Notes under the pieces: model-generated
What the model was told of the DNA's origin: nothing
Database searches by the model: none
What the model saw: only the letters and a program-made list of their open reading frames with translations
Position numbers and translations under genes: made by a program
In this document: one piece after another, positions 1-42,071 of the stretch
Layout of the letters: each line of letters begins with the position of its first letter
How positions within the stretch are numbered: position 1 is the first letter of the stretch
Origin: a virus
Length of the DNA: 42,071 nucleotides
Direction: 5' to 3' (one strand)
Virus record (IMG/VR): IMGVR_UViG_3300008807_000162
Location: 1-42,071 of that record

Positions 1-99
1 CCGCGTATCCATGGATGCAGGCGGCGGTCAACGTCACCGCGTCCGGTCGCGAACTCCGCATGAACAGCGGCGACAACGCGATCTTCAACCTGTCGAAGG
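1..99. repeat. Terminal overlap, identical to 41973..42071 (circular assembly closure)
   Basis: Read directly: ccgcgtatccatggatgcag...cctgtcgaagg occurs at both ends. It lies inside the capsid ORF. Confidence 0.95.
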
Positions 100-716
100 C
101 TCGCCTCAAGAACGCGGTGCGCACGGCGGCCAACTACATGTCCATCGACGTGTACTCGGACGGCGCGCTCACCAACCAGATGGGCGGCCTGGCCTACATC
201 ATCCAGAACAACGGTCTCGGGCAGGTGGGCGGCATCAACGCCACCACGTGGCCCTTCTGGCGCAATCAGTTCGTCGAGGCGACCGGCACCAACGCCGTCA
301 CCAAGTCGAACATCAAAGGCTACATGAACCAGCTCTACCTCAATCTGGTTCGTGGCGCCGACAAGACCGACCTGATCGTGTCGAGCCATGACTTCTTCTC
401 GATGTACTGGGAATCGCTGCAGGATCAGCAGCGCTACATGTCGAGCGACGAAGCGACGGCCGGCTTCCGCGCTCTGAAGTACGTCGACGCGGACGTCATC
501 TTCGACAGCAACAGCAACTTCTCGACGACTGCCGAGAAGATGTACTTCCTGAACACCGATTACCTCGGGCTGGTCGTCCACCGTGACGCCAACTGGTCGC
601 AGATGGACGACAAGGTCTCGGTCAATCAGGACGCCGTCGTCATCCCCCTTCTGTGGATGGGCAATCTGGTCTGCAGCAATCGCGCGCTGCAGGGCACGCT
701 CATCGACGCCGCGTAA
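1..716 (+). CDS. Major capsid protein, C-terminal part (continuation of 41723..42071 across the circular junction; 321 aa in total)
   Basis: Same frame as the ORF opening at ATG 41723 when the 99-nt overlap is collapsed. Directly follows the scaffold gene. Very high GC at codon position 3. Size is typical of a coat protein. Family not assignable by eye. Confidence 0.75.
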   Translation, partial: AYPWMQAAVNVTASGRELRMNSGDNAIFNLSKARLKNAVRTAANYMSIDVYSDGALTNQMGGLAYIIQNNGLGQVGGINATTWPFWRNQFVEATGTNAVTKSNIKGYMNQLYLNLVRGADKTDLIVSSHDFFSMYWESLQDQQRYMSSDEATAGFRALKYVDADVIFDSNSNFSTTAEKMYFLNTDYLGLVVHRDANWSQMDDKVSVNQDAVVIPLLWMGNLVCSNRALQGTLIDAA

Positions 717-727
717 GGAGAACCACC

Positions 728-1213
728 ATGGGCTACATCATCGGCATCAACCCGGCCCTCACTCAGCCGAACCTCACGGACGGCAAGAGCTACGGGCTGG
801 GCGACCTCGGCACGGATGCGGCGGGCAACGTCTACCGCTACGTGCAGGCTTCCGGGGCCATCACCGGCCAGGGCTACGTCGTGATCATCGACGAAGCTTT
901 CCAGGCGGCCATGGTCACGACCTCCAACGACGCGCTGGGCGATCAGGTCGGCGTCGCGCAGGCGGCCTTTGCGGACGACGAATACGGGTGGGTGATGGTC
1001 TACGGCTACACCCAGATCCGTTCGGAGCAGGATGCGCTCGCCAACTCGTACCTGGGGGCGACCGCGGACGCCGGCCAGATCGACGATGCGGCGGCCACGG
1101 GCCTCTACATCCGCAACATGATCCTCACCACGGCGCGCGGCGGGACCGATGGTCTTGCCCCGGGCTTCATCAACTGGCCGCTGTTCGACACGCGACCGGC
1201 CCCGGCCGTGTAA
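728..1213 (+). CDS. Putative head decoration/cement protein (DUF2190-like, tentative)
   Basis: 161 aa. ATG with AAGGAG upstream, immediately after the capsid gene. Gly/Ala-rich beta-type sequence (GDQVGVAQAAFADDEYGWVMVYGY) resembling decoration proteins. Confidence 0.55.
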   Translation: MGYIIGINPALTQPNLTDGKSYGLGDLGTDAAGNVYRYVQASGAITGQGYVVIIDEAFQAAMVTTSNDALGDQVGVAQAAFADDEYGWVMVYGYTQIRSEQDALANSYLGATADAGQIDDAAATGLYIRNMILTTARGGTDGLAPGFINWPLFDTRPAPAV

Positions 1214-1267
1214 CCGCTACCGGGCGGGGCTTCGCGTCCCGCCCGTCCCTCACTCACAGGAGACCGC

Positions 1268-1912
1268 ATGTTCGACGCCAAGCAGGAAGACCGCTCCGCC
1301 CTCGCGGTGGTGCCCTTTGGGTTCTGGACCGATCACGTCCCACAGGGGGACGGCACGCTCGTGGCCGTCGACTACGCCAAGTGGGGAAAGAAGGGCTACG
1401 CCAACTGGGAAAGTTCCGAGCGCGTCTCGCGGCTGCAGAAGTCGGCCAAGGATGCGCGCGAGCGGCCCGAGTCGATGCCCACCGTGTGGGATGCGCTGGA
1501 GCCGCACTACAAGCGCTGGAAAGAGGGGCAGGAGGCCGTCACCGATGGCTACGCCCTTGAAGGCTGGGCGGCCATCAGCAAGGGGCAGGTTTCGGCTTGC
1601 AAGCACTTGCACATCCATTCCGTTCAGGACCTCGCGGGCGCGACCGACGATGCGCTGCAGAAGCTCGGCCCCGGCTTCCTGAAGCTGCGCGAGCAGGCCC
1701 GTTCGTTCGAGAAGACCTTGAACGACGGCACGGCGAAGATTTCGGCCGAGAATGCCGAGCTTCGCGCACAGGTCGATCAGCTTCGCAAGGAGCAGGACGA
1801 GGATCGTGCCACCTTCCGGGAGTTCATGGCCAAGCACGGCGAGAAGGAAGCCGACATGCCGTCCGACGCCGCGGGCGACACCGCCCAGCAGCGCAAGAAG
1901 AAGGCCGCGTAG
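1268..1912 (+). CDS. Hypothetical virion-module protein with C-terminal coiled coil
   Basis: 214-aa ORF with AGGAGA upstream and good coding bias. C-terminus AENAELRAQVDQLRKEQDED is heptad-like. Confidence 0.7.
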   Translation: MFDAKQEDRSALAVVPFGFWTDHVPQGDGTLVAVDYAKWGKKGYANWESSERVSRLQKSAKDARERPESMPTVWDALEPHYKRWKEGQEAVTDGYALEGWAAISKGQVSACKHLHIHSVQDLAGATDDALQKLGPGFLKLREQARSFEKTLNDGTAKISAENAELRAQVDQLRKEQDEDRATFREFMAKHGEKEADMPSDAAGDTAQQRKKKAA

Positions 1913-1914
1913 CG

Positions 1915-2337
1915 ATGGCGGACAAGCGCCCGTCGATGCTGGCCCGCATAATGGCGGGGTACGATCAGGCGCTGCCGCCCTACGAAGCGCCGGGATCGAT
2001 GCTGGGCGCTTTCGTGCCGCCGGTGCAGCGCGCCGGCATGCCGGCCTATCAGCAGCCGTTCACCGGCCCGCGCAACGTGCCGGCCGGGCTGCCCCCCTAC
2101 GAACAGCCGGGCGGCTCGCTGCCCATGGATCGGTACATGGTGGCGCCGTCGCCAGTTCCCACACCAGCGCCGCCCGTCGCGCCCATGCCGGCGCCGCAGG
2201 TCATGCCCGAGCCCACGGGCGGCCAAGGCTACGCAGGCCCCGACCCGATGCTGCCGCCTCCCTACGACCCCATGAAAGACCCACGGTATCTGCCCGAACA
2301 GTGGGCAGGGGCCTTCAATCCACGGTGGCAGTCTTGA
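1915..2337 (+). CDS. Proline-rich hypothetical protein with repeated PPYExPG motifs
   Basis: Internal ATG at 1915, 2 nt after the previous stop. 140 aa. LPPYEAPGS / LPPYEQPGG / PPPYDP repeats. Confidence 0.6.
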   Translation: MADKRPSMLARIMAGYDQALPPYEAPGSMLGAFVPPVQRAGMPAYQQPFTGPRNVPAGLPPYEQPGGSLPMDRYMVAPSPVPTPAPPVAPMPAPQVMPEPTGGQGYAGPDPMLPPPYDPMKDPRYLPEQWAGAFNPRWQS

Positions 2338-3038
2338 GTCTCTTGACGATCATCACCAACGTCTGCCGCCGCGTTGGCCAGCAGCCGCCCAACGTGGTTG
2401 TCACGTCGACCGACGCGACCATCCAGCAGATGCTCTCCTTCGCCAACGAAGTCGGCAACGAGCTGATGAAGTACGGCGACTGGCGGAAGCTGCGCAAGCA
2501 GAAGGTCTTTCAGACGCTCGCTCAGGAGGAGCAGACGGGCATGGTGCCGTCCGACCTCGGGCAGTGGATCGACCAAAGCGCGTGGAACCGCTCGGCACGC
2601 CGTCCTCTCTGGGGGCCGATCTCGCCGCAGCAATGGCAGGCATGGAAAGCCTTTCAGGCGTTCCCGGTCATGGATTGCTGGTATTTCGAGGGCAACAACA
2701 TCCTCGTCCAGCCGATCCCGCAGGCGGCCGAGACGTTCGCCTTCGCCTACACCTCCAACCTGTGGTGCCAATCCGCCGATGGCGTGGGGCAGAGCGAGTG
2801 GCTGGCGGACACCGACGTCGGTGTCCTGTCGGAGCGTCTGTTCACGCTGGGCATCCTCTACATGTACCTGGAGGCCCGCGGCCTCTACAGCGAGGCGGCC
2901 GAGCTTCGCTACGACCTGCAGGTGCGGCAGGAGCTGGCAGAGGATTCGCCGCGCTCCACCCACAGCATGGCGTCTAACGCCGCGTGGTGGGGCCGTCGCC
3001 CGGGCATTGTCGTGCCTGATGGCGATTGGAGAGTCTAA
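2334..3038 (+). CDS. Hypothetical virion structural protein (possible head-tail adaptor by position)
   Basis: TTG at 2334 overlaps the preceding TGA (TTGA). 234 aa with a normal residue mix downstream of that point, whereas the upstream part of ORF 1752..3038 is an Arg/Ala/Pro-rich shadow. Confidence 0.6.
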   Translation: MSLLTIITNVCRRVGQQPPNVVVTSTDATIQQMLSFANEVGNELMKYGDWRKLRKQKVFQTLAQEEQTGMVPSDLGQWIDQSAWNRSARRPLWGPISPQQWQAWKAFQAFPVMDCWYFEGNNILVQPIPQAAETFAFAYTSNLWCQSADGVGQSEWLADTDVGVLSERLFTLGILYMYLEARGLYSEAAELRYDLQVRQELAEDSPRSTHSMASNAAWWGRRPGIVVPDGDWRV

Positions 3039-3532
3039 AGGTGACGCCAAGCCTCGCGTCTTCTGATTGCGCCTATGAGCGACTTGCTGACGCCATAGGC
3101 GCGCGCCGTCTTGATCGCGCCGAGCGAACTGCGCCGGATTTCCCGCACCTGTGCCTCGGTGAGTTTGGACTCAGGATGGTCGGCGCCGCGGAAGAACTTG
3201 GTGCGGCCTTTGGCTTTCATGTCGTTCATGTTGTCTTGCCGCGTGCCCAGAAACAGATGCGCCGGATTGAGGCAGCTGGGGACGTCGCACTTATGACAGA
3301 CCTCTTTGCCGGCTGGGATCGGGCCGTTGGCCAGCTCCCACGCCAAGCGGTGCACCTTCTGTTTGCGCCCTCCGGCGTTGAGGACGCCATAGTCATTTGG
3401 GGCGGGTGCTTGCACCGCTCCGAACCAGAGCAGACACCCGCTATTGGGCTCCCAAATGCTTCGGTTCTCAAGCCGCTCCGCGAGCGTCGAGTTGTCGGGC
3501 ATCTTCCGAATCGAGTAGGGTGCAGCAGCCAT
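3035..3532 (-). CDS. HNH homing endonuclease (HNH_3 type with C-terminal HTH)
   Basis: Met51 of ORF 3035..3682, giving 165 aa. Motifs EPNSGCLLW, HRLAWEL, CHKCDVPSCLNPAHLFLGTRQDN, and C-terminal LTEAQVREIR...GVSKSLIGAIRRREAWRHL. It is the only minus-strand gene in the late operon. Confidence 0.85.
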   Translation of the reverse strand: MAAAPYSIRKMPDNSTLAERLENRSIWEPNSGCLLWFGAVQAPAPNDYGVLNAGGRKQKVHRLAWELANGPIPAGKEVCHKCDVPSCLNPAHLFLGTRQDNMNDMKAKGRTKFFRGADHPESKLTEAQVREIRRSSLGAIKTARAYGVSKSLIGAIRRREAWRHL

Positions 3533-3630
3533 GATCGCGGTCCTTTCGCGAGATTGGTTAGGGCCGGACGTCGCGTTGGCGCGCGAGTTCGGCCCGATTT
3601 TTCTATCACAGATTGCGTCGAGGTGCACTG

Positions 3631-5298
3631 ATGTATCTCGGCGGCGGGAATGCACGCAAGAAGGTCGCGCAAGGGCGACCATTGATCAGCCAGAAGCAGC
3701 TCCCGGCCTCCACGCGGGGGTTGAACCTGCACGACGGCATCGCGTCGATGAAGCCGGCCGATGCGCTGATCCTCGACAACTGGTTTCCCGAGGCGACCTA
3801 TCTCCGCGTCCGCGGCGGCAAGTACATGCACGCCGCACAGGGAAGCGGGGCCGTCTACTCGCTGATGGAGTGGGCCGGTCCTTCCTCGCGCAAGTTCTTC
3901 GCCGCCACCGAGACGGCCATCACGGACATCACCACCAGCGGGCCGTTCGGCGTTCCTGCCGTGACGGGGCTGGCGTCCGGCTACTGGTCGACCGTCATGC
4001 AGGCGACGCCGGGCGGTCACTTCCTAGTGCTCGCCAATGCCATCGACGACATGCGCAATTTCGACGGCGCGGCCTGGACCACCCCCACGATCACGGGGGT
4101 GGACAGCTCGACCATCAAGTTCGTCTGGGTGCATAAGTCGCGCCAATGGCTGATCCCGAACAACTCGACGAAGGCATACTACCTGCCCACCAACTCGATT
4201 GCGGGCGCGGCTTCGCCTTTCGAGCTGGGCGGCAACTTCACGGACGGCGGCCAGCTGGTGGCGATGGGGTCCGTATCCCGGGACGGCGGGGCGGGCTCCG
4301 ACGATTATCTGGCCTTCGTCAGCTCGCACGGGCAGGTCGCGGTCTATCAGGGCGACGATCCGGCATCGTCCGACACATGGGCTCTCGTGGGCGTCTACAA
4401 CTGTGCGCCCCCCATCGGCAATCGCTGCGTGACCAACATCGAGGGCGATCTGGCGATCCTCACCGAGGCCGCTATCATCAGCACGCGCCAGCTCATGTCG
4501 TCCGGCGGCTCCACGGCTGCCCGGCAGGCGATCAGCAACCGGATCGACCAAGGCATCATACAGGCATTTGCCAGCTACGGCGCCATTCCCGGCTGGTCGG
4601 TCAACTCCTACCCGCGCACGCGGCAGGCGGTGTTCAACGTCCCGACGTCGCCCACGACGGCCTTCCAATTCGTGGTCAACACGCAGACTGGCGCTTGGTG
4701 CACCTATGGCCTGCTGGACTCGCCTTTCAATGCCACCTGCTGGGGCATCTTCAACGAGCAGCCGTATTTCGGCATGTCGGATGGGACGGTCTGGCAGGCC
4801 GAGCGCGGCTATTCCGATCAGGCACAGGGAGACATCGAGTTCTTCGGTTCCGGCCTGATCGAGTTCGAGAGCGACAGCGGCGACCTGATCACATTCTATG
4901 GCGGCAGCGTCTCGACATTCATCACCGCGCAGGTGAAGACGAGCTTCCAGACCTACGGGCGACAGGGCGGCGTGGCCCGCATGACCATGATCCGGCCGCT
5001 CTTCACGGCAGGCGGCCAGGTCGTGCCGGCGATCCGCATCAACACCGATTACCAGAACGACAAGCCGCTTTCGACGGACGAGTACCCATTGCAGCCCGGC
5101 GGCGCCGACTCGAATTGGGACGAGGCGCTGTGGGATAGCGGGACGTGGGGCTCCGACGCCGCGCCGTTCAACAACTGGCAGGCGGCGACCGGGATCGGGA
5201 CCGTGGCGTCCGTGAACATGGTCACCCAGACGCGCATCAACACCATCCTGAATGCCTGGGACATCAAGGCCGAAGTGGCCGGGAACGTGACCCTGTGA
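3631..5298 (+). CDS. Large virion protein, putative tail tubular/nozzle-like protein
   Basis: ATG 3631 with GAGG 7 nt upstream. 555 aa. Beta-rich sequence. Lies between the head genes and the internal virion proteins. Function inferred from position only. Confidence 0.6.
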   Translation: MYLGGGNARKKVAQGRPLISQKQLPASTRGLNLHDGIASMKPADALILDNWFPEATYLRVRGGKYMHAAQGSGAVYSLMEWAGPSSRKFFAATETAITDITTSGPFGVPAVTGLASGYWSTVMQATPGGHFLVLANAIDDMRNFDGAAWTTPTITGVDSSTIKFVWVHKSRQWLIPNNSTKAYYLPTNSIAGAASPFELGGNFTDGGQLVAMGSVSRDGGAGSDDYLAFVSSHGQVAVYQGDDPASSDTWALVGVYNCAPPIGNRCVTNIEGDLAILTEAAIISTRQLMSSGGSTAARQAISNRIDQGIIQAFASYGAIPGWSVNSYPRTRQAVFNVPTSPTTAFQFVVNTQTGAWCTYGLLDSPFNATCWGIFNEQPYFGMSDGTVWQAERGYSDQAQGDIEFFGSGLIEFESDSGDLITFYGGSVSTFITAQVKTSFQTYGRQGGVARMTMIRPLFTAGGQVVPAIRINTDYQNDKPLSTDEYPLQPGGADSNWDEALWDSGTWGSDAAPFNNWQAATGIGTVASVNMVTQTRINTILNAWDIKAEVAGNVTL

Positions 5299-5534
5299 GC
5301 ATCGTCGACGTCTACGAACCGAGCGAGGTCCTGTTTCGCAAGAAGCTGCGCACGGGGCTATCTGGCTTGGGTGGCGGGACAGCCACGGGCTTCGCGTCGC
5401 TGCGCTTGGCGCCGATCACAACCGCGGCGCGGCTGGCGCTGACCGATATCGAGGGGCTGACCGTATTCGACGGGGATTTCCAGAAGCTGTTTCTGGGGAC
5501 CGCCGGCGGCTGGCAGGAGGTGACTTCGGTATGA
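5295..5534 (+). CDS. Small hypothetical virion-module protein
   Basis: GTG 5295 overlaps the preceding TGA (GTGA). 79 aa. Followed by an ATGA overlap to the next gene. Confidence 0.5.
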   Translation: MSIVDVYEPSEVLFRKKLRTGLSGLGGGTATGFASLRLAPITTAARLALTDIEGLTVFDGDFQKLFLGTAGGWQEVTSV

Positions 5535-6076
5535 GCCAGGATCACACCCTGCTATTCGGCTTTGACAAGGAACTGGTTGCGTGGGCTTGCGAGCGTATCC
5601 CCTGGATGTCTCCAAGCGATGCCATGCGAGCGGTCGGGGTGGCCGATGGCAAGACGGCTGATGCTAAGCTGCTGGCCGTGGCCGTTTATCACAACTACAT
5701 CGCCCCCAAGAAGGTGGGCGGCGAGACTTGGTACAACACGGTCGAGATGAGCTTTGTGGCGGCTTCTCCCCGTTTTGCCACGCGCCGAACCATCATCAAT
5801 CTCTTGAAAATTCCTTTCGACCAGTTCAAGGTAGACCACGTCCTTGTTGCCATTCCTTCCATCAACAAGCGAGCTATCCGCTTTGTGACAGGGATTGGCT
5901 TCACGCCTCGGGGCACGCTTTCCCGGTTCTATTCCAAAAGCGTGCATGCCTGCGTTTTCGGACTCCACCGAAACACCTTCAAGGCCCGCGACTTCCTGAA
6001 GAAGGAAAAGCGGCCAGCGAAGAGCAGGCCAAGGCCCGATGGGCAAGAGCACACCGTCAGCACCGCAAGCGCCTGA
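5531..6076 (+). CDS. GNAT-like N-acetyltransferase (tentative)
   Basis: 181 aa. VEMSFVAASPRFATRR...INKRAIRFVTGIGFTPRG resembles the GNAT beta4-alpha3 acetyl-CoA region. ATGA coupling to the upstream gene. Confidence 0.5.
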   Translation: MSQDHTLLFGFDKELVAWACERIPWMSPSDAMRAVGVADGKTADAKLLAVAVYHNYIAPKKVGGETWYNTVEMSFVAASPRFATRRTIINLLKIPFDQFKVDHVLVAIPSINKRAIRFVTGIGFTPRGTLSRFYSKSVHACVFGLHRNTFKARDFLKKEKRPAKSRPRPDGQEHTVSTASA

Positions 6077-6920
6077 CCCGAGCTACGTCAGCAGCCAGCA
6101 GACGCAAAGCAACGTCAATACGGCGATTGCCAATGCGTGGCTGAACAACGTCGACCAGAAGACACCCTATGGCAGCCTGACGTTCAATCAGAACGGCGGC
6201 CAGTTCGACAACGCCGGCAACTGGATTCCCCGCTTCACCGCGACCCAGACACTCAGTCCCGAACAGCAGAAGCTCTACGAGACGCAGACCCGCGTCACGC
6301 AGGGAGCATATGACCTTGCAGACCAGTACACCGGCCGCATCGCGGAGGCGACCAAGACGCCCTTCAACTACGAGGGCCTGCCGGCGGCTCCCGTCTACAA
6401 CGAGGATTACCGGAAGCAGCAGCTTCAGGCCATTCAGGACCGCGCCGCACCATCGATGGAGCGCGACCGGGCGGCTTTGGAGCAGCGTCTTGCGAATCAG
6501 GGCGTCTCTTACGGGACCGACGCATGGAAGGCCGCGCTCGACGATTACAACCGATCGGTCAACGACTTCAGGCTCGGTGCCGACGTGCAGGCGGGCAACG
6601 CCGCGGCGCAGCAGTACAGCCTTGAAGGCCAGACCCGCGACCGCGCCATTCAGGAGCGGGCCAACCTCAGGTCGCAGCCCATCAACGAAGTGGCGGCGCT
6701 TCTGGGCACAGGTTCCGGCGTCCAGAACCCGAGCTTTGTGCCGACCAACAATTACGCGATCCAGCCGACGGACGTATCCGGCAACTATTGGAATGCCTAC
6801 CAGGGTCAGATTGCGCAGCAGCAAGCGCAGCAGCGCCAGCAGAGCGCGGCCCTTGGCGGCCTGTTCGGGCTCGTAGGCACGGGCCTCGGTGGCTGGGCCA
6901 CCGGCGGCTTCAAGGTGTAG
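6039..6920 (+). CDS. Internal virion/ejection protein (Gln-rich, C-terminal Gly-rich hydrophobic segment)
   Basis: 293 aa. QQQAQQRQQSAALGGLFGLVGTGLGGWATGGF tail. Lies upstream of the transglycosylase-containing protein, as in podoviral core-protein sets. Confidence 0.6.
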   Translation: MGKSTPSAPQAPDPSYVSSQQTQSNVNTAIANAWLNNVDQKTPYGSLTFNQNGGQFDNAGNWIPRFTATQTLSPEQQKLYETQTRVTQGAYDLADQYTGRIAEATKTPFNYEGLPAAPVYNEDYRKQQLQAIQDRAAPSMERDRAALEQRLANQGVSYGTDAWKAALDDYNRSVNDFRLGADVQAGNAAAQQYSLEGQTRDRAIQERANLRSQPINEVAALLGTGSGVQNPSFVPTNNYAIQPTDVSGNYWNAYQGQIAQQQAQQRQQSAALGGLFGLVGTGLGGWATGGFKV

Positions 6921-6923
6921 GCC

Positions 6924-8699
6924 GTGACCGTTCTCCCCGATTACAGCGACCTCACGTACAGCCTTGCGGGCGTGCGGCGGACGAACCCCTATGACCGTCG
7001 CCGGGCGTTCGCGCAGCGCCTTCAGCAGTCCGGTGCAGACTACTCGCCGGTCGACCACCCCCTGCAGGGGGCCGCGCGTCTTGCTCAGGCCCTCGTTGGT
7101 GGTTGGATGGGCGGAAAGGCCGACCGAGACGAGGCGGACGCGCTCAAGAAGCGGGAGACGTCGCTTGCCGCCGCCATGGCCGAGCCCGACCCGCAGAAGC
7201 GCATTGCCATGTTGAGCGCCACCGATCCCGAGCTGGGCGCGCGCCTTTCGGGCCAGCTCGCCGTCAAGCAGGCCGAGATCGCGTCGCAGCAGCAGGGCCT
7301 GCAGACCGCGGCCGGGAACTTCGGCGGCTCGTTCGGCGTGCCGGCGGGGCCGACGCCGAATGCCACCGGGAACGCCGGGGCAGCCATTGCCGGCATCGAA
7401 TCCTCAGGCCAGCCGAATGGCGGATATGGCGCTGTCGGCCCCGAGACGGGCCGCGGGCGCGCGCTCGGCAAGTATCAGGTCATGCCCTTCAACGTAGGGC
7501 CGTGGACCAAGGAGGCCCTTGGTCGCGAGATGACGCCGCAGGAGTTCCTTGCGAATCCGCAGGCACAGGACGCCGTGTTCAATCACAAGTTCGGGCAGTA
7601 CGTGCAGCAGTACGGCAGCCCGCAGGCTGCAGCGCGCGCGTGGTTCGCCGGTCCCGGCGGCATGAACAACCCGAATGCCCGCGACGCGCTCGGCACGTCG
7701 GTGGCGGACTACAGCCAGAAATTCAACGCGGCCTATGGCGGTGGTGGCGCCCCCACTCAGGTAGCACAAGGCTCAGCCGATGGGAGCGGCACGCCGATGC
7801 CTCCGCCGGGCATGCCGCCAGCACCTCAGCCGGGCGCCGTCTCCGGGCCGACGATGGTTGCCCCGACGCCGCCGCAGATTCCCGACGTGCCGCGTCCGCA
7901 GCCGTCGCCGCAGATGGTCCAGCAATACCAGCAGCGGCTTCGTTCGGGCGAGTTCGGGCGCGACGCGAACGAGGCAATCCCCCGTGCTCGTGCAGCCATG
8001 GACGCCGAGCTTGATCGCCAGTGGGTGGTCGACCGCGAGCGCGCCCGCATGCAATTCGACCAGTCGCAGAAGCAGTACGAGTCGGATGCCAAGAAGGCCG
8101 GCGAGGGGCCGCAAAAGGCTTTCGACAACGAAGGCAAGATGCGTGACGACTACGGCCGCGAACCTGCGGTCAAGGCATATCGCATCGTCGTGCCCATGCT
8201 GGAGTCGGCCAAGGATGCGGCGACGCGGCCGACGCGCGCCGCGGACCTGAACCTCGTCTACGCCTTCGCCAAGATGATGGATCCGGAGTCCGTGGTGCGC
8301 GAATCGGAAACGGCAGGCGTCGTGGCAACCGCGAGCGTCGCGGACCGGCTTGCGGGGTATATCGGGCAGCTCAATGGGCAGGCGATGCTCTCGCCCGAGA
8401 CGCGCCAGAAGTTGCTGGCCGAACTGAATTCCCGCTTCAGCGCCTTGAAGGCATCCAACGACGAAATCACGCGCGCCTACACCGATGCGGCGAAGTCCTA
8501 CGGACTAAACCCCGACCGAATTTTCTTCAACGTGCGCGGGAGCGGTTCAAGTCCTCAGACGCCGACTGCAGCCCCTTCTCCGGCTCCGAAGCCTTCTCCC
8601 GGCCAGATACCCAAGATCACGGGCGATGACGACTATTCCAAGCTGCCTTCGGGCACGACGTTCATCGCGCCGGACGGCACCACGAGGGTCAAGCCATGA
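6924..8699 (+). CDS. Internal virion protein with lytic transglycosylase (SLT) domain
   Basis: GTG start, 591 aa. AIAGIESSGQPNGGYGAVGP...GKYQVMPFN...AARAWFAGPGG matches the SLT catalytic-Glu region. Pro-rich linker followed by a C-terminal domain. Confidence 0.85.
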   Translation: MTVLPDYSDLTYSLAGVRRTNPYDRRRAFAQRLQQSGADYSPVDHPLQGAARLAQALVGGWMGGKADRDEADALKKRETSLAAAMAEPDPQKRIAMLSATDPELGARLSGQLAVKQAEIASQQQGLQTAAGNFGGSFGVPAGPTPNATGNAGAAIAGIESSGQPNGGYGAVGPETGRGRALGKYQVMPFNVGPWTKEALGREMTPQEFLANPQAQDAVFNHKFGQYVQQYGSPQAAARAWFAGPGGMNNPNARDALGTSVADYSQKFNAAYGGGGAPTQVAQGSADGSGTPMPPPGMPPAPQPGAVSGPTMVAPTPPQIPDVPRPQPSPQMVQQYQQRLRSGEFGRDANEAIPRARAAMDAELDRQWVVDRERARMQFDQSQKQYESDAKKAGEGPQKAFDNEGKMRDDYGREPAVKAYRIVVPMLESAKDAATRPTRAADLNLVYAFAKMMDPESVVRESETAGVVATASVADRLAGYIGQLNGQAMLSPETRQKLLAELNSRFSALKASNDEITRAYTDAAKSYGLNPDRIFFNVRGSGSSPQTPTAAPSPAPKPSPGQIPKITGDDDYSKLPSGTTFIAPDGTTRVKP

Positions 8700-10711
8700 G
8701 CTGGCAAGACGCTCCGGTCGTGCAGGGTGGCGGCTCCTGGCAGGATGCTCCGCAGGCATCATTCCTCGACCGCGCCGGCCGCTACGTCAAAGGCGCGCTG
8801 CGCGAAGCTGGGCAGGGCCTGACATTCGGCTTTGCCGACGAGATCGGATCGGCCATCGACGCCTCGCTGCCCGGACGCGAGATGATCGCCAAGGTCCGGC
8901 CGATCTCTCAGGCAGAGACGTGGCAGCAGCGGTACGACGAAAACCTCGCGCGGGATCGCGGCGAGGGGCGGCAGTTCAAGGAGCAGAACCCGGGCACGGC
9001 CACGGGCGCGAACATCCTTGGGAACGTCGCTGGCGCTTATGCCTTGGCTGGCGCTCCGGTTGTCGGTGCGCTGATGAGCGGAGCCCCTGGCCTTGGCGCG
9101 AACATGGCCAAGGGTGCTGCGGCCGGCGGCATTCTGGGTGGCGCGCAGGGCTTCGGAGAGGGGGATGGCGGATTCGAGTCGCGCATGGGCAGCGCGGCAT
9201 TGCCTGCGCTTGTGGGTGCTGGCGTCGGTGCCGCAGCCCCGGCCCTCACGGCGGGCGCTGGCGCGGCGTACGAGCGGTTCGCGCCGAAGGTTTTGAACTT
9301 CATCGCCAACAAGGCCGATGACGTGGCTCCAAGGGTCGTGCCGGGCTCTCTTTCGGCGGCGGCTCCGGAAGGCGGCATGGTTACGCAGGACAGTCTTGCG
9401 GCCACGATTGCCGACAGTTCGCGTGGCGCTGCCAACCGCATCGAGGGCGATGCGGCGATCAAGCGGCTGGCAACCGAGATGGCGCGTTCCGGCGGCTCGA
9501 CGCAGGCGCGTCAGAAGCTGGCCGAGCTGGGCGAAGGTGCCTTCCTCGCGGACACCTCCAAGGGGGCCGGCCGTCTCGCCAATCTGGGTGCGATCTTGCC
9601 GGGCGAAGCGGGCGAGAAGTACACGGCCGCCTTCGGCCAGCGCAACGCGCAGACGGGCCAGCGATTCATCAACGCGCTGGGTGACGAGGCCAAGCGGCCG
9701 TCGATGTTCGACGCCCAGCAGTTCCTCGACAAGTACCGCAGCGCCAAGGGCTCGCAAATTTATGACCCCGTTCTGCGTAGCGGCCAGTTCAATGTCTCGG
9801 CCGAAATGGATGATCTGCTCAAGGTCCCGGCCATCCGCGAGACGATGGACCAAATCATCGCGGACGCCGACCGCTACGGCGTACAGCTCGGCGCTGCGGA
9901 GGCGGCGCATCTCGTCAAGCAGACGCTGAACAAGAACGTCGAGGCCGCCTTCCAGAGCGGGAAGGCGATCAACAAAGACATGGTGCGCAAGGCCGGCGAC
10001 GCCTGGGAGCAGGCGTTGTGGCAGGCCAACCCGGCGATCCGCGAGGCGGACACGGCCTACGCCAAGATCGCGTCTCTACCCGACTGGCTGGAGCGCGGCG
10101 CGAACTTCATGAAGACGGGACAGGGTGAGGCGGCGGTGACCGTCTCGCCCGCGGCGCTGGCTGCCGATTTGCCGGGGGCAACGCCCAGCCAGATGCAGGC
10201 GTTCCGAACGGGCTCGTCCAACGTCATGCGCGACGCGGCCACAAGTGGCCCGGAGACGACTCGACGCCTCGCCAAGGCGATCTCCGACAACGAGATCATG
10301 CAGCAGAAGCTCACTGAGATTTATGGGCCACACGTGGCTGATGAACTCATGCGCCGTTCAGCGGCCGAGCGCACTTTCGCGAAGACACAAGGCAACGTTC
10401 TTGGTGGATCGCAAACAGCCGAACGCATGGCCGCAATGGTCGACGATGCGTCACTTGCCCCCTCGCTGCCACCGTCAGGCGGCGATCTTTCTCGCATCTG
10501 GAATTGGCTGAAAGAGACAGGGAAGAAAGTCAGGGAGCCCAACGAGACCGTGCGCTCTCGGCTGGCCGACCTTCTCGCAAATCCCGATGCGGCGGCGAAC
10601 GCGGAAACGCTGCGCCTCGTCGATGAAATCCTTCGCCAGCAGGCCGGATCACGCCCCTTCTCGGCGGGCGTGGCGGCAGGCGCTGGCGGCAACTTCTCAG
10701 GCCCGAGGTAA
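8696..10711 (+). CDS. Large internal virion/ejection protein
   Basis: 671 aa with an ATGA overlap. Gly/Ala-rich hydrophobic stretches (ANILGNVAGAYALAGAPVVGALMSGAPGLG) typical of injected core proteins. Confidence 0.65.
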   Translation: MSWQDAPVVQGGGSWQDAPQASFLDRAGRYVKGALREAGQGLTFGFADEIGSAIDASLPGREMIAKVRPISQAETWQQRYDENLARDRGEGRQFKEQNPGTATGANILGNVAGAYALAGAPVVGALMSGAPGLGANMAKGAAAGGILGGAQGFGEGDGGFESRMGSAALPALVGAGVGAAAPALTAGAGAAYERFAPKVLNFIANKADDVAPRVVPGSLSAAAPEGGMVTQDSLAATIADSSRGAANRIEGDAAIKRLATEMARSGGSTQARQKLAELGEGAFLADTSKGAGRLANLGAILPGEAGEKYTAAFGQRNAQTGQRFINALGDEAKRPSMFDAQQFLDKYRSAKGSQIYDPVLRSGQFNVSAEMDDLLKVPAIRETMDQIIADADRYGVQLGAAEAAHLVKQTLNKNVEAAFQSGKAINKDMVRKAGDAWEQALWQANPAIREADTAYAKIASLPDWLERGANFMKTGQGEAAVTVSPAALAADLPGATPSQMQAFRTGSSNVMRDAATSGPETTRRLAKAISDNEIMQQKLTEIYGPHVADELMRRSAAERTFAKTQGNVLGGSQTAERMAAMVDDASLAPSLPPSGGDLSRIWNWLKETGKKVREPNETVRSRLADLLANPDAAANAETLRLVDEILRQQAGSRPFSAGVAAGAGGNFSGPR

Positions 10712-10713
10712 CG

Positions 10714-11970
10714 ATGGCCCGCAACGGATCTGGCACGTATAATCTACCGCAACCGGCCTTTGTGCCGGGGACAACGATTGCCTCATCCCCGATGAATTCC
10801 GACCTCTCGGATATCGCCGCGGCGATTACGCAGTCGATCTCCAAGGACGGCCAGACGGTCTACACCGGCAACCAGCCGATGGGCGGCAACAAGCTGACCA
10901 ACCTGGGAGCGGGCGAATCTGCGGGCGATTCGGTCAATCTGGGACAGGTCGCTGACGGCTCCTTGACCTATGGCGGTGCGGCCACGGGATCGGCCAACGC
11001 CCTCGTCATCACGCCGACGCCGGGCATCACGGCCTACTCGGTCGGCCAGATGTTCAGCTTCATGGCGGCGACCAACAACACGGGCGCTGTGACCGTGAAC
11101 GTGAACGGCGTCGGCGCGGGCGCGCTCACGTGGCCTGACGGCTCTGCGCTGGTCGCGGACGATATCGTTGCCGGCGGCATGTACGAGATCGAGGTGAAGG
11201 CCGCGACGCCGGTCTTTCACATGCAGACCGGCGCCAACGTGGCGGCGACGCAGGCGGTGGGCAACAGCACGCGCAAGATCGCCACGACCGCATTCGTGCA
11301 GGCTGCTGTCGCCAAGGTCTACGTCCAGACCTTCACGGCCTCGGGCACCTACACGCCGCACCCCGGCATGGTGACGTGCCTCATCGAGTGCGTCGGCCCT
11401 GGCGGCGGCGGTGGTGGCGTTGCAACCACCTTCAACAGCATCAATTCGGGCGGCGGCGGCGGCGGAGCAGGTGGCTACTCGCGCAAGCTCGCGACGGCGG
11501 CCGACATTGGAACCTCTCAGACGGTGACAATCGGCGCGGCAGGGGCTGGCGGATCGGCCGGCAATAACGCAGGCGGCAACGGCGGAGACACCTCAGTCGG
11601 TACGCTGTGCATCGCCAAAGGGGGCTCCGGCGGCGGCGGCTGTCCTCTAGCCGGGAGCGCCACGGGCGGTGCGGGCGGCGTCGCCGGCACGGGAGACGTA
11701 GCCGCTCCGGGGATGCCTGGCATGGGTATGTCGTCGGTATCGGGCAACGCGAATTGGGGCGTGCTCACCGCACTCGGCGGCTCGGGTCCGTTCGGCGCGG
11801 CGGCGGCCTCCGTTCTCGTCGGCAACGGCTCCAAGTCGAATGGACCCGCTGCCCTTGGCTACGGAGCGGGTGGCGGTGGCGGCGTAACCAGTGGCGATGC
11901 CATTGGCGCGGCGGCCGGCGGCGCGGGATCTGGCGGCTTCGTTCGCATCACCGAATTCTGCAATCAGTAG
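10714..11970 (+). CDS. Tail fibre protein with glycine-rich C-terminal domain
   Basis: 418 aa. Conserved fibre N-terminus GSGTYNLP..F.PGT.I.S..MN.DL.DIA.A.T.S...DGQ...G...MGGNKLTNLG.G...DSVNLGQV. C-terminal GGGGGG/GGxGG tracts ending in GGFVRITEF. Confidence 0.8.
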   Translation: MARNGSGTYNLPQPAFVPGTTIASSPMNSDLSDIAAAITQSISKDGQTVYTGNQPMGGNKLTNLGAGESAGDSVNLGQVADGSLTYGGAATGSANALVITPTPGITAYSVGQMFSFMAATNNTGAVTVNVNGVGAGALTWPDGSALVADDIVAGGMYEIEVKAATPVFHMQTGANVAATQAVGNSTRKIATTAFVQAAVAKVYVQTFTASGTYTPHPGMVTCLIECVGPGGGGGGVATTFNSINSGGGGGGAGGYSRKLATAADIGTSQTVTIGAAGAGGSAGNNAGGNGGDTSVGTLCIAKGGSGGGGCPLAGSATGGAGGVAGTGDVAAPGMPGMGMSSVSGNANWGVLTALGGSGPFGAAAASVLVGNGSKSNGPAALGYGAGGGGGVTSGDAIGAAAGGAGSGGFVRITEFCNQ

Positions 11971-11978
11971 GAGCGGCC

Positions 11979-12290
11979 ATGTATCCCGATCTCAAGAAGA
12001 CTTCTTGGACACCGCAGACGATTGCCGCCGGCCAGACCACGGTGGCCCTTGGAAGTGCTGGAGCAAAGGGCGACTTCCTCGCACGCCTCGTTTGCACCGT
12101 AGGAACGGCCGCAACTGCACAAGTCCAGCTCAAGGACGGCAGCGGCAATGCCTACACGATCCTGCCCAACAGTCCGGGCGGTGGGATCGGCGTTTACACA
12201 ATCGAGATCGGCGCGTGCTCCCAGCTTGGCGCGTGGCAGGTCACGACGGGTGCGGGCGTCACCGTTCTTGCTGTCGGGATGTTCACCTAA
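11979..12290 (+). CDS. Small hypothetical tail-module protein
   Basis: Met125 of ORF 11607..12290. AGGAG upstream. 103 aa. Confidence 0.6.
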   Translation: MYPDLKKTSWTPQTIAAGQTTVALGSAGAKGDFLARLVCTVGTAATAQVQLKDGSGNAYTILPNSPGGGIGVYTIEIGACSQLGAWQVTTGAGVTVLAVGMFT

Positions 12291-12727
12291 TGCCTGACGT
12301 TCCGTACCTCTTTGCCGACCGTTCGGGCCGTGTGCCTGCGTCCTATCTGGACGCGGACTTCGCGTATGTGCTTGCGCGGACGACAGGGGTAACGGGCTTC
12401 GGCCTTGTCACGGCCGAGACAAGCAATGAGACGCTGACGGCGGACCAGAGCTACCAGACCTTCACCAACGAAGGCGCTTCCGGATCGGTCACGCTCTCGT
12501 TGCCGACTCCGTCTGTCGGTCTGGAATTCACCTTCGCCGTCGTGGCCGAGCAAAGCCTGATCGTCGACGTCGGCGGATCGGTGGTGATCGCCCTCGGCCC
12601 CGGCATCGAGTCGACCGCAGGCGGCCAGATTTCCGCAAACGAGCCCGGTGCATTCGTCACCCTCAAGTGTCTCAGCGCTACCCGCTGGCAGGCTATTGCC
12701 GGCAGCTTTGGATGGACTCCGTCATGA
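12290..12727 (+). CDS. Small tail-fibre-like protein (fibre N-terminal anchor motif)
   Basis: TAATG overlap. 145 aa. N-terminus MPDVPYLFADRSGRVPASYLDADFAYV resembles conserved fibre/spike N-termini. Confidence 0.55.
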   Translation: MPDVPYLFADRSGRVPASYLDADFAYVLARTTGVTGFGLVTAETSNETLTADQSYQTFTNEGASGSVTLSLPTPSVGLEFTFAVVAEQSLIVDVGGSVVIALGPGIESTAGGQISANEPGAFVTLKCLSATRWQAIAGSFGWTPS

Positions 12728-14550
12728 ATATGTTTCGCTTCGCCTCGCGCTTCCTGATCGCCTTTGCGCTGGCAATTCCGGCCGCACAGGCACAGACGCC
12801 GCAGACCTACAACACGGTCGCCAGCATTGCCGCGCTGAAGGCGATGACGAACCGCCCACAGGTCGTCGAGGTCGTCGATGCCAATCCCGGCATCTTCAAC
12901 CTATCACAAGGCGCGTGCTCGGCTGCTGACGATGTCTTTCAGGTGCAGCCGACCTCTGGCACGACGGTTTGCTACACGCGCATGGCGACGCCCTACGCGG
13001 TGGGCAAGACTGGCACGCTACCCAGTGGGATTTCTGTTCCCTTCACACAGAATGGCACAGGGGCGGCGACTTCAACCATCGATGCCAAACTAAAGCAGCA
13101 GTGCGTCGCGCTGCAGGACTTCACGGGCTACGACCCGACGCCGGGCCACGACAACGCGACCGCTTTCATGGCCGCTTACAACGCGGCGGGCACCCTGGGC
13201 TATAACTGTATGACGCTGCCGGGCGTGCAGTTTGATATGTCTGGTGTGACTCTGTCGGCCTACAACAACTTCACGGTGTATTGCCAGACTCCTGCAACCC
13301 ATGCCGGGGGTGGCACCAAAATCCGTGCGCTCACAACCTCGACCACAACGATCACCGTCGACACAGTCGGTGGTTTTTGGTTTGACGGCTGCACGTGGAC
13401 GTCAACCTCGCAGCAGGTATCCGGCAGCTTCGTCAAATTCATTAACACCAACACCAGCGGCTTCACGACCTACTACGGCATGTACGGCGGATATGATCCC
13501 CTCTACCTGGAAAACACAGGCGGGATGCAGTTCACTGGCTCCGGCTCAATCCGCAATTGGGATCACGTCGGTGTCACGATCGACGGTGCGCAGGACCACT
13601 ACTTTAGCAACCTGATCATGGATCAGGACTACGATCGGAGCGCCGCAACGCCCGTGGCTTGTTTCTACACGCCTCAGCACGGCGGCTCGCTGACCATCGT
13701 GAACAGCGATCTTCTACATTGTGGGCATGGGCTTTGGGCCAATCCTGGCACTGGGCAGTTCGTCAATTGGATTTACCTGACAAACGTATTCTTCGATACG
13801 TGCGACTTCGTCACCAACCCTCGAGGCAGCCACGGGATCAATCTCACCGCCACCGGAGGAGGCCAAATCAACGGCCTCCAAATGACGAACGTCTGGACTG
13901 CGACGTGCGAAAACGGCGTTAACGCCGTCGCCGACTCTTCGTCGTTCATTGACGGCCTCGTAATCACCAACCACCAGGCGCTAAACAACTACAAGTCGGC
14001 CTTCAGAGGGAACAACGTCAGGAACGTGTCGATTACTAATCCTCTGTACGCCGGCAACTCCCAAGAGACGCCACACGCCTACTCCGCAGTCTATATTAAC
14101 GGCGCCAACACAGGCAGCGTCTCCGTTATGGGCGGCCGCATCGGTGCGCCGATGCAGAATTACACCGACACCCAGGCGTTCGGTGTGCAGGCCGACAGCG
14201 GCACGATCACCGTAATGAACGTGAATCTGAACGGGAACAACATCGGCCCCTATGCCTTCGGAGCGGTCAACACGGATTCCTACGTGCTGGGCTCTCCCGG
14301 CGCCACCAACCACGGCGAGCCGCTCGCCGCCACGGGCTCTGGGCCGTTCGCTCTCTCCGTGTCCCCGGCGTTTACGGGGACAGTCGGCGCCGCGGATATC
14401 ACGGCGACAGGAACCGTTCGAGCCAACACAGGGTTCAGCGCCAATGGCACCGCCGGGGTGTCGGCGACCAAGACAGTCCGCGACGCAGCAGGCACAGGCA
14501 CCTGCACGCTCATCTTCACGTTCGGCCTGCTAACCGGCGGCACGTGCTGA
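12724..14550 (+). CDS. Right-handed beta-helix (pectate-lyase-like) polysaccharide depolymerase / tailspike-like protein with N-terminal signal-peptide-like sequence
   Basis: ATGA overlap at 12724. 608 aa. MNMFRFASRFLIAFALAIPAAQAQT looks like a Sec signal with an AQA site. Repetitive N/T/G-rich beta-helix-type sequence. Codon third positions are visibly more A/T-rich than in neighbouring genes. Confidence 0.65.
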   Translation: MNMFRFASRFLIAFALAIPAAQAQTPQTYNTVASIAALKAMTNRPQVVEVVDANPGIFNLSQGACSAADDVFQVQPTSGTTVCYTRMATPYAVGKTGTLPSGISVPFTQNGTGAATSTIDAKLKQQCVALQDFTGYDPTPGHDNATAFMAAYNAAGTLGYNCMTLPGVQFDMSGVTLSAYNNFTVYCQTPATHAGGGTKIRALTTSTTTITVDTVGGFWFDGCTWTSTSQQVSGSFVKFINTNTSGFTTYYGMYGGYDPLYLENTGGMQFTGSGSIRNWDHVGVTIDGAQDHYFSNLIMDQDYDRSAATPVACFYTPQHGGSLTIVNSDLLHCGHGLWANPGTGQFVNWIYLTNVFFDTCDFVTNPRGSHGINLTATGGGQINGLQMTNVWTATCENGVNAVADSSSFIDGLVITNHQALNNYKSAFRGNNVRNVSITNPLYAGNSQETPHAYSAVYINGANTGSVSVMGGRIGAPMQNYTDTQAFGVQADSGTITVMNVNLNGNNIGPYAFGAVNTDSYVLGSPGATNHGEPLAATGSGPFALSVSPAFTGTVGAADITATGTVRANTGFSANGTAGVSATKTVRDAAGTGTCTLIFTFGLLTGGTC

Positions 14551-14551
14551 C

Positions 14552-14890
14552 GTGAGTGAGCGCCGCGTTCACTTCGACCCCACGATTAACTTGGGGCACG
14601 TCATTACAGCGGCGACGTTCCTGCTGGCTGCGGCCGGGGCCTACGCGACGCTGGATTTGCGTGTCTCGACACTGGAGCGCGATGGTCGCGCGCAGAAAGT
14701 CGAACACAAGGAAGCAGTGGTGAGCGTCGAAAACCGCTTCATGCGGGAAGTGACGCAGCAGCGCGCGGCCATGGACCAGACGCAGGTCCGCGTGGCCGAC
14801 GATATCCGAGAGATCAAGACCATGATGCGGGACGGCTTTCGCGACCTCGACGCGAAGCTCGACCGCAAGGCAGATAAACCGGGACGGTAG
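14552..14890 (+). CDS. Membrane-anchored coiled-coil protein, putative lysis accessory (holin/spanin-like)
   Basis: GTG start, 112 aa. One N-terminal TM segment (VITAATFLLAAAGAYATL) followed by a charged helical region. Immediately upstream of the endolysin. Confidence 0.5.
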   Translation: MSERRVHFDPTINLGHVITAATFLLAAAGAYATLDLRVSTLERDGRAQKVEHKEAVVSVENRFMREVTQQRAAMDQTQVRVADDIREIKTMMRDGFRDLDAKLDRKADKPGR

Positions 14891-14892
14891 CC

Positions 14893-15402
14893 ATGAACGC
14901 AACTATCGAAGACCTGATCTCCAAAGTCATCGAGCGGGAGGGGGGCTACGTGAACCATCCTGCAGACCGCGGCGGCCCGACGAATTGGGGCATCACACAG
15001 GCGACCCTCGCCGCGTGGCGCAAGCAGCCGGTAACGGCGTTTCAGGTCCAGGCCCTCAGCCAGACCGAGGCGCGGCACATCTACCGCGACCAGTATTTCA
15101 GGGGACTGGAGGATATCACCGATCCGCAGGTGCTGGAGTTCCTTTTCGACTACGCCGTGAACTCCGGGCCGAAGCGCGCTGTGAAGGCCCTGCAGACGAT
15201 CCTTGGCGTCATGCCGGATGGCGACTTCGGGCCGATCTCCAAAGCCGCGCTCGCCAAGGTCGATCAAGCCACGCTCTATCCATTCCTGATCTGCGAACGC
15301 CTCGACAACTACATGCGGATCATGGCGCGCGACCCCTCGCAGACGGTGTTCGGTGAGGGCTGGGCCAATCGAATCAAACCATTCTGGAAGAGGGCCGCCT
15401 GA
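14893..15402 (+). CDS. Endolysin, glycoside hydrolase family 108 with PG_binding_3 domain
   Basis: 169 aa. VIEREGGYVNHPADRGGPTNWGIT is the GH108 signature. C-terminal peptidoglycan-binding-like part. Confidence 0.9.
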   Translation: MNATIEDLISKVIEREGGYVNHPADRGGPTNWGITQATLAAWRKQPVTAFQVQALSQTEARHIYRDQYFRGLEDITDPQVLEFLFDYAVNSGPKRAVKALQTILGVMPDGDFGPISKAALAKVDQATLYPFLICERLDNYMRIMARDPSQTVFGEGWANRIKPFWKRAA

Positions 15403-15959
15403 TGCCGCTCCCGCTTATTGCCGCCGGGCTGGCCGGTGTGCTGGTCGAATCGCTCCCGTCTATTGCCTCGTGGATATTCGGTGACAAGACGGGGAAGGCC
15501 GTCGAGGTCGTCACGGGCGCTGCCAAGCAGGTGTTCGGAACCGACGATCCGGCCACCTTGGAAAGGGCGCTCGCCGCCGATCCGGCCAAAGCGCTGGAGT
15601 TCAAGCGGATCGTGCTGGAGGCTGAGGGGCAGGAGCGCGAGCGCCAGCATCAAGAGACGCTGGCCCGCATCGTCGATGTCCAGAATGCCCGCGGCACTCA
15701 GGTGGAATTGGCGAAATCCGGCTCGCCCTTGTCATGGTCGGCCGCCGTCGTGTCGATCCTCGCCGTCTCGGCCTTCGTGGGGCTCCTGATCGCCATCTTC
15801 ATGTTCAGTGGCGAGATTCCCTCCGGCCTCAAGGATGTATTCCTGCTCCTGATTGGAGCAGCGATCTCCGGCTACAACCAGGTGCTCAACTACTACCTTG
15901 GCAGTTCAAGCGGATCGGCCGTGAAGGACAATGCCCTCAGGCAGATTGCAGGGAAGTGA
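15402..15959 (+). CDS. Holin, GTA-type 3-TM family (tentative)
   Basis: TGATG overlap. 185 aa. N-terminal hydrophobic segment plus two C-terminal TM segments and a NYYLGSSSGS tail, like the alphaproteobacterial GTA holin family. Confidence 0.6.
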   Translation: MPLPLIAAGLAGVLVESLPSIASWIFGDKTGKAVEVVTGAAKQVFGTDDPATLERALAADPAKALEFKRIVLEAEGQERERQHQETLARIVDVQNARGTQVELAKSGSPLSWSAAVVSILAVSAFVGLLIAIFMFSGEIPSGLKDVFLLLIGAAISGYNQVLNYYLGSSSGSAVKDNALRQIAGK

Positions 15960-15974
15960 TATAGCTACCTGCGT

Positions 15975-16002
15975 GCGAAGCGGAATTATATCCTTGCTTC
16001 GC
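15975..16002 (+). terminator. Hairpin after the last late gene (possible terminator, no T-tract)
   Basis: GCGAAGC (15975-15981) and GCTTCGC (15996-16002) form a 7-bp stem with a 14-nt loop. Confidence 0.3.
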
Positions 16003-16150
16003 CTCGGGGTGATGGTCATGTGCCATCTATGCGCGAATCCGGTTCGCCGTACTTTGGCGGAACAACTGTCGGACATACAAGGGCTAACCTTTCGCTAAGT
16101 GGCTGATTTCAATATAGCATGCGGCAACAAGTGGATGTCGTCAGCGCCAG
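16003..16150. other. Candidate attP region
   Basis: A/T-richer non-coding gap directly downstream of the integrase gene. Direct repeat ATTTCAAT at 16106-16113 and 16153-16160. Core site not identifiable without the host sequence. Confidence 0.4.
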
Positions 16151-17272
16151 TTATTTCAATCTCTTAGGGGGTTGGGTAGACACAGGTTCGCCAATGGGTT
16201 CGCCGCCCACAACCTTCAGGCGAGGACGTAGGCGCGCGCTGGCCTTCCCAAGGGCAGATTTGGCCATGCGGGCTTGCTCAGCCTCCCGCGAGTAAAGCTC
16301 AGCGTGCGCAATGGAATCGTGACCCAACACGTCCATGAGTTCGCGGGTAGTCGCGCCTTCCTCGGCAAGGATCTTGCCGAGCGTCTTGCGTAGCCCATGC
16401 ATGGTGCAACCCTTCAGGCCGGCTGCCTTCGTCCAAGTCGCAAAGTCGTTGGTGAGGGTCCCTAGAGCGCGGGGAGTGCCCCATGGCGTCGTCAGGATGT
16501 GCTTTCCCAGGCGTGGGGCGGCATCAAGGGCCTCGCGGAGCGGCGCCAGCACGGGAAGCAGCAGGCGCTTGCCGGTTTTCTGCTGGGTGTGTGGGAACTG
16601 GTCGCCGGTGAAATCAGTCCATTGAAAGCGAGCCACGTCGCTACGCCGGGGGCCGCCGTACAGGACGCAAGCGTAGGCCGTGCGGGCCAGCGTTCCGAGG
16701 GGCCAACGAGCCTCGTAGGCAGCCCGCTCGTCATCCGTCCATGCCCGATGCCCGGCGGTTTCCGGGCGGTACTTGATGCGGTGCGTAGGGTCGACCTCGA
16801 TCCATTCCTCGTCCAACGCCACCACGATCATCTTTCGCAGCACCACCAGGGCATCGTAGGCCGCATGCGGGGTGGCCGACATGGCGCCCAGAAGGCCCTT
16901 CACGTGGCGTCTTTTCAGGTCCGCCACGGGCACATCGCCATAGGTGAGGCCGGGCACGATTTCCATGTCCAGTAGGCGCTCTGCGCGCTCGATATAGAGG
17001 TCTTTGGACGTTTTCCCGAGCTTCTGCCAGTCAAGGTTCTTGGCGGACGTAGCAAGCCGCCACGCGGCCTTCAGGGTGCGTGGGAGGGCCTGATTGGGGT
17101 GCTTGGCAATCTGCGCCCTAGGTTGGCCCTGGAGCGCTGCCGAGTAGGCATCTTCAAAGGCATCGTCGCCCGGCTGCCCCGGCAGGGATCGACCAGCCTT
17201 CCCCTTCCTGAATCTCCAACGGACCTTGCCATGTCGGTCCTTGTAGCTCGAGAGGTAGGGGCGCTCAGCCAT
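16151..17272 (-). CDS. int: Tyrosine integrase
   Basis: Met29 of ORF 16151..17356, giving 373 aa. Catalytic signature GGPRRSD (Arg), HGLRKT, LGH, ELYSRE (Tyr). Adjacent to the excisionase. Confidence 0.9.
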   Translation of the reverse strand: MAERPYLSSYKDRHGKVRWRFRKGKAGRSLPGQPGDDAFEDAYSAALQGQPRAQIAKHPNQALPRTLKAAWRLATSAKNLDWQKLGKTSKDLYIERAERLLDMEIVPGLTYGDVPVADLKRRHVKGLLGAMSATPHAAYDALVVLRKMIVVALDEEWIEVDPTHRIKYRPETAGHRAWTDDERAAYEARWPLGTLARTAYACVLYGGPRRSDVARFQWTDFTGDQFPHTQQKTGKRLLLPVLAPLREALDAAPRLGKHILTTPWGTPRALGTLTNDFATWTKAAGLKGCTMHGLRKTLGKILAEEGATTRELMDVLGHDSIAHAELYSREAEQARMAKSALGKASARLRPRLKVVGGEPIGEPVSTQPPKRLK

Positions 17273-17282
17273 GGCCGGGACC

Positions 17283-17534
17283 CTAGCGGCCGCCAGTGGC
17301 CAGCCGCAAGGCGCGATCGATGACGTTCTCGGTCGGCTCGTTGCCCAGCTCGACAAAGGCCGCCTCGACCTTCAGGCGGTCCCAGACCACTCGTTTGCCG
17401 ATGTGGAAGGGCCGGGGCATCCGGCGCTCCTCCACCAATCGGTCGAATGTCGTGGGGCCAACCCCGATGTACCGGGCGGCCTCGTCCCGGCTCAGCCCTC
17501 GGGGCGGGTAGGAATGGCTATCACGCTCGCTCAT
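17283..17534 (-). CDS. xis: Excisionase / AlpA-like HTH DNA-binding protein
   Basis: 83 aa. LSRDEAARYIGVGPTTFDRLVEERRMPRPFHIGKRVVWDRLKVEAAF is the excisionase-family HTH pattern. Confidence 0.75.
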   Translation of the reverse strand: MSERDSHSYPPRGLSRDEAARYIGVGPTTFDRLVEERRMPRPFHIGKRVVWDRLKVEAAFVELGNEPTENVIDRALRLATGGR

Positions 17535-17893
17535 CCACCGCCCCCTTTAGGAGATTGGAGTTCGCTCGGCCTTCGGCCTCCGCACCCATCTCGTGCTTCA
17601 GAAGGGCTTTCCTTCAATGCTCGGATGGCCTTGGCGATGGCGTCGGCAGCCCAATAGCAGTCGCCGTTTGTGCCCACGCGCCACTTCTCGGCTTCCGCGT
17701 CCGCCACCTTCGCGCACTCTTCCACCACGAGAGGCTTGGATGCTGAGAGGGCGGCGCGGGCGAGTGGGATTCGCGCTTCCCACGCCTTCGCTGGGCGAGT
17801 CCCGATGTAGATCGGATCGTCGGCGGCAGGCGCGAGCACGTCAGCATCGCATATAGCCCGCGCCACGGCCTCTACTTGGTCGACCCTGGTCAT
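17531..17893 (-). CDS. Hypothetical protein
   Basis: 120-aa ORF with ATGA overlaps at both ends. Confidence 0.6.
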   Translation of the reverse strand: MTRVDQVEAVARAICDADVLAPAADDPIYIGTRPAKAWEARIPLARAALSASKPLVVEECAKVADAEAEKWRVGTNGDCYWAADAIAKAIRALKESPSEARDGCGGRRPSELQSPKGGGG

Positions 17894-18183
17894 AGAGGCG
17901 ATGCGACACGCATATCGCCCTCCCCATTGGCGATGCGAGACAAGACTTCCTCGCGAGCCTTCTTGGCTGCTCTCGCCCCGCCGAATGCGCTCTCAAAGAG
18001 GCCGCCGGCGATCAACTCGTCCTGGTGGCTTTTCAGCTCACTCCAGGTCGGGGCGTGCTGCCAGCACATCGTTGGGCCATCATCGTAGCTGAACACCATG
18101 TCGCCTTCGTGGAGAGCGCGGCCACAGCATTCGCAATAGTCGAGAGGCTCGTTTGATACAGGCGGCAGGAAGGGCAGCGTCAT
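17890..18183 (-). CDS. Hypothetical Cys-containing protein
   Basis: 97 aa. AAGGAGAA upstream of ATG 18183. CECCG...CW motif. Confidence 0.65.
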   Translation of the reverse strand: MTLPFLPPVSNEPLDYCECCGRALHEGDMVFSYDDGPTMCWQHAPTWSELKSHQDELIAGGLFESAFGGARAAKKAREEVLSRIANGEGDMRVASPL

Positions 18184-18206
18184 GTCGCTTCTCCTTGTTT
18201 CTGCGT

Positions 18207-18533
18207 TTATGCTTTTGGTGGAGCGCCATCGGCGCGGAGCGCGTTACCTGTCTTGGCGGGGAGGGTGGTGAGGAAGGCGTCGATGCGCCTGATGGCGGCG
18301 ACGCCTTTGCCGAGGTACTGCCCTGCAACGTAGTTCGTGAGGACGACCTGTGCGTCTATCAACACCTCCCGCGCCTCCTCGATAAGCCGGGCTTGGGCGT
18401 CGAGGGCATCGGCCGCGAGATGCACCACGACATGATCATCGACGTCTGCAACTCGCGACGCTACATCGCGAACCTGCTCAACAAGATGGGTCTGGCTGTG
18501 CGCCTCGGCGCGAGCGGCAGGGGAGGGGGTCAT
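18207..18533 (-). CDS. Hypothetical protein
   Basis: Met13 of ORF 18207..18569. ATGA overlap with the upstream small ORF. 108 aa. Confidence 0.55.
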   Translation of the reverse strand: MTPSPAARAEAHSQTHLVEQVRDVASRVADVDDHVVVHLAADALDAQARLIEEAREVLIDAQVVLTNYVAGQYLGKGVAAIRRIDAFLTTLPAKTGNALRADGAPPKA

Positions 18534-18685
18534 TCCACGATCTCCCAAGAGAAGCTGATGCGATTCCACAGTTCATCGCGTACGGCTTCGTCGATCTCTT
18601 CCTCGGTGCTGCCGTCAGGCATTTCGAACTCGTCCTGAATGTCCGCGCCAGAGATTCCGCGGTCGATGATGTATCTGATCTTCAC
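18530..18685 (-). CDS. Small hypothetical acidic protein (51 aa)
   Basis: Not in the ORF track (shorter than 60 aa). GTG 18685 overlaps the upstream TGA, and its stop overlaps the downstream ATG. Translates as VKIRYIIDRGISGADIQDEFEMPDGSTEEEIDEAVRDELWNRISFSWEIVE. Confidence 0.5.
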   Translation of the reverse strand: MKIRYIIDRGISGADIQDEFEMPDGSTEEEIDEAVRDELWNRISFSWEIVE

Positions 18686-18873
18686 GTCCGCTTCTCCTTC
18701 CGCCGCGCTGGGCGGGGATCTAGGGTGAGGGTGGCGCGCACGCGCAATGGCTTCATTGAAGGTGGCGGGTCTTTGTAGATAAACACGCTGCCAAAACGGT
18801 TCATCTCGTCCATCGGGTTAGCCCACACCCAACCTTTGATGACGGTCTTCTGCTTCTTCTTACCTGCTGCCAT
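18682..18873 (-). CDS. Hypothetical basic protein
   Basis: 63 aa. AGGA upstream of ATG 18873. Confidence 0.55.
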   Translation of the reverse strand: MAAGKKKQKTVIKGWVWANPMDEMNRFGSVFIYKDPPPSMKPLRVRATLTLDPRPARRKEKRT

Positions 18874-18893
18874 GGTGAGTCCTGTGGGGGTTG

Positions 18894-18910
18894 GATTCGC
18901 TGACGCCTCG
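18894..18910 (+). repeat. Dispersed element copy a: GATTCGCTGACGCCTCG
   Basis: Intergenic between 18913..19242 and 18682..18873. Followed by hairpin CCTCG-gatta-CGAGG (18906-18920). Confidence 0.8.
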
Positions 18911-18912
18911 GA

Positions 18913-19242
18913 TTACGAGGTCTGCGCCTTCATAAGAGCGAGCAGCTTCGCGGGCAGTCTCTGGCCGAACTGCTTGGTGGCGTTCTCACTCTCGCCCACA
19001 GCCTCGAGCGCGGCCTGCGTGACCATGTCCATTTGCGCGGACGAGACGATGTGCGTGGCCGCCAGTGGCATCAGGCGCACGTCGCTCAGATCATCGCAGC
19101 GGAGCGGGATATATCCACTCTCGACAAGAAGCGCCTGCATCTCAGGAGCAAGCGGCTCACTGGACTTGTAGAGGAGTATCGCCTTCGCGCCCGGTGTCGG
19201 TGCTGTGATCGTCTGTTCGGTCATTTCGTCGTCCATTTCCAT
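18913..19242 (-). CDS. Hypothetical protein
   Basis: 109 aa. AAGGAG upstream. Abuts the previous stop codon. Confidence 0.65.
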   Translation of the reverse strand: MEMDDEMTEQTITAPTPGAKAILLYKSSEPLAPEMQALLVESGYIPLRCDDLSDVRLMPLAATHIVSSAQMDMVTQAALEAVGESENATKQFGQRLPAKLLALMKAQTS

Positions 19243-19632
19243 TCACTCCTTTATGTATTTCGTCGGTGCAAAGCGCCTCGTGCCCGTCCGCCAATCCCAG
19301 TACGAGCCCGGTGGAGGCTTGGGAAAGCTGCTGCGCTTGCGAATGCCGAGGTGCTTCGCCTCGCGTCGCTTCGACTTCGCTATGGCCTTCACGTCCTTGG
19401 CGGTCTTGCCGTTCTCGCCGCGATGACAGCAGTGCCCCAAAAGCTTGCCATCCTCGATGGTCAGCGGCTTAGATTTGTCGATCACCAGAGCCTCGGCCAC
19501 GACGTGGTCTATCTCCCACTTCTTGAAGGTCACGTTGAGGCTGCACCCTTCGCAGAGGATGCGGTTATCGCCGGTCGTGGCGCGCTTGATGATGTCAAAG
19601 CGCTGCTTTGGGGTGAACTCGCGGCGCTTCAC
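19243..19632 (-). CDS. HNH endonuclease
   Basis: 129 aa, GTGA overlap. CEGC...WEIDHVVAEAL...LLGHCCH...KTAKDVKAIAKSKR fits the HNH zinc-finger nuclease pattern. Confidence 0.75.
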   Translation of the reverse strand: MKRREFTPKQRFDIIKRATTGDNRILCEGCSLNVTFKKWEIDHVVAEALVIDKSKPLTIEDGKLLGHCCHRGENGKTAKDVKAIAKSKRREAKHLGIRKRSSFPKPPPGSYWDWRTGTRRFAPTKYIKE

Positions 19633-19865
19633 TTGGCGGCCTTCTGGAGCTTGCGTAGCTCGCGGATCAGCAAAGGCAACGTGTTCGCTAGGATCATCAC
19701 GTGACCCTCGTACCGATCAGTCACGATATGCAGCCAAGGCCCTTCCCCGTAGACCTCTGCAATGGGGCCGCTGCCGCCGATGCTGTCCGTATACTTGGAT
19801 CCGATATGGGCGTGCCCAGTCTTCGGATCACGCCACAGATAGGGCTTGCTGTCCCGACCCATCAC
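19629..19865 (-). CDS. Hypothetical protein
   Basis: 78 aa. Start-stop overlaps on both sides. Confidence 0.6.
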   Translation of the reverse strand: MMGRDSKPYLWRDPKTGHAHIGSKYTDSIGGSGPIAEVYGEGPWLHIVTDRYEGHVMILANTLPLLIRELRKLQKAAK

Positions 19866-20278
19866 CGCGCCTCGTCACTGAGCTTGATGGGGATGCCGCG
19901 CACCGTTGCCCAAGCAATCGTGTACTCGATAAGGCTGGTGCTGCGCGGGATGGACATGCGGGCCGATGACTCCCGAATTTCGACCAGCTCGCCCTCAAGG
20001 CCAATCACCACATCCGGCTGCCGCCCGGTAATCTTGGCGTGCCCTGAGATCAGCAGAACCTTCCATTCCTTGGCCGTGCGCTGGCAGCCCGCCCACTCGA
20101 TGCCGGATTTGGCGATGTCACCGCAAAGGGCATGGAAAATCCGGTTCTGGCCTAGGGTGCGCTTGGGCGCGGGCCGAGCGTCGCGCGCTTGGCTTTGCAG
20201 GCCTCGATCAGGCGAGCGTACTCGGCCGGGGCCGATGCCTCGATGCGCCGTATCCAGGGAAGATTGTGCCGCCACCAT
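19862..20278 (-). CDS. ninB: NinB/Orf-family recombination mediator; N-terminus unresolved (possibly frameshifted)
   Basis: KRTLGQNRIFHALCGDIAKSGIEWAGCQRTAKEWKVLL...SSARMSIPRSTSLIEYTIAWATVRGIPIKLSDEAR aligns with lambda NinB from RSLDQNRKLWA onward. The first ~38 codons after ATG 20278 are Arg/Gly/Pro-rich and overlap the better-looking ORF 20152..20352. Confidence 0.65.
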   Translation of the reverse strand: MVAAQSSLDTAHRGIGPGRVRSPDRGLQSQARDARPAPKRTLGQNRIFHALCGDIAKSGIEWAGCQRTAKEWKVLLISGHAKITGRQPDVVIGLEGELVEIRESSARMSIPRSTSLIEYTIAWATVRGIPIKLSDEAR

Positions 20279-20352
20279 TGATCCAGTTCCTTGTGATTGA
20301 GGGCGAGAGGGAGCGTGGCGATGGCCATGCTCACCAGCCCGACGTCATTCAC
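20152..20352 (-). CDS. 66-aa ORF, either a separate small gene or the true N-terminal part of the NinB-like protein
   Basis: GTGA overlap with recT. Higher GC3 than the overlapping frame. Ends ...YARLIEACKAKRATLGPRPSAP, where KRATLG duplicates the KRTLG of the other frame. Confidence 0.5.
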   Translation of the reverse strand: MNDVGLVSMAIATLPLALNHKELDQWWRHNLPWIRRIEASAPAEYARLIEACKAKRATLGPRPSAP

Positions 20353-21281
20353 CCAGCCAGCGCCTCGATGCGCTCCTCAATCGACCGCTTCAGAGAAAGA
20401 GCGTCGGATTTGTGAAGCGCCCAGAACTGGTTGAGGCCGAGCTGGTTGGCGTCGCGCCACGTCTCGATCTGGACGGGGCTCTCGGCCTTCCCGATGAACT
20501 CCAGCACGCGGTCGGCCAGCTTGCTCGACGGCACCGCCTCGATCGGTTCGCCAGCCGTCCACAGGATCGGCACGGTGTTGGACGCCCCGATGCGGGCCAT
20601 GCGCTGCTCCTGCTCGTACTGCAGGATCTCGGCAGACGGCGTGATGTCTCGCATGGCCGCCTGATCCATCTCGGTATCCATGTAGACGCCGGAGAAATCA
20701 TCGGGCCACCCGGCGCGGCACGCTTGCGCAGTGGCGCACTTGGGCAGCATCACATGTGGCATGCGATACCAATTGCTCTTGCGGTCGAGCGTGAACTCGC
20801 CAGTCGCCTGCCATTTGCCGTTGATCTCTGCCCATTTCTCGGTGATCGGGGCGAACTCCGACCAGTAGGCCGTGCCGACGACCGGATGCCACTGGCGGTC
20901 AGGCCCGAACTTGTAGAGCCGCACCACGGCTTTCACGATGCCCAGAGGATTCGTGTTCGGGTCCTTCAGCGTCTCGTCATAGGTGATTTCCGGCTCCTGA
21001 TCGGCCGGCCGATAATCGCCCGTGCGCGCGGCGATGGCGCGAAAGCCGTCGATGCCGGTGATAATCGACATCTTGCGCTTGTCGGGCTTGTTCTTGTTGT
21101 AGACCACGGCATGGATCTGCTTGCGGAAGGGGTCGAGCCCAGCGCGCCTAGCCACCTCCATAAACAGGTCGAACTCGGCCTCGTTGCAGTCGGCCGCAAC
21201 AGTCTTGCGGATCAAGGTGAGTTGCGAGCCGGAATAGTCGCGAAGCGACCGCTGCGGTTGAAGGGCGACAACGTTGCTCAT
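20349..21281 (-). CDS. recT: RecT-family single-strand annealing recombinase
   Basis: 310 aa. LTLIRKTVAADCNEAEFDLFMEVARRAGLDPFRKQIHAVVY...ITGIDGFRAIAARTGDY is the RecT signature. Confidence 0.85.
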   Translation of the reverse strand: MSNVVALQPQRSLRDYSGSQLTLIRKTVAADCNEAEFDLFMEVARRAGLDPFRKQIHAVVYNKNKPDKRKMSIITGIDGFRAIAARTGDYRPADQEPEITYDETLKDPNTNPLGIVKAVVRLYKFGPDRQWHPVVGTAYWSEFAPITEKWAEINGKWQATGEFTLDRKSNWYRMPHVMLPKCATAQACRAGWPDDFSGVYMDTEMDQAAMRDITPSAEILQYEQEQRMARIGASNTVPILWTAGEPIEAVPSSKLADRVLEFIGKAESPVQIETWRDANQLGLNQFWALHKSDALSLKRSIEERIEALAG

Positions 21282-21288
21282 GGCTACC

Positions 21289-21819
21289 TCACTTCACGCG
21301 TATGGACAGGGAAACGCCGCCGTTCGACAGGGCGGCGCCGGGGACGGTCTCTTTCGCCTTCAGCGCCTCGCCCACGGCGGCCTTGTCGAGGCGAGGGTCT
21401 GAGGGCTTCCAGAACTTAGCCGGGATCTGGGCTTCGTCGCTGATCACCACCTTGGGCGGCGTCTCGCGGACGGTAAGGGTGGCCATCGGGGACTTGAGCG
21501 TCTGGATGCCCGCCTTTTCCATGGCCATGAGGATGATGCCCCGGCGCATCTCGATGGACTTCTCCACGCGGCCCTTGCGGGTCTGCAGGAGGTCGATGGT
21601 GGCCTTCAGCCCGGCCAGCAGCGTCTCGTCCTCGAAGGTCTCCTCCAGAACGACGCAGCAGGCTTCCGCCAAGTCCGTCTCGCCCTCGATCATGTCGAGG
21701 ATCAGCTTGGGGTCGTCATGCTCGTGCAGAGCCCGCCTGATCTCCACGGCGCGGTTGAGTTCCGAGCCGATCTTGCGGACCGCTACTGAAGAGCGGGGAA
21801 GGGGAGCGCCATCGGGCAT
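21289..21819 (-). CDS. Gp157-family protein (Sipho_Gp157-like)
   Basis: 176 aa. C-terminal ISDEAQIPAKFWKP...LDKAAVGEALKAKETVPGAALSNGGVSLSIRVK matches the Gp157 family pattern. Adjacent to recT. Confidence 0.65.
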   Translation of the reverse strand: MPDGAPLPRSSVAVRKIGSELNRAVEIRRALHEHDDPKLILDMIEGETDLAEACCVVLEETFEDETLLAGLKATIDLLQTRKGRVEKSIEMRRGIILMAMEKAGIQTLKSPMATLTVRETPPKVVISDEAQIPAKFWKPSDPRLDKAAVGEALKAKETVPGAALSNGGVSLSIRVK

Positions 21820-21848
21820 CTATCTCTCCTGTCTCAATGGATGGGGGT

Positions 21849-21865
21849 GATTCGCTGACGCCTCA
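21849..21865 (+). repeat. Dispersed element copy b: GATTCGCTGACGCCTCA
   Basis: Intergenic between 21868..22281 and 21289..21819. Followed by hairpin GTCAC-gattgcg-GTGAC (21867-21883). Confidence 0.8.
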
Positions 21866-21867
21866 CG

Positions 21868-22281
21868 TCACGATTGCGGTGACTTGCTATCCCAAGGCAC
21901 TTCATGTTCGCCGGAGAGCAAGACGACGTAGCCGCAGATCAGCTCTGCCACTCGCGCTGCTTCAGCGGCGCTGTCGTATCCAGCATGAAAGGTATCGTCG
22001 CGGGCATAGACGGCGCACAGGTGCTTGACGGACTTGCGCGGCGGCGGAGGAAGGAGGCGGGGCACCGGGACATATGGCGTTCCATCTTCCTGCCACCAGT
22101 GCACCTCAATCTTCATTGGGTGTATGTCTTGAGGCGGAATCACCCAGCCCAGCATGCAGTTTTTGCGGAAGGCCGTTTCCGCGATCACAGCAACAACGCC
22201 TTCGGATGCCGTGGGCACGAGCGCGCGGCCCTTGTCATCGTGATCGTAGTGTCCGGCGTCGATATGTTCTCGGATATTCAT
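21868..22281 (-). CDS. Hypothetical protein
   Basis: 137-aa ORF with a normal residue composition. Confidence 0.65.
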   Translation of the reverse strand: MNIREHIDAGHYDHDDKGRALVPTASEGVVAVIAETAFRKNCMLGWVIPPQDIHPMKIEVHWWQEDGTPYVPVPRLLPPPPRKSVKHLCAVYARDDTFHAGYDSAAEAARVAELICGYVVLLSGEHEVPWDSKSPQS

Positions 22282-22299
22282 TGCAGAAGCCTCTGTGCG

Positions 22300-22461
22300 T
22301 TAGAGATCACGTGCGTTGAAAGAGCGAGGCGATAGCCAGTTCCAAACCCTCCACCAGAATCTCCTCCTAATAGGCACAGAAGGAGAGATAACCGGGCCGG
22401 GCTTGGGCCAGTTGAGGGAGGGGATCATGGCCTCGCGGAGCTGGCGCTGGGCGTCGGTCAT
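22300..22461 (-). CDS. Small hypothetical ORF (53 aa), doubtful
   Basis: ATGA overlap with the upstream gene. Coding bias decays in the 3-prime half, which contains element copy h. Confidence 0.35.
   Translation of the reverse strand: MTDAQRQLREAMIPSLNWPKPGPVISPSVPIRRRFWWRVWNWLSPRSFNARDL
22325..22336 (-). repeat. Dispersed element copy h (variant GCTATCGCCTCG on the minus strand)
   Basis: Plus strand reads CGAGGCGATAGCCAGTTCCAAACCCTCCAC, similar to the reverse complement of copy c. Confidence 0.6.
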
Positions 22462-22763
22462 GGCTTCCTCGGGGGAAGGGTGACGGTGCCGGTGAGAGGC
22501 ACGACAATCAGATGCTCGGCGCTCTTGGCGAACTCGATGGCATCCGACTCGAAGTCGTAAGTCTCGACGCCATCGCCACAGTAGCTGTCGACGACCATCC
22601 ACGCCGTGTAAGTGTGCTCTCTCGGCAGTGTGGCGAGATGGGCCTCGGCCGCATCAACGAGAGGCCAGAAGTCCGCGATCTTCAGGACATCCGCTCCAGA
22701 GGCGCGACACACCTTGGCGGCCCAGATCAGATGCTTCAGATTCTTGGCGTCAATCGTGCTCAT
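22458..22763 (-). CDS. Hypothetical protein
   Basis: 101 aa. GAGG upstream of ATG 22763. Confidence 0.65.
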   Translation of the reverse strand: MSTIDAKNLKHLIWAAKVCRASGADVLKIADFWPLVDAAEAHLATLPREHTYTAWMVVDSYCGDGVETYDFESDAIEFAKSAEHLIVVPLTGTVTLPPRKP

Positions 22764-22767
22764 CTCG

Positions 22768-23055
22768 TCACCTCGCTATTCCCAGAAGGGCCGAAGCGAT
22801 GGTCTTGGCGTCTTGTGTCAGATCGTCCGTCCAATCGTCGTATCGCGGGAAAGAAGAATCGAAGGCGGCGATGCGCTCGGCGGCTTCGAGCGCTTCCGTG
22901 CTGGCGGCTGGGATGCGCAACACCCAGAAGCCATCCGCACGCCGCCGCCAGTTACCGACATTGATGCTCTTGCCCGCTGCATCCTCTACCTCGACGAAGC
23001 GTCCAGCCTCGTGCTCGGGAGGTCCGTCAAAGACAATATCGATGTGCGCAGTCAT
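22768..23055 (-). CDS. Hypothetical protein
   Basis: 95 aa. GAGGAAGG upstream of ATG 23055. Confidence 0.65.
   Translation of the reverse strand: MTAHIDIVFDGPPEHEAGRFVEVEDAAGKSINVGNWRRRADGFWVLRIPAASTEALEAAERIAAFDSSFPRYDDWTDDLTQDAKTIASALLGIAR
22771..22783 (-). repeat. Junction 13-mer GGGAATAGCGAGG (copy 1)
   Basis: Minus-sense GGGAATAGCGAGGTGACGAGATG spans the end of 22768..23055 and supplies the SD of 22458..22763. Confidence 0.7.
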
Positions 23056-23354
23056 CGCTCGTTGCCTTCCTCGCTATTCCCTGGCTGGGAAGATGGTGGG
23101 GTGGCTTCGCCTCGCGCATCCGGCTCACGTTCCCATTCGTCATCATCGGGTCCGTAGTCGGGCGCGTCGTATCCATGCTCGTCTGGCCGATAGCAGTCGC
23201 CACCGCAGAAGCCGCACCAAGGCTTGCTCGTCTCGGCAACCTCTTCCTCGACGTCCGAGACGCATTCGGCGCAAATGAGGAGATCGCCAATGGCGTCGCA
23301 GCCGTCATCAGCATCCGCGAAGTCGCCGCAGCGAGAGCAATAGAACATGCTCAT
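23052..23354 (-). CDS. Hypothetical acidic Cys-rich (zinc-ribbon-like) protein
   Basis: Met64 of ORF 23052..23543, giving 100 aa. CSRCGDF...CAEC...CGFCGGDC. The upstream part of the long ORF is an Arg-rich shadow. Confidence 0.6.
   Translation of the reverse strand: MSMFYCSRCGDFADADDGCDAIGDLLICAECVSDVEEEVAETSKPWCGFCGGDCYRPDEHGYDAPDYGPDDDEWEREPDARGEATPPSSQPGNSEEGNER
23069..23081 (-). repeat. Junction 13-mer GGGAATAGCGAGG (copy 2)
   Basis: Minus-sense GGGAATAGCGAGGAAGGCAACGAGCGATG lies at the end of 23052..23354, upstream of ATG 23055, in a different reading frame from copy 1. Confidence 0.7.
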
Positions 23355-23623
23355 GGCGTCACCGGGATCTTGCTGCCGACCGGCATGCCGTGCAGAGCGG
23401 CGAAGATGCCTACAGGCGTGGCACGCTCGTATTCTCCGCGCTCGTATTCGGCGTACTGGTCGAGGGCTTCGCTGGAGGTCTCGTACCACTCGTAGCTGTA
23501 GTGACCGGGGTAGGGCGGGACGGGCACGCCCTTGTCGGTCCACCAGCTCACGACGACAAAACCGTCCGCTCGGCTCATCGTCACATTGTCTGCGCGCTGT
23601 GCGCTCACTAGGGAGTCGGGCAT
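23351..23623 (-). CDS. Hypothetical protein
   Basis: 90 aa. ATGA overlap downstream. Start uncertain (Met1 or Met16). Confidence 0.55.
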   Translation of the reverse strand: MPDSLVSAQRADNVTMSRADGFVVVSWWTDKGVPVPPYPGHYSYEWYETSSEALDQYAEYERGEYERATPVGIFAALHGMPVGSKIPVTP

Positions 23624-23646
23624 TTAGGGGCCTGCTATTTGGCGGT

Positions 23647-23673
23647 CCTGACTAAGGTTCTCAGGCTTTTTTT
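23647..23673 (+). terminator. Hairpin plus T7 run, reading as an intrinsic terminator on the + strand (antisense to the early-left operon)
   Basis: CCTGA (23647-23651), 9-nt loop, TCAGG (23661-23665), then C and TTTTTTT (23667-23673), inside the 82-nt non-coding gap 23624-23705. Confidence 0.35.
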
Positions 23674-23705
23674 GTTTGGTGACGCGCGAAGCGCGGAGCG
23701 AACCC

Positions 23706-24239
23706 CTACTCATTCCTTCCCCCTTGTGATCTGGAAGCGCGGGAAGCGGTGAGGGCGGCTCTAATCCTTTCCGCCATCTCGTTTGCGTAGGAGTATCCAG
23801 CGCACGAGATCACCACAGTGGTTCCCTCTACGCGGACTGGTTCAAACGAACGATGGCCCGCGAACAACTCCCCCACTGCTTTGTCGGTGGATGCGGGGCG
23901 ATGCTTGGCAAGAACACGGGCGACCATGTCCGCTCGCCTGTTCGCGCCCGGCTCAAGAGATCCTTCGGTTCCCATCGCCTCACCGAGTTCGGTAAGAATG
24001 ATCTGGGCAAGCCGCGTGTCGTCTACGGAGTAATCGGCTGCTTTGTCGGTGGAGAGGAGGGGGCGACGGTTCCAGCTTGGATAGTCGGCCCGATCCAGCT
24101 CCAGCGGTCCTCCACGCTCTACGGTTGCGAGCCAGCAATCGCCTCCTGGGTGAAACGCTGAGCCTAAATCTGCATAGACAAGCATCTGCTTTCCACAGAA
24201 CGGGCACGGCAGCAGAGCGTCTTTCATCTCCCCGGTCAT
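23706..24239 (-). CDS. Protein with Lar-like (restriction alleviation family) N-terminal zinc ribbon
   Basis: Start MTGEMKD at 24239 (ATGA overlap). LLPCPFCGKQM...GGDCW resembles the Lar family N-terminus. C-terminal ~110 aa unknown. Confidence 0.5.
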   Translation of the reverse strand: MTGEMKDALLPCPFCGKQMLVYADLGSAFHPGGDCWLATVERGGPLELDRADYPSWNRRPLLSTDKAADYSVDDTRLAQIILTELGEAMGTEGSLEPGANRRADMVARVLAKHRPASTDKAVGELFAGHRSFEPVRVEGTTVVISCAGYSYANEMAERIRAALTASRASRSQGGRNE

Positions 24240-24427
24240 GTCTGGTCTCCCCAATAGCTTTCGTGTTCGCCATATTGGCCGGCACGAAGCTCAGCGACGG
24301 TCTTCACGACGGTCCCCGCTGTCCTGTACTCGTCGCAGTAGAACTGCCCCTGCCAGCAGCTCGCACGGAGACATGCCGAGCAAACGGTGACCTTGTGGTC
24401 AGCCTTCAACGCGCGTTCCCCGCTCAT
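24236..24427 (-). CDS. Hypothetical Cys-rich protein
   Basis: 63 aa. GGAGG upstream of ATG 24427. Confidence 0.55.
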   Translation of the reverse strand: MSGERALKADHKVTVCSACLRASCWQGQFYCDEYRTAGTVVKTVAELRAGQYGEHESYWGDQT

Positions 24428-24798
24428 GCCTGCCTCCGTGAGGGATTGGATTCGCTATCGCCTCGCGACGCGGACGGCTGTGTGGCCTTGGCGATGGCGG
24501 CGCGAACGCCTTTGCTGAACGTGGCGGCAGGAATCTGCTCGATCGTTCCGTCGAGGAAATTTACGGAGAGACTGTTGAAGTAGCCCCAGCCCTCCTTGCG
24601 CCGCACTCGCTGGCTGCCTGTGACGTAGCAGTCTCGACCGAGATAACTCACGACTGGGTAGACATTCATGCCGTGGCGCACGGCCATACAGGTCCAGGCG
24701 GGGCGCACGGGCGTGGCTGGGAATACATGCGCGAATGGCGCCGAATGCGCTACACGTGCCTCGCTATCCGAGGCGTCAGCACGCTCAATCTTCCCCAT
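24424..24798 (-). CDS. Hypothetical protein, bracketed by inverted element copies c and g
   Basis: 124-aa ORF. Its termini are encoded by the repeat elements. Confidence 0.5.
   Translation of the reverse strand: MGKIERADASDSEARVAHSAPFAHVFPATPVRPAWTCMAVRHGMNVYPVVSYLGRDCYVTGSQRVRRKEGWGYFNSLSVNFLDGTIEQIPAATFSKGVRAAIAKATQPSASRGDSESNPSRRQA
24449..24465 (+). repeat. Dispersed element copy c (variant GATTCGCTATCGCCTCG)
   Basis: Minus-sense GAGGCGATAGCGAATCCAATCCCTCACGGAGGCAGGCATG lies immediately upstream of ATG 24427. Confidence 0.7.
24769..24780 (-). repeat. Dispersed element copy g (GCTGACGCCTCG on the minus strand)
   Basis: Plus strand reads CGAGGCGTCAGC. Overlaps hairpin GCCTCG-ctatc-CGAGGC (24758-24774). 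Lies 18 nt inside ORF 24424..24798. Confidence 0.8.
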
Positions 24799-24801
24799 GA
24801 T

Positions 24802-25233
24802 CTACACTCCTGCTGTGCGGAGAGAGATGGCGCGGTCATAGAAGGCCATCAGCTCGGCGTGGGTGGTGCCGCGATCTTCGTTGAAGTAGACAAGCTGGCC
24901 CGGCATCTCCCGTATCGAGCGGGGAAGCGCGTCACGCAGAGCGTCGATAACGAGGTCCCTGACTTCACGGCTCGGCGCGAATCGCGCCGCTGCCTTGATG
25001 ATGCATGCGCTTTCCCCAATCTCGCCGTCGAACGTTCGCACGTTGCACCAATTCGCCGGATCGGAATGGAAGTCGCGCACGGCGATGATGGTCGCCAGCA
25101 CTTCATCCGTTGCAGGCACGGGCTCTGCGGCAGGATCGACAGGAGGCGCTACTGCGCCTGAACCCATCTCATCGAATACCAGCGGTTCTTCAGGAAGAAT
25201 GACGAAGGGAAGGTCGGGCAAATCGCGCGGCAT
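24802..25233 (-). CDS. Hypothetical protein
   Basis: 143-aa ORF with good composition. ...NWCNV...LVYFNEDRGTTHAELMAFYDRAI. Family not securely recognised. Confidence 0.65.
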   Translation of the reverse strand: MPRDLPDLPFVILPEEPLVFDEMGSGAVAPPVDPAAEPVPATDEVLATIIAVRDFHSDPANWCNVRTFDGEIGESACIIKAAARFAPSREVRDLVIDALRDALPRSIREMPGQLVYFNEDRGTTHAELMAFYDRAISLRTAGV

Positions 25234-25236
25234 GGC

Positions 25237-25830
25237 TCAGCCTCCAGCCTTGGTGGCTTCGCGAAGACGCTTGGCCGCCTGCAAGATGATGATCTTGGCG
25301 TTAGCGGCCCCCGCAGCGGCCCCCGCAGCGTCCCCCGCAGCGGCCCACGCAGCGGCCCCCGCAGCGGCCCACGCAGCGGCCCCCGCAGCGGCGTCAATCT
25401 TCCCGTTGGCGAAGTCGCGCGCCGCCTGGATAGCCTTGGCGGGGCGATCATCCTTCGGCCGCACCTTGTAGAAGATCGGCAACACCTTCTCGGCCATGTC
25501 GGCTGCGGCGAGGCGCATGGACTTCTCGTCCAGCAAGCCGACGATCTTGATCAGGCGCGCTTGGGCGAATGCCGTCTTGTTGCCGTCCTGCGATTCGTCG
25601 CCCTTGCCTTCGGCTTCGCAGAGATAGCCAGTGATGGGCACGCGAGGCAGCCACTCGACGATGCCGACAGCCTTCACAAGGTGATAGCCGCTTAAGCATG
25701 CCTCGACGTGATCGACCTTCGGCATCCACTTGCCGGGACGCGATCCCTTGGGCGCGAACCATCGGCCCGACCCGCCGTGGATGGGCTCGAAATCAGTTGA
25801 GACTATCTTGTAGAGCTTCGCGGTCTGCAT
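25237..25830 (-). CDS. Hypothetical protein with Ala/Trp/Gly low-complexity repeat (first gene of the leftward operon)
   Basis: Met57 of ORF 25237..25998, giving 197 aa. N-terminal domain MQTAKLYKIVSTDFEPIHGG...CLSGYHLV. C-terminal AAAGAAAWAAAGAAAWAAAGDAAGAAAGAA. Confidence 0.65.
   Translation of the reverse strand: MQTAKLYKIVSTDFEPIHGGSGRWFAPKGSRPGKWMPKVDHVEACLSGYHLVKAVGIVEWLPRVPITGYLCEAEGKGDESQDGNKTAFAQARLIKIVGLLDEKSMRLAAADMAEKVLPIFYKVRPKDDRPAKAIQAARDFANGKIDAAAGAAAWAAAGAAAWAAAGDAAGAAAGAANAKIIILQAAKRLREATKAGG
25304..25393. repeat. Tandem 12-bp repeat, about 7.5 copies (GCGGCCCCCGCA / GCGGCCCACGCA / GCGTCCCCCGCA)
   Basis: Read directly from 25304. In-frame within CDS 25237..25830, encoding (AAGA/AAWA)n. 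Confidence 0.9.
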
Positions 25831-25834
25831 GTGC

Positions 25835-25855
25835 GGCCTCGTGTTTGGTGAGGCC
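25835..25855 (-). promoter_or_regulatory. Leader hairpin of the leftward early operon, sequestering its SD
   Basis: GGCCTC (25835-25840) pairs with GAGGCC (25850-25855) around a 9-nt loop. In mRNA sense this reads GGCCUCACCAAACACGAGGCC-GCAC-AUG, so the GAGG of the SD lies in the stem. Confidence 0.45.
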
Positions 25856-25896
25856 ACTGTACCCATAAATGGGTGATAGTCAACCAAGAAATGGGT
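25856..25896 (-). promoter_or_regulatory. PL-like promoter with two operators (OL)
   Basis: In minus sense: ACCCATTTCTTGGT, TTGACT (-35, 25883-25878), 16-nt spacer containing the palindrome ACCCAT-tt-ATGGGT (25861-25874), TACAGT (-10, 25861-25856). Homologous to 27007..27048. Confidence 0.65.
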
Positions 25897-25939
25897 AGAC
25901 ACCCAGTTTATTATTTCCCCCGTGGGACGGGAGGTTGAA

Positions 25940-26575
25940 ATGAAACGGGTGTTTCTTGCTGCGGCGGTGGCTTTGGCCGTTGCCGCCTGCGGTGCCAAGG
26001 TTGAGACTAATGTGACGGCTTTTCACAACCTCTCGTCCGCACCGCGTGGACAGACGTTTGTGATGATCCCCCTCAAGAGTCAGGAGGGAAGCCTTGAGTT
26101 CCAAACCTACGCCGGCATGGTGGCGAGCCGGCTGGCACAGAAGGGGTTGGTGCCCACGCAGCAGGCCACGGGCGCGGACTACGCAGTGTTCATTGCCTAC
26201 GCGATTGACGAGGGTAGAACGAGCGTGTCATCGGCCCCAGTTTTTGGCCAGACAGGTGGTGGGACGACAACCACAACGTCAGGCTACGTTGGGCGTACGC
26301 CGGTATATGGCTCCTCTTATACGGCGCCTACGTACGGGATTACCGGATATGTGCCTGTCGAAGATACAGTTTATGGCCGCGCAGTGAAGATCGTCATTCT
26401 TGACGCGAAGCGTACTGTCGCAGAGGGCAAGAACGTCGTGGTTTATGAGGCGACGGCAGCCAGCACCGGATCCAGCGGCAACCTCAACATGGTGATGGCA
26501 CCCATTCTAGATGCAGTTTTTGAGGATTGGCCTGGAAAAAGCGGCTCAACGCAGCGTCGCGTAAAGCCAATGTAG
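25940..26575 (+). CDS. Lipoprotein (DUF4136-like, tentative), candidate lysogenic-conversion or exclusion gene
   Basis: MKRVFLAAAVALAVAACGA has a lipobox (VAAC). GGGAGG upstream of ATG 25940. 211 aa. Located inside the immunity region, convergent with the repressor gene. Confidence 0.7.
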   Translation: MKRVFLAAAVALAVAACGAKVETNVTAFHNLSSAPRGQTFVMIPLKSQEGSLEFQTYAGMVASRLAQKGLVPTQQATGADYAVFIAYAIDEGRTSVSSAPVFGQTGGGTTTTTSGYVGRTPVYGSSYTAPTYGITGYVPVEDTVYGRAVKIVILDAKRTVAEGKNVVVYEATAASTGSSGNLNMVMAPILDAVFEDWPGKSGSTQRRVKPM

Positions 26576-26588
26576 AATTTGCCAAGGT

Positions 26589-26981
26589 TTACCGACCCAA
26601 GCGCTTAAGGTAGCGCTGCAAGACGAAAACGGCCTTTTCCTCTTCCGGACTCATCTTCTCGGGGTCGTAAATTTCCTTGGTCAGCACGTCGTAGAGCCGA
26701 TGGGGGGCCGCGGGAGCGGCGGCCTGTGACTCGGCAAATCCGTGGCCTGAGAAATTGACCGTATCTGGAGGGGACTTGCCGGTCTGCAGAAACTGCGCGG
26801 TCGTTCCTAGTGCGGTGGCAATCTCGATGATTGCGCGAGGCGACGTGACAATCCCATTTTCCACATTGGCCACGCTCTGCTGTGAAAGCTTTCGGCCGAG
26901 TCGAGTTACTGCTGCGGCCAACTCTTCTTGGGAGAGGCTTCTTGCCTCACGCAGCTCTCTAATACGCTGAGCTATCGACAT
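26589..26981 (-). CDS. XRE-family (CI-like) repressor without a peptidase S24 domain
   Basis: Start MSIAQRIRELREARSLSQEELAAAV...SQQSVANVENG (HTH_XRE) at 26981, chosen because the longer form would cover the operators. 130 aa. The C-terminal half is too short for an S24 domain and unlike one. Confidence 0.8.
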   Translation of the reverse strand: MSIAQRIRELREARSLSQEELAAAVTRLGRKLSQQSVANVENGIVTSPRAIIEIATALGTTAQFLQTGKSPPDTVNFSGHGFAESQAAAPAAPHRLYDVLTKEIYDPEKMSPEEEKAVFVLQRYLKRLGR

Positions 26982-27006
26982 TTGGGTAGGATGCCACAAA
27001 GCGCCC

Positions 27007-27048
27007 ACCCATTTCTTGGTTGACCGAATACCCATTTATGGGTACGCT
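27007..27048 (+). promoter_or_regulatory. PR-like promoter with two operators (OR)
   Basis: ACCCATTTCTTGGT (27007-27020), TTGACC (-35, 27020-27025), 17-nt spacer containing ACCCAT-tt-ATGGGT (27030-27043), TACGCT (-10, 27043-27048). The ATG of the cro-like gene lies 8 nt downstream. Confidence 0.65.
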
Positions 27049-27056
27049 CAGCACTC

Positions 27057-27284
27057 ATGGACACCACCCCCCTCCGCAAAGCATGCAAGATCGCCGGCGG
27101 TCAGGCCGCTCTCGGCCGCCTGATCGGCCGCAACCAGAGCACCATTTGGAATTGGCTGCAGAACGGCATCCCGTCTGACGATTGCCCCGCGGTTGAGAAA
27201 GCCGTGAAAGGCGAAATCACCCGTTACGATCTTCGTCCCGATGTCTTCGGCCCACCTCCCTCCAAGCAGGGAGAGGCGGCATGA
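27057..27284 (+). CDS. Cro-like / YdaS-family HTH regulator
   Basis: 75 aa. ACKIAGGQAALGRLIGRNQSTIWNWLQNG fits an HTH. Divergent from the repressor gene. Confidence 0.65.
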   Translation: MDTTPLRKACKIAGGQAALGRLIGRNQSTIWNWLQNGIPSDDCPAVEKAVKGEITRYDLRPDVFGPPPSKQGEAA

Positions 27285-27670
27285 GCGCCCATTCAATTCT
27301 TCTCGTCGCTTGCCGGTGGCTGCGCCAGAAGTTCGAGCTTCTGGACCGCTTCCTTGAGCATTGGGAGCGAGGCCAACGGAAACCGAAGGCTAGCCGCAAC
27401 TTGGCGTCCGTTGATGGATCGTCCGTCTGCGGTGCCGGTATGCATGGTGTATTCGAGCGTCACGTTGCACATGCCGAGATACAGGCCCTGTGTCGTAACG
27501 ACATCGAAGTATACGAGCGGGGCATTGCCGGCGCGCAGCAGGGTTATTTCCCTCTCCAGATCAACTACAGGGGGCAAAGTTTCGTCGGCCATAGGTACCT
27601 CGATGGTTGTGCAAACCAGCAACATTATCGGGCGCTTCCGCCATCTGCCAACCGCGGAGCTACCGCCTGA
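27281..27670 (+). CDS. Alternative 129-aa ORF (mutually exclusive with 27293..27592 on the minus strand)
   Basis: ATGA overlap with cro-like, TGATG overlap with the next gene, GAGG upstream. However, the product is Cys/His/Arg-rich and GC3 is only about 63% by my count. Confidence 0.35.
   Translation: MSAHSILLVACRWLRQKFELLDRFLEHWERGQRKPKASRNLASVDGSSVCGAGMHGVFERHVAHAEIQALCRNDIEVYERGIAGAQQGYFPLQINYRGQSFVGHRYLDGCANQQHYRALPPSANRGATA
27293..27592 (-). CDS. Antisense-oriented 99-aa hypothetical protein with its own promoter and SD
   Basis: Start MADETLPP at 27592 with GAGGT 5 nt upstream. Ordinary residue mix (VVDLEREITLLRAGNAPLVYFDVVTTQGLYLGM). Promoter-like TTGGCA-18-TAATGT upstream. GC3 about 67% by my count. 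Confidence 0.45.
   Translation of the reverse strand: MADETLPPVVDLEREITLLRAGNAPLVYFDVVTTQGLYLGMCNVTLEYTMHTGTADGRSINGRQVAASLRFPLASLPMLKEAVQKLELLAQPPASDEKN
27622..27651 (-). promoter_or_regulatory. Candidate sigma70 promoter for the minus-strand ORF 27293..27592
   Basis: Minus sense: TTGGCA (27651-27646), 18-nt spacer, TAATGT (27627-27622). Confidence 0.4.
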
Positions 27671-27849
27671 TGCGCCCCGCAGACGCCACGCCTGACGAGA
27701 AAGAGCCCGTGAAGCCGTGGCGTCCTCTCAGCGATGAGCATCGCGCGAAGATTTCCGCCGCCAGAAAGCGTCAAACCCGCCCACAGCGCATTGGTGGCGT
27801 CGTCGCGTCTTGGGTCCTCGACGAAGAATTTGACGAGTTGGAGGGCTGA
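27670..27849 (+). CDS. Small protein with a NUMOD3-like motif
   Basis: 59 aa from MRPADATPDE. LSDEHRAKISAARKRQ resembles the NUMOD3 DNA-binding motif of homing endonucleases. Confidence 0.45.
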   Translation: MRPADATPDEKEPVKPWRPLSDEHRAKISAARKRQTRPQRIGGVVASWVLDEEFDELEG

Positions 27850-28464
27850 ATGCGCCCGCACGACGCCACAGGCTTGGTCGAGTTCTACGCGGAGAAGCGC
27901 CGGAAGTACGACGGGCTCGCCTACAAGGCACCCGTAATCGTGGCCCCCGAGCCGATCCGCATAAAGCTGGTGGATGACGCCGAGCGAACGAAGCTCATCG
28001 GCCAGATCGAGCGCCTGAAGGCCGATCTTTCGGCCGCCGTGGCGGAGAACCTGAAGCTGCAGGAGATGGTGGCCGGGTTCAGGCCCCACAATGTGCCGAC
28101 CTCGCGAGCGCCGATAGCCATCCTCGCGGTTCAGACCGCTTTCTGCGAGACCATGATTTCCATCGGGCGCGCGGTCGATGACGGTTCCTCGTGGACACTT
28201 GAGCATTTGAAGGCCCCCCGGCGCGCCGCCGATCTGGCACGCCCCCGGCATGTCTGCATGTGGCTGTGCCGGAAGATTTGCACGACGGCCTCGCTGCCTC
28301 AGATCGGGCGTGCGTTCGGCGGTCGCGACCACACGACGGCACAGAACGGCATCCGCCGCGCGCCCGTGCACATGGCGGGCGATGCGGACCTGCACATGGC
28401 CGCGCTCACGATCCTCAAGCGGTTCGACTGCGTTGCCGATTTGGAATCGGGAGGGACGCCATGA
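27850..28464 (+). CDS. Replication-associated protein with DnaA domain IV (Bac_DnaA_C) HTH
   Basis: 204 aa. RPRHVCMWLCRKICTTASLPQIGRAFGGRDHTTAQNGIRR closely matches the DnaA C-terminal DNA-binding signature. Central coiled coil. No AAA+ motifs. Confidence 0.8.
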   Translation: MRPHDATGLVEFYAEKRRKYDGLAYKAPVIVAPEPIRIKLVDDAERTKLIGQIERLKADLSAAVAENLKLQEMVAGFRPHNVPTSRAPIAILAVQTAFCETMISIGRAVDDGSSWTLEHLKAPRRAADLARPRHVCMWLCRKICTTASLPQIGRAFGGRDHTTAQNGIRRAPVHMAGDADLHMAALTILKRFDCVADLESGGTP

Positions 28465-29327
28465 CAGGCGTGGGACTTCGACGCCCCTCCCGCGTGACCG
28501 GCGGGAGCCAAGGACGCGATCTCCATGAGTCCGAAAATGCTGCATTCAGGGAAAGAATACTCGCGAAGGTCATCCCGGAGCCAAACTCTGGCTGTTGGCT
28601 TTGGCTGGGAACCACCAGTGGGCACGGATATGCCCAGCTCAGCGTAAATGGCGAAATGACGCTGGCCTACAGGCTGACGCATCAGGCGTTCTTGGGCGCA
28701 ATCCCAGAAGGGATGCTTCTCAACCGCAAATGCGGTGTTCGCCTGTGCCTGAACCCTGACCACATGCGCCTCGTCACCGAGGCTGAGCATTTGGCGGAGG
28801 CCAAGAAGAAAAGGCGCAGCCGCCCCAAGCCGCCACATCGTGATGAACTGGACTGGAACGCCCTGGCGGAGATGGTGCGAGAGCGTCTTCTTGCGCACTC
28901 CATGCCCGAGCCCAATAGTGGATGTTGGCTGTGGACTGGCTACGCTGACAAGGACGGGTATGGCTACACCAGGATAGCCACGCATAACTTCCGAGCGCAC
29001 CGCGCCTCGTACATCGTGTTTCGCGGCGATATCCCGGAGGGCATGCGCGCTTGTCACAAGTGTGACAACGCCGGTTGCATCAACCCCGATCATATTTTCC
29101 TCGGAACAGATGCAGACAACATTGCGGACAAAATCCGCAAAGGACGGCATCGCGGCGGGGGGAACGCCGCCGGAAACGCGAAGCTCAATGCATCGGAAGT
29201 TCTGAGAATTCGGACGGAGTCAGGCACGCATCGCGACATTGGCGATAAGTACGGCGTCAAGGAGTCCACCGTTAGCCTGATAAAGCGCGGCAAGACTTGG
29301 CGACACCTGTTGGGGGCAGCCCAATGA
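28461..29327 (+). CDS. Tandem HNH_3-type homing endonuclease (degenerate N-terminal copy, intact C-terminal copy plus HTH)
   Basis: Met68 of ORF 28260..29327, giving 288 aa. Copy 1: EPNSGCWLWLG...RKCGVRLCLNPDHMRLVT. Copy 2: EPNSGCWLWTG...CHKCDNAGCINPDHIFLGTDADN, then LNASEVLRIR...GVKESTVSLIKRGKTWRHL. Paralogue of 3035..3532. Confidence 0.8.
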   Translation: MTGVGLRRPSRVTGGSQGRDLHESENAAFRERILAKVIPEPNSGCWLWLGTTSGHGYAQLSVNGEMTLAYRLTHQAFLGAIPEGMLLNRKCGVRLCLNPDHMRLVTEAEHLAEAKKKRRSRPKPPHRDELDWNALAEMVRERLLAHSMPEPNSGCWLWTGYADKDGYGYTRIATHNFRAHRASYIVFRGDIPEGMRACHKCDNAGCINPDHIFLGTDADNIADKIRKGRHRGGGNAAGNAKLNASEVLRIRTESGTHRDIGDKYGVKESTVSLIKRGKTWRHLLGAAQ

Positions 29328-29695
29328 CCAGTTCCTCCACCGCGCATCCAGGCATCGTCTCGTTGCCCGGCTCTCGATCCGTTTTCGCTGCGCTCCCCGA
29401 CCCCCTCGACACGCGCAGCCCCACCGGCGAGCTGCTGGGGACAATCGACGGCGATTGGTCGGTGGAGAAGCGGCTGCACCGGCAGTTTCACCGAGCGCGA
29501 ATCAGCCACCCGCGAGTTCCAGAGCTATTTGCCTATTCGATCATTGGCGGCGCGATTGAGGCTTTGATAGCCGCGCAGCCCGAGTGGGAGGACCTGACGG
29601 CCATTCCATGGCCAACGCGCACCTTCAACAACGCAGCCATGGATGCGCTTGTCGTCGAGATGACGATGAAGCGCCTGTTGAGGGGGCGCCAGTGA
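29324..29695 (+). CDS. Hypothetical protein, possible T5orf172/GIY-YIG-like remnant
   Basis: ATGA overlap, 123 aa. DGDWSVEKRLHRQFHRARISHPRVPELF resembles the E..LH..F...R....E.F end of T5orf172 domains. The N-terminal GIY-YIG part was not recognisable. Confidence 0.4.
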   Translation: MTSSSTAHPGIVSLPGSRSVFAALPDPLDTRSPTGELLGTIDGDWSVEKRLHRQFHRARISHPRVPELFAYSIIGGAIEALIAAQPEWEDLTAIPWPTRTFNNAAMDALVVEMTMKRLLRGRQ

Positions 29696-30327
29696 CCGAC
29701 GACCGATTGCAGGCGTTTGTTGACCGCATCGAGAACGTCGAGGGTGAGCAGCGCGACTTGGGTAAGGACAAGCGCGAAATATACGGCGAGGTGAAGGAGG
29801 CCGGTTACAACACCAAGGCCTTGCGCAAGATCATCGCCGCGCGCCGCCAGAAAGATCGGGAAGAGATCGAGGAGGCGATGGACGGATATCGCGTCGCCCT
29901 CGGTATGGCGGGCGCGGCTGTCCGCGGCGGTATGAGCCTGGACGATGCGCAGGTCGAGCATGGGTTTAGCCGATCTGCCATCCATCGAGAATCCCAGAGG
30001 CAAGAAACGTTGTCAGTGGGACGGACCATGGTTGCCGATGACCTTGGCGAATGGCTCCCCACGCATGACCCCAATACCGGCGAACTGCCTCGCGAGATGT
30101 GTGGCGACGATCTTGGCGACTACGCGTTGATCAAGCCTCGCGTCCGTGCCGAGCGCCCCAAGAGGGTCGAGGAGGATTTCGGAGAGAAGGTTCGCCAGAT
30201 GATTGCGGATGCCGGCCTCAAGCCCCGGACGGAACGCGACAAGTTCATCTCCGACGATGAAGCCATGCAGGCCTTGGAGGAATCCATTTCCCTCCGCGCC
30301 AATAGAAACGAAGGGGTGAGGGCGTGA
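29692..30327 (+). CDS. GapR-like (DUF2312) nucleoid-associated DNA-binding domain fused to an acidic C-terminal extension
   Basis: GTGA overlap, 211 aa. LQAFVDRIENVEGEQRDLGKDKREIYGEVKEAGYNTKALRKIIAARRQKDREEIEEAMDGYRVALGM aligns with GapR/DUF2312. Confidence 0.8.
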   Translation: MTDDRLQAFVDRIENVEGEQRDLGKDKREIYGEVKEAGYNTKALRKIIAARRQKDREEIEEAMDGYRVALGMAGAAVRGGMSLDDAQVEHGFSRSAIHRESQRQETLSVGRTMVADDLGEWLPTHDPNTGELPREMCGDDLGDYALIKPRVRAERPKRVEEDFGEKVRQMIADAGLKPRTERDKFISDDEAMQALEESISLRANRNEGVRA

Positions 30328-30485
30328 GGTCGCTTTTGCGCAAGCGCGCGCGGGAGAAGGCGCTGATCTACGGCGTAGATCGAACGAACTACGTGCGGCC
30401 CAAACGCAAGCGCTCCCCGCGTAAGCTGGAGCCTCAAGAGGTCATTGAGCGCTTGAAGAAGCGGACAGTCGGGGATTGCCCATGA
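30324..30485 (+). CDS. Small basic hypothetical protein (53 aa)
   Basis: Not in the ORF track. GTGA and ATGA overlaps at either end. High GC3. Confidence 0.5.
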   Translation: MRSLLRKRAREKALIYGVDRTNYVRPKRKRSPRKLEPQEVIERLKKRTVGDCP

Positions 30486-30679
30486 CCCGTCGCACGGAAC
30501 AGCGCAGAGCCGAGCGCGAAGTACAGAAGCTGGCTGATCGCCTTCAGTCGCTGATAGAGCGCCGCCGGTATGTCCCGCACTCGCTGATGCAGAAGCTGAA
30601 GGCGGCCCGCCTGCATGCTCTTCAGGTCGGTCCCAAGCGCTCATTGCCCCCGCCCGTCCACCATGGGGGAGGGCGGTAG
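30482..30679 (+). CDS. Small hypothetical protein (65 aa)
   Basis: ATG 30482 inside ORF 30476..30679. ATGA overlap. Confidence 0.55.
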   Translation: MTRRTEQRRAEREVQKLADRLQSLIERRRYVPHSLMQKLKAARLHALQVGPKRSLPPPVHHGGGR

Positions 30680-31096
30680 ATGGCCCGGCAACGTCCCGAG
30701 CAAGCCTTGCAGATCCAGGTGGCGCGGTTCCTGTCGGTCGCGTTGAAGCCGCCTGTCGTCTGGTCCGCGATCGGTCACGGCGGCGGCGGCCGGGTGCGCG
30801 GCGCGCAGCTCAAGGCCATGGGCCTTCGCAAGGGAATGCCCGACTTCATCATCATCGCGCCCGGGTGCGACGGCTACATGGGCGAACTGACGCCGCTTGC
30901 GATAGGGCTGGAACTCAAATCGCCCGCGGGCCGCCAATCGGCCGAACAGAGGGCACTCCAGGCCAAATGGGAGGAGTGCGGCGGCAAATTCGCCGTCGTT
31001 CGGTCTCTTGATGAGGTGGCGAGCTTTCTCAGCGGCACAGGCGTCCCCTTGCATGCCTCTTTGTCCTCCCCTCCGGTGAGGGAGAAGGTGGCGTGA
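30680..31096 (+). CDS. VRR-NUC domain nuclease
   Basis: 138 aa. EQALQIQVARFL...GGGRVRGAQLKAMGLRKGMPDFIII...IGLELKSPAGRQSAEQRALQAKWEECGGKFAVVRSLDEV fits the VRR-NUC PD-(D/E)xK pattern. Confidence 0.75.
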   Translation: MARQRPEQALQIQVARFLSVALKPPVVWSAIGHGGGGRVRGAQLKAMGLRKGMPDFIIIAPGCDGYMGELTPLAIGLELKSPAGRQSAEQRALQAKWEECGGKFAVVRSLDEVASFLSGTGVPLHASLSSPPVREKVA

Positions 31097-31374
31097 GTAG
31101 TGATTCGCTGACGCCTCGCGACGATAGGCCTGTGCCTCGCAAGTCGACGGCATATCAGCGTCGCCACAAGCACGGAAAGGGCACCCCGCTCTACAAGGAC
31201 GTGGAGAACGGACCACGCCGGATCTGCGTCACGCTCGACAGCGACGGATTCCGACGCATGGCGTGGCTCGCCAAGAAGCGGGGCGTGCCAATGAACACCG
31301 TCCTTCAGGATGCGGTGTACGCCTATTGCCTGCCGATTGCGGCAGATGCCGATGCGGAGGCAGGGCACTCATGA
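31093..31374 (+). CDS. Hypothetical protein, possible ribbon-helix-helix DNA binder; start uncertain (GTG 31093 or GTG 31132)
   Basis: 93 aa. RRICVTLDSDGFRRMAWLAKKRGVPMNTVLQDAV is RHH-like. Element copy d occupies codons 4-9. Confidence 0.55.
   Translation: MSSDSLTPRDDRPVPRKSTAYQRRHKHGKGTPLYKDVENGPRRICVTLDSDGFRRMAWLAKKRGVPMNTVLQDAVYAYCLPIAADADAEAGHS
31102..31118 (+). repeat. Dispersed element copy d: GATTCGCTGACGCCTCG
   Basis: Identical 17-mer to copy a. Lies 9 nt downstream of GTG 31093. Confidence 0.8.
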
Positions 31375-31880
31375 GTAGCTGGGAAGCTCTTGGCCGTTCT
31401 GACGAGTGGTACACGCCGAAGTACATCTTCGATGCGCTGGGGTGTCGGTTCGATCTGGATGTAGCGGCGCCGGAGGGCGGCGGCCCCCATGTGCCTGCCG
31501 ATTGGTGGCTCTTCGCCAATGGCCTCGAGCATCAATGGCATGGCTTCGTCTGGATGAACCCACCATTTGGCGGTCGCAACGGCCTCGTGCCGTGGCTCGA
31601 CAAGTTCTTTCAGCACGGAAACGGGATCGCCCTCGTTCCAGACCGGACCAGCGCACCATGGTTTCAGGATGCTGCGGATAAGGCAAATGCGCTGCTGTTC
31701 CTGTCGCCCAAGGTGAAATTCGAGCGGCCTGATGGCTCAGTCGGCCGTTCTCCCGGCTGCGGGACTGCGTTGCTTTCCGCCGGCGCCCGAGGCCGCGCGT
31801 CGCTTCTGCGGGCTACGGCGCTGGGCTTCATTGCCCTGCCCAACAAAGTCGGCAAGTTCGATCAGGAGGAGGCTGCATAG
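31371..31880 (+). CDS. Phage-type DNA N6-adenine methyltransferase (Dam family)
   Basis: Met37 of ORF 31263..31880, giving 169 aa. DEWYTPKYIFDALG..FDLDVAAP...GFVWMNPPFG...ALVPDRTSAPWF. Confidence 0.85.
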   Translation: MSSWEALGRSDEWYTPKYIFDALGCRFDLDVAAPEGGGPHVPADWWLFANGLEHQWHGFVWMNPPFGGRNGLVPWLDKFFQHGNGIALVPDRTSAPWFQDAADKANALLFLSPKVKFERPDGSVGRSPGCGTALLSAGARGRASLLRATALGFIALPNKVGKFDQEEAA

Positions 31881-32174
31881 ATGGCCCAGCCGCAGCGCCG
31901 CGCCGAGTTCTTTGTCCGCCCCGATGGTGTATGCATCCCCAAGGCGCCGCCCCTGAAGGAGCGCGAGCGGTACGAGTATTTCAATGCCAGCGACAAGGTT
32001 TGCGCGCTTTGTGGCGTTCAGGTCGCACGGCTAGGGGTGAATGTCTGCCCGTTCATGAAAGAGCGCCATGGGCAGATCGACCACATCTTGGCTCGCTCTC
32101 GCGGCGGCCAGAACGATAATTCAAACCTGCGTCTGCTCTGCGTGTCCTGCAACGCGAGCAAGGGGGCGAAGTAG
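31881..32174 (+). CDS. HNH endonuclease
   Basis: 97 aa. CALCGV...GQIDHILARSRGGQNDNSNLRLLCVSCNASKG. Confidence 0.85.
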   Translation: MAQPQRRAEFFVRPDGVCIPKAPPLKERERYEYFNASDKVCALCGVQVARLGVNVCPFMKERHGQIDHILARSRGGQNDNSNLRLLCVSCNASKGAK

Positions 32175-32176
32175 CC

Positions 32177-32734
32177 ATGGCCGAGATGCCCTTCTTCCCG
32201 CTCGCTACGGACGCTTTTCTGGCCGACACGGACCATTTGAGCGACGCGGAGGTGGGCAGGTACGTCCGGCTGCTCATTGCCCTCTGGCGGGCTCCGCAGC
32301 AGCGTTTGCCGAACGACGATGCGTGGCTTGCACGGAAGTTCAAACGGAGCGCAGAGGAGATCGTTGCCGACTTCCGTCCGCTGATCGTCGAGTTCTGCCA
32401 GTGCGACGGAAACTGGATCACGCAGAAGAGAATTTCCAAGGAGTATAAGCGTGCGACGAAGGCGGTTAATCAGCGACGCGATGCCGCTAACGCACGGTGG
32501 TTAAAGGAAAAAGAGAAAAGCGAGCGCAATGCGGCCTCGTATGGCTCCCGCAATGCACCCACACTCATACCCACACCTATACAATCTTCTTCATCAGATA
32601 TCAGTACTGATCCCGCGAGCAGCGCTGCGCTACGCCGAAACGGCTCCGCGCCGCTCGCGAAGCCCCCCAGCATGAAAGAGCGCATGGCCATTCTGGCGGA
32701 CGCCAGCCGACGCAAGGCCATGGGTAACGCATGA
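32177..32734 (+). CDS. DUF1376 (YdaU-like) protein
   Basis: 185 aa. FFPLATDAFLADTDHLSDAEVGRYVRLLIALW...LPNDDAWLAR fits DUF1376, which is common in prophage replication modules. Confidence 0.7.
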   Translation: MAEMPFFPLATDAFLADTDHLSDAEVGRYVRLLIALWRAPQQRLPNDDAWLARKFKRSAEEIVADFRPLIVEFCQCDGNWITQKRISKEYKRATKAVNQRRDAANARWLKEKEKSERNAASYGSRNAPTLIPTPIQSSSSDISTDPASSAALRRNGSAPLAKPPSMKERMAILADASRRKAMGNA

Positions 32735-32770
32735 AGCGCATCCCAACCGACAACTGACGAGGAGGGAGAG

Positions 32771-32983
32771 ATGGTCGACGAATCGAGTGCGAGTCGGATC
32801 GCCGCCGCTTTGGAGCGCTTGGCAAAGGCCGTCGAGGGGTTCGTCCAGGCATTGAGTAAGGCGCCCGCCCATGAGGGCTTGGATCCCAATACCTGCGAAG
32901 TCTGCAGGATCAACTTCGGCAGCGGTCCCGTCGGCTACTACTGCCCTAGACAGCACTGCCCAAAGCGAGGTGTGGCGGCATGA
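32771..32983 (+). CDS. Hypothetical protein
   Basis: 70 aa. GGAGGGAGAG upstream. Confidence 0.6.
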   Translation: MVDESSASRIAAALERLAKAVEGFVQALSKAPAHEGLDPNTCEVCRINFGSGPVGYYCPRQHCPKRGVAA

Positions 32984-33034
32984 CAGCACGTGACGCTCAC
33001 CGCGAGGGCGAAGCCGAACCAAGGAGTCCAAGGC

Positions 33035-33358
33035 ATGGATGAGCTGATAGAGCACGGCGCCCGACAAATGTTCGAGGCATGGGTGAAGCGGATCGACCCA
33101 GCCAGAACCCAACTGGAGGAGGAAGAGTCCGTCTGGGAAAGCCAAGACGATCAGTGCAAGACCTTGTGGCGCACTGACTTTCTCTCCGCCCTCCGCGCCA
33201 TTGAAGCCAGCGGCAAGTACAGGGTGGTGCCTGTGTGGCCCACTGACGAGTGGCTAGGAATCCATCCGTTAATGGACGCCATTGTCGCGCAGACATACCG
33301 CGATTCATGGAAGGCGTGGCTAGACCGCCTCGCCGCATCACCGAAGGTGCCGACATGA
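33035..33358 (+). CDS. Hypothetical protein
   Basis: Met16 of ORF 32990..33358. AAGGAG upstream. 107 aa. Confidence 0.6.
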   Translation: MDELIEHGARQMFEAWVKRIDPARTQLEEEESVWESQDDQCKTLWRTDFLSALRAIEASGKYRVVPVWPTDEWLGIHPLMDAIVAQTYRDSWKAWLDRLAASPKVPT

Positions 33359-33558
33359 GTGAAGATGACGTCGAAATCTCCGTAACGGAGGCTGGCGGCT
33401 ATCGCGAACGACACTGTGCTGAATGCAATGGCCGCCTTGAGGCCCACATCGACTACCTGACGGACCGCTACCGCGTGACGCTGCCGTCCCGGTGCCCAAC
33501 CAAGGACGCCTGCGAGGAATCCATGGTCGGATCGCAGATCGTGAGGCACCGCCCATGA
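33355..33558 (+). CDS. Hypothetical Cys-containing protein
   Basis: ATGA overlap, 67 aa. CAECNG...C...C. Confidence 0.55.
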   Translation: MSEDDVEISVTEAGGYRERHCAECNGRLEAHIDYLTDRYRVTLPSRCPTKDACEESMVGSQIVRHRP

Positions 33559-33570
33559 CCGCCCCGATGA

Positions 33571-33795
33571 TTACCGCGGCAACTCCCGCAGCAGGGCCTT
33601 CAGCAGGTCTATCCGCTCGTGGATATCGGAGCGCAGTTCGGCGGCGAGTTCCGGCGGTGGCGGCGGGTTCCCGGCATCCCAATACCGGATCATCCGGCCC
33701 GATTTCCCGCGCTTACGGGCCATCTCGGTCTGCCAGCGCGGCCCGTACATCGCCTCTCCGATGCGGCGAAGGAGGGCGGGGGGTAGGTCAGTCAT
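33571..33795 (-). CDS. Small HTH-like protein, last gene of the minus-strand cassette (candidate autoregulator)
   Basis: Met51 of ORF 33571..33945, giving 74 aa. WQTEMARKRGKSGRMIRYWDAGNPPPP resembles Cro/antitoxin-type HTH proteins. Confidence 0.55.
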   Translation of the reverse strand: MTDLPPALLRRIGEAMYGPRWQTEMARKRGKSGRMIRYWDAGNPPPPPELAAELRSDIHERIDLLKALLRELPR

Positions 33796-33955
33796 CCCGA
33801 GTAAGGTCCGATGGATCAGGGGCGTTCTCTTCGTCGTGGTGGGCGCACCAATCCGGGTCGTTCGGATCCCGCCATTCGCGAGACTTGCGGCGCAGTTCCT
33901 CGGCCCGGCGGGCCGCGTCGCCCTTGGGGACGTCACCGCGAGCAATCGACGTCAT
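33788..33955 (-). CDS. Small hypothetical protein (55 aa), middle gene of the cassette
   Basis: Not in the ORF track. ATG 33955 lies 1 nt after the upstream TAA. 8-nt overlap with the next gene. Translates as MTSIARGDVPKGDAARRAEELRRKSREWRDPNDPDWCAHHDEENAPDPSDLTRDD. Confidence 0.5.
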   Translation of the reverse strand: MTSIARGDVPKGDAARRAEELRRKSREWRDPNDPDWCAHHDEENAPDPSDLTRDD

Positions 33956-33956
33956 G

Positions 33957-34424
33957 TTATCCCTCCATCGTGCCGGTTTGGATCAGGCTGGCCAGAATAG
34001 CGACAGACTGGGGCGACGCCATGGTCTCGAATGCCTCGGACGAGAGGACGAACGTCACGTCGTCGCGGGCGTGCAGGCTGCGAATGGCCGGAGATGTGAC
34101 CGTCAATTCGCCGGCGCCTTCGCTGATCTGCACGCCGATCCGCTTCGCCGGGTCGACGCCCATCGAACCGGCGTTGAAGGCGGAATGGTTGGAGACGCGC
34201 AGGTCCTCACCCGCCGGCCCCACCGCGTAGAGCGACCACTTGGACCCGCCCTGCGAACGATACCCGAGGGCGGCGACGAGCGCCTCCATGACCTCGCGCA
34301 CAACCTGCTTCTCTCGCTTATCCGTGTCCGAAGCATGGAGATCGGCAGAGGGGGCGTCTCCTACCGGCCATTCGACCGAAGCGTAACCGTAGGTGTCGAC
34401 CAGCATTTTTGGCTCCATGTTCAT
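33957..34424 (-). CDS. Hypothetical 155-aa protein, first gene of the cassette (start at 34424, 34418 or 34406)
   Basis: Clean ORF with an ordinary composition. No family recognised. A promoter and operator lie immediately upstream. Confidence 0.65.
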   Translation of the reverse strand: MNMEPKMLVDTYGYASVEWPVGDAPSADLHASDTDKREKQVVREVMEALVAALGYRSQGGSKWSLYAVGPAGEDLRVSNHSAFNAGSMGVDPAKRIGVQISEGAGELTVTSPAIRSLHARDDVTFVLSSEAFETMASPQSVAILASLIQTGTMEG

Positions 34425-34459
34425 TTCCTAAATATAGGAAATGTTCACAAGAAGATCAA
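34422..34459 (-). promoter_or_regulatory. Near-consensus sigma70 promoter overlapped by a perfect 9-4-9 palindromic operator
   Basis: Minus sense: TTGATC (34459-34454), 17-nt spacer, TATATT (34436-34431). Palindrome CATTTCCTA-aata-TAGGAAATG at 34422-34443. The predicted start site is at about ATG 34424. Confidence 0.65.
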
Positions 34460-34501
34460 CAGCAGTCGGCGCAACTTTCTTGCGAATTTCAGGAGGCTCC
34501 C

Positions 34502-34849
34502 ATGACCACCCCCGCTTCCCCTAGGGGTGAGGATAGCGTGCTGACGCCTCGCTCTGTCGATGCCCGTTCATTCAAAATCGACGGCACGCCATGGCCTCGG
34601 CCGGGCGATCTGATGCTGTTCACGAATGCTGGCGGCTACGATCACGAGCAGAAGGAAGCCGCCGGGCTGTTCTCGGAATGGACGCTCTACCGCGTCAAGG
34701 ACATCCGCATCGGCAGCTATGACCACCGGATCGAGTTCAAGCACCTGCCGGGCCGCTGGTTCAACGGCGTGATGTTCCAACTGATTGTGGAGCTGCCTGA
34801 TCCACGAGGCGTCAGCGAACACACCCCCACTGAGGGAGACAGGACATGA
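34502..34849 (+). CDS. Hypothetical protein, bracketed by inverted element copies e and i
   Basis: Met32 of ORF 34409..34849. AGGAGG upstream. 115 aa. Confidence 0.65.
   Translation: MTTPASPRGEDSVLTPRSVDARSFKIDGTPWPRPGDLMLFTNAGGYDHEQKEAAGLFSEWTLYRVKDIRIGSYDHRIEFKHLPGRWFNGVMFQLIVELPDPRGVSEHTPTEGDRT
34540..34551 (+). repeat. Dispersed element copy e: GCTGACGCCTCG
   Basis: Context GGGGTGAGGATAGCGTGCTGACGCCTCG, 38 nt inside ORF 34502..34849. Confidence 0.8.
34805..34816 (-). repeat. Dispersed element copy i (GCTGACGCCTCG on the minus strand)
   Basis: Plus strand reads CGAGGCGTCAGCGAACACACCCCCACTGAGGGAGACAGGACATG, so the long form sits upstream of ATG 34846. Confidence 0.8.
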
Positions 34850-35082
34850 GCGGAGAGAACGAAGCCCTGAAGCCCTGTCGCTCATACATGCGTGAGCGGT
34901 CCTTCTGCCGGGATGGCTTTATGCAGTGGTCCAATACGTGTTGGGGAGCGCCAAACGGCAACATACCGATGTGCTGCAAGGAGGACGATTGCGCGCATCA
35001 CTTTGCGCAAACTGGCGGCAAGCCACCTGATCATTTGATCGTCGCAGCCCTTCCCACCGACACGAAAGGCGGCGGGACATGA
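34846..35082 (+). CDS. Hypothetical Cys-rich protein
   Basis: 78 aa, ATGA overlap. Confidence 0.6.
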   Translation: MSGENEALKPCRSYMRERSFCRDGFMQWSNTCWGAPNGNIPMCCKEDDCAHHFAQTGGKPPDHLIVAALPTDTKGGGT

Positions 35083-35270
35083 GCCTCACCTGTGAAGAGC
35101 AGATGGCGATCATGCGTCACGTCGAGGAGGACGTGAAACTGGGTCGCCGCTGCCAATCCTGCCTTCGCTGGAGGGATCGGCCGACGCTGGACGTCGATTG
35201 CGATGCCTGCCGAGCGGAAGACGCCGAATGGCTTTCACCACTCCCCGATATGCGAGGCGACCTGACATGA
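35079..35270 (+). CDS. Hypothetical Cys-rich protein
   Basis: 63 aa, ATGA overlap. CQSC...CDAC. Confidence 0.6.
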   Translation: MSLTCEEQMAIMRHVEEDVKLGRRCQSCLRWRDRPTLDVDCDACRAEDAEWLSPLPDMRGDLT

Positions 35271-35440
35271 CCGACGACGACGCCGTTCCATGGACCTCAA
35301 TGGAGGAGGCGTGGCTGACGCCTCAGAACACGCGCCAGCAAGACAGGCTCGCCGCCATGGACAGGGGTTACCGAATCGCATTCGAGCGCGACATTCTCCC
35401 CCATATCCCGCAGCCCCAATGCACGTGGACATTCTCATGA
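35267..35440 (+). CDS. Small hypothetical protein (57 aa)
   Basis: Met24 of ORF 35198..35440. ATGA overlaps on both sides. Confidence 0.5.
   Translation: MTDDDAVPWTSMEEAWLTPQNTRQQDRLAAMDRGYRIAFERDILPHIPQPQCTWTFS
35314..35325 (+). repeat. Dispersed element copy f: GCTGACGCCTCA
   Basis: Context GGAGGAGGCGTGGCTGACGCCTCA inside ORF 35267..35440. Confidence 0.7.
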
Positions 35441-35676
35441 ACACCATCGGCCGCTTCTTCGAGAACAAGGAAAAGCGCTACCCGGCCGCGCCGGACTGGT
35501 CAGGCAAGATCACCATCACTGAGCCGTTCCTGAAGTCGCTCGGTGATGCCTACCGCGCGTGGGTTGCCGCCGGCCGGCCCGAGCCCTTCGAGATGGTCAT
35601 CGAGGGCCGGTGGAAGCGCAACGAAAACCTCTCGTGGCTCAATCTCACGGTCATCCCGCCGAAGGTGCAGCCATGA
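35437..35676 (+). CDS. Hypothetical protein
   Basis: Met50 of ORF 35290..35676. 79 aa, ATGA overlaps. Confidence 0.55.
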   Translation: MNTIGRFFENKEKRYPAAPDWSGKITITEPFLKSLGDAYRAWVAAGRPEPFEMVIEGRWKRNENLSWLNLTVIPPKVQP

Positions 35677-35873
35677 GCAAGCCCTTCTGGGAGGCGCGTG
35701 GGGCCAACCTCGTCTGCGACGGCCGCACGATGGTCTATCTGATGCGCGTGCAGCGTCTACCGCTACCTGACGCGAAGAAGCTGTGCGCGAGGATCGCCGC
35801 CGCGCTTAACGAGGCGGAAGGTCGCGTTGCAGTACGAGATGGGTGCGAAGCGCAGCGGAGCGAACACAAATGA
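35673..35873 (+). CDS. Hypothetical protein
   Basis: Met39 of ORF 35559..35873. 66 aa, ATGA overlaps. Confidence 0.55.
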   Translation: MSKPFWEARGANLVCDGRTMVYLMRVQRLPLPDAKKLCARIAAALNEAEGRVAVRDGCEAQRSEHK

Positions 35874-36106
35874 ACGGCCATAAGTGGACCCCCTCACACA
35901 CCGAGACCCTCATCAGGATGAACGCGGTCGGCTGCACAGACCGGGATATCGCCAAAGCCATGGGCAGAACGGTGCAGGTCATCCAGCGTCGCCGGGCCGA
36001 CTTGGGCCTGCCCCCGAGCCACGAAGTCAGGTACGGCACCTGGGGCGAGCTTCCCCGCTGCGCCGCCAAGCGCATCGAGACGCTTCGCGGTAGGGTGGCC
36101 GCATGA
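35870..36106 (+). CDS. GcrA-like / Myb-SANT-like HTH protein, candidate late-gene regulator
   Basis: 78 aa from MNGHKWT. WTPSHTETLIRMNAVGCTDRDIAKAMGRTVQVIQRRRADLGLPP parallels the GcrA N-terminal domain pattern W-T..... L....G.....IA..LG.T......R...LGL. It is the last gene before the late operon. Confidence 0.45.
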   Translation: MNGHKWTPSHTETLIRMNAVGCTDRDIAKAMGRTVQVIQRRRADLGLPPSHEVRYGTWGELPRCAAKRIETLRGRVAA

Positions 36107-36161
36107 AGCGCGAAAAGCCTTGACTTCCTAAGTTGTAACTGGAGCACATGAACAACCGTTA

Positions 36162-36175
36162 AACCTCAAGAGGTT
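36162..36175 (+). promoter_or_regulatory. 6-2-6 palindrome AACCTC-aa-GAGGTT covering the SD of the small terminase gene
   Basis: Read directly. GAGG (36170-36173) lies 8 nt before TTG 36182. Sits in an A/T-richer 75-nt gap at the early/late boundary. Confidence 0.4.
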
Positions 36176-36181
36176 AGCGGT

Positions 36182-36448
36182 TTGCCTAAGGCCCCTCGCG
36201 GTCCGTACATCGATAAGCCTTTCCGAGACGCATTGCGGCTTGCCGTGAAGCGGACGGGCGATGCTGACGTGAAGGGCAAGACCAAGCTCGACAAGATTGC
36301 GATTGCGCTCGTTGGCCAAGCCATTCTTGGCGATGTCCCGGCCATCAAAGAGATTGGCGACCGTCTGGACGGCAAGGTTGCTCAGGCGCTTGAGCACAAG
36401 GGACATGATGGCGGCGCGCTGGTGGTGACATGGCAGCCGCCGTCGTAA
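36182..36448 (+). CDS. Putative terminase small subunit
   Basis: 88 aa, TTG start. Immediately upstream of and overlapping terL. ALVGQAILGDVPAIKEIGDRLDGKVAQ resembles motifs seen in small terminase-like proteins. Confidence 0.5.
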   Translation: MPKAPRGPYIDKPFRDALRLAVKRTGDADVKGKTKLDKIAIALVGQAILGDVPAIKEIGDRLDGKVAQALEHKGHDGGALVVTWQPPS

Positions 36449-37788
36449 TTCCGTACAGCCCCCGATTGGCGTTCATGCCGTATCACGAGACGGCCAAGCG
36501 CTGGCGCGTAATCGTAGCCCACCGGCGTGCTGGCAAGACCGTAGCGACGATCAACAACCTGATCCGGTCGGCCCTGACGTGCCCGCTCCCCGAGCCCCGC
36601 ACGGCCTACATCGCGCCGCTCTACAAGCAGGCCAAGGATGTGGCGTGGTCCTACCTGAAGCGCTTCGCCCTGGTGATCCCCGGCGCCGAGCCCAACGAAT
36701 CGGAACTGCGCGTCGACCTCCCCAACGGAGGCCGTGTTCGTCTTTACGGCGCCGACAACCCCGATGGCATGCGCGGGATCTATCTGGACGACTGCGTGCT
36801 CGACGAGGCGGCCGACATGCGCCCCCGCGTGCTGCCTGAGATCATCCGGCCGGCCCTGTCGGATCGCAAGGGTCGCCTGACGGCCATCGGCACGCCGCGC
36901 GGCCACAACGACTTCTACGACCTCTGGCAGACCTCGCAGAGCAATCCTGAGGACTGGTACGGCGTCATGCTCCGGGCCAGCGAGACGGGGCTCGTGGACG
37001 ATGAGGAGCTTCGCTCGGCCCGTCAAATGATGACGCCCGAGCAGTACGAGCAGGAGTATGAGTGCAGCTTTGAGGCGGCTATCCACGGCGCCTATTGGGG
37101 CCGTGAGATGGCGGCAGCCGAGGCCACCGGCCGTGTGTGCGAGGTGGGCGTCGATCCCGAGCAGCCCGTCTGGACGGCATGGGACATTGGCGTAAAGGAC
37201 GCGACCGCGATCTGGTTCTATCAGCCCCTCGCGGGCGGCCTGAACGTCGTGGACTACTACGAGGCATCGGGCGTCGGCGTGGACCACTACCACGACGTGC
37301 TGCGCTCCAAGGCGCAGGAGGGCGGCTACAAGATCGGCCACTGCCTGGTGCCTCATGACGCGAAGGTCAAAGAGTGGGGCTCCGGCCGCACGCGCATTGA
37401 GCAGATGCTGGGGCTGGGGCTGAGCCCGTGGGTCGTGCCGGACCACCGCGTTATGGACGGCATCAACGCCGCCCGTCTGACCATCCCGGCCGCCCGCTTC
37501 GACCGCGCCAAGTGCGCTGACGGCATCGAGGCCCTGAAGCAGTACCGCGCCGAGTTCGACGAAGAGCGCAAGGTGCTGAAGCCGACGCCGTTACATGACT
37601 GGACGAGCCATGGCGCCGATGCCTTCCGCTACCTGTCGATGGGCTGGCAGGTTGCGCGGCAGGAGCTTCCGACGCCTTCCAAGACCGATTTCTACATCGG
37701 CACGGCCGAGGGGACGATTCAGTCCAATCTCTCCATCAAAGAGATGATCGACCGGCAGGCCAAGCGCCGGAAGGAGCGGGGGCTGTGA
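36430..37788 (+). CDS. terL: Terminase large subunit
   Basis: 452 aa. Walker A AHRRAGKT, Walker B YLDDCVLDEAAD, C-terminal nuclease-type region. Start could alternatively be Met16 (36475). Confidence 0.9.
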   Translation: MAAAVVIPYSPRLAFMPYHETAKRWRVIVAHRRAGKTVATINNLIRSALTCPLPEPRTAYIAPLYKQAKDVAWSYLKRFALVIPGAEPNESELRVDLPNGGRVRLYGADNPDGMRGIYLDDCVLDEAADMRPRVLPEIIRPALSDRKGRLTAIGTPRGHNDFYDLWQTSQSNPEDWYGVMLRASETGLVDDEELRSARQMMTPEQYEQEYECSFEAAIHGAYWGREMAAAEATGRVCEVGVDPEQPVWTAWDIGVKDATAIWFYQPLAGGLNVVDYYEASGVGVDHYHDVLRSKAQEGGYKIGHCLVPHDAKVKEWGSGRTRIEQMLGLGLSPWVVPDHRVMDGINAARLTIPAARFDRAKCADGIEALKQYRAEFDEERKVLKPTPLHDWTSHGADAFRYLSMGWQVARQELPTPSKTDFYIGTAEGTIQSNLSIKEMIDRQAKRRKERGL

Positions 37789-39998
37789 ACGAGGACGCCA
37801 ACAACGTCACGTCGGCCGACACCGGCACGGTCGACACGCTCCAGAAGAGCATCAAGAACCCCAAGGACTGGCACAAGTATTGGCTGGCCGCGATTCAGCT
37901 TGCGGACAAGACGGAGAAGGATTGGCGCGAGGACGCCAAGGTCGCCATCCGTCAATTCCGGTCCGACAAGGACACGTACCGCACGGGCCGCTTCAACATC
38001 CTCTACGCCAACATGCAGACGATCTGCCCGGCTATCTACAATAGCTGGCCGGAAGCGGACGTCAGGGCGCGCTTTGGCGAGGCCATGCCGGTGGAGATGC
38101 CGCCGGTCGACCAGAACAACCCGCAGGCCGTGGAAATGGCCAAGGCGGCCACGGCCGCCGAGCAGGCGAAGGCCGATGCGCTCAACAAGGACCGCTCCAA
38201 CGTGAGCCAGTCCATCGAGCGCGGGATTTCCGTACAGGCTGACCTCTACGACTACGACGACGCCCTGAGAGCCGCGAATCAGGATCGCGAACTGCTGGGC
38301 CGCGCCATCACCCGCGTGCGGGTCAACCTCGTCCAGCAGGAGCCCACGACCGACCAGGAGACGGGCAACCAGATCCCCGGCGCCGTCGTCTCCAAGCATG
38401 TGACGTGGGAGCCGGTGCAGTGGGACCAGTTCAGGCTAGGACCTGCCAAGCAGTGGGCGGACACGCCGTGGATTGCCTTCGGCTGGCCGATGACGCGCGA
38501 CGAACTGGAGGGCATCAACGACAAGCTGGCATGGAAGGTCAAACTGGACCTCACCGTCGAAGGCCAGCCCGACAAGGACGCCCAGACGCCCGACATGTTC
38601 AAGCGGGCCATGGTCTGGGAAATCTGGGACCGCACGGAACGTAAGGTCTACTGGCTGGCCGAGAGCTACGACCAGGGGCCGCTTAAGGTCGAAGACGACC
38701 CGTACAAGCTGCGGCAGTTCTTCCCGATCCCCAAGCCGCTGGTCGCCATCCGGACGACTGACACGCAGGTTCCGATCTGCCCCTTCAGCGTGTGGCAGGC
38801 CCAGCAGACGGAGATGGACAGCCTGACGCGCCGCATCGGCGCGCTGATCTCGGTCATCCGGTGGCGTGGCGTTTACGACGGTGCTTTCGAGGCGGCCGTC
38901 AACGCCATGAAGAACCTGGACGAGGGCGAGCTTGCGCCCGCGCCCCAGTCGGCCCGTGCGCTGGTCGAGGGGGACATCGCCAAAGCCTTCTGGCTGATGC
39001 CCATCAAGGAGGCCATCGAGACGCTGAAGCAGCTCTACGAATCACGCGAGCTGTGCAAGCAGGTGATCTACGAGCTGACGGGCGTTGCCGACATTCTCCG
39101 CGGGGCCAGCGAGGCCAGCGAGACGGCGACGGCCCAGCAGCTCAAGGCGCAGTGGGGCAGCCTCCGGCTTCAGGACGCGCAGCGCGCTATTCAGGTGCAT
39201 GCCCGCGACCTGATGCGGCTCACGGCCGACCTGATGGGCCTGCATTTCACGACGGAAGAGATGTACGCCATGACGGGCATCCAGCTCACGCCGTCGCAGG
39301 AGAAGTTGTTCCGCACGGACATCGCCCGCGAGTTCAATCTGGACATCGAGACGGACGGCACGATCAAGGCCGACCTATCGAGGGCTCAGGAGAACGTGGG
39401 CGGCTTCGTCACCGGATTGGGTGGGTATTTCGAGGCCGTGGGGCCCGCCGTTCAGGCTCGCTACATGACGCCCGTGGAGGCCGTGGGACTGGCCCGCACC
39501 TTCGCCCGCAACTTCAAGCTGGGCAGGCAGGCCGACCACATTCTGGACGAGTGGCAGAAGCGGCTTGAGGCAGAGGCCAAGCAGCCGCCGCCGCCGCCGC
39601 CGCCCGATCCGAAGGTGCAGGCGGCACAGATCAAGGCTCAGGCCGACGCGCAGGCCGCACAGGCCGAAGTCGCCAGCGTGCAGATGAAGGCCGGCATCGA
39701 CCAGCAGATGATGCAGATGGAAGGCGCGCAGAAGGAGCGCGAATTCCAGATGGATATGACGCGGATGGACCGTGAGGACCAGCGCGACGCCCAGCAGCAC
39801 GCCATGCAGATGCAGACCGCACAGCAGGACCAGGCGCTCAAGGAGCGGGATCAGGCCATCCAGGAGCGCCAGCTTCAGCAGAACGCCGCCGCCGCAGAGC
39901 ACGGACACGGTCTCAAGATGGAAGTGATGGACGCGCAGGCGAAGGCCAAACGGGCCGCCGCCAACGCCAAACCCAAGGGTAATGGAGCGGCCAAATGA
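37785..39998 (+). CDS. Portal protein with Gln/Ala/Met-rich C-terminal tail
   Basis: 737 aa, GTGA overlap with terL. Size and position typical of a portal. PPPPPPPDPKVQAAQIKAQADAQAAQ... low-complexity C-terminus. Confidence 0.8.
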   Translation: MNEDANNVTSADTGTVDTLQKSIKNPKDWHKYWLAAIQLADKTEKDWREDAKVAIRQFRSDKDTYRTGRFNILYANMQTICPAIYNSWPEADVRARFGEAMPVEMPPVDQNNPQAVEMAKAATAAEQAKADALNKDRSNVSQSIERGISVQADLYDYDDALRAANQDRELLGRAITRVRVNLVQQEPTTDQETGNQIPGAVVSKHVTWEPVQWDQFRLGPAKQWADTPWIAFGWPMTRDELEGINDKLAWKVKLDLTVEGQPDKDAQTPDMFKRAMVWEIWDRTERKVYWLAESYDQGPLKVEDDPYKLRQFFPIPKPLVAIRTTDTQVPICPFSVWQAQQTEMDSLTRRIGALISVIRWRGVYDGAFEAAVNAMKNLDEGELAPAPQSARALVEGDIAKAFWLMPIKEAIETLKQLYESRELCKQVIYELTGVADILRGASEASETATAQQLKAQWGSLRLQDAQRAIQVHARDLMRLTADLMGLHFTTEEMYAMTGIQLTPSQEKLFRTDIAREFNLDIETDGTIKADLSRAQENVGGFVTGLGGYFEAVGPAVQARYMTPVEAVGLARTFARNFKLGRQADHILDEWQKRLEAEAKQPPPPPPPDPKVQAAQIKAQADAQAAQAEVASVQMKAGIDQQMMQMEGAQKEREFQMDMTRMDREDQRDAQQHAMQMQTAQQDQALKERDQAIQERQLQQNAAAAEHGHGLKMEVMDAQAKAKRAAANAKPKGNGAAK

Positions 39999-40159
39999 GC
40001 ATGACGAACGTCAAGCGGGAGTCCTTCGCAGGCTGGAACCGCGAGCGCTTCATCGAGCTTCACCACCACCTCATCAGCCCATGGGCCTACTCGGCGGATG
40101 AGATCAAGAAGCGCGACGCCATCCTGTTGCGGCGCGGGTGGGATCGCGTGGCCACATGA
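39995..40159 (+). CDS. Small hypothetical head-module protein (54 aa)
   Basis: Not in the ORF track. ATGA overlaps at both ends. Translates as MSMTNVKRESFAGWNRERFIELHHHLISPWAYSADEIKKRDAILLRRGWDRVAT. Confidence 0.5.
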   Translation: MSMTNVKRESFAGWNRERFIELHHHLISPWAYSADEIKKRDAILLRRGWDRVAT

Positions 40160-40479
40160 TCCAGCGCTATCGCCTCGCCCCTGACGGCACATGGCTCGAC
40201 AAAGCCACAGGCCTGCCCATGGAGACGCAGGAAGGCGTCTTCGCTCCGATCATGCAGCGCGACATGGCCGCCTATGTGAGCCCCGTCACCGGCAAGCCTG
40301 TGGATGGCCGCCGCGCGCGCCGGGAGGACCTGAAGCGCTCGAACAGCCGCGAGGTCGATCCGAGCGAGTGGAAGCCGACCTACGAGAACAAGAAGTACGC
40401 CGAAGCCAACAAGGGCGAGTGGGAGCCGCGCAAGACCGTCGACCTGGGCAGCGGCTACTACCGGCCGGGGAGTGCGTGA
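40156..40479 (+). CDS. Hypothetical head-module protein
   Basis: Met7 of ORF 40138..40479. 107 aa. Confidence 0.6.
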   Translation: MIQRYRLAPDGTWLDKATGLPMETQEGVFAPIMQRDMAAYVSPVTGKPVDGRRARREDLKRSNSREVDPSEWKPTYENKKYAEANKGEWEPRKTVDLGSGYYRPGSA

Positions 40480-40667
40480 TGGGAGTGCCGGTCATTCGCA
40501 TCAACGCGGGGGCGTCAGGGGATGAAGCGCTCGCGCAGGTCATCGCTCACATGGTCGCGCGCGGTTGGTTCACGGTGGAGGGGACTGCAACCATCGTTGA
40601 ACGCATCAATCGACACGCTGAAACACTCCGCATATTGCCTAACCACACATCCGGTGATACCGTATGA
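40479..40667 (+). CDS. Small hypothetical head-module protein
   Basis: Met97 of ORF 40191..40667. TGATG overlap. 62 aa. Confidence 0.5.
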   Translation: MGVPVIRINAGASGDEALAQVIAHMVARGWFTVEGTATIVERINRHAETLRILPNHTSGDTV

Positions 40668-41710
40668 GCGACGAGATTCAGCAGCCAGTTGTCGAGGCCC
40701 CGAGCGCTCCCGCAGTAGAAGCGCCCTCAGTTCCGGCACAAGTCGAAAGCCCGCAGTCGCTCGACGACACGCTGGCCAAGACGATGGCAGAGATAAAAGC
40801 CCGTCGCCCCGAGCAGGGGGCAGACGGTAAGTTCATTGCGAAGGCTGGCGCGACACCCGCGACGCCCGAGCTACAGGTTCCCGGCAGCCCCGAGGCTGCG
40901 ACGCCCGAACCGGCATTGCCGGCCATCGAAGCGCCCCAGTCGTTGCCGGACGACGTGAAGAAGGTGTGGTCTACGCTTCCACGCTCCGTTCAGGAGACCT
41001 GGAGTCGGCGCGAAGGCGAGACGCACGCAAAGATCACGGCGGATGGGGAGCGGCTCAAGTCTCTCGGCGCATTCGAGGAACTCAGCACTTCCGTTCAGGA
41101 TCGCTTGAAGCAGGTCAACGCACCGGCCCCGGAATACTTCCGGCGTCTGGCGGCAGCGGATCAGCTCCTTGTCCAGAACGGCCCGGCTGGGCTCCGACAG
41201 ATCGCGCAGCTTTACGGGATCGACCCACGAGTCGCTTTCGGCGTCGGCCAGCCCGGTCAGGGGCAGCCGGCAGACCCCCATTTCAGCGCGCTCGTTCAGG
41301 AAGTGAGCGCCCTCAAATCCCAGATCGCGGATCAGCAGGAAATCGCAAGGAAGCAGAGCCTTACCCAGGCCGAAGCGAAGATCGAGGCGTTCAAGAAGAA
41401 CGCCCCGCACTTCGACAAGGTCGAGGCGACGATGACGACACTCTACCGGGACAACCCGAGTCTGTCGTTGGAACAGCTCTACGACATGGCGGTCAACGCT
41501 AATCCCGAGACTCGCAAGATCCTCGCGGACGAACAGGCGGCCAAGGCGAAAGCCGAAGCCGACGAAAAGCAGAAGCAGGATCAGGCAGCGGCGGCCAAGC
41601 TCGCCACGCTCGCCCGCAAGCCGGGCAGCGTGGGGACGGTCGCCAAGGCCGGCGGCAGTTGGGAAGACACGATGGGCGCAACGTTCAGGAATATCAGGGC
41701 GCGCGGCTAA
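40664..41710 (+). CDS. Scaffolding protein
   Basis: 348 aa, ATGA overlap. Acidic/Pro-Ala-rich N-terminus and long helical Ala/Lys/Gln/Glu-rich region. Immediately upstream of the capsid gene. Confidence 0.65.
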   Translation: MSDEIQQPVVEAPSAPAVEAPSVPAQVESPQSLDDTLAKTMAEIKARRPEQGADGKFIAKAGATPATPELQVPGSPEAATPEPALPAIEAPQSLPDDVKKVWSTLPRSVQETWSRREGETHAKITADGERLKSLGAFEELSTSVQDRLKQVNAPAPEYFRRLAAADQLLVQNGPAGLRQIAQLYGIDPRVAFGVGQPGQGQPADPHFSALVQEVSALKSQIADQQEIARKQSLTQAEAKIEAFKKNAPHFDKVEATMTTLYRDNPSLSLEQLYDMAVNANPETRKILADEQAAKAKAEADEKQKQDQAAAAKLATLARKPGSVGTVAKAGGSWEDTMGATFRNIRARG

Positions 41711-41722
41711 GGAACCGCAGCA

Positions 41723-42071
41723 ATGGCTTCTCCCAGTGCAGTCTTCACGGAGTTGGTCACTTCGACCCTCCGTAACCACCCGTCCGAAATCGCCGACAAC
41801 GTCAGCCAGAACAACGCCCTGTGGCGCTACCTCAAGCGCAAGGGCAAGATCGACCTTGAGGACGGCGGCTACGAGATCGTCCGAAACCTCGACTACGCCA
41901 ACAACCAGACGTACCAGCGCTATTCGGGCTTCGACACGCTGAATATCGGCGCGTCGGACGTCCTGACGGCGGCCGCGTATCCATGGATGCAGGCGGCGGT
42001 CAACGTCACCGCGTCCGGTCGCGAACTCCGCATGAACAGCGGCGACAACGCGATCTTCAACCTGTCGAAGG
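41723..42071 (+). CDS. Major capsid protein, N-terminal part (runs off the window end and continues at 100..716)
   Basis: ATG 41723 with AAGGAA upstream. No stop before the window end. In frame with ORF 15..716 through the 99-nt overlap. Confidence 0.75.
   Translation, partial: MASPSAVFTELVTSTLRNHPSEIADNVSQNNALWRYLKRKGKIDLEDGGYEIVRNLDYANNQTYQRYSGFDTLNIGASDVLTAAAYPWMQAAVNVTASGRELRMNSGDNAIFNLSK
41973..42071. repeat. Terminal overlap, identical to 1..99
   Basis: Read directly. Confidence 0.95.

Follow-up and report, generated by a model that had tools for sequence, protein, structure and literature searches.

A dispersed 11-mer at gene borders of an uncultured phage: probable recombination joints around exchangeable gene cassettes

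Why should one 11-nucleotide word recur at gene border after gene border across the early region of a single phage genome? The window analyzed here is the whole stretch of 42,071 nucleotides; the phage is uncultured and temperate. Low-complexity words aside, GCTGACGCCTC is the top-repeated 11-mer of the window. A total of seven exact copies, at 18899, 21854, 31107, 34540 and 35314 on the plus strand and at 24770 and 34806 on the minus strand, were found as listed in the initial annotation of this DNA, against a mean of 0.11 in shuffled sequences, none of which reached seven. The variant GCTATCGCCTC, already recorded at 24454 (plus) and 22326 (minus), was present also at 40166 (plus), the pattern GCTWWCGCCTC occurring three times against 0.09 expected, and a form with one base fewer, GCTTCGCCTC, was found four times (12737, 15996, 19353 and 23104; 0.26 expected). 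This single genome carries at least 10–14 recurrences of the core, which face either way and share a reading phase. The earlier remark that the structural module holds no full copy stands for the exact 11-mer but not for the variants at 12737, 15996 and 40166.

The core sits inside an element of about 45–50 bp, consisting of a G-run, GCT-N1-2-CGCCTC, N11-13 and CNCGTG. Counted in both orientations, the G-run accompanied 40 of 66 copies (16.8 in shuffles) and CNCGTG 24 of 66 (3.0 in shuffles). The core length is 10 or 11 nt, and the spacing between G-run and core varies too. The longer form GATTCGCT..CGCCTC, three adjoining hairpins and the ATG distances had been described correctly. The proposed link to GANTC methylation by CcrM and to GcrA was not upheld, because GATTC is just one of several 5' flavours of the core (GATTC, GCGC and GCGT) and GANTC was not enriched in the window.

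Eight or more related sequences from phages or prophages were found to carry the element family, one of them a prophage of a Reyranella MAG; the carriers are referred to as L005/L129, L007/L008, L036/L037, L039, L107, L127 and L128. The family was absent from the other RecT relatives. The host of the element-bearing phages is likely Reyranella or a related alphaproteobacterium.

Gene borders hold the elements in two orientations, L and R. The L form lies at the 5' end of small genes, either 43–45 nt before the ATG (10 copies) or 2–47 nt after the start, where it is read as ..L-T-P-R.., while the R form, its reverse complement, lies at the 3' end, 3 nt past the stop codon (10 copies at exactly this distance) or within the final codons, the next start following 26–49 nt downstream in 17 of 30 R copies. 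Since L marks the 5' end and R the 3' end, a cassette is bracketed by inverted cores, an L and the R that follows it; along operons, 35 steps alternated between L and R and 19 repeated the same form. Over the whole family, sense 11-mers within ORF N-termini shared a common frame in 9 of 11 cases, and the window ORFs that start at 31093, 34502 and 35267 have the core in one and the same phase, xxG CTG ACG CCT (L-T-P), so that the statement that reading frames differ fails for three of the four sense copies.

These placements bear on the idea, put forward before as stoperator-like sites and in our judgment most improbable, that the elements are double-stranded DNA binding sites of a regulatory or nucleoid-type protein, comparable to the stoperators of Cluster A mycobacteriophages; the candidate binders would be the DnaA-domain-IV-like, GapR-like and RHH-like proteins of the phage, or a host factor. 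An asymmetric core of 10–11 bp with the same flanking boxes in both orientations fits duplex recognition, and the phage encodes several DNA binders. However, the immunity/operator region, the cI-cro intergenic region (26873-27057), holds no copy, both orientations relative to transcription are used, a one-base deletion within the core is common, and an operator would not predict fixed spacing to stop and start codons or exact phasing with the reading frame. Stoperators of Cluster A are operators of the immunity repressor in one orientation relative to transcription, and the SAS/ESAS of Cluster K lie a few bp upstream of start codons in sense orientation. Both resemble the window element as asymmetric motifs on the 13-bp scale, many per phage genome, near gene borders or start codons; the window element differs in having neither operator identity with a single orientation nor a sense position just upstream of starts.

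On the minus strand, an R-type junction element at 18880..18925 (core 18899-18909; sense GAGGCGTCAGC) lies downstream of gene 18913-19236, 3 nt from its stop, with the ATG at 18873 following after 26 nt; it is adjoined by the hairpin CCTCG-GATTA-CGAGG. The R-type element at 21836..21884 (minus; core 21854-21864) is located 3 nt past the stop of gene 21868-22281 and 35 nt before the Gam/gp157-like ATG at 21819, and L036 and L039 carry an R copy at the same place ahead of gp157 with different genes upstream. The gene at 21868..22281 (minus; 137 aa; no family match) is a cassette flanked by L 22336 and R 21854, and its slot is occupied by an RNA-ligase gene in L036 and L127 and by a homologue at 30% identity in L107. 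In its L-type element of the leader class (22282..22352, minus; core 22326-22336, GCTATCGCCTC), a 45-nt leader containing an SD lies between the core and the ATG at 22281; to go by the first codons, the same core and leader front apparently different genes in L036, L039, L127, L128, L129 and L008. An R-type 10-mer variant at 23095..23120 (minus; 23104-23113; sense GAGGCGAAGC then CACCCCACC) falls within the final codons of gene 23052-23354, and a decayed L-type copy lies at approximately 23685..23725 (minus; sense ATGAGTAGGGGTTCGCTCCGCGCTTCGCG), the orthologous site L107:4878 having an intact GATTCGCTGACGCCTC. The R-type element at 24421..24478 (minus; core 24454-24464, AT variant), 27 nt before the ATG at 24427, is translated through by the ORF 24424-24798 and has a 53-nt island 98% identical to L107:5650-5702, with the gene downstream replaced. 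This ORF (24424..24798, minus; 124 aa if its start is 24798) is a cassette flanked by L 24780 and R 24454, and L107 has other genes between the matching L and R. The L-type element at 24752..24798 (minus; core 24770-24780) has its core 18 nt past the ATG at 24798, followed by the hairpin CCTCG-GATAG-CGAGG and CACGTG.

On the plus strand, the L-type element at 31039..31134 (core 31107-31117, 14 nt past the GTG at 31093) is preceded by the R-like remnant AGGCGTC (31039-31047) and a C-rich/G-rich hairpin, and therefore looks like a decayed complete R-loop-L module; the N-terminal ..DSLTPR....VP.. of ORF 31093 is found again in L107:4878 and L008:868. Gene 34502-34849 is composed of an L-type element with the start module ATG..MTTPASPRGEDSVLTPR (34502..34551, plus; core 34540-34550), an apparently exchangeable body (34552..34805, plus; residues 18-102) with a weak match to PF27001 and phrog_8472, and an R-type element (34806..34849, plus; core 34806-34816 on the minus strand; sense GAGGCGTCAGCGAACACACCCCCAC..), which codes for the tail ..GVSEHTPTEGDRT and also contains the SD and the start codon (ATG, 34846) of the gene that follows. 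In L130, a near-identical contig, a GAG>TAG change 16 nt upstream leaves this R element untranslated. The L-type element at 35254..35335 (plus; core 35314-35324) includes an R-like GAGGCGAC at 35254-35261, and a GTG is enclosed by the local stem GAGGCGU/ACGCCUC. The two R-like remnants, the decayed L copy and the GCTTCGCCTC copies had been missed in the initial annotation. At 15996..16030 (plus), in the gap that separates the last late gene from the integrase, a 10-mer variant (15996-16005) is followed by GGGGTGA..CATGTG, with a similar copy at L128:590. Possible further members are GCTATCGCCTC at 40166-40176 (40156..40176, plus; score of 7 bits only), 10 nt past the ATG of the structural-module gene 40156-40479, and, as an uncertain case, GCTTCGCCTC at 12737-12746 (12725..12746, plus), 12 nt past the ATG at 12725 that opens a signal-peptide-like N-terminus.

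In some relatives, complete R-loop-L hairpins of -24 to -60 kcal/mol separate neighbouring genes, and a conserved leader containing AAGGAG and GCAATG comes next. RNA processing or translation elements were among the roles suggested in the initial annotation, and we regard as rather doubtful the reading that gene expression at the RNA level is primary: R (GAGGCG..) and L (..CGCCUC) would form the arms of intercistronic stems, as local hairpins or as long-range pairs round a cistron, acting as RNase III/processing sites, weak terminators or SD/anti-SD-like control of start and restart, with recombination at the stems a by-product of conservation. The relatives' hairpins and leaders, the fixed stop/start spacing, the tendency of L and R to alternate, the SD-like and anti-SD-like tetramers within the invariant GAGGCG/CGCCUC, and the pairing of the cores at 35314 and L008:795 with an upstream GAGGCG around a start codon all agree with such stems. 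In addition, L and R differ in core variants, GA being found by hand count in 21 of 38 L copies and 8 of 31 R copies, which suggests a strand-specific constraint, RNA or coding, beyond recombination. The window itself, however, is devoid of complete hairpins, and no consistent local partner was found for its cores; the L-R partners 22336/21854 and 24780/24454 are mismatched in flavour, with no compensatory changes at variable positions, and sense and antisense folds differ little in stability. Neither U-tract nor terminator or sigma-70 promoter consensus was found in the elements, nor a conserved -10/-35 in the leader alignment, and an Rfam search gave no match.

Comparison among relatives points to recombination. 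Similarity between related phages starts or stops at the core, and the flanks on its two sides reassort independently; L128:3206, for example, has its G-rich left flank in common with window 18899 and its right flank with window 21854. In the 25 copy pairs that had one or more similar flanks, similarity was confined to one side in 12 and extended to both in 2, against 38 and 118 for control anchors (odds ratio 18.6, p=8e-6). All 8 left-similar pairs agreed in the variable dinucleotide, against none of the 4 right-similar pairs (p=0.002); the dinucleotide travels with the G-run side, and therefore the exchange point is placed in or just past CGCCTC. Among relatives, 12 of the 122 ends of blocks of at least 85% identity fell no more than 8 nt from a core, against about 1.5% expected (p=4e-7). 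Some boundary islands conserved between the window and L107 are without a core, so the core is not the sole joint.

Between L and R, whole genes or in-frame gene bodies are replaced among relatives. The product of window gene 34502-34849 (g65) shares only 17 N-terminal and 13 C-terminal residues, those encoded by L and R, with the 176-aa protein of L128:17626-18156, and window 34502..34551 is identical to L128:17626-17675 as far as the core and unrelated beyond. The L128 protein has an unrelated body of 146 residues between the shared modules, and this body is homologous to L039:3755-4171, whose N-terminal module differs. In the RNA-ligase cassette, the inner flanks are conserved between L036 and L127 and the outer flanks are different. 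These observations altogether suggest that the elements are probably recombination joints bounding in-frame exchangeable cassettes, similar to the promoter-early stem-loops (PeSLs) of T4-type phages. The support is comparative throughout, coming from the sequences of relatives, from which we infer the recombination events. The earlier idea of linkers for cassette shuffling thus agrees with homology that starts or ends at the core and with ORF bodies replaced from L to R, whereas its qualifier "RecT-mediated" is too specific, since L127, L128 and L129 with the same elements encode ERF in place of RecT. Taken over all the roles that it offered, the interpretation in the initial annotation was partly supported.

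The sharpness of the joints could also be ascribed, in our view with little likelihood, to site-specific exchange, in which a dedicated enzyme, for instance a recombinase or a nuclease such as a nicking HNH, would cut the core or carry out crossover there, inverted-site cassettes would be swapped as in recombinase-mediated cassette exchange, and R-loop-L palindromes would act like integron attC. Every informative case puts the exchange within the invariant CGCCTC or a few nt past it, and joints recur at shared stretches down to 6–16 nt, which at many joints is the only sequence common to both partners; this is short for annealing of RecT or ERF type and therefore leaves room for a core-specific enzyme. 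Palindromes of inverse core and core with variable length lie between ORFs in L036, L039, L127 and L129, L036 and L039 share a 101-nt R-loop-L module at 100% identity although neither flank is related, and element-positive loci account for most occurrences of a NUMOD3-like small protein (27670-27849) and of an HNH gene (19243-19632), within a biased locus collection. On the other hand, neither a second recombinase nor an integron-type integrase was found in the window, the core is without flanking dyad symmetry, unlike tyrosine-recombinase core sites, the G-run/core spacing and the core length are variable, and homologous recombination inside a shared patch yields equally sharp homology edges. 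Integron cassettes are single promoterless ORFs set apart by variable-length imperfect palindromes (attC) with inverse core and core. This layout and identity between arrays that stops at the core are common to both systems, but the element system is without IntI-type integrase, attI and Pc, its core is unrelated to GTTRRRY, its half-sites in the window flank the ORF instead of forming a hairpin behind it, and its joints can fall inside the ORF.

The 101-nt module between unrelated flanks, together with the nearly end-to-end arms at L036:11759-11815 (loop of 2–4 nt) and the decayed copies, might instead reflect a selfish palindromic mini-element of MITE or REPIN type, in which R-loop-L would be mobile and end in 11-bp inverted repeats, the window's half copies being what is left of it after decay. 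This is very unlikely: a 17-mer scan of 185,579 genomes gave 86 single matches across phyla, which is chance level, and several cores only in the L107 prophage; no transposase or RAYT gene was seen, the loops of separate modules are unrelated, and the half copies, which the window and L107 have conserved, are precise in their relation to coding and in their spacing. MPME are ultra-small mobile elements of mycobacteriophages, and REP/REPIN and MITE are repeats; inverted repeats on the 11-bp scale round 0.3–0.5 kb with one small ORF, and intergenic palindromic doublets, are features in common. The bracketed ORFs of the window, however, are mutually unrelated and the cassettes are therefore not copies of one element, and the scan gave no sign of a host-chromosome population.

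Lambdoid phages have boundary or linker sequences at their gene junctions, the subject of Susskind and Botstein's modular theory and of comparisons of HK97, HK022 and HK620. As in those mosaic temperate phages, homology here starts and ends at short conserved gene-border sequences; as far as is known, each lambdoid boundary sequence is specific to its own junction, whereas in the window one core recurs at least 10–14 times in one genome. Relaxed recombination by Rad52-like recombinases is among the subjects of De Paepe et al. (2014; PMC3945230). Here, as in the lambdoid case, phage-encoded single-strand annealing proteins are suspected as agents. PeSLs (Arbiol et al. 2010, PMC2839356; Comeau et al. 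2014, PMC4122927) and the window element alike are dispersed short conserved motifs bordering small accessory ORFs in plastic (early) regions, at which unrelated sequences are swapped between related phages; a GGGG...CCCC stem motif is shared, and both are read as the linkers that the modular theory postulates for phage evolution. The PeSL is a composite of about 100 bp, a strong sigma-70-type promoter plus a terminator stem-loop in direct orientation in lytic myoviruses, and PeSL recombination leads to mini-circle excision (PMC2839356, PMC4122927). The window element, in which promoter and terminator consensus were not found, differs in its shared core of only 10–11 bp, in its inversion around cassettes, in its many joints within coding sequence at a fixed phase, and in its temperate phages. 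The L/R inversion and the complete R-loop-L palindromes of relatives are not required by a pure linker.

For the PeSL-like joints, phages or prophages that share a cell would exchange DNA through annealing of short homologies, probably by means of the phage's own recombination genes, RecT or ERF together with NinB, HNH and Gam-like genes encoded in the left operon. Selection would retain the recombinants because all joints share one reading phase and one spacing to stops and starts, and the inverted layout would prevent loss of cassettes through direct-repeat recombination. The modules probably supply translation signals too (SD, start codon and restart region). If this is true, the repeated word would be a standard joint for modular phage evolution, at which single genes or the middles of genes are swapped.

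The seven exact copies of GCTGACGCCTC that the initial annotation had placed at 18899, 21854, 31107, 34540 and 35314 (+) and at 24770-24780 and 34806-34816 (-) were all verified. In dinucleotide-preserving shuffles the mean number of copies was 0.11 and never reached seven, and the sequence is the top repeated 11-mer of the window, GCC-type runs excepted. When two mismatches were allowed, 27 matches were obtained against 28 by chance, indicating that the family is defined by specific variants and not by loose similarity. Above expectation were GCTWWCGCCTC, with three copies (22326-, 24454+ and 40166+; 0.09 expected), and the one-base-shorter GCTTCGCCTC, with four (12737, 15996, 19353 and 23104; 0.26 expected). 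The 11-mer or 10-mer forms the core of the element; copies with the core in the sense GCT..CGCCTC, at the 5' end of small genes, are referred to as L, and the reverse complement (GAGGCG..AGC on the sense strand) at gene 3' ends as R. A profile HMM made from 25 copies detected no additional strong copy in the window, and comparison with relatives added R-like remnants at two places (31039-31047, 35254-35261) as well as an L copy, now decayed, near 23685-23725. Another 11-mer, ACAGCGGCGAC, occurs four times in the structural part (64-74, 4874-4884, 14606-14616 and 42036-42046, all +); its count with one mismatch, six against 2.2, is not significant.

Alignment of 66 non-redundant copies from the window and its relatives, anchored on the core, showed a three-part element: a G-run located 4-32 nt to one side of the core (40 of 66 copies against 16.8 ± 3.3 in shuffles), the core itself with the consensus GCT-(GA/AT/TA/T)-CGCCTC, usually followed by G, and a CNCGTG box 9-24 nt past the core (24 of 66 against 3.0 ± 1.6). 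The three parts are kept in both orientations relative to transcription, and the bases directly 5' of the core vary by flavour (GATTC, GCGC or GCGT).

The window spans an entire metagenomic contig (42,071 bp), and the phage looks temperate. Its leftward early operon extends from about 26.5 kb to the integrase (16151-17272) and includes a Gam/gp157-like gene, RecT, NinB and HNH, while a rightward early operon starts from the cro-like gene at 27057 and carries DnaA-domain-IV-like (27850-28464), GapR-like (29692-30327), VRR-NUC (30680-31096), methyltransferase, DUF1376-type primosomal and several HNH genes, followed by the terminase and structural genes. No nucleotide match to the window and no close cultured phage were found among GenBank phages, and TerL is at most 47% identical to that of Pelagibacter podophages. 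Four HNH-type nuclease genes are present in the 42 kb (3035-3532 and 19243-19632 on the minus strand, 28656-29327 and 31881-32174 on the plus strand); one, within the structural module, is on the opposite strand, an arrangement typical of free-standing homing endonucleases. Three small opposite-strand genes within the rightward early operon (33571-34424, minus), with a sigma-70-like hexamer pair (TTGATC-17-TATATT; 34431-34459) just upstream of them, look like an inserted, independently transcribed moron that immediately precedes the 34540 L copy. A 211-aa protein carrying a signal peptide of the lipoprotein type (MKRVFLAAAVALAVAAC...) is encoded at 25940-26575 (+), in the stretch separating the leftward operon from the repressor-like gene, and may be the product of a lysogenic-conversion or moron gene. 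The minus-strand gene 25237-25830 contains five to six tandem 12-bp units of the CGCTGCGGGGGCCG type (25303-25390), which encode an Ala/Gly/Trp-rich repeat (AAAGAAAWAAAG...) near the C-terminus of its 197-aa protein.

Members of the family were found in the IMG/VR contigs L005 (part of L129) and L007/L008 and in the Logan and ENA assemblies L036/L037, L039, L127, L128 and L129 (L-numbers designate related phage, prophage and metagenome sequences, with positions after a colon). Six cores are present in L107, which covers 8 kb of a 50-kb contig from a Reyranella massiliensis MAG (CALROF020000015.1) and is collinear with window 19.3-28.3 kb. The RecT/gp157 relatives L031-L035, L038, L040 and L012-L030 contain no copies of the family, and no comparable family of repeats was seen in the element-negative RecT relatives. 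Insertion elements were seen in or beside the early region of relatives, namely an IS605-type TnpB/Cas12f-like gene in L039 and IS1595 transposases in L039 and L034 (insertions at L039:12456-13859, L039:17771-18673 and L034:4015-4992). A generic repeat dense across host chromosomes, which the initial annotation had raised as the reading that would undo its own, was not observed when one genome per species was scanned with the 17-mer GATTCGCTGACGCCTCG: in 185,579 species, 86 single matches, about the chance number, were scattered over all phyla, several matches occurred in no genome, and several cores occurred only in the L107 prophage. This is a partial test, covering one flavour and no complete Reyranella chromosome, and within that scope the scattered single matches argue against a host repeat and differ from REP/REPIN sequences, which have many chromosomal copies. 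Metagenomes gave no match to the 27-mer start module and three unrelated, chance-like single matches to a 19-mer, and viral contigs gave no match to the 19-mer.

Gene calls for nine loci sorted the copies into 38 L and 30 R. Ten R copies lie exactly 3 nt past the upstream stop codon and others in the last codons of an ORF ending at the next ATG; 17 of the 30 are located 26-49 nt before the next start. The L copies are of two kinds. Ten belong to a leader class, located 43-45 nt before an ATG and followed by a conserved leader (GCTCTNTCAAYGC..AAGGAGC..GCAATG), ahead of genes that are apparently different as judged by their first codons. The second kind lies inside ORFs, 2-47 nt past the start codon, and among these 9 of the 11 11-mers are read as xxG CTG ACG CCT (L-T-P), as are those at 31107 and 34540 with the starts of the initial annotation; the two 10-mers are in the equivalent frame GCT TCG CCT. 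Given this agreement, the earlier statement that reading frames differ between copies was mostly wrong. Successive copies along an operon are more often of opposite type than of one type, with 35 alternating L/R steps against 19 that repeat the type. In the window, the L/R pair 22336/21854 brackets gene 21868-22281, the pair 24780/24454 brackets ORF 24424-24798, and the pair 34540/34806 lies inside gene 34502-34849, the bracketed proteins being mutually unrelated. A mobile element of the MITE/MPME type with a homologous interior was rejected since the bracketed ORFs are unrelated and no repeated k-mer exceeds 14-16 nt. A separate boundary repeat, GGGAATAGCGAGG, is located just upstream of ATG 22763 and ATG 23055 (22760-22783 and 23069-23102, minus), with both copies 100% conserved in L107, and the related GGATAGCGAGG comes after the L core at 24770.

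Mosaicism between the window and L107 is extreme, with islands of 24-87 nt and 90-100% identity at the borders of unrelated or diverged genes, and four of these islands are L or R elements. A single joint illustrates the pattern: L128:3206 joins the G-run flank of window 18899, together with its downstream gene start, to the other flank of window 21854, and the two parental arrangements have only GATTCGCTGACGCCTC in common. All copy pairs with at least one similar 45-nt flank were then compared with random shared 11-mers from the same loci. Among 25 copy pairs, 12 were sharply one-sided, two were two-sided and 11 intermediate, against 38 sharp and 118 two-sided control 11-mers (odds ratio 18.6, p=8e-6). 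Identity is about 100% through the last core base and typically random 0-9 nt further on. Of 122 ends of blastn blocks (at least 85% identity), 12 were no more than 8 nt from a core, a distance within which about 1.5% of positions fall (p=4e-7). All 8 left-similar pairs agreed in the variable core dinucleotide and all 4 right-similar pairs differed in it (p=0.002), indicating that it stays with the left flank and that the site of exchange is bounded by core position 5 on one side and a point a few bases beyond CGCCTC on the other. The coincidence of mosaic breakpoints with the elements, an idea of the initial annotation, was thus borne out. By sequence comparison, the core is shown to be the pivot of reassortment and L-R pairs to delimit replaceable units.

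Such replacement is seen at several loci. In L036 (6471..7146) and L127 (5885..5201), the inner flanks of the RNA-ligase gene are conserved and the outer ones differ. A slot ahead of the recombination genes is occupied by gene 21868-22281 in the window, the ligase in L036, another gene in L039 and, in L127, the ligase in tandem with a window-gene homologue, and an R copy ends every cassette of this slot. The clearest case is window gene 34502-34849 (115 aa) and L128:17626-18156 (176 aa): residues 1-17 (MTTPASPRGEDSVLTPR), ending at the L core, are 100% identical, the last 13 residues (G[V/R]SEHTPTEGDRT, from the R core) are common, and the parts in between are unrelated. The body of L128:17626-18156 is homologous to L039:3755-4171, which has a different N-terminal module before LTPR. 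The peptide MSDSTLTPR forms a 13-codon upstream ORF in L107 and opens a 92-aa ORF in L127. The common reading phase allows a protein interior to be replaced while the first 17 and last 13 residues stay unchanged. The fixed phase might instead reflect a functional, conserved LTPR..R.V peptide. This was rejected: antisense copies carry the same nucleotide pattern, synonymous positions are invariant, and GTG is favoured far beyond Val codon usage. Furthermore, the ENA contig L130 (2,259 nt) matches window 34440-34900 over 461 nt except for G>T at 34790 (L130:660), by which codon 97 of 34502-34849 becomes a stop (GAG>TAG), the 19-residue R-encoded tail is lost and the R element is left untranslated. 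Taken together, the antisense copies, the invariant synonymous positions and the L130 stop suggest that the fixed phase is best explained by phase compatibility of joints that often lie inside coding sequence.

The elements could also act at the RNA level. Complete R-loop-L palindromes, each followed by the conserved leader, lie between genes in some relatives (L036:11759-11815, with a 27-bp stem and a 2-4 nt loop; L036:6385-6480, equal to L039:8291-8386; L127:5885-5965; L129:1495-1555) and might serve in RNA processing or as weak terminators; the GAGGCG/CGCCUC hexamer is similar to an SD/anti-SD pair. The window, however, has half elements only, and local RNA folding around each copy revealed no common partner; long-range L-R partners are mismatched in the variable dinucleotide and flavour without compensation or covariation, and the antisense folds of the R-L hairpins equal the sense folds in stability. 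Neither a promoter or terminator consensus nor a fitting Rfam family was found: between 17.5 and 36.5 kb, predicted sigma-70 promoters and intrinsic terminators were as many as in shuffles and none was at any element, no T-run was found at the elements, the aligned leaders have no conserved -35/-10 and only SD and GCAATG, and an Rfam search of the whole window (E<=1) gave one weak match to an unrelated sRNA. No tRNA or tmRNA was detected in the window. Still, most L copies have the GA core and most R copies the shorter or AT cores, which hints at some strand-specific constraint and hence a possible added role in expression.

For regulatory sites proper, no core copy was found between the cI-like gene (26589-26873) and the cro-like gene (27057-27284), even with two mismatches or the HMM. 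With the immunity region free of copies and both orientations occurring, the stoperator-like role put forward in the initial annotation is unlikely, the stoperators of Cluster A mycobacteriophages being operators of the immunity repressor in one orientation. The start-associated sequences (SAS) of Cluster K are in the sense orientation a few bp before starts, whereas the present cores lie 26-49 or 43-45 nt before, or 2-47 nt after, starts and in both orientations. A nut-type boxA/boxB was rejected as well: GCTCTTTCAAC at 22316-22326 looks like boxA (GCTCTTTA-like), and its T-run varies freely in ten leader copies. The supposed link to GANTC, CcrM and GcrA does not extend to the family, since the bases 5' of the core vary by flavour and GATTC, present in four window copies, is a minority form. 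GANTC itself occurs 90 times in the window, without enrichment, against about 194 in dinucleotide-preserving shuffles; this depletion, about two-fold if both counts were made alike, would fit a host with CcrM-type methylation. By the defining features of these classes, the elements do not qualify as stoperators, SAS, REP/MITE/MPME, attC, nut or GANTC regulatory sites.

The mechanism we consider most likely is short-homology recombination carried out by annealing systems of the phages themselves, with subsequent selection, the agent being inferred. Each L-by-L or R-by-R exchange would keep stops, starts and frame, and the inverted arrangement would shield a cassette from deletion between direct repeats. 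The elements co-occur with RecT in the window, L036 and L039 and with ERF in L127-L129, indicating that they are not tied to RecT; of the earlier proposal of linkers for RecT-mediated shuffling, the linkers stand, with flanks reassorting at the core, and the specificity for RecT does not. Many joints share no more than 6-16 nt of identity, a short stretch for annealing proteins, and a nuclease or recombinase specific for the core could also fit the sharp confinement of exchange to CGCCTC. That the cores are crossover sites of a putative dedicated site-specific exchange system, by which ORFs or bodies between inverted sites would be swapped in frame between genomes, with attC-like R-loop-L palindromes where cassettes abut, as in a natural form of recombinase-mediated cassette exchange, seems to us rather improbable. 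Integrons have IntI, attI and the attC RYYYAAC...GTTRRRY boxes; the core sequence is different, and the only recombinase found in the window is the phage-type integrase. A 59-aa protein (27670-27849, +) has a weak NUMOD3 DNA-binding motif (E=0.004, under the Pfam cut-off); its homologues are present in five element-positive loci and in 0 of 23 element-negative loci, a sampling biased by the retrieval of some loci through the gene next to it. Profiles of gene presence and absence, drawn up to find a candidate binding protein, gave only weak, collection-biased hints, to this protein and to HNH 19243-19632.

Returning to short-homology exchange between phages, the PeSLs of T4-type phages come closest among described systems, and more generally the linker sequences of the modular theory of phage evolution come closest as a concept. 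As with PeSLs, accessory ORFs are flanked by copies of the motif, and it is at these copies that homology between relatives stops. PeSLs, however, have a strong sigma-70-like early promoter, for which the window elements have no similar site. PeSLs also have a terminating stem-loop; here complete R-loop-L hairpins, which may or may not terminate, occur in relatives and not in the window, and no T-run or terminator consensus was seen. PeSL copies are direct, and recombination between them yields mini-circles (PMC2839356), whereas L and R are inverted around cassettes. The present core is also much shorter, joints are made in frame inside ORFs, and the phages are temperate and from an uncharacterised alphaproteobacterial group.

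One core of 10-11 bp is thus found at many early-gene borders, in phase and in inverted pairs, with homology breaking there. The cores provide precise sites for mutation, PCR anchors for recombinants, and binding or cleavage tests, and suggest a possible natural standard joint with which phage accessory genes could be engineered. It is an old question whether mosaic phage genomes come about at conserved linkers or through random illegitimate recombination and later selection, and for it this phage group represents a compact, testable case.

Follow-up and report, generated by a model that had tools for sequence, protein, structure and literature searches.

Three tightly packed genes on the minus strand of the window, the 42,071-nt stretch of DNA analysed here, form a small cassette that is set backwards into a circular temperate phage genome of about 42 kb, with replication genes on one side and terminase genes on the other (Table 1). 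An earlier note on this DNA had described them as packed ORFs for proteins of 155, 55 and 74 amino acids, and every coordinate it gave for them is right.

Table 1. Genes and control elements of the cassette, in positions of the window.
Feature	Position	Strand	Description
Cargo gene 1	33957-34424	minus	155-aa orphan protein, acidic (pI 4.8); alternative starts at 34418 and 34406
Cargo gene 2	33788-33955	minus	55-aa orphan protein, acidic (pI 4.9), with basic N-terminal half and acidic C-terminal half
Regulator gene	33571-33795	minus	74-aa HTH protein, basic (pI 10.1), of the GEA(L/M)YGPRWQ family; Aca2-like, probable autorepressor
-35 hexamer TTGATC	34454-34459	minus	Position -18 to -13 from the palindrome core; 39 related loci carry TTGACa there
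-10 hexamer TATATT	34431-34436	minus	Comprises the 4-nt spacer and the final 2 nt of one half-site of the operator; TAtATT in the family
Operator	34422-34443		Perfect 9-4-9 palindrome CATTTCCTA-N4-TAGGAAATG; central N4 is aata

The codon-position GC contents of the 155-aa ORF (0.64/0.47/0.80) and of the 55-aa ORF (0.73/0.54/0.71) fit coding sequence in this genome of 63% GC, and both genes are present among the independent JGI gene calls, which contain the third gene as a 59-aa version. For this last gene the 74-aa start is favoured, as the 59-aa start would lose the invariant G-E-A of the family alignment. A 124-aa extended reading of the same ORF, beginning at TTG 33945, was rejected because the added N-terminal stretch is off-frame in composition and because every homologue starts about 10 residues ahead of GEA. 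At the junction of the first two genes the TAA stop codon is followed by 1 nt and then by the ATG of gene 2, upstream of which a GGAGGG is found, and genes 2 and 3 overlap by 8 nt (ATGACTGA). No intrinsic terminator of the cassette was found. The layout as a whole, a promoter with an inverted repeat followed by small genes and an HTH gene in last place, all packed tightly on a single strand, corresponds to the generic description of acr-aca operons, and this acr-aca-type layout is retained in relatives.

Promoter, operator and leader in the window and its relatives

The intergenic stretch that carries the promoter is as A/T-rich as had been noticed, with 43% GC versus 63% overall, and contains TTGATC-17-TATATT as the sole sigma70-like site within positions 33000-35500. 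About 0.7 such sites are expected by chance, so that the promoter is not significant taken alone. The description of this promoter as near-consensus is generous for a 9/12 match; its hexamers and 17-nt spacer hold, and the relatives back the site. The palindrome is unique in the window and 0 of 100 shuffles matched it even at 3 mismatches. The -10 is indeed situated inside this perfect 9-4-9 palindrome, which reaches over the predicted start site and ATG 34424 as well. Moreover, promoter and palindrome of the window align base for base with a promoter/operator that is conserved in 39 non-redundant viral loci and also found in bacterial genomes. In the 39 loci TTGACa-17-TAtATT is conserved in register with the palindrome, which overlaps the -10, and the window fits this arrangement exactly. 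Its operator is a variant, TTTCCTA-N4-TAGGAAA, that differs from the family sequence TGTCCTA-N4-TAGGACA by a symmetric G-to-T change.

How closely is this palindrome associated with the regulator gene? The association was assessed in 51 viral loci with distinct HTH sequences, each with at least 700 bp of upstream sequence. At no more than 2 mismatches of 14, TGTCCTA-N4-TAGGACA is present within 1.2 kb upstream in 30 of the 51 loci, and at no more than 3 mismatches in 35, at distances of 0.2-1 kb; a recognisable palindrome is missing in 16. Matches number 32 in 63 kb of upstream sequence as compared to 6 in 394 kb elsewhere, and the pattern was replicated in bacterial genomes (22 of 31 loci). 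In most relatives the HTH gene is the last gene behind promoter and palindrome. In addition, the bases of the operator follow the presumed recognition helix: helices of the type ...DRT(V/M)RRW pair with TGTCCTA, those of the type ...(V/L)RT(V/I/M)QRW with TGTCGTA (six independent loci), and the helices ...RYW, as in the window (...IRYW), and ...RNW, as in locus L094, with TTTCCTA. Operator bases and recognition helix co-vary and, to judge from sequence comparison, the 74-aa protein most likely switches the cassette promoter off.

In the relatives the 5' UTR contains two hairpins, the second of which includes the ribosome-binding site. The leaders were folded one by one, and their base pairs were counted against a fixed architecture, with shuffled sequences as controls; 11 or more of the 12 pairs were found in 52 of 58 leaders of relatives versus 46 of 174 shuffles. 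Rfam holds no family for this leader. The window cassette has neither the conserved leader nor the two-hairpin pattern, and its ATG 34424 stands at the predicted start site and follows the -10 after 7 nt, a layout that is identical in L094. The predicted start site suggests that the mRNA may be leaderless and begin with ATG 34424; the 155-aa gene could also start at ATG 34418 or at ATG 34406, the latter having GGAG 7 nt upstream. Aca2 is known to bind two 5' UTR hairpins besides its inverted repeat (PMC6765145, PMC13551039), and RNA motifs of Aca1-type acr operons have been reported as well (PMC13551039).

The regulator family and its distant kinship with Aca2

Relatives of the 74-aa protein were found at 66 viral and 31 genome loci, share the signature GEA(L/M)YGPRWQ and are carried by phages and prophages of Alpha- and Betaproteobacteria. 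The host groups include rhizobia, sphingomonads, acetic-acid bacteria and Burkholderiales. A word-indexed protein search with the 74-aa protein returned only the protein itself, and its sequence alone reaches Aca2/YdiL with an E value of just 0.064. When the profile of the family (33 sequences) was compared to the PDB, the top five matches were all Aca2/YdiL structures (7ezy, E 2.3e-5; 1s4k, 6.6e-5; 7b5j, 8w35 and 7vjo, about 1.5e-4 and up to 1.6e-4), which bears out the proposal that the last gene encodes a small HTH protein. The profile alignment covers Aca2 residues of about 18-73, that is the HTH and the next helix only, and indicates that the HTH family is related to Aca2, distantly. A single-sequence model of the 74-aa protein is poor (pLDDT 70.5, below 50 across the presumed recognition helix) and ends in one long helix comprising residues 48-70. 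Aca2 is a protein of about 116 aa with a C-terminal dimerisation domain behind a long backbone helix (PMC8434428); this domain is absent from the 74-aa protein, the alignments ending at about Aca2 residue 73.

The closest known system is acr-aca2 of Pectobacterium phage ZF40 (7B5J, 7EZY, 7VJO; YdiL 1S4K). In both cases the HTH regulator is encoded last with unrelated small genes upstream, and a palindrome overlaps a strong sigma70 promoter with a 17-nt spacer. The two-hairpin 5' UTR is common to acr-aca2 and the relatives of the cassette (PMC6765145, PMC13551039), whereas the window is without hairpins. The regulators differ in length, 74 aa here versus about 116-125 aa, and in the extra N-terminal segment LLxxxGEALYGPRWQ of the cassette regulator. 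The Aca2 operator core TTCG-N6-CGAA, part of an inverted repeat that overlaps the own promoter of Aca2 (PMC6765145), is not present in the cassette, the family operator being TGTCCTA-N4-TAGGACA instead. Furthermore, the cassette family has no linked validated Acr and its hosts are Alpha- and Betaproteobacteria. Our verdict is a new Aca2-like regulator variant with orphan cargo.

Cargo genes

The 155-aa and 55-aa proteins have no significant family in Pfam, PHROG, PADLOC or NCBIfam. For the 155-aa protein only three homologues were found in 1.84 billion representatives. Its conserved residues include S61, K62, W63, R76, S78, H80, N84 and E106. Its domain constitutes the C-terminal domain of the 411-aa protein P0004, the N-terminal part of which weakly matches ART-PolyVal (PF18760; E 7e-5, 24.1 bits, below the curated cut-off of 31.2), and it is also the C-terminus of a 294-aa protein within a phage structural module. 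Such an end of a protein with an ART-PolyVal-like part is reminiscent of polyvalent proteins; it differs from them in that the 155-aa domain matches no described polyvalent-protein domain and is free-standing in the window. A word-indexed protein search with the 155-aa protein returned itself and one homologue, and a profile search the same two and none further. No match came from PDB sequence searches, in which the 155-aa profile and P0004 served as queries, or from tblastn searches with the 155-aa protein against phages and plasmids and with P0004 against phages. In an IMG/VR scan, too, neither the 155-aa family nor the 55-aa protein had a relative; no homologue of the latter was found, and the DNA of positions 33000-35500 matched none of 50,697 phage records. 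P0002, P0004 and P0005 are without match in PHROGs, and PADLOC contains no family at E of 1 or below for the three cassette proteins, P0004 and P0005. The AF2 model of the 155-aa protein is confident (pLDDT 87.8). Foldseek found nothing significant with it, the best PDB match having an E value of 0.2 and the best viral fold match, E 4e-3 with a TM score of 0.35, being to an uncharacterised protein. The earlier impression that the first two genes match no known family is thereby upheld by database searches and by the Foldseek check on the 155-aa protein.

Across the family the region between operator and HTH gene is hypervariable: 51 cargo proteins fall into 37 clusters, as expected from the suggestion that homologues of the 74-aa protein adjoin variable small genes in other phages, and the 155-aa and 55-aa genes are carried by none of the other loci. 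A Pfam domain was detected in just 2 of the 36 cluster representatives scanned, and a J-domain protein and a hexapeptide-repeat transferase are among the cargo of the family, most of which is without known function. One cargo protein, that of locus L017, matches phrog_8786, annotated as "type I-E anti-CRISPR protein", with an E value of 1.4e-4. The median cargo pI of the family is 7.9, so that the acidity of both window cargo proteins is no family trait. Loci L009-L011 are syntenic with the window, having TerL (40% identity), DUF1376 (41%), HNH (71%) and GapR around the cassette, which occupies the same slot in the same inverted orientation and contains a single unrelated cargo gene of 57 aa.

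Proposed action and alternative explanations

How could such a cassette act? Upon entry of the genome, when the regulator is still absent, the promoter TTGATC-17-TATATT would fire, and transcription would begin at ATG 34424 or adjacent to it. The transcript would give rise to the two small acidic proteins of 155 and 55 aa and, through translational coupling, to the 74-aa HTH protein. This protein would dimerise on CATTTCCTA-N4-TAGGAAATG, cover the -10, the start site and the start codon, and shut the promoter. Cargo would be produced in an early pulse and afterwards at a low, steady level, as for instance in the lysogen, and repression would also halt head-on transcription into the plus-strand operon. 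Stanley et al. are said to have described in 2019 how a strong early acr promoter is shut by an Aca encoded last, sparing neighbouring phage genes from runaway transcription. Aca1-controlled acr operons (Pseudomonas phages, JBD30 type) follow the same shut-off logic as proposed here but use another HTH family and operator and are co-directional with the late genes, whereas the cassette faces the main operon head-on.

Overall, the region is probably an accessory operon of the acr-aca type that is self-contained and represses itself; its cargo would most likely be counter-defence or host-takeover proteins. The same switch in front of dozens of unrelated small genes is a counter-defence layout, making the two orphan genes good counter-defence candidates. 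The acr-aca-type architecture of the earlier reading is borne out by the own promoter, the operator, the terminal HTH gene, the kinship with Aca2 and the variable cargo.

It could also be imagined that the cassette is a moron expressed from the prophage, loosely autorepressed in the lysogen and beneficial to the host by superinfection exclusion, defence against other phages or lysogenic conversion. Like the lambdoid promoter-gene-terminator units it is inserted between conserved genes of an operon and brings its own promoter, and its content varies between syntenic phages. Its orientation against the surrounding operon, its site between early and late genes and its independence of the main repressor's operators are in line with this idea, and the low constant expression that autorepression would produce suits a prophage gene. 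Unlike such units, however, it has a dedicated autorepressor and a conserved operator and lacks a discernible intrinsic terminator. PADLOC models match none of the three proteins or their homologues, the regulator family is Aca2-like and the cargo of one relative Acr-like. In its homologues, moreover, the 155-aa protein corresponds to the C-terminal domain of a larger phage protein, which in one case belongs to a structural module; this fits phage offence better. We consider the moron explanation unlikely.

To much the same degree improbable, in our estimate, is that the same pulse-then-repress regulator controls early accessory genes without a role in defence, serving host takeover, control of host division or metabolism, or the tuning of lysis and lysogeny. 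A J-domain protein and a hexapeptide-repeat transferase are not classic anti-defence cargo, and no function can be assigned to most of the cargo proteins. Yet the extreme turnover of cargo at a conserved slot is typical of arms-race genes, and the Acr-like match of one cargo protein also speaks against this explanation.

The proposal of a module like P22 immI fared worse. In this scenario the 155-aa or 55-aa protein would inactivate the main repressor and the HTH protein would silence the cassette in lysogens. The main repressor (26589-27035) indeed contains an HTH_3 domain only, the S24 peptidase being absent as had been claimed, and a repressor without self-cleavage domain needs another induction route. 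In addition, the cassette is under separate control, and like immI (ant, arc, mnt) it is a small operon that has operators of its own and is set apart from the main immunity region. However, searches of Pfam and PHROG revealed no similarity to Ant/KilAC/BRO or Arc/Mnt, and a syntenic phage carries unrelated cargo in the same slot. In immI the repressors are ribbon-helix-helix proteins and the antirepressor cargo is conserved, whereas the cassette has an HTH regulator, variable cargo and no Ant-like domain. An autorepressor alone provides no obvious induction signal, and the cassette contains no alpha-type LexA box or other damage-responsive signal and has no main-repressor operator nearby. The antirepressor part of the earlier reading therefore falls away as very improbable. 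Least credible of all is that the HTH protein serves as the antitoxin or regulator of a toxin-antitoxin or abortive-infection module. A weak match of the HTH profile to HigA-2 antitoxins (E 0.03) and the resemblance of Aca2 itself to MqsA (PMC6765145) could be adduced for this, but the partner genes of the HTH gene are not conserved, PADLOC and Pfam yield no toxin family, and a HicA-like reading of the 155-aa protein, prompted by small partial fold matches, was rejected at an hhalign probability of 0.3%.

Building on the acr-aca-type operon, a wider and distinctly more tentative proposal, possible but doubtful as a whole, would be that the 74-aa protein is the founding member of a new Aca family, related to Aca2 but without its CTD. 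Its recognition code would be readable, two arginines in the recognition helix determining positions 2 and 5 of the operator. In phages of Alpha- and Betaproteobacteria it might govern a large and unexplored pool of counter-defence genes by binding to DNA and, in the majority of its members, to the two-hairpin leader as well. The 155-aa protein would then represent a new fold of counter-defence effector, used by phages either as an early protein on its own or attached to the C-terminus of polyvalent proteins that the virion delivers.

To our knowledge, anti-defence genes have mostly been found via few Aca regulators, nearly all from Gammaproteobacteria, Firmicutes and Actinobacteria, and we know of few counter-defence proteins from phages of Alpha- and Betaproteobacteria. 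The cassette offers a searchable pair, the protein motif GEALYGPRWQ and the DNA motif TGTCCTA-N4-TAGGACA at a -10, and the 155-aa protein, with its confident fold without match, is of direct interest. Cassettes that may be leaderless contrast with those that carry a two-hairpin leader, a difference of relevance to the dual DNA/RNA control recently described for Aca proteins, and the natural co-variation of helix and operator constitutes a ready set of specificity variants for how small HTH proteins read DNA. In phages of Alpha- and Betaproteobacteria, this regulator-operator pair marks at least 37 unrelated families of small genes.

The cassette and the phage that carries it

The window is an entire JGI metagenome contig of 63% GC, and since its first 99 bases (1-99) recur identically at its end (41973-42071, an assembly overlap), the genome is circular and complete at about 41,972 bp. 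It is the genome of a temperate phage, in which a CI-like repressor gene is accompanied by a YdaS/Cro-like gene and a subsequent plus-strand operon for DnaA-C-like, HNH, GapR-like, VRR-NUC, Dam, second HNH and DUF1376 proteins. Among isolated phages the closest relatives of its large terminase are found in Pelagibacter podophages, with only 45% identity. The probable main immunity operator, TACCCAT-N2-ATGGGTA, has five matches in the window versus 0.4 expected, located at about 25.6-27.0 kb plus one at 2120; a perfect copy is situated between the genes for the CI-like and Cro/YdaS-like proteins, with degenerate ones about 1.1-1.4 kb leftward.

Between the DUF1376 and terminase genes the run of plus-strand genes is broken by the cassette, which the earlier note had observed and which is confirmed here: its three minus-strand ORFs are found with exactly the boundaries proposed, and their codon-position GC is coding-like. 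JGI gene calls give the first two genes identically and the third only in a shortened 59-aa form, which begins at an internal methionine (MYGPRW...) and drops the family-invariant G-E-A; the predicted 74-aa start at 33795 agrees with every homologue. The second gene starts one nucleotide past the stop of the first, with GGAGGG ahead, and overlaps the third by 8 nt. The last gene and the plus-strand gene converging on it end 12 nt apart, with no terminator-like site found in between. Moreover, no plus-strand promoter-like or terminator-like sites were found on either side of the cassette (33559-34501), and the gene at 34502, with AGGAGG 6 nt ahead of its ATG, is apparently transcribed by plus-strand read-through, antisense across about 940 nt of cassette. 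As a side observation, two plus-strand ORFs at 32990-33558 share 109 nt; the second, which encodes a small protein with CxxC motifs, more likely begins at ATG 33355, where start and preceding stop overlap in ATGA.

The surrounding 2.5 kb contain a single sigma70-like site, the cassette promoter, which is roughly the number that chance would give. The low GC content of the intergenic stretch (43% versus 63% for the genome) and the perfect 9-4-9 palindrome overlapping the promoter, both described in the earlier note, hold up on re-examination, the palindrome being present once in the genome and absent from every shuffle. The -10 consists of the final two bases of one half-site and the 4-nt spacer, and ATG 34424 forms the final three bases of the other half-site, 7 nt past the -10. 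By itself this predicted layout is suggestive; comparison with relatives makes it solid. In addition, an imperfect inverted repeat (TTCACAAGAA / TTCTTGCGAA), whose arms lie 23 nt apart and flank the cassette -35, could be a candidate site for a second regulator.

Coordinates of features in the window and at related loci (L-numbers)
Feature	Position	Strand	Remark
Probable main immunity operators	27029-27044, 25860-25875, 25882-25897, 25625-25640		TACCCAT-N2-ATGGGTA
CI-like HTH_3 repressor	26589-27035	minus	
YdaS/Cro-like gene	27057-27284		
Overlapping ORFs	32990-33358, 33250-33558	plus	
HTH regulator gene, 74 aa	33571-33795	minus	third cassette gene
55-aa gene	33788-33955	minus	second cassette gene
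155-aa gene	33957-34424	minus	first cassette gene
Palindrome	34422-34443		9-4-9
Promoter TTGATC-17-TATATT	34459-34431	minus	
Imperfect inverted repeat	34444-34453, 34477-34486		
Large terminase	36430-37788		
Two-hairpin leader, examples	L019 4754-4802; L041 4345-4392; L060 963-1010		about 50 other related loci, none in the window
Operator and leader copies	L045 4675, 5813; L046 1208, 3169, 4137; L067 1530, 3490; L070 3601		
L017 72-aa cargo gene	4777-4995		
L094 HTH gene	2965-3219		cargo-less family member, Sphingomonas aracearum chromosome
Rfam match in L041	2654-2777	minus	Betaproteobacteria-1 sRNA (RF02932, 71 bits), about 1.5 kb from a related cassette

The regulator family, its probable operator and its leader

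The 74-aa protein matches two PHROGs of unknown function (about 1e-6) and an unannotated ORF of Acidovorax phage Aval. Pattern-based scans recovered relatives at 66 IMG/VR loci and 31 GTDB genome loci, the latter in hosts including Hyphomicrobium, Phenylobacterium, Acetobacteraceae, Sphingobium, Sphingomonas, Bradyrhizobium, Mesorhizobium, Ensifer, Shinella, Stappia, Paracidovorax, Pelomonas, Rhodoferax and Methylophilaceae. In the family LLxxxGEA(L/M)YGPRWQ is followed by the HTH (...LARDLGVSDRTVRRW.AG) and then by a single long helix. A 33-sequence profile searched against the PDB gave as top five matches structures of the anti-CRISPR-associated (Aca) regulator Aca2 and of YdiL (7ezy, 2.3e-5; 1s4k, 6.6e-5; 7b5j, 8w35 and 7vjo, about 1.5e-4), followed by AcrIF25 and HigA-2 antitoxins. 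The alignment spans the HTH and the backbone helix of Aca2, whereas the C-terminal dimerisation domain, the defining trait of Aca2 (PMC8434428), is missing, so that the family counts as a short and distant relative instead of Aca2 proper. Since it misses three defining features of Aca2, it is not classed as a member.

When the loci were oriented with the HTH gene on the plus strand, a palindrome TGTCCTA-N4-TAGGACA was found upstream in 35 of the 51 viral loci with distinct HTH sequences and sufficient upstream DNA (30 with at most two mismatches), 203-1066 bp from the HTH gene (median 410). At this stringency 32 matches fall into 63 kb of upstream windows versus 6 in 394 kb elsewhere, and the pattern recurs in 22/31 loci of the independent bacterial genome set. 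Alignment of 39 non-redundant sites on the palindrome revealed a conserved TTGACa at -18 to -13, a 17-nt spacer and TAtATT, with which TTGATC and TATATT of the window are in exact register. On this comparative evidence the palindrome is the predicted operator of the family. Furthermore, the operator co-varies with the recognition helix: helices ending in ...DRT(V/M)RRW are paired with TGTCCTA, ...(V/L)RT(V/I/M)QRW with a symmetric TGTCGTA...TACGACA in six independent loci (L025, L029, L055, L073, L079, L088), and in the window (KSGRMIRYW) and Sphingomonas aracearum L094 (VTDRTVRNW) the second arginine is lost and both have TTTCCTA...(T/A)AGGAAA. Symmetric operator changes that track the helix in separate lineages match the prediction of direct dimeric binding, and binding of the palindrome by the HTH protein is strongly supported by these sequence comparisons. 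In some related phages operator and leader occur two or three times, ahead of different operons of small genes; a single regulator is thus likely to govern more than one operon, a scheme recently put forward for other Aca regulators.

In most relatives the operator is followed by a leader, about 50 nt long, with two hairpins: one of 4 + 4 bp that contains a bulge, then one of 4-5 bp whose loop carries the Shine-Dalgarno GGAG. At least 11 of the 12 pairs of this architecture are present in 52/58 leaders versus 46/174 shuffles and all 12 in 26 leaders versus 4 shuffles, and compensatory change is abundant, as there are more than 30 different outer-stem sequences. No Rfam family matches the leader. 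In layout it resembles the published RNA motif of Aca2, which binds an inverted repeat overlapping its own promoter as well as two 5' UTR hairpins, repressing translation (PMC13551039; PMC6765145); similar DNA-then-RNA layouts exist for Aca1, Aca10 and Aca12 (PMC13551039). Unlike most relatives, the window has no such leader, and its ORF opens at the predicted start site. L094 shares both the TTTCC operator variant and the leaderless layout, its HTH gene, divergent from a 794-aa gene, having its own ATG at the end of the TTTCCTA-taaa-AAGGAAA palindrome. A leaderless mRNA from ATG 34424 is therefore plausible, with ATG 34418 and ATG 34406 (GGAG 7 nt upstream) as possible alternative starts.

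Cargo between operator and regulator

The slot between operator and HTH gene holds one to three cargo genes of 50-180 aa, and the expectation that HTH homologues stand beside variable small genes is borne out, 51 cargo proteins falling into 37 clusters at E 1e-5. Pfam domains occur in only two of them (a J-domain and a hexapeptide-repeat transferase) and PHROG matches in eleven, all of unknown function except that of a 72-aa cargo protein at L017, which matches phrog_8786 'type I-E anti-CRISPR protein' (E 1.4e-4, residues 1-52 of the 65-position profile). None of the other 97 loci contains a relative of the 155-aa or 55-aa gene. Synteny with the window is seen at L009-L011 (TerL 40% identity, DUF1376 41%, HNH 71%, GapR around the cassette); their cassette occupies the same slot in the same orientation to the main operon, with its promoter toward the terminase, and its cargo is one unrelated 57-aa gene.

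The acidic 155-aa protein (pI 4.8) is nearly an orphan, with only three homologues (257, 411 and 294 aa) among 1.84 billion representative proteins in a full HMMER pass, all with the domain at the C-terminus. In its N-terminal part the 411-aa homologue matches ART-PolyVal below the cut-off (E 7e-5, 24.1 bits versus 31.2), and the 294-aa homologue is encoded after portal, capsid and TPR protein in another 42-kb phage contig. Both are a weak lead on an effector role, and the domain may be an effector module that phages also deliver inside larger proteins. AlphaFold gave a confident model (pLDDT 87.8, pTM 0.85), for which a fold search found no significant match in PDB or BFVD. Invariant polar residues (S61, K62, W63, S64, Y66, R76, S78, H80, N84, S87, E106) suggest a defined site. 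For the 55-aa protein, with a basic N-terminal and a very acidic C-terminal half, no homologue was found at the other loci or in an IMG/VR scan. PADLOC and NCBIfam gave no match for any of the three cassette proteins.

Mode of action and function of the cassette

The best-supported reading is an operon that is expressed in a pulse and then repressed, the regulatory half of which is very probably correct. The promoter would fire at genome entry, cargo and regulator would be produced together, and the regulator would then occupy the palindrome, covering -10, start site and start codon. As the cassette is directed head-on into the main operon without a terminator, repression should also protect plus-strand transcription, by analogy to Aca1 operons. 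The acr-aca-like reading of the earlier note thus stands for the architecture, that is promoter/operator, terminal HTH and variable cargo, and not equally for cargo function, for which a counter-defence role has somewhat less than an even chance. The cargo could instead be a prophage moron of benefit to the host or early genes with a task unrelated to defence, two readings that are each rather unlikely. An antirepressor module like immI of P22, also proposed earlier, is not supported and very improbable, as the cassette proteins have no similarity to Ant, Arc or Mnt, a syntenic phage has different cargo in the slot, and near the cassette there is no LexA box and, in a scan of the window, no main-repressor operator. 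A toxin-antitoxin module is still less credible.

A pulse-then-repress operon of this kind would belong with the Aca-controlled accessory operons, which are an already known kind of system; in the Aca literature searched, neither the regulator family described here nor its operator or leader was found. Genes for anti-CRISPR and other counter-defence proteins are found by just such a pattern, in which regulator, operator and slot are conserved and cargo is freely exchanged.
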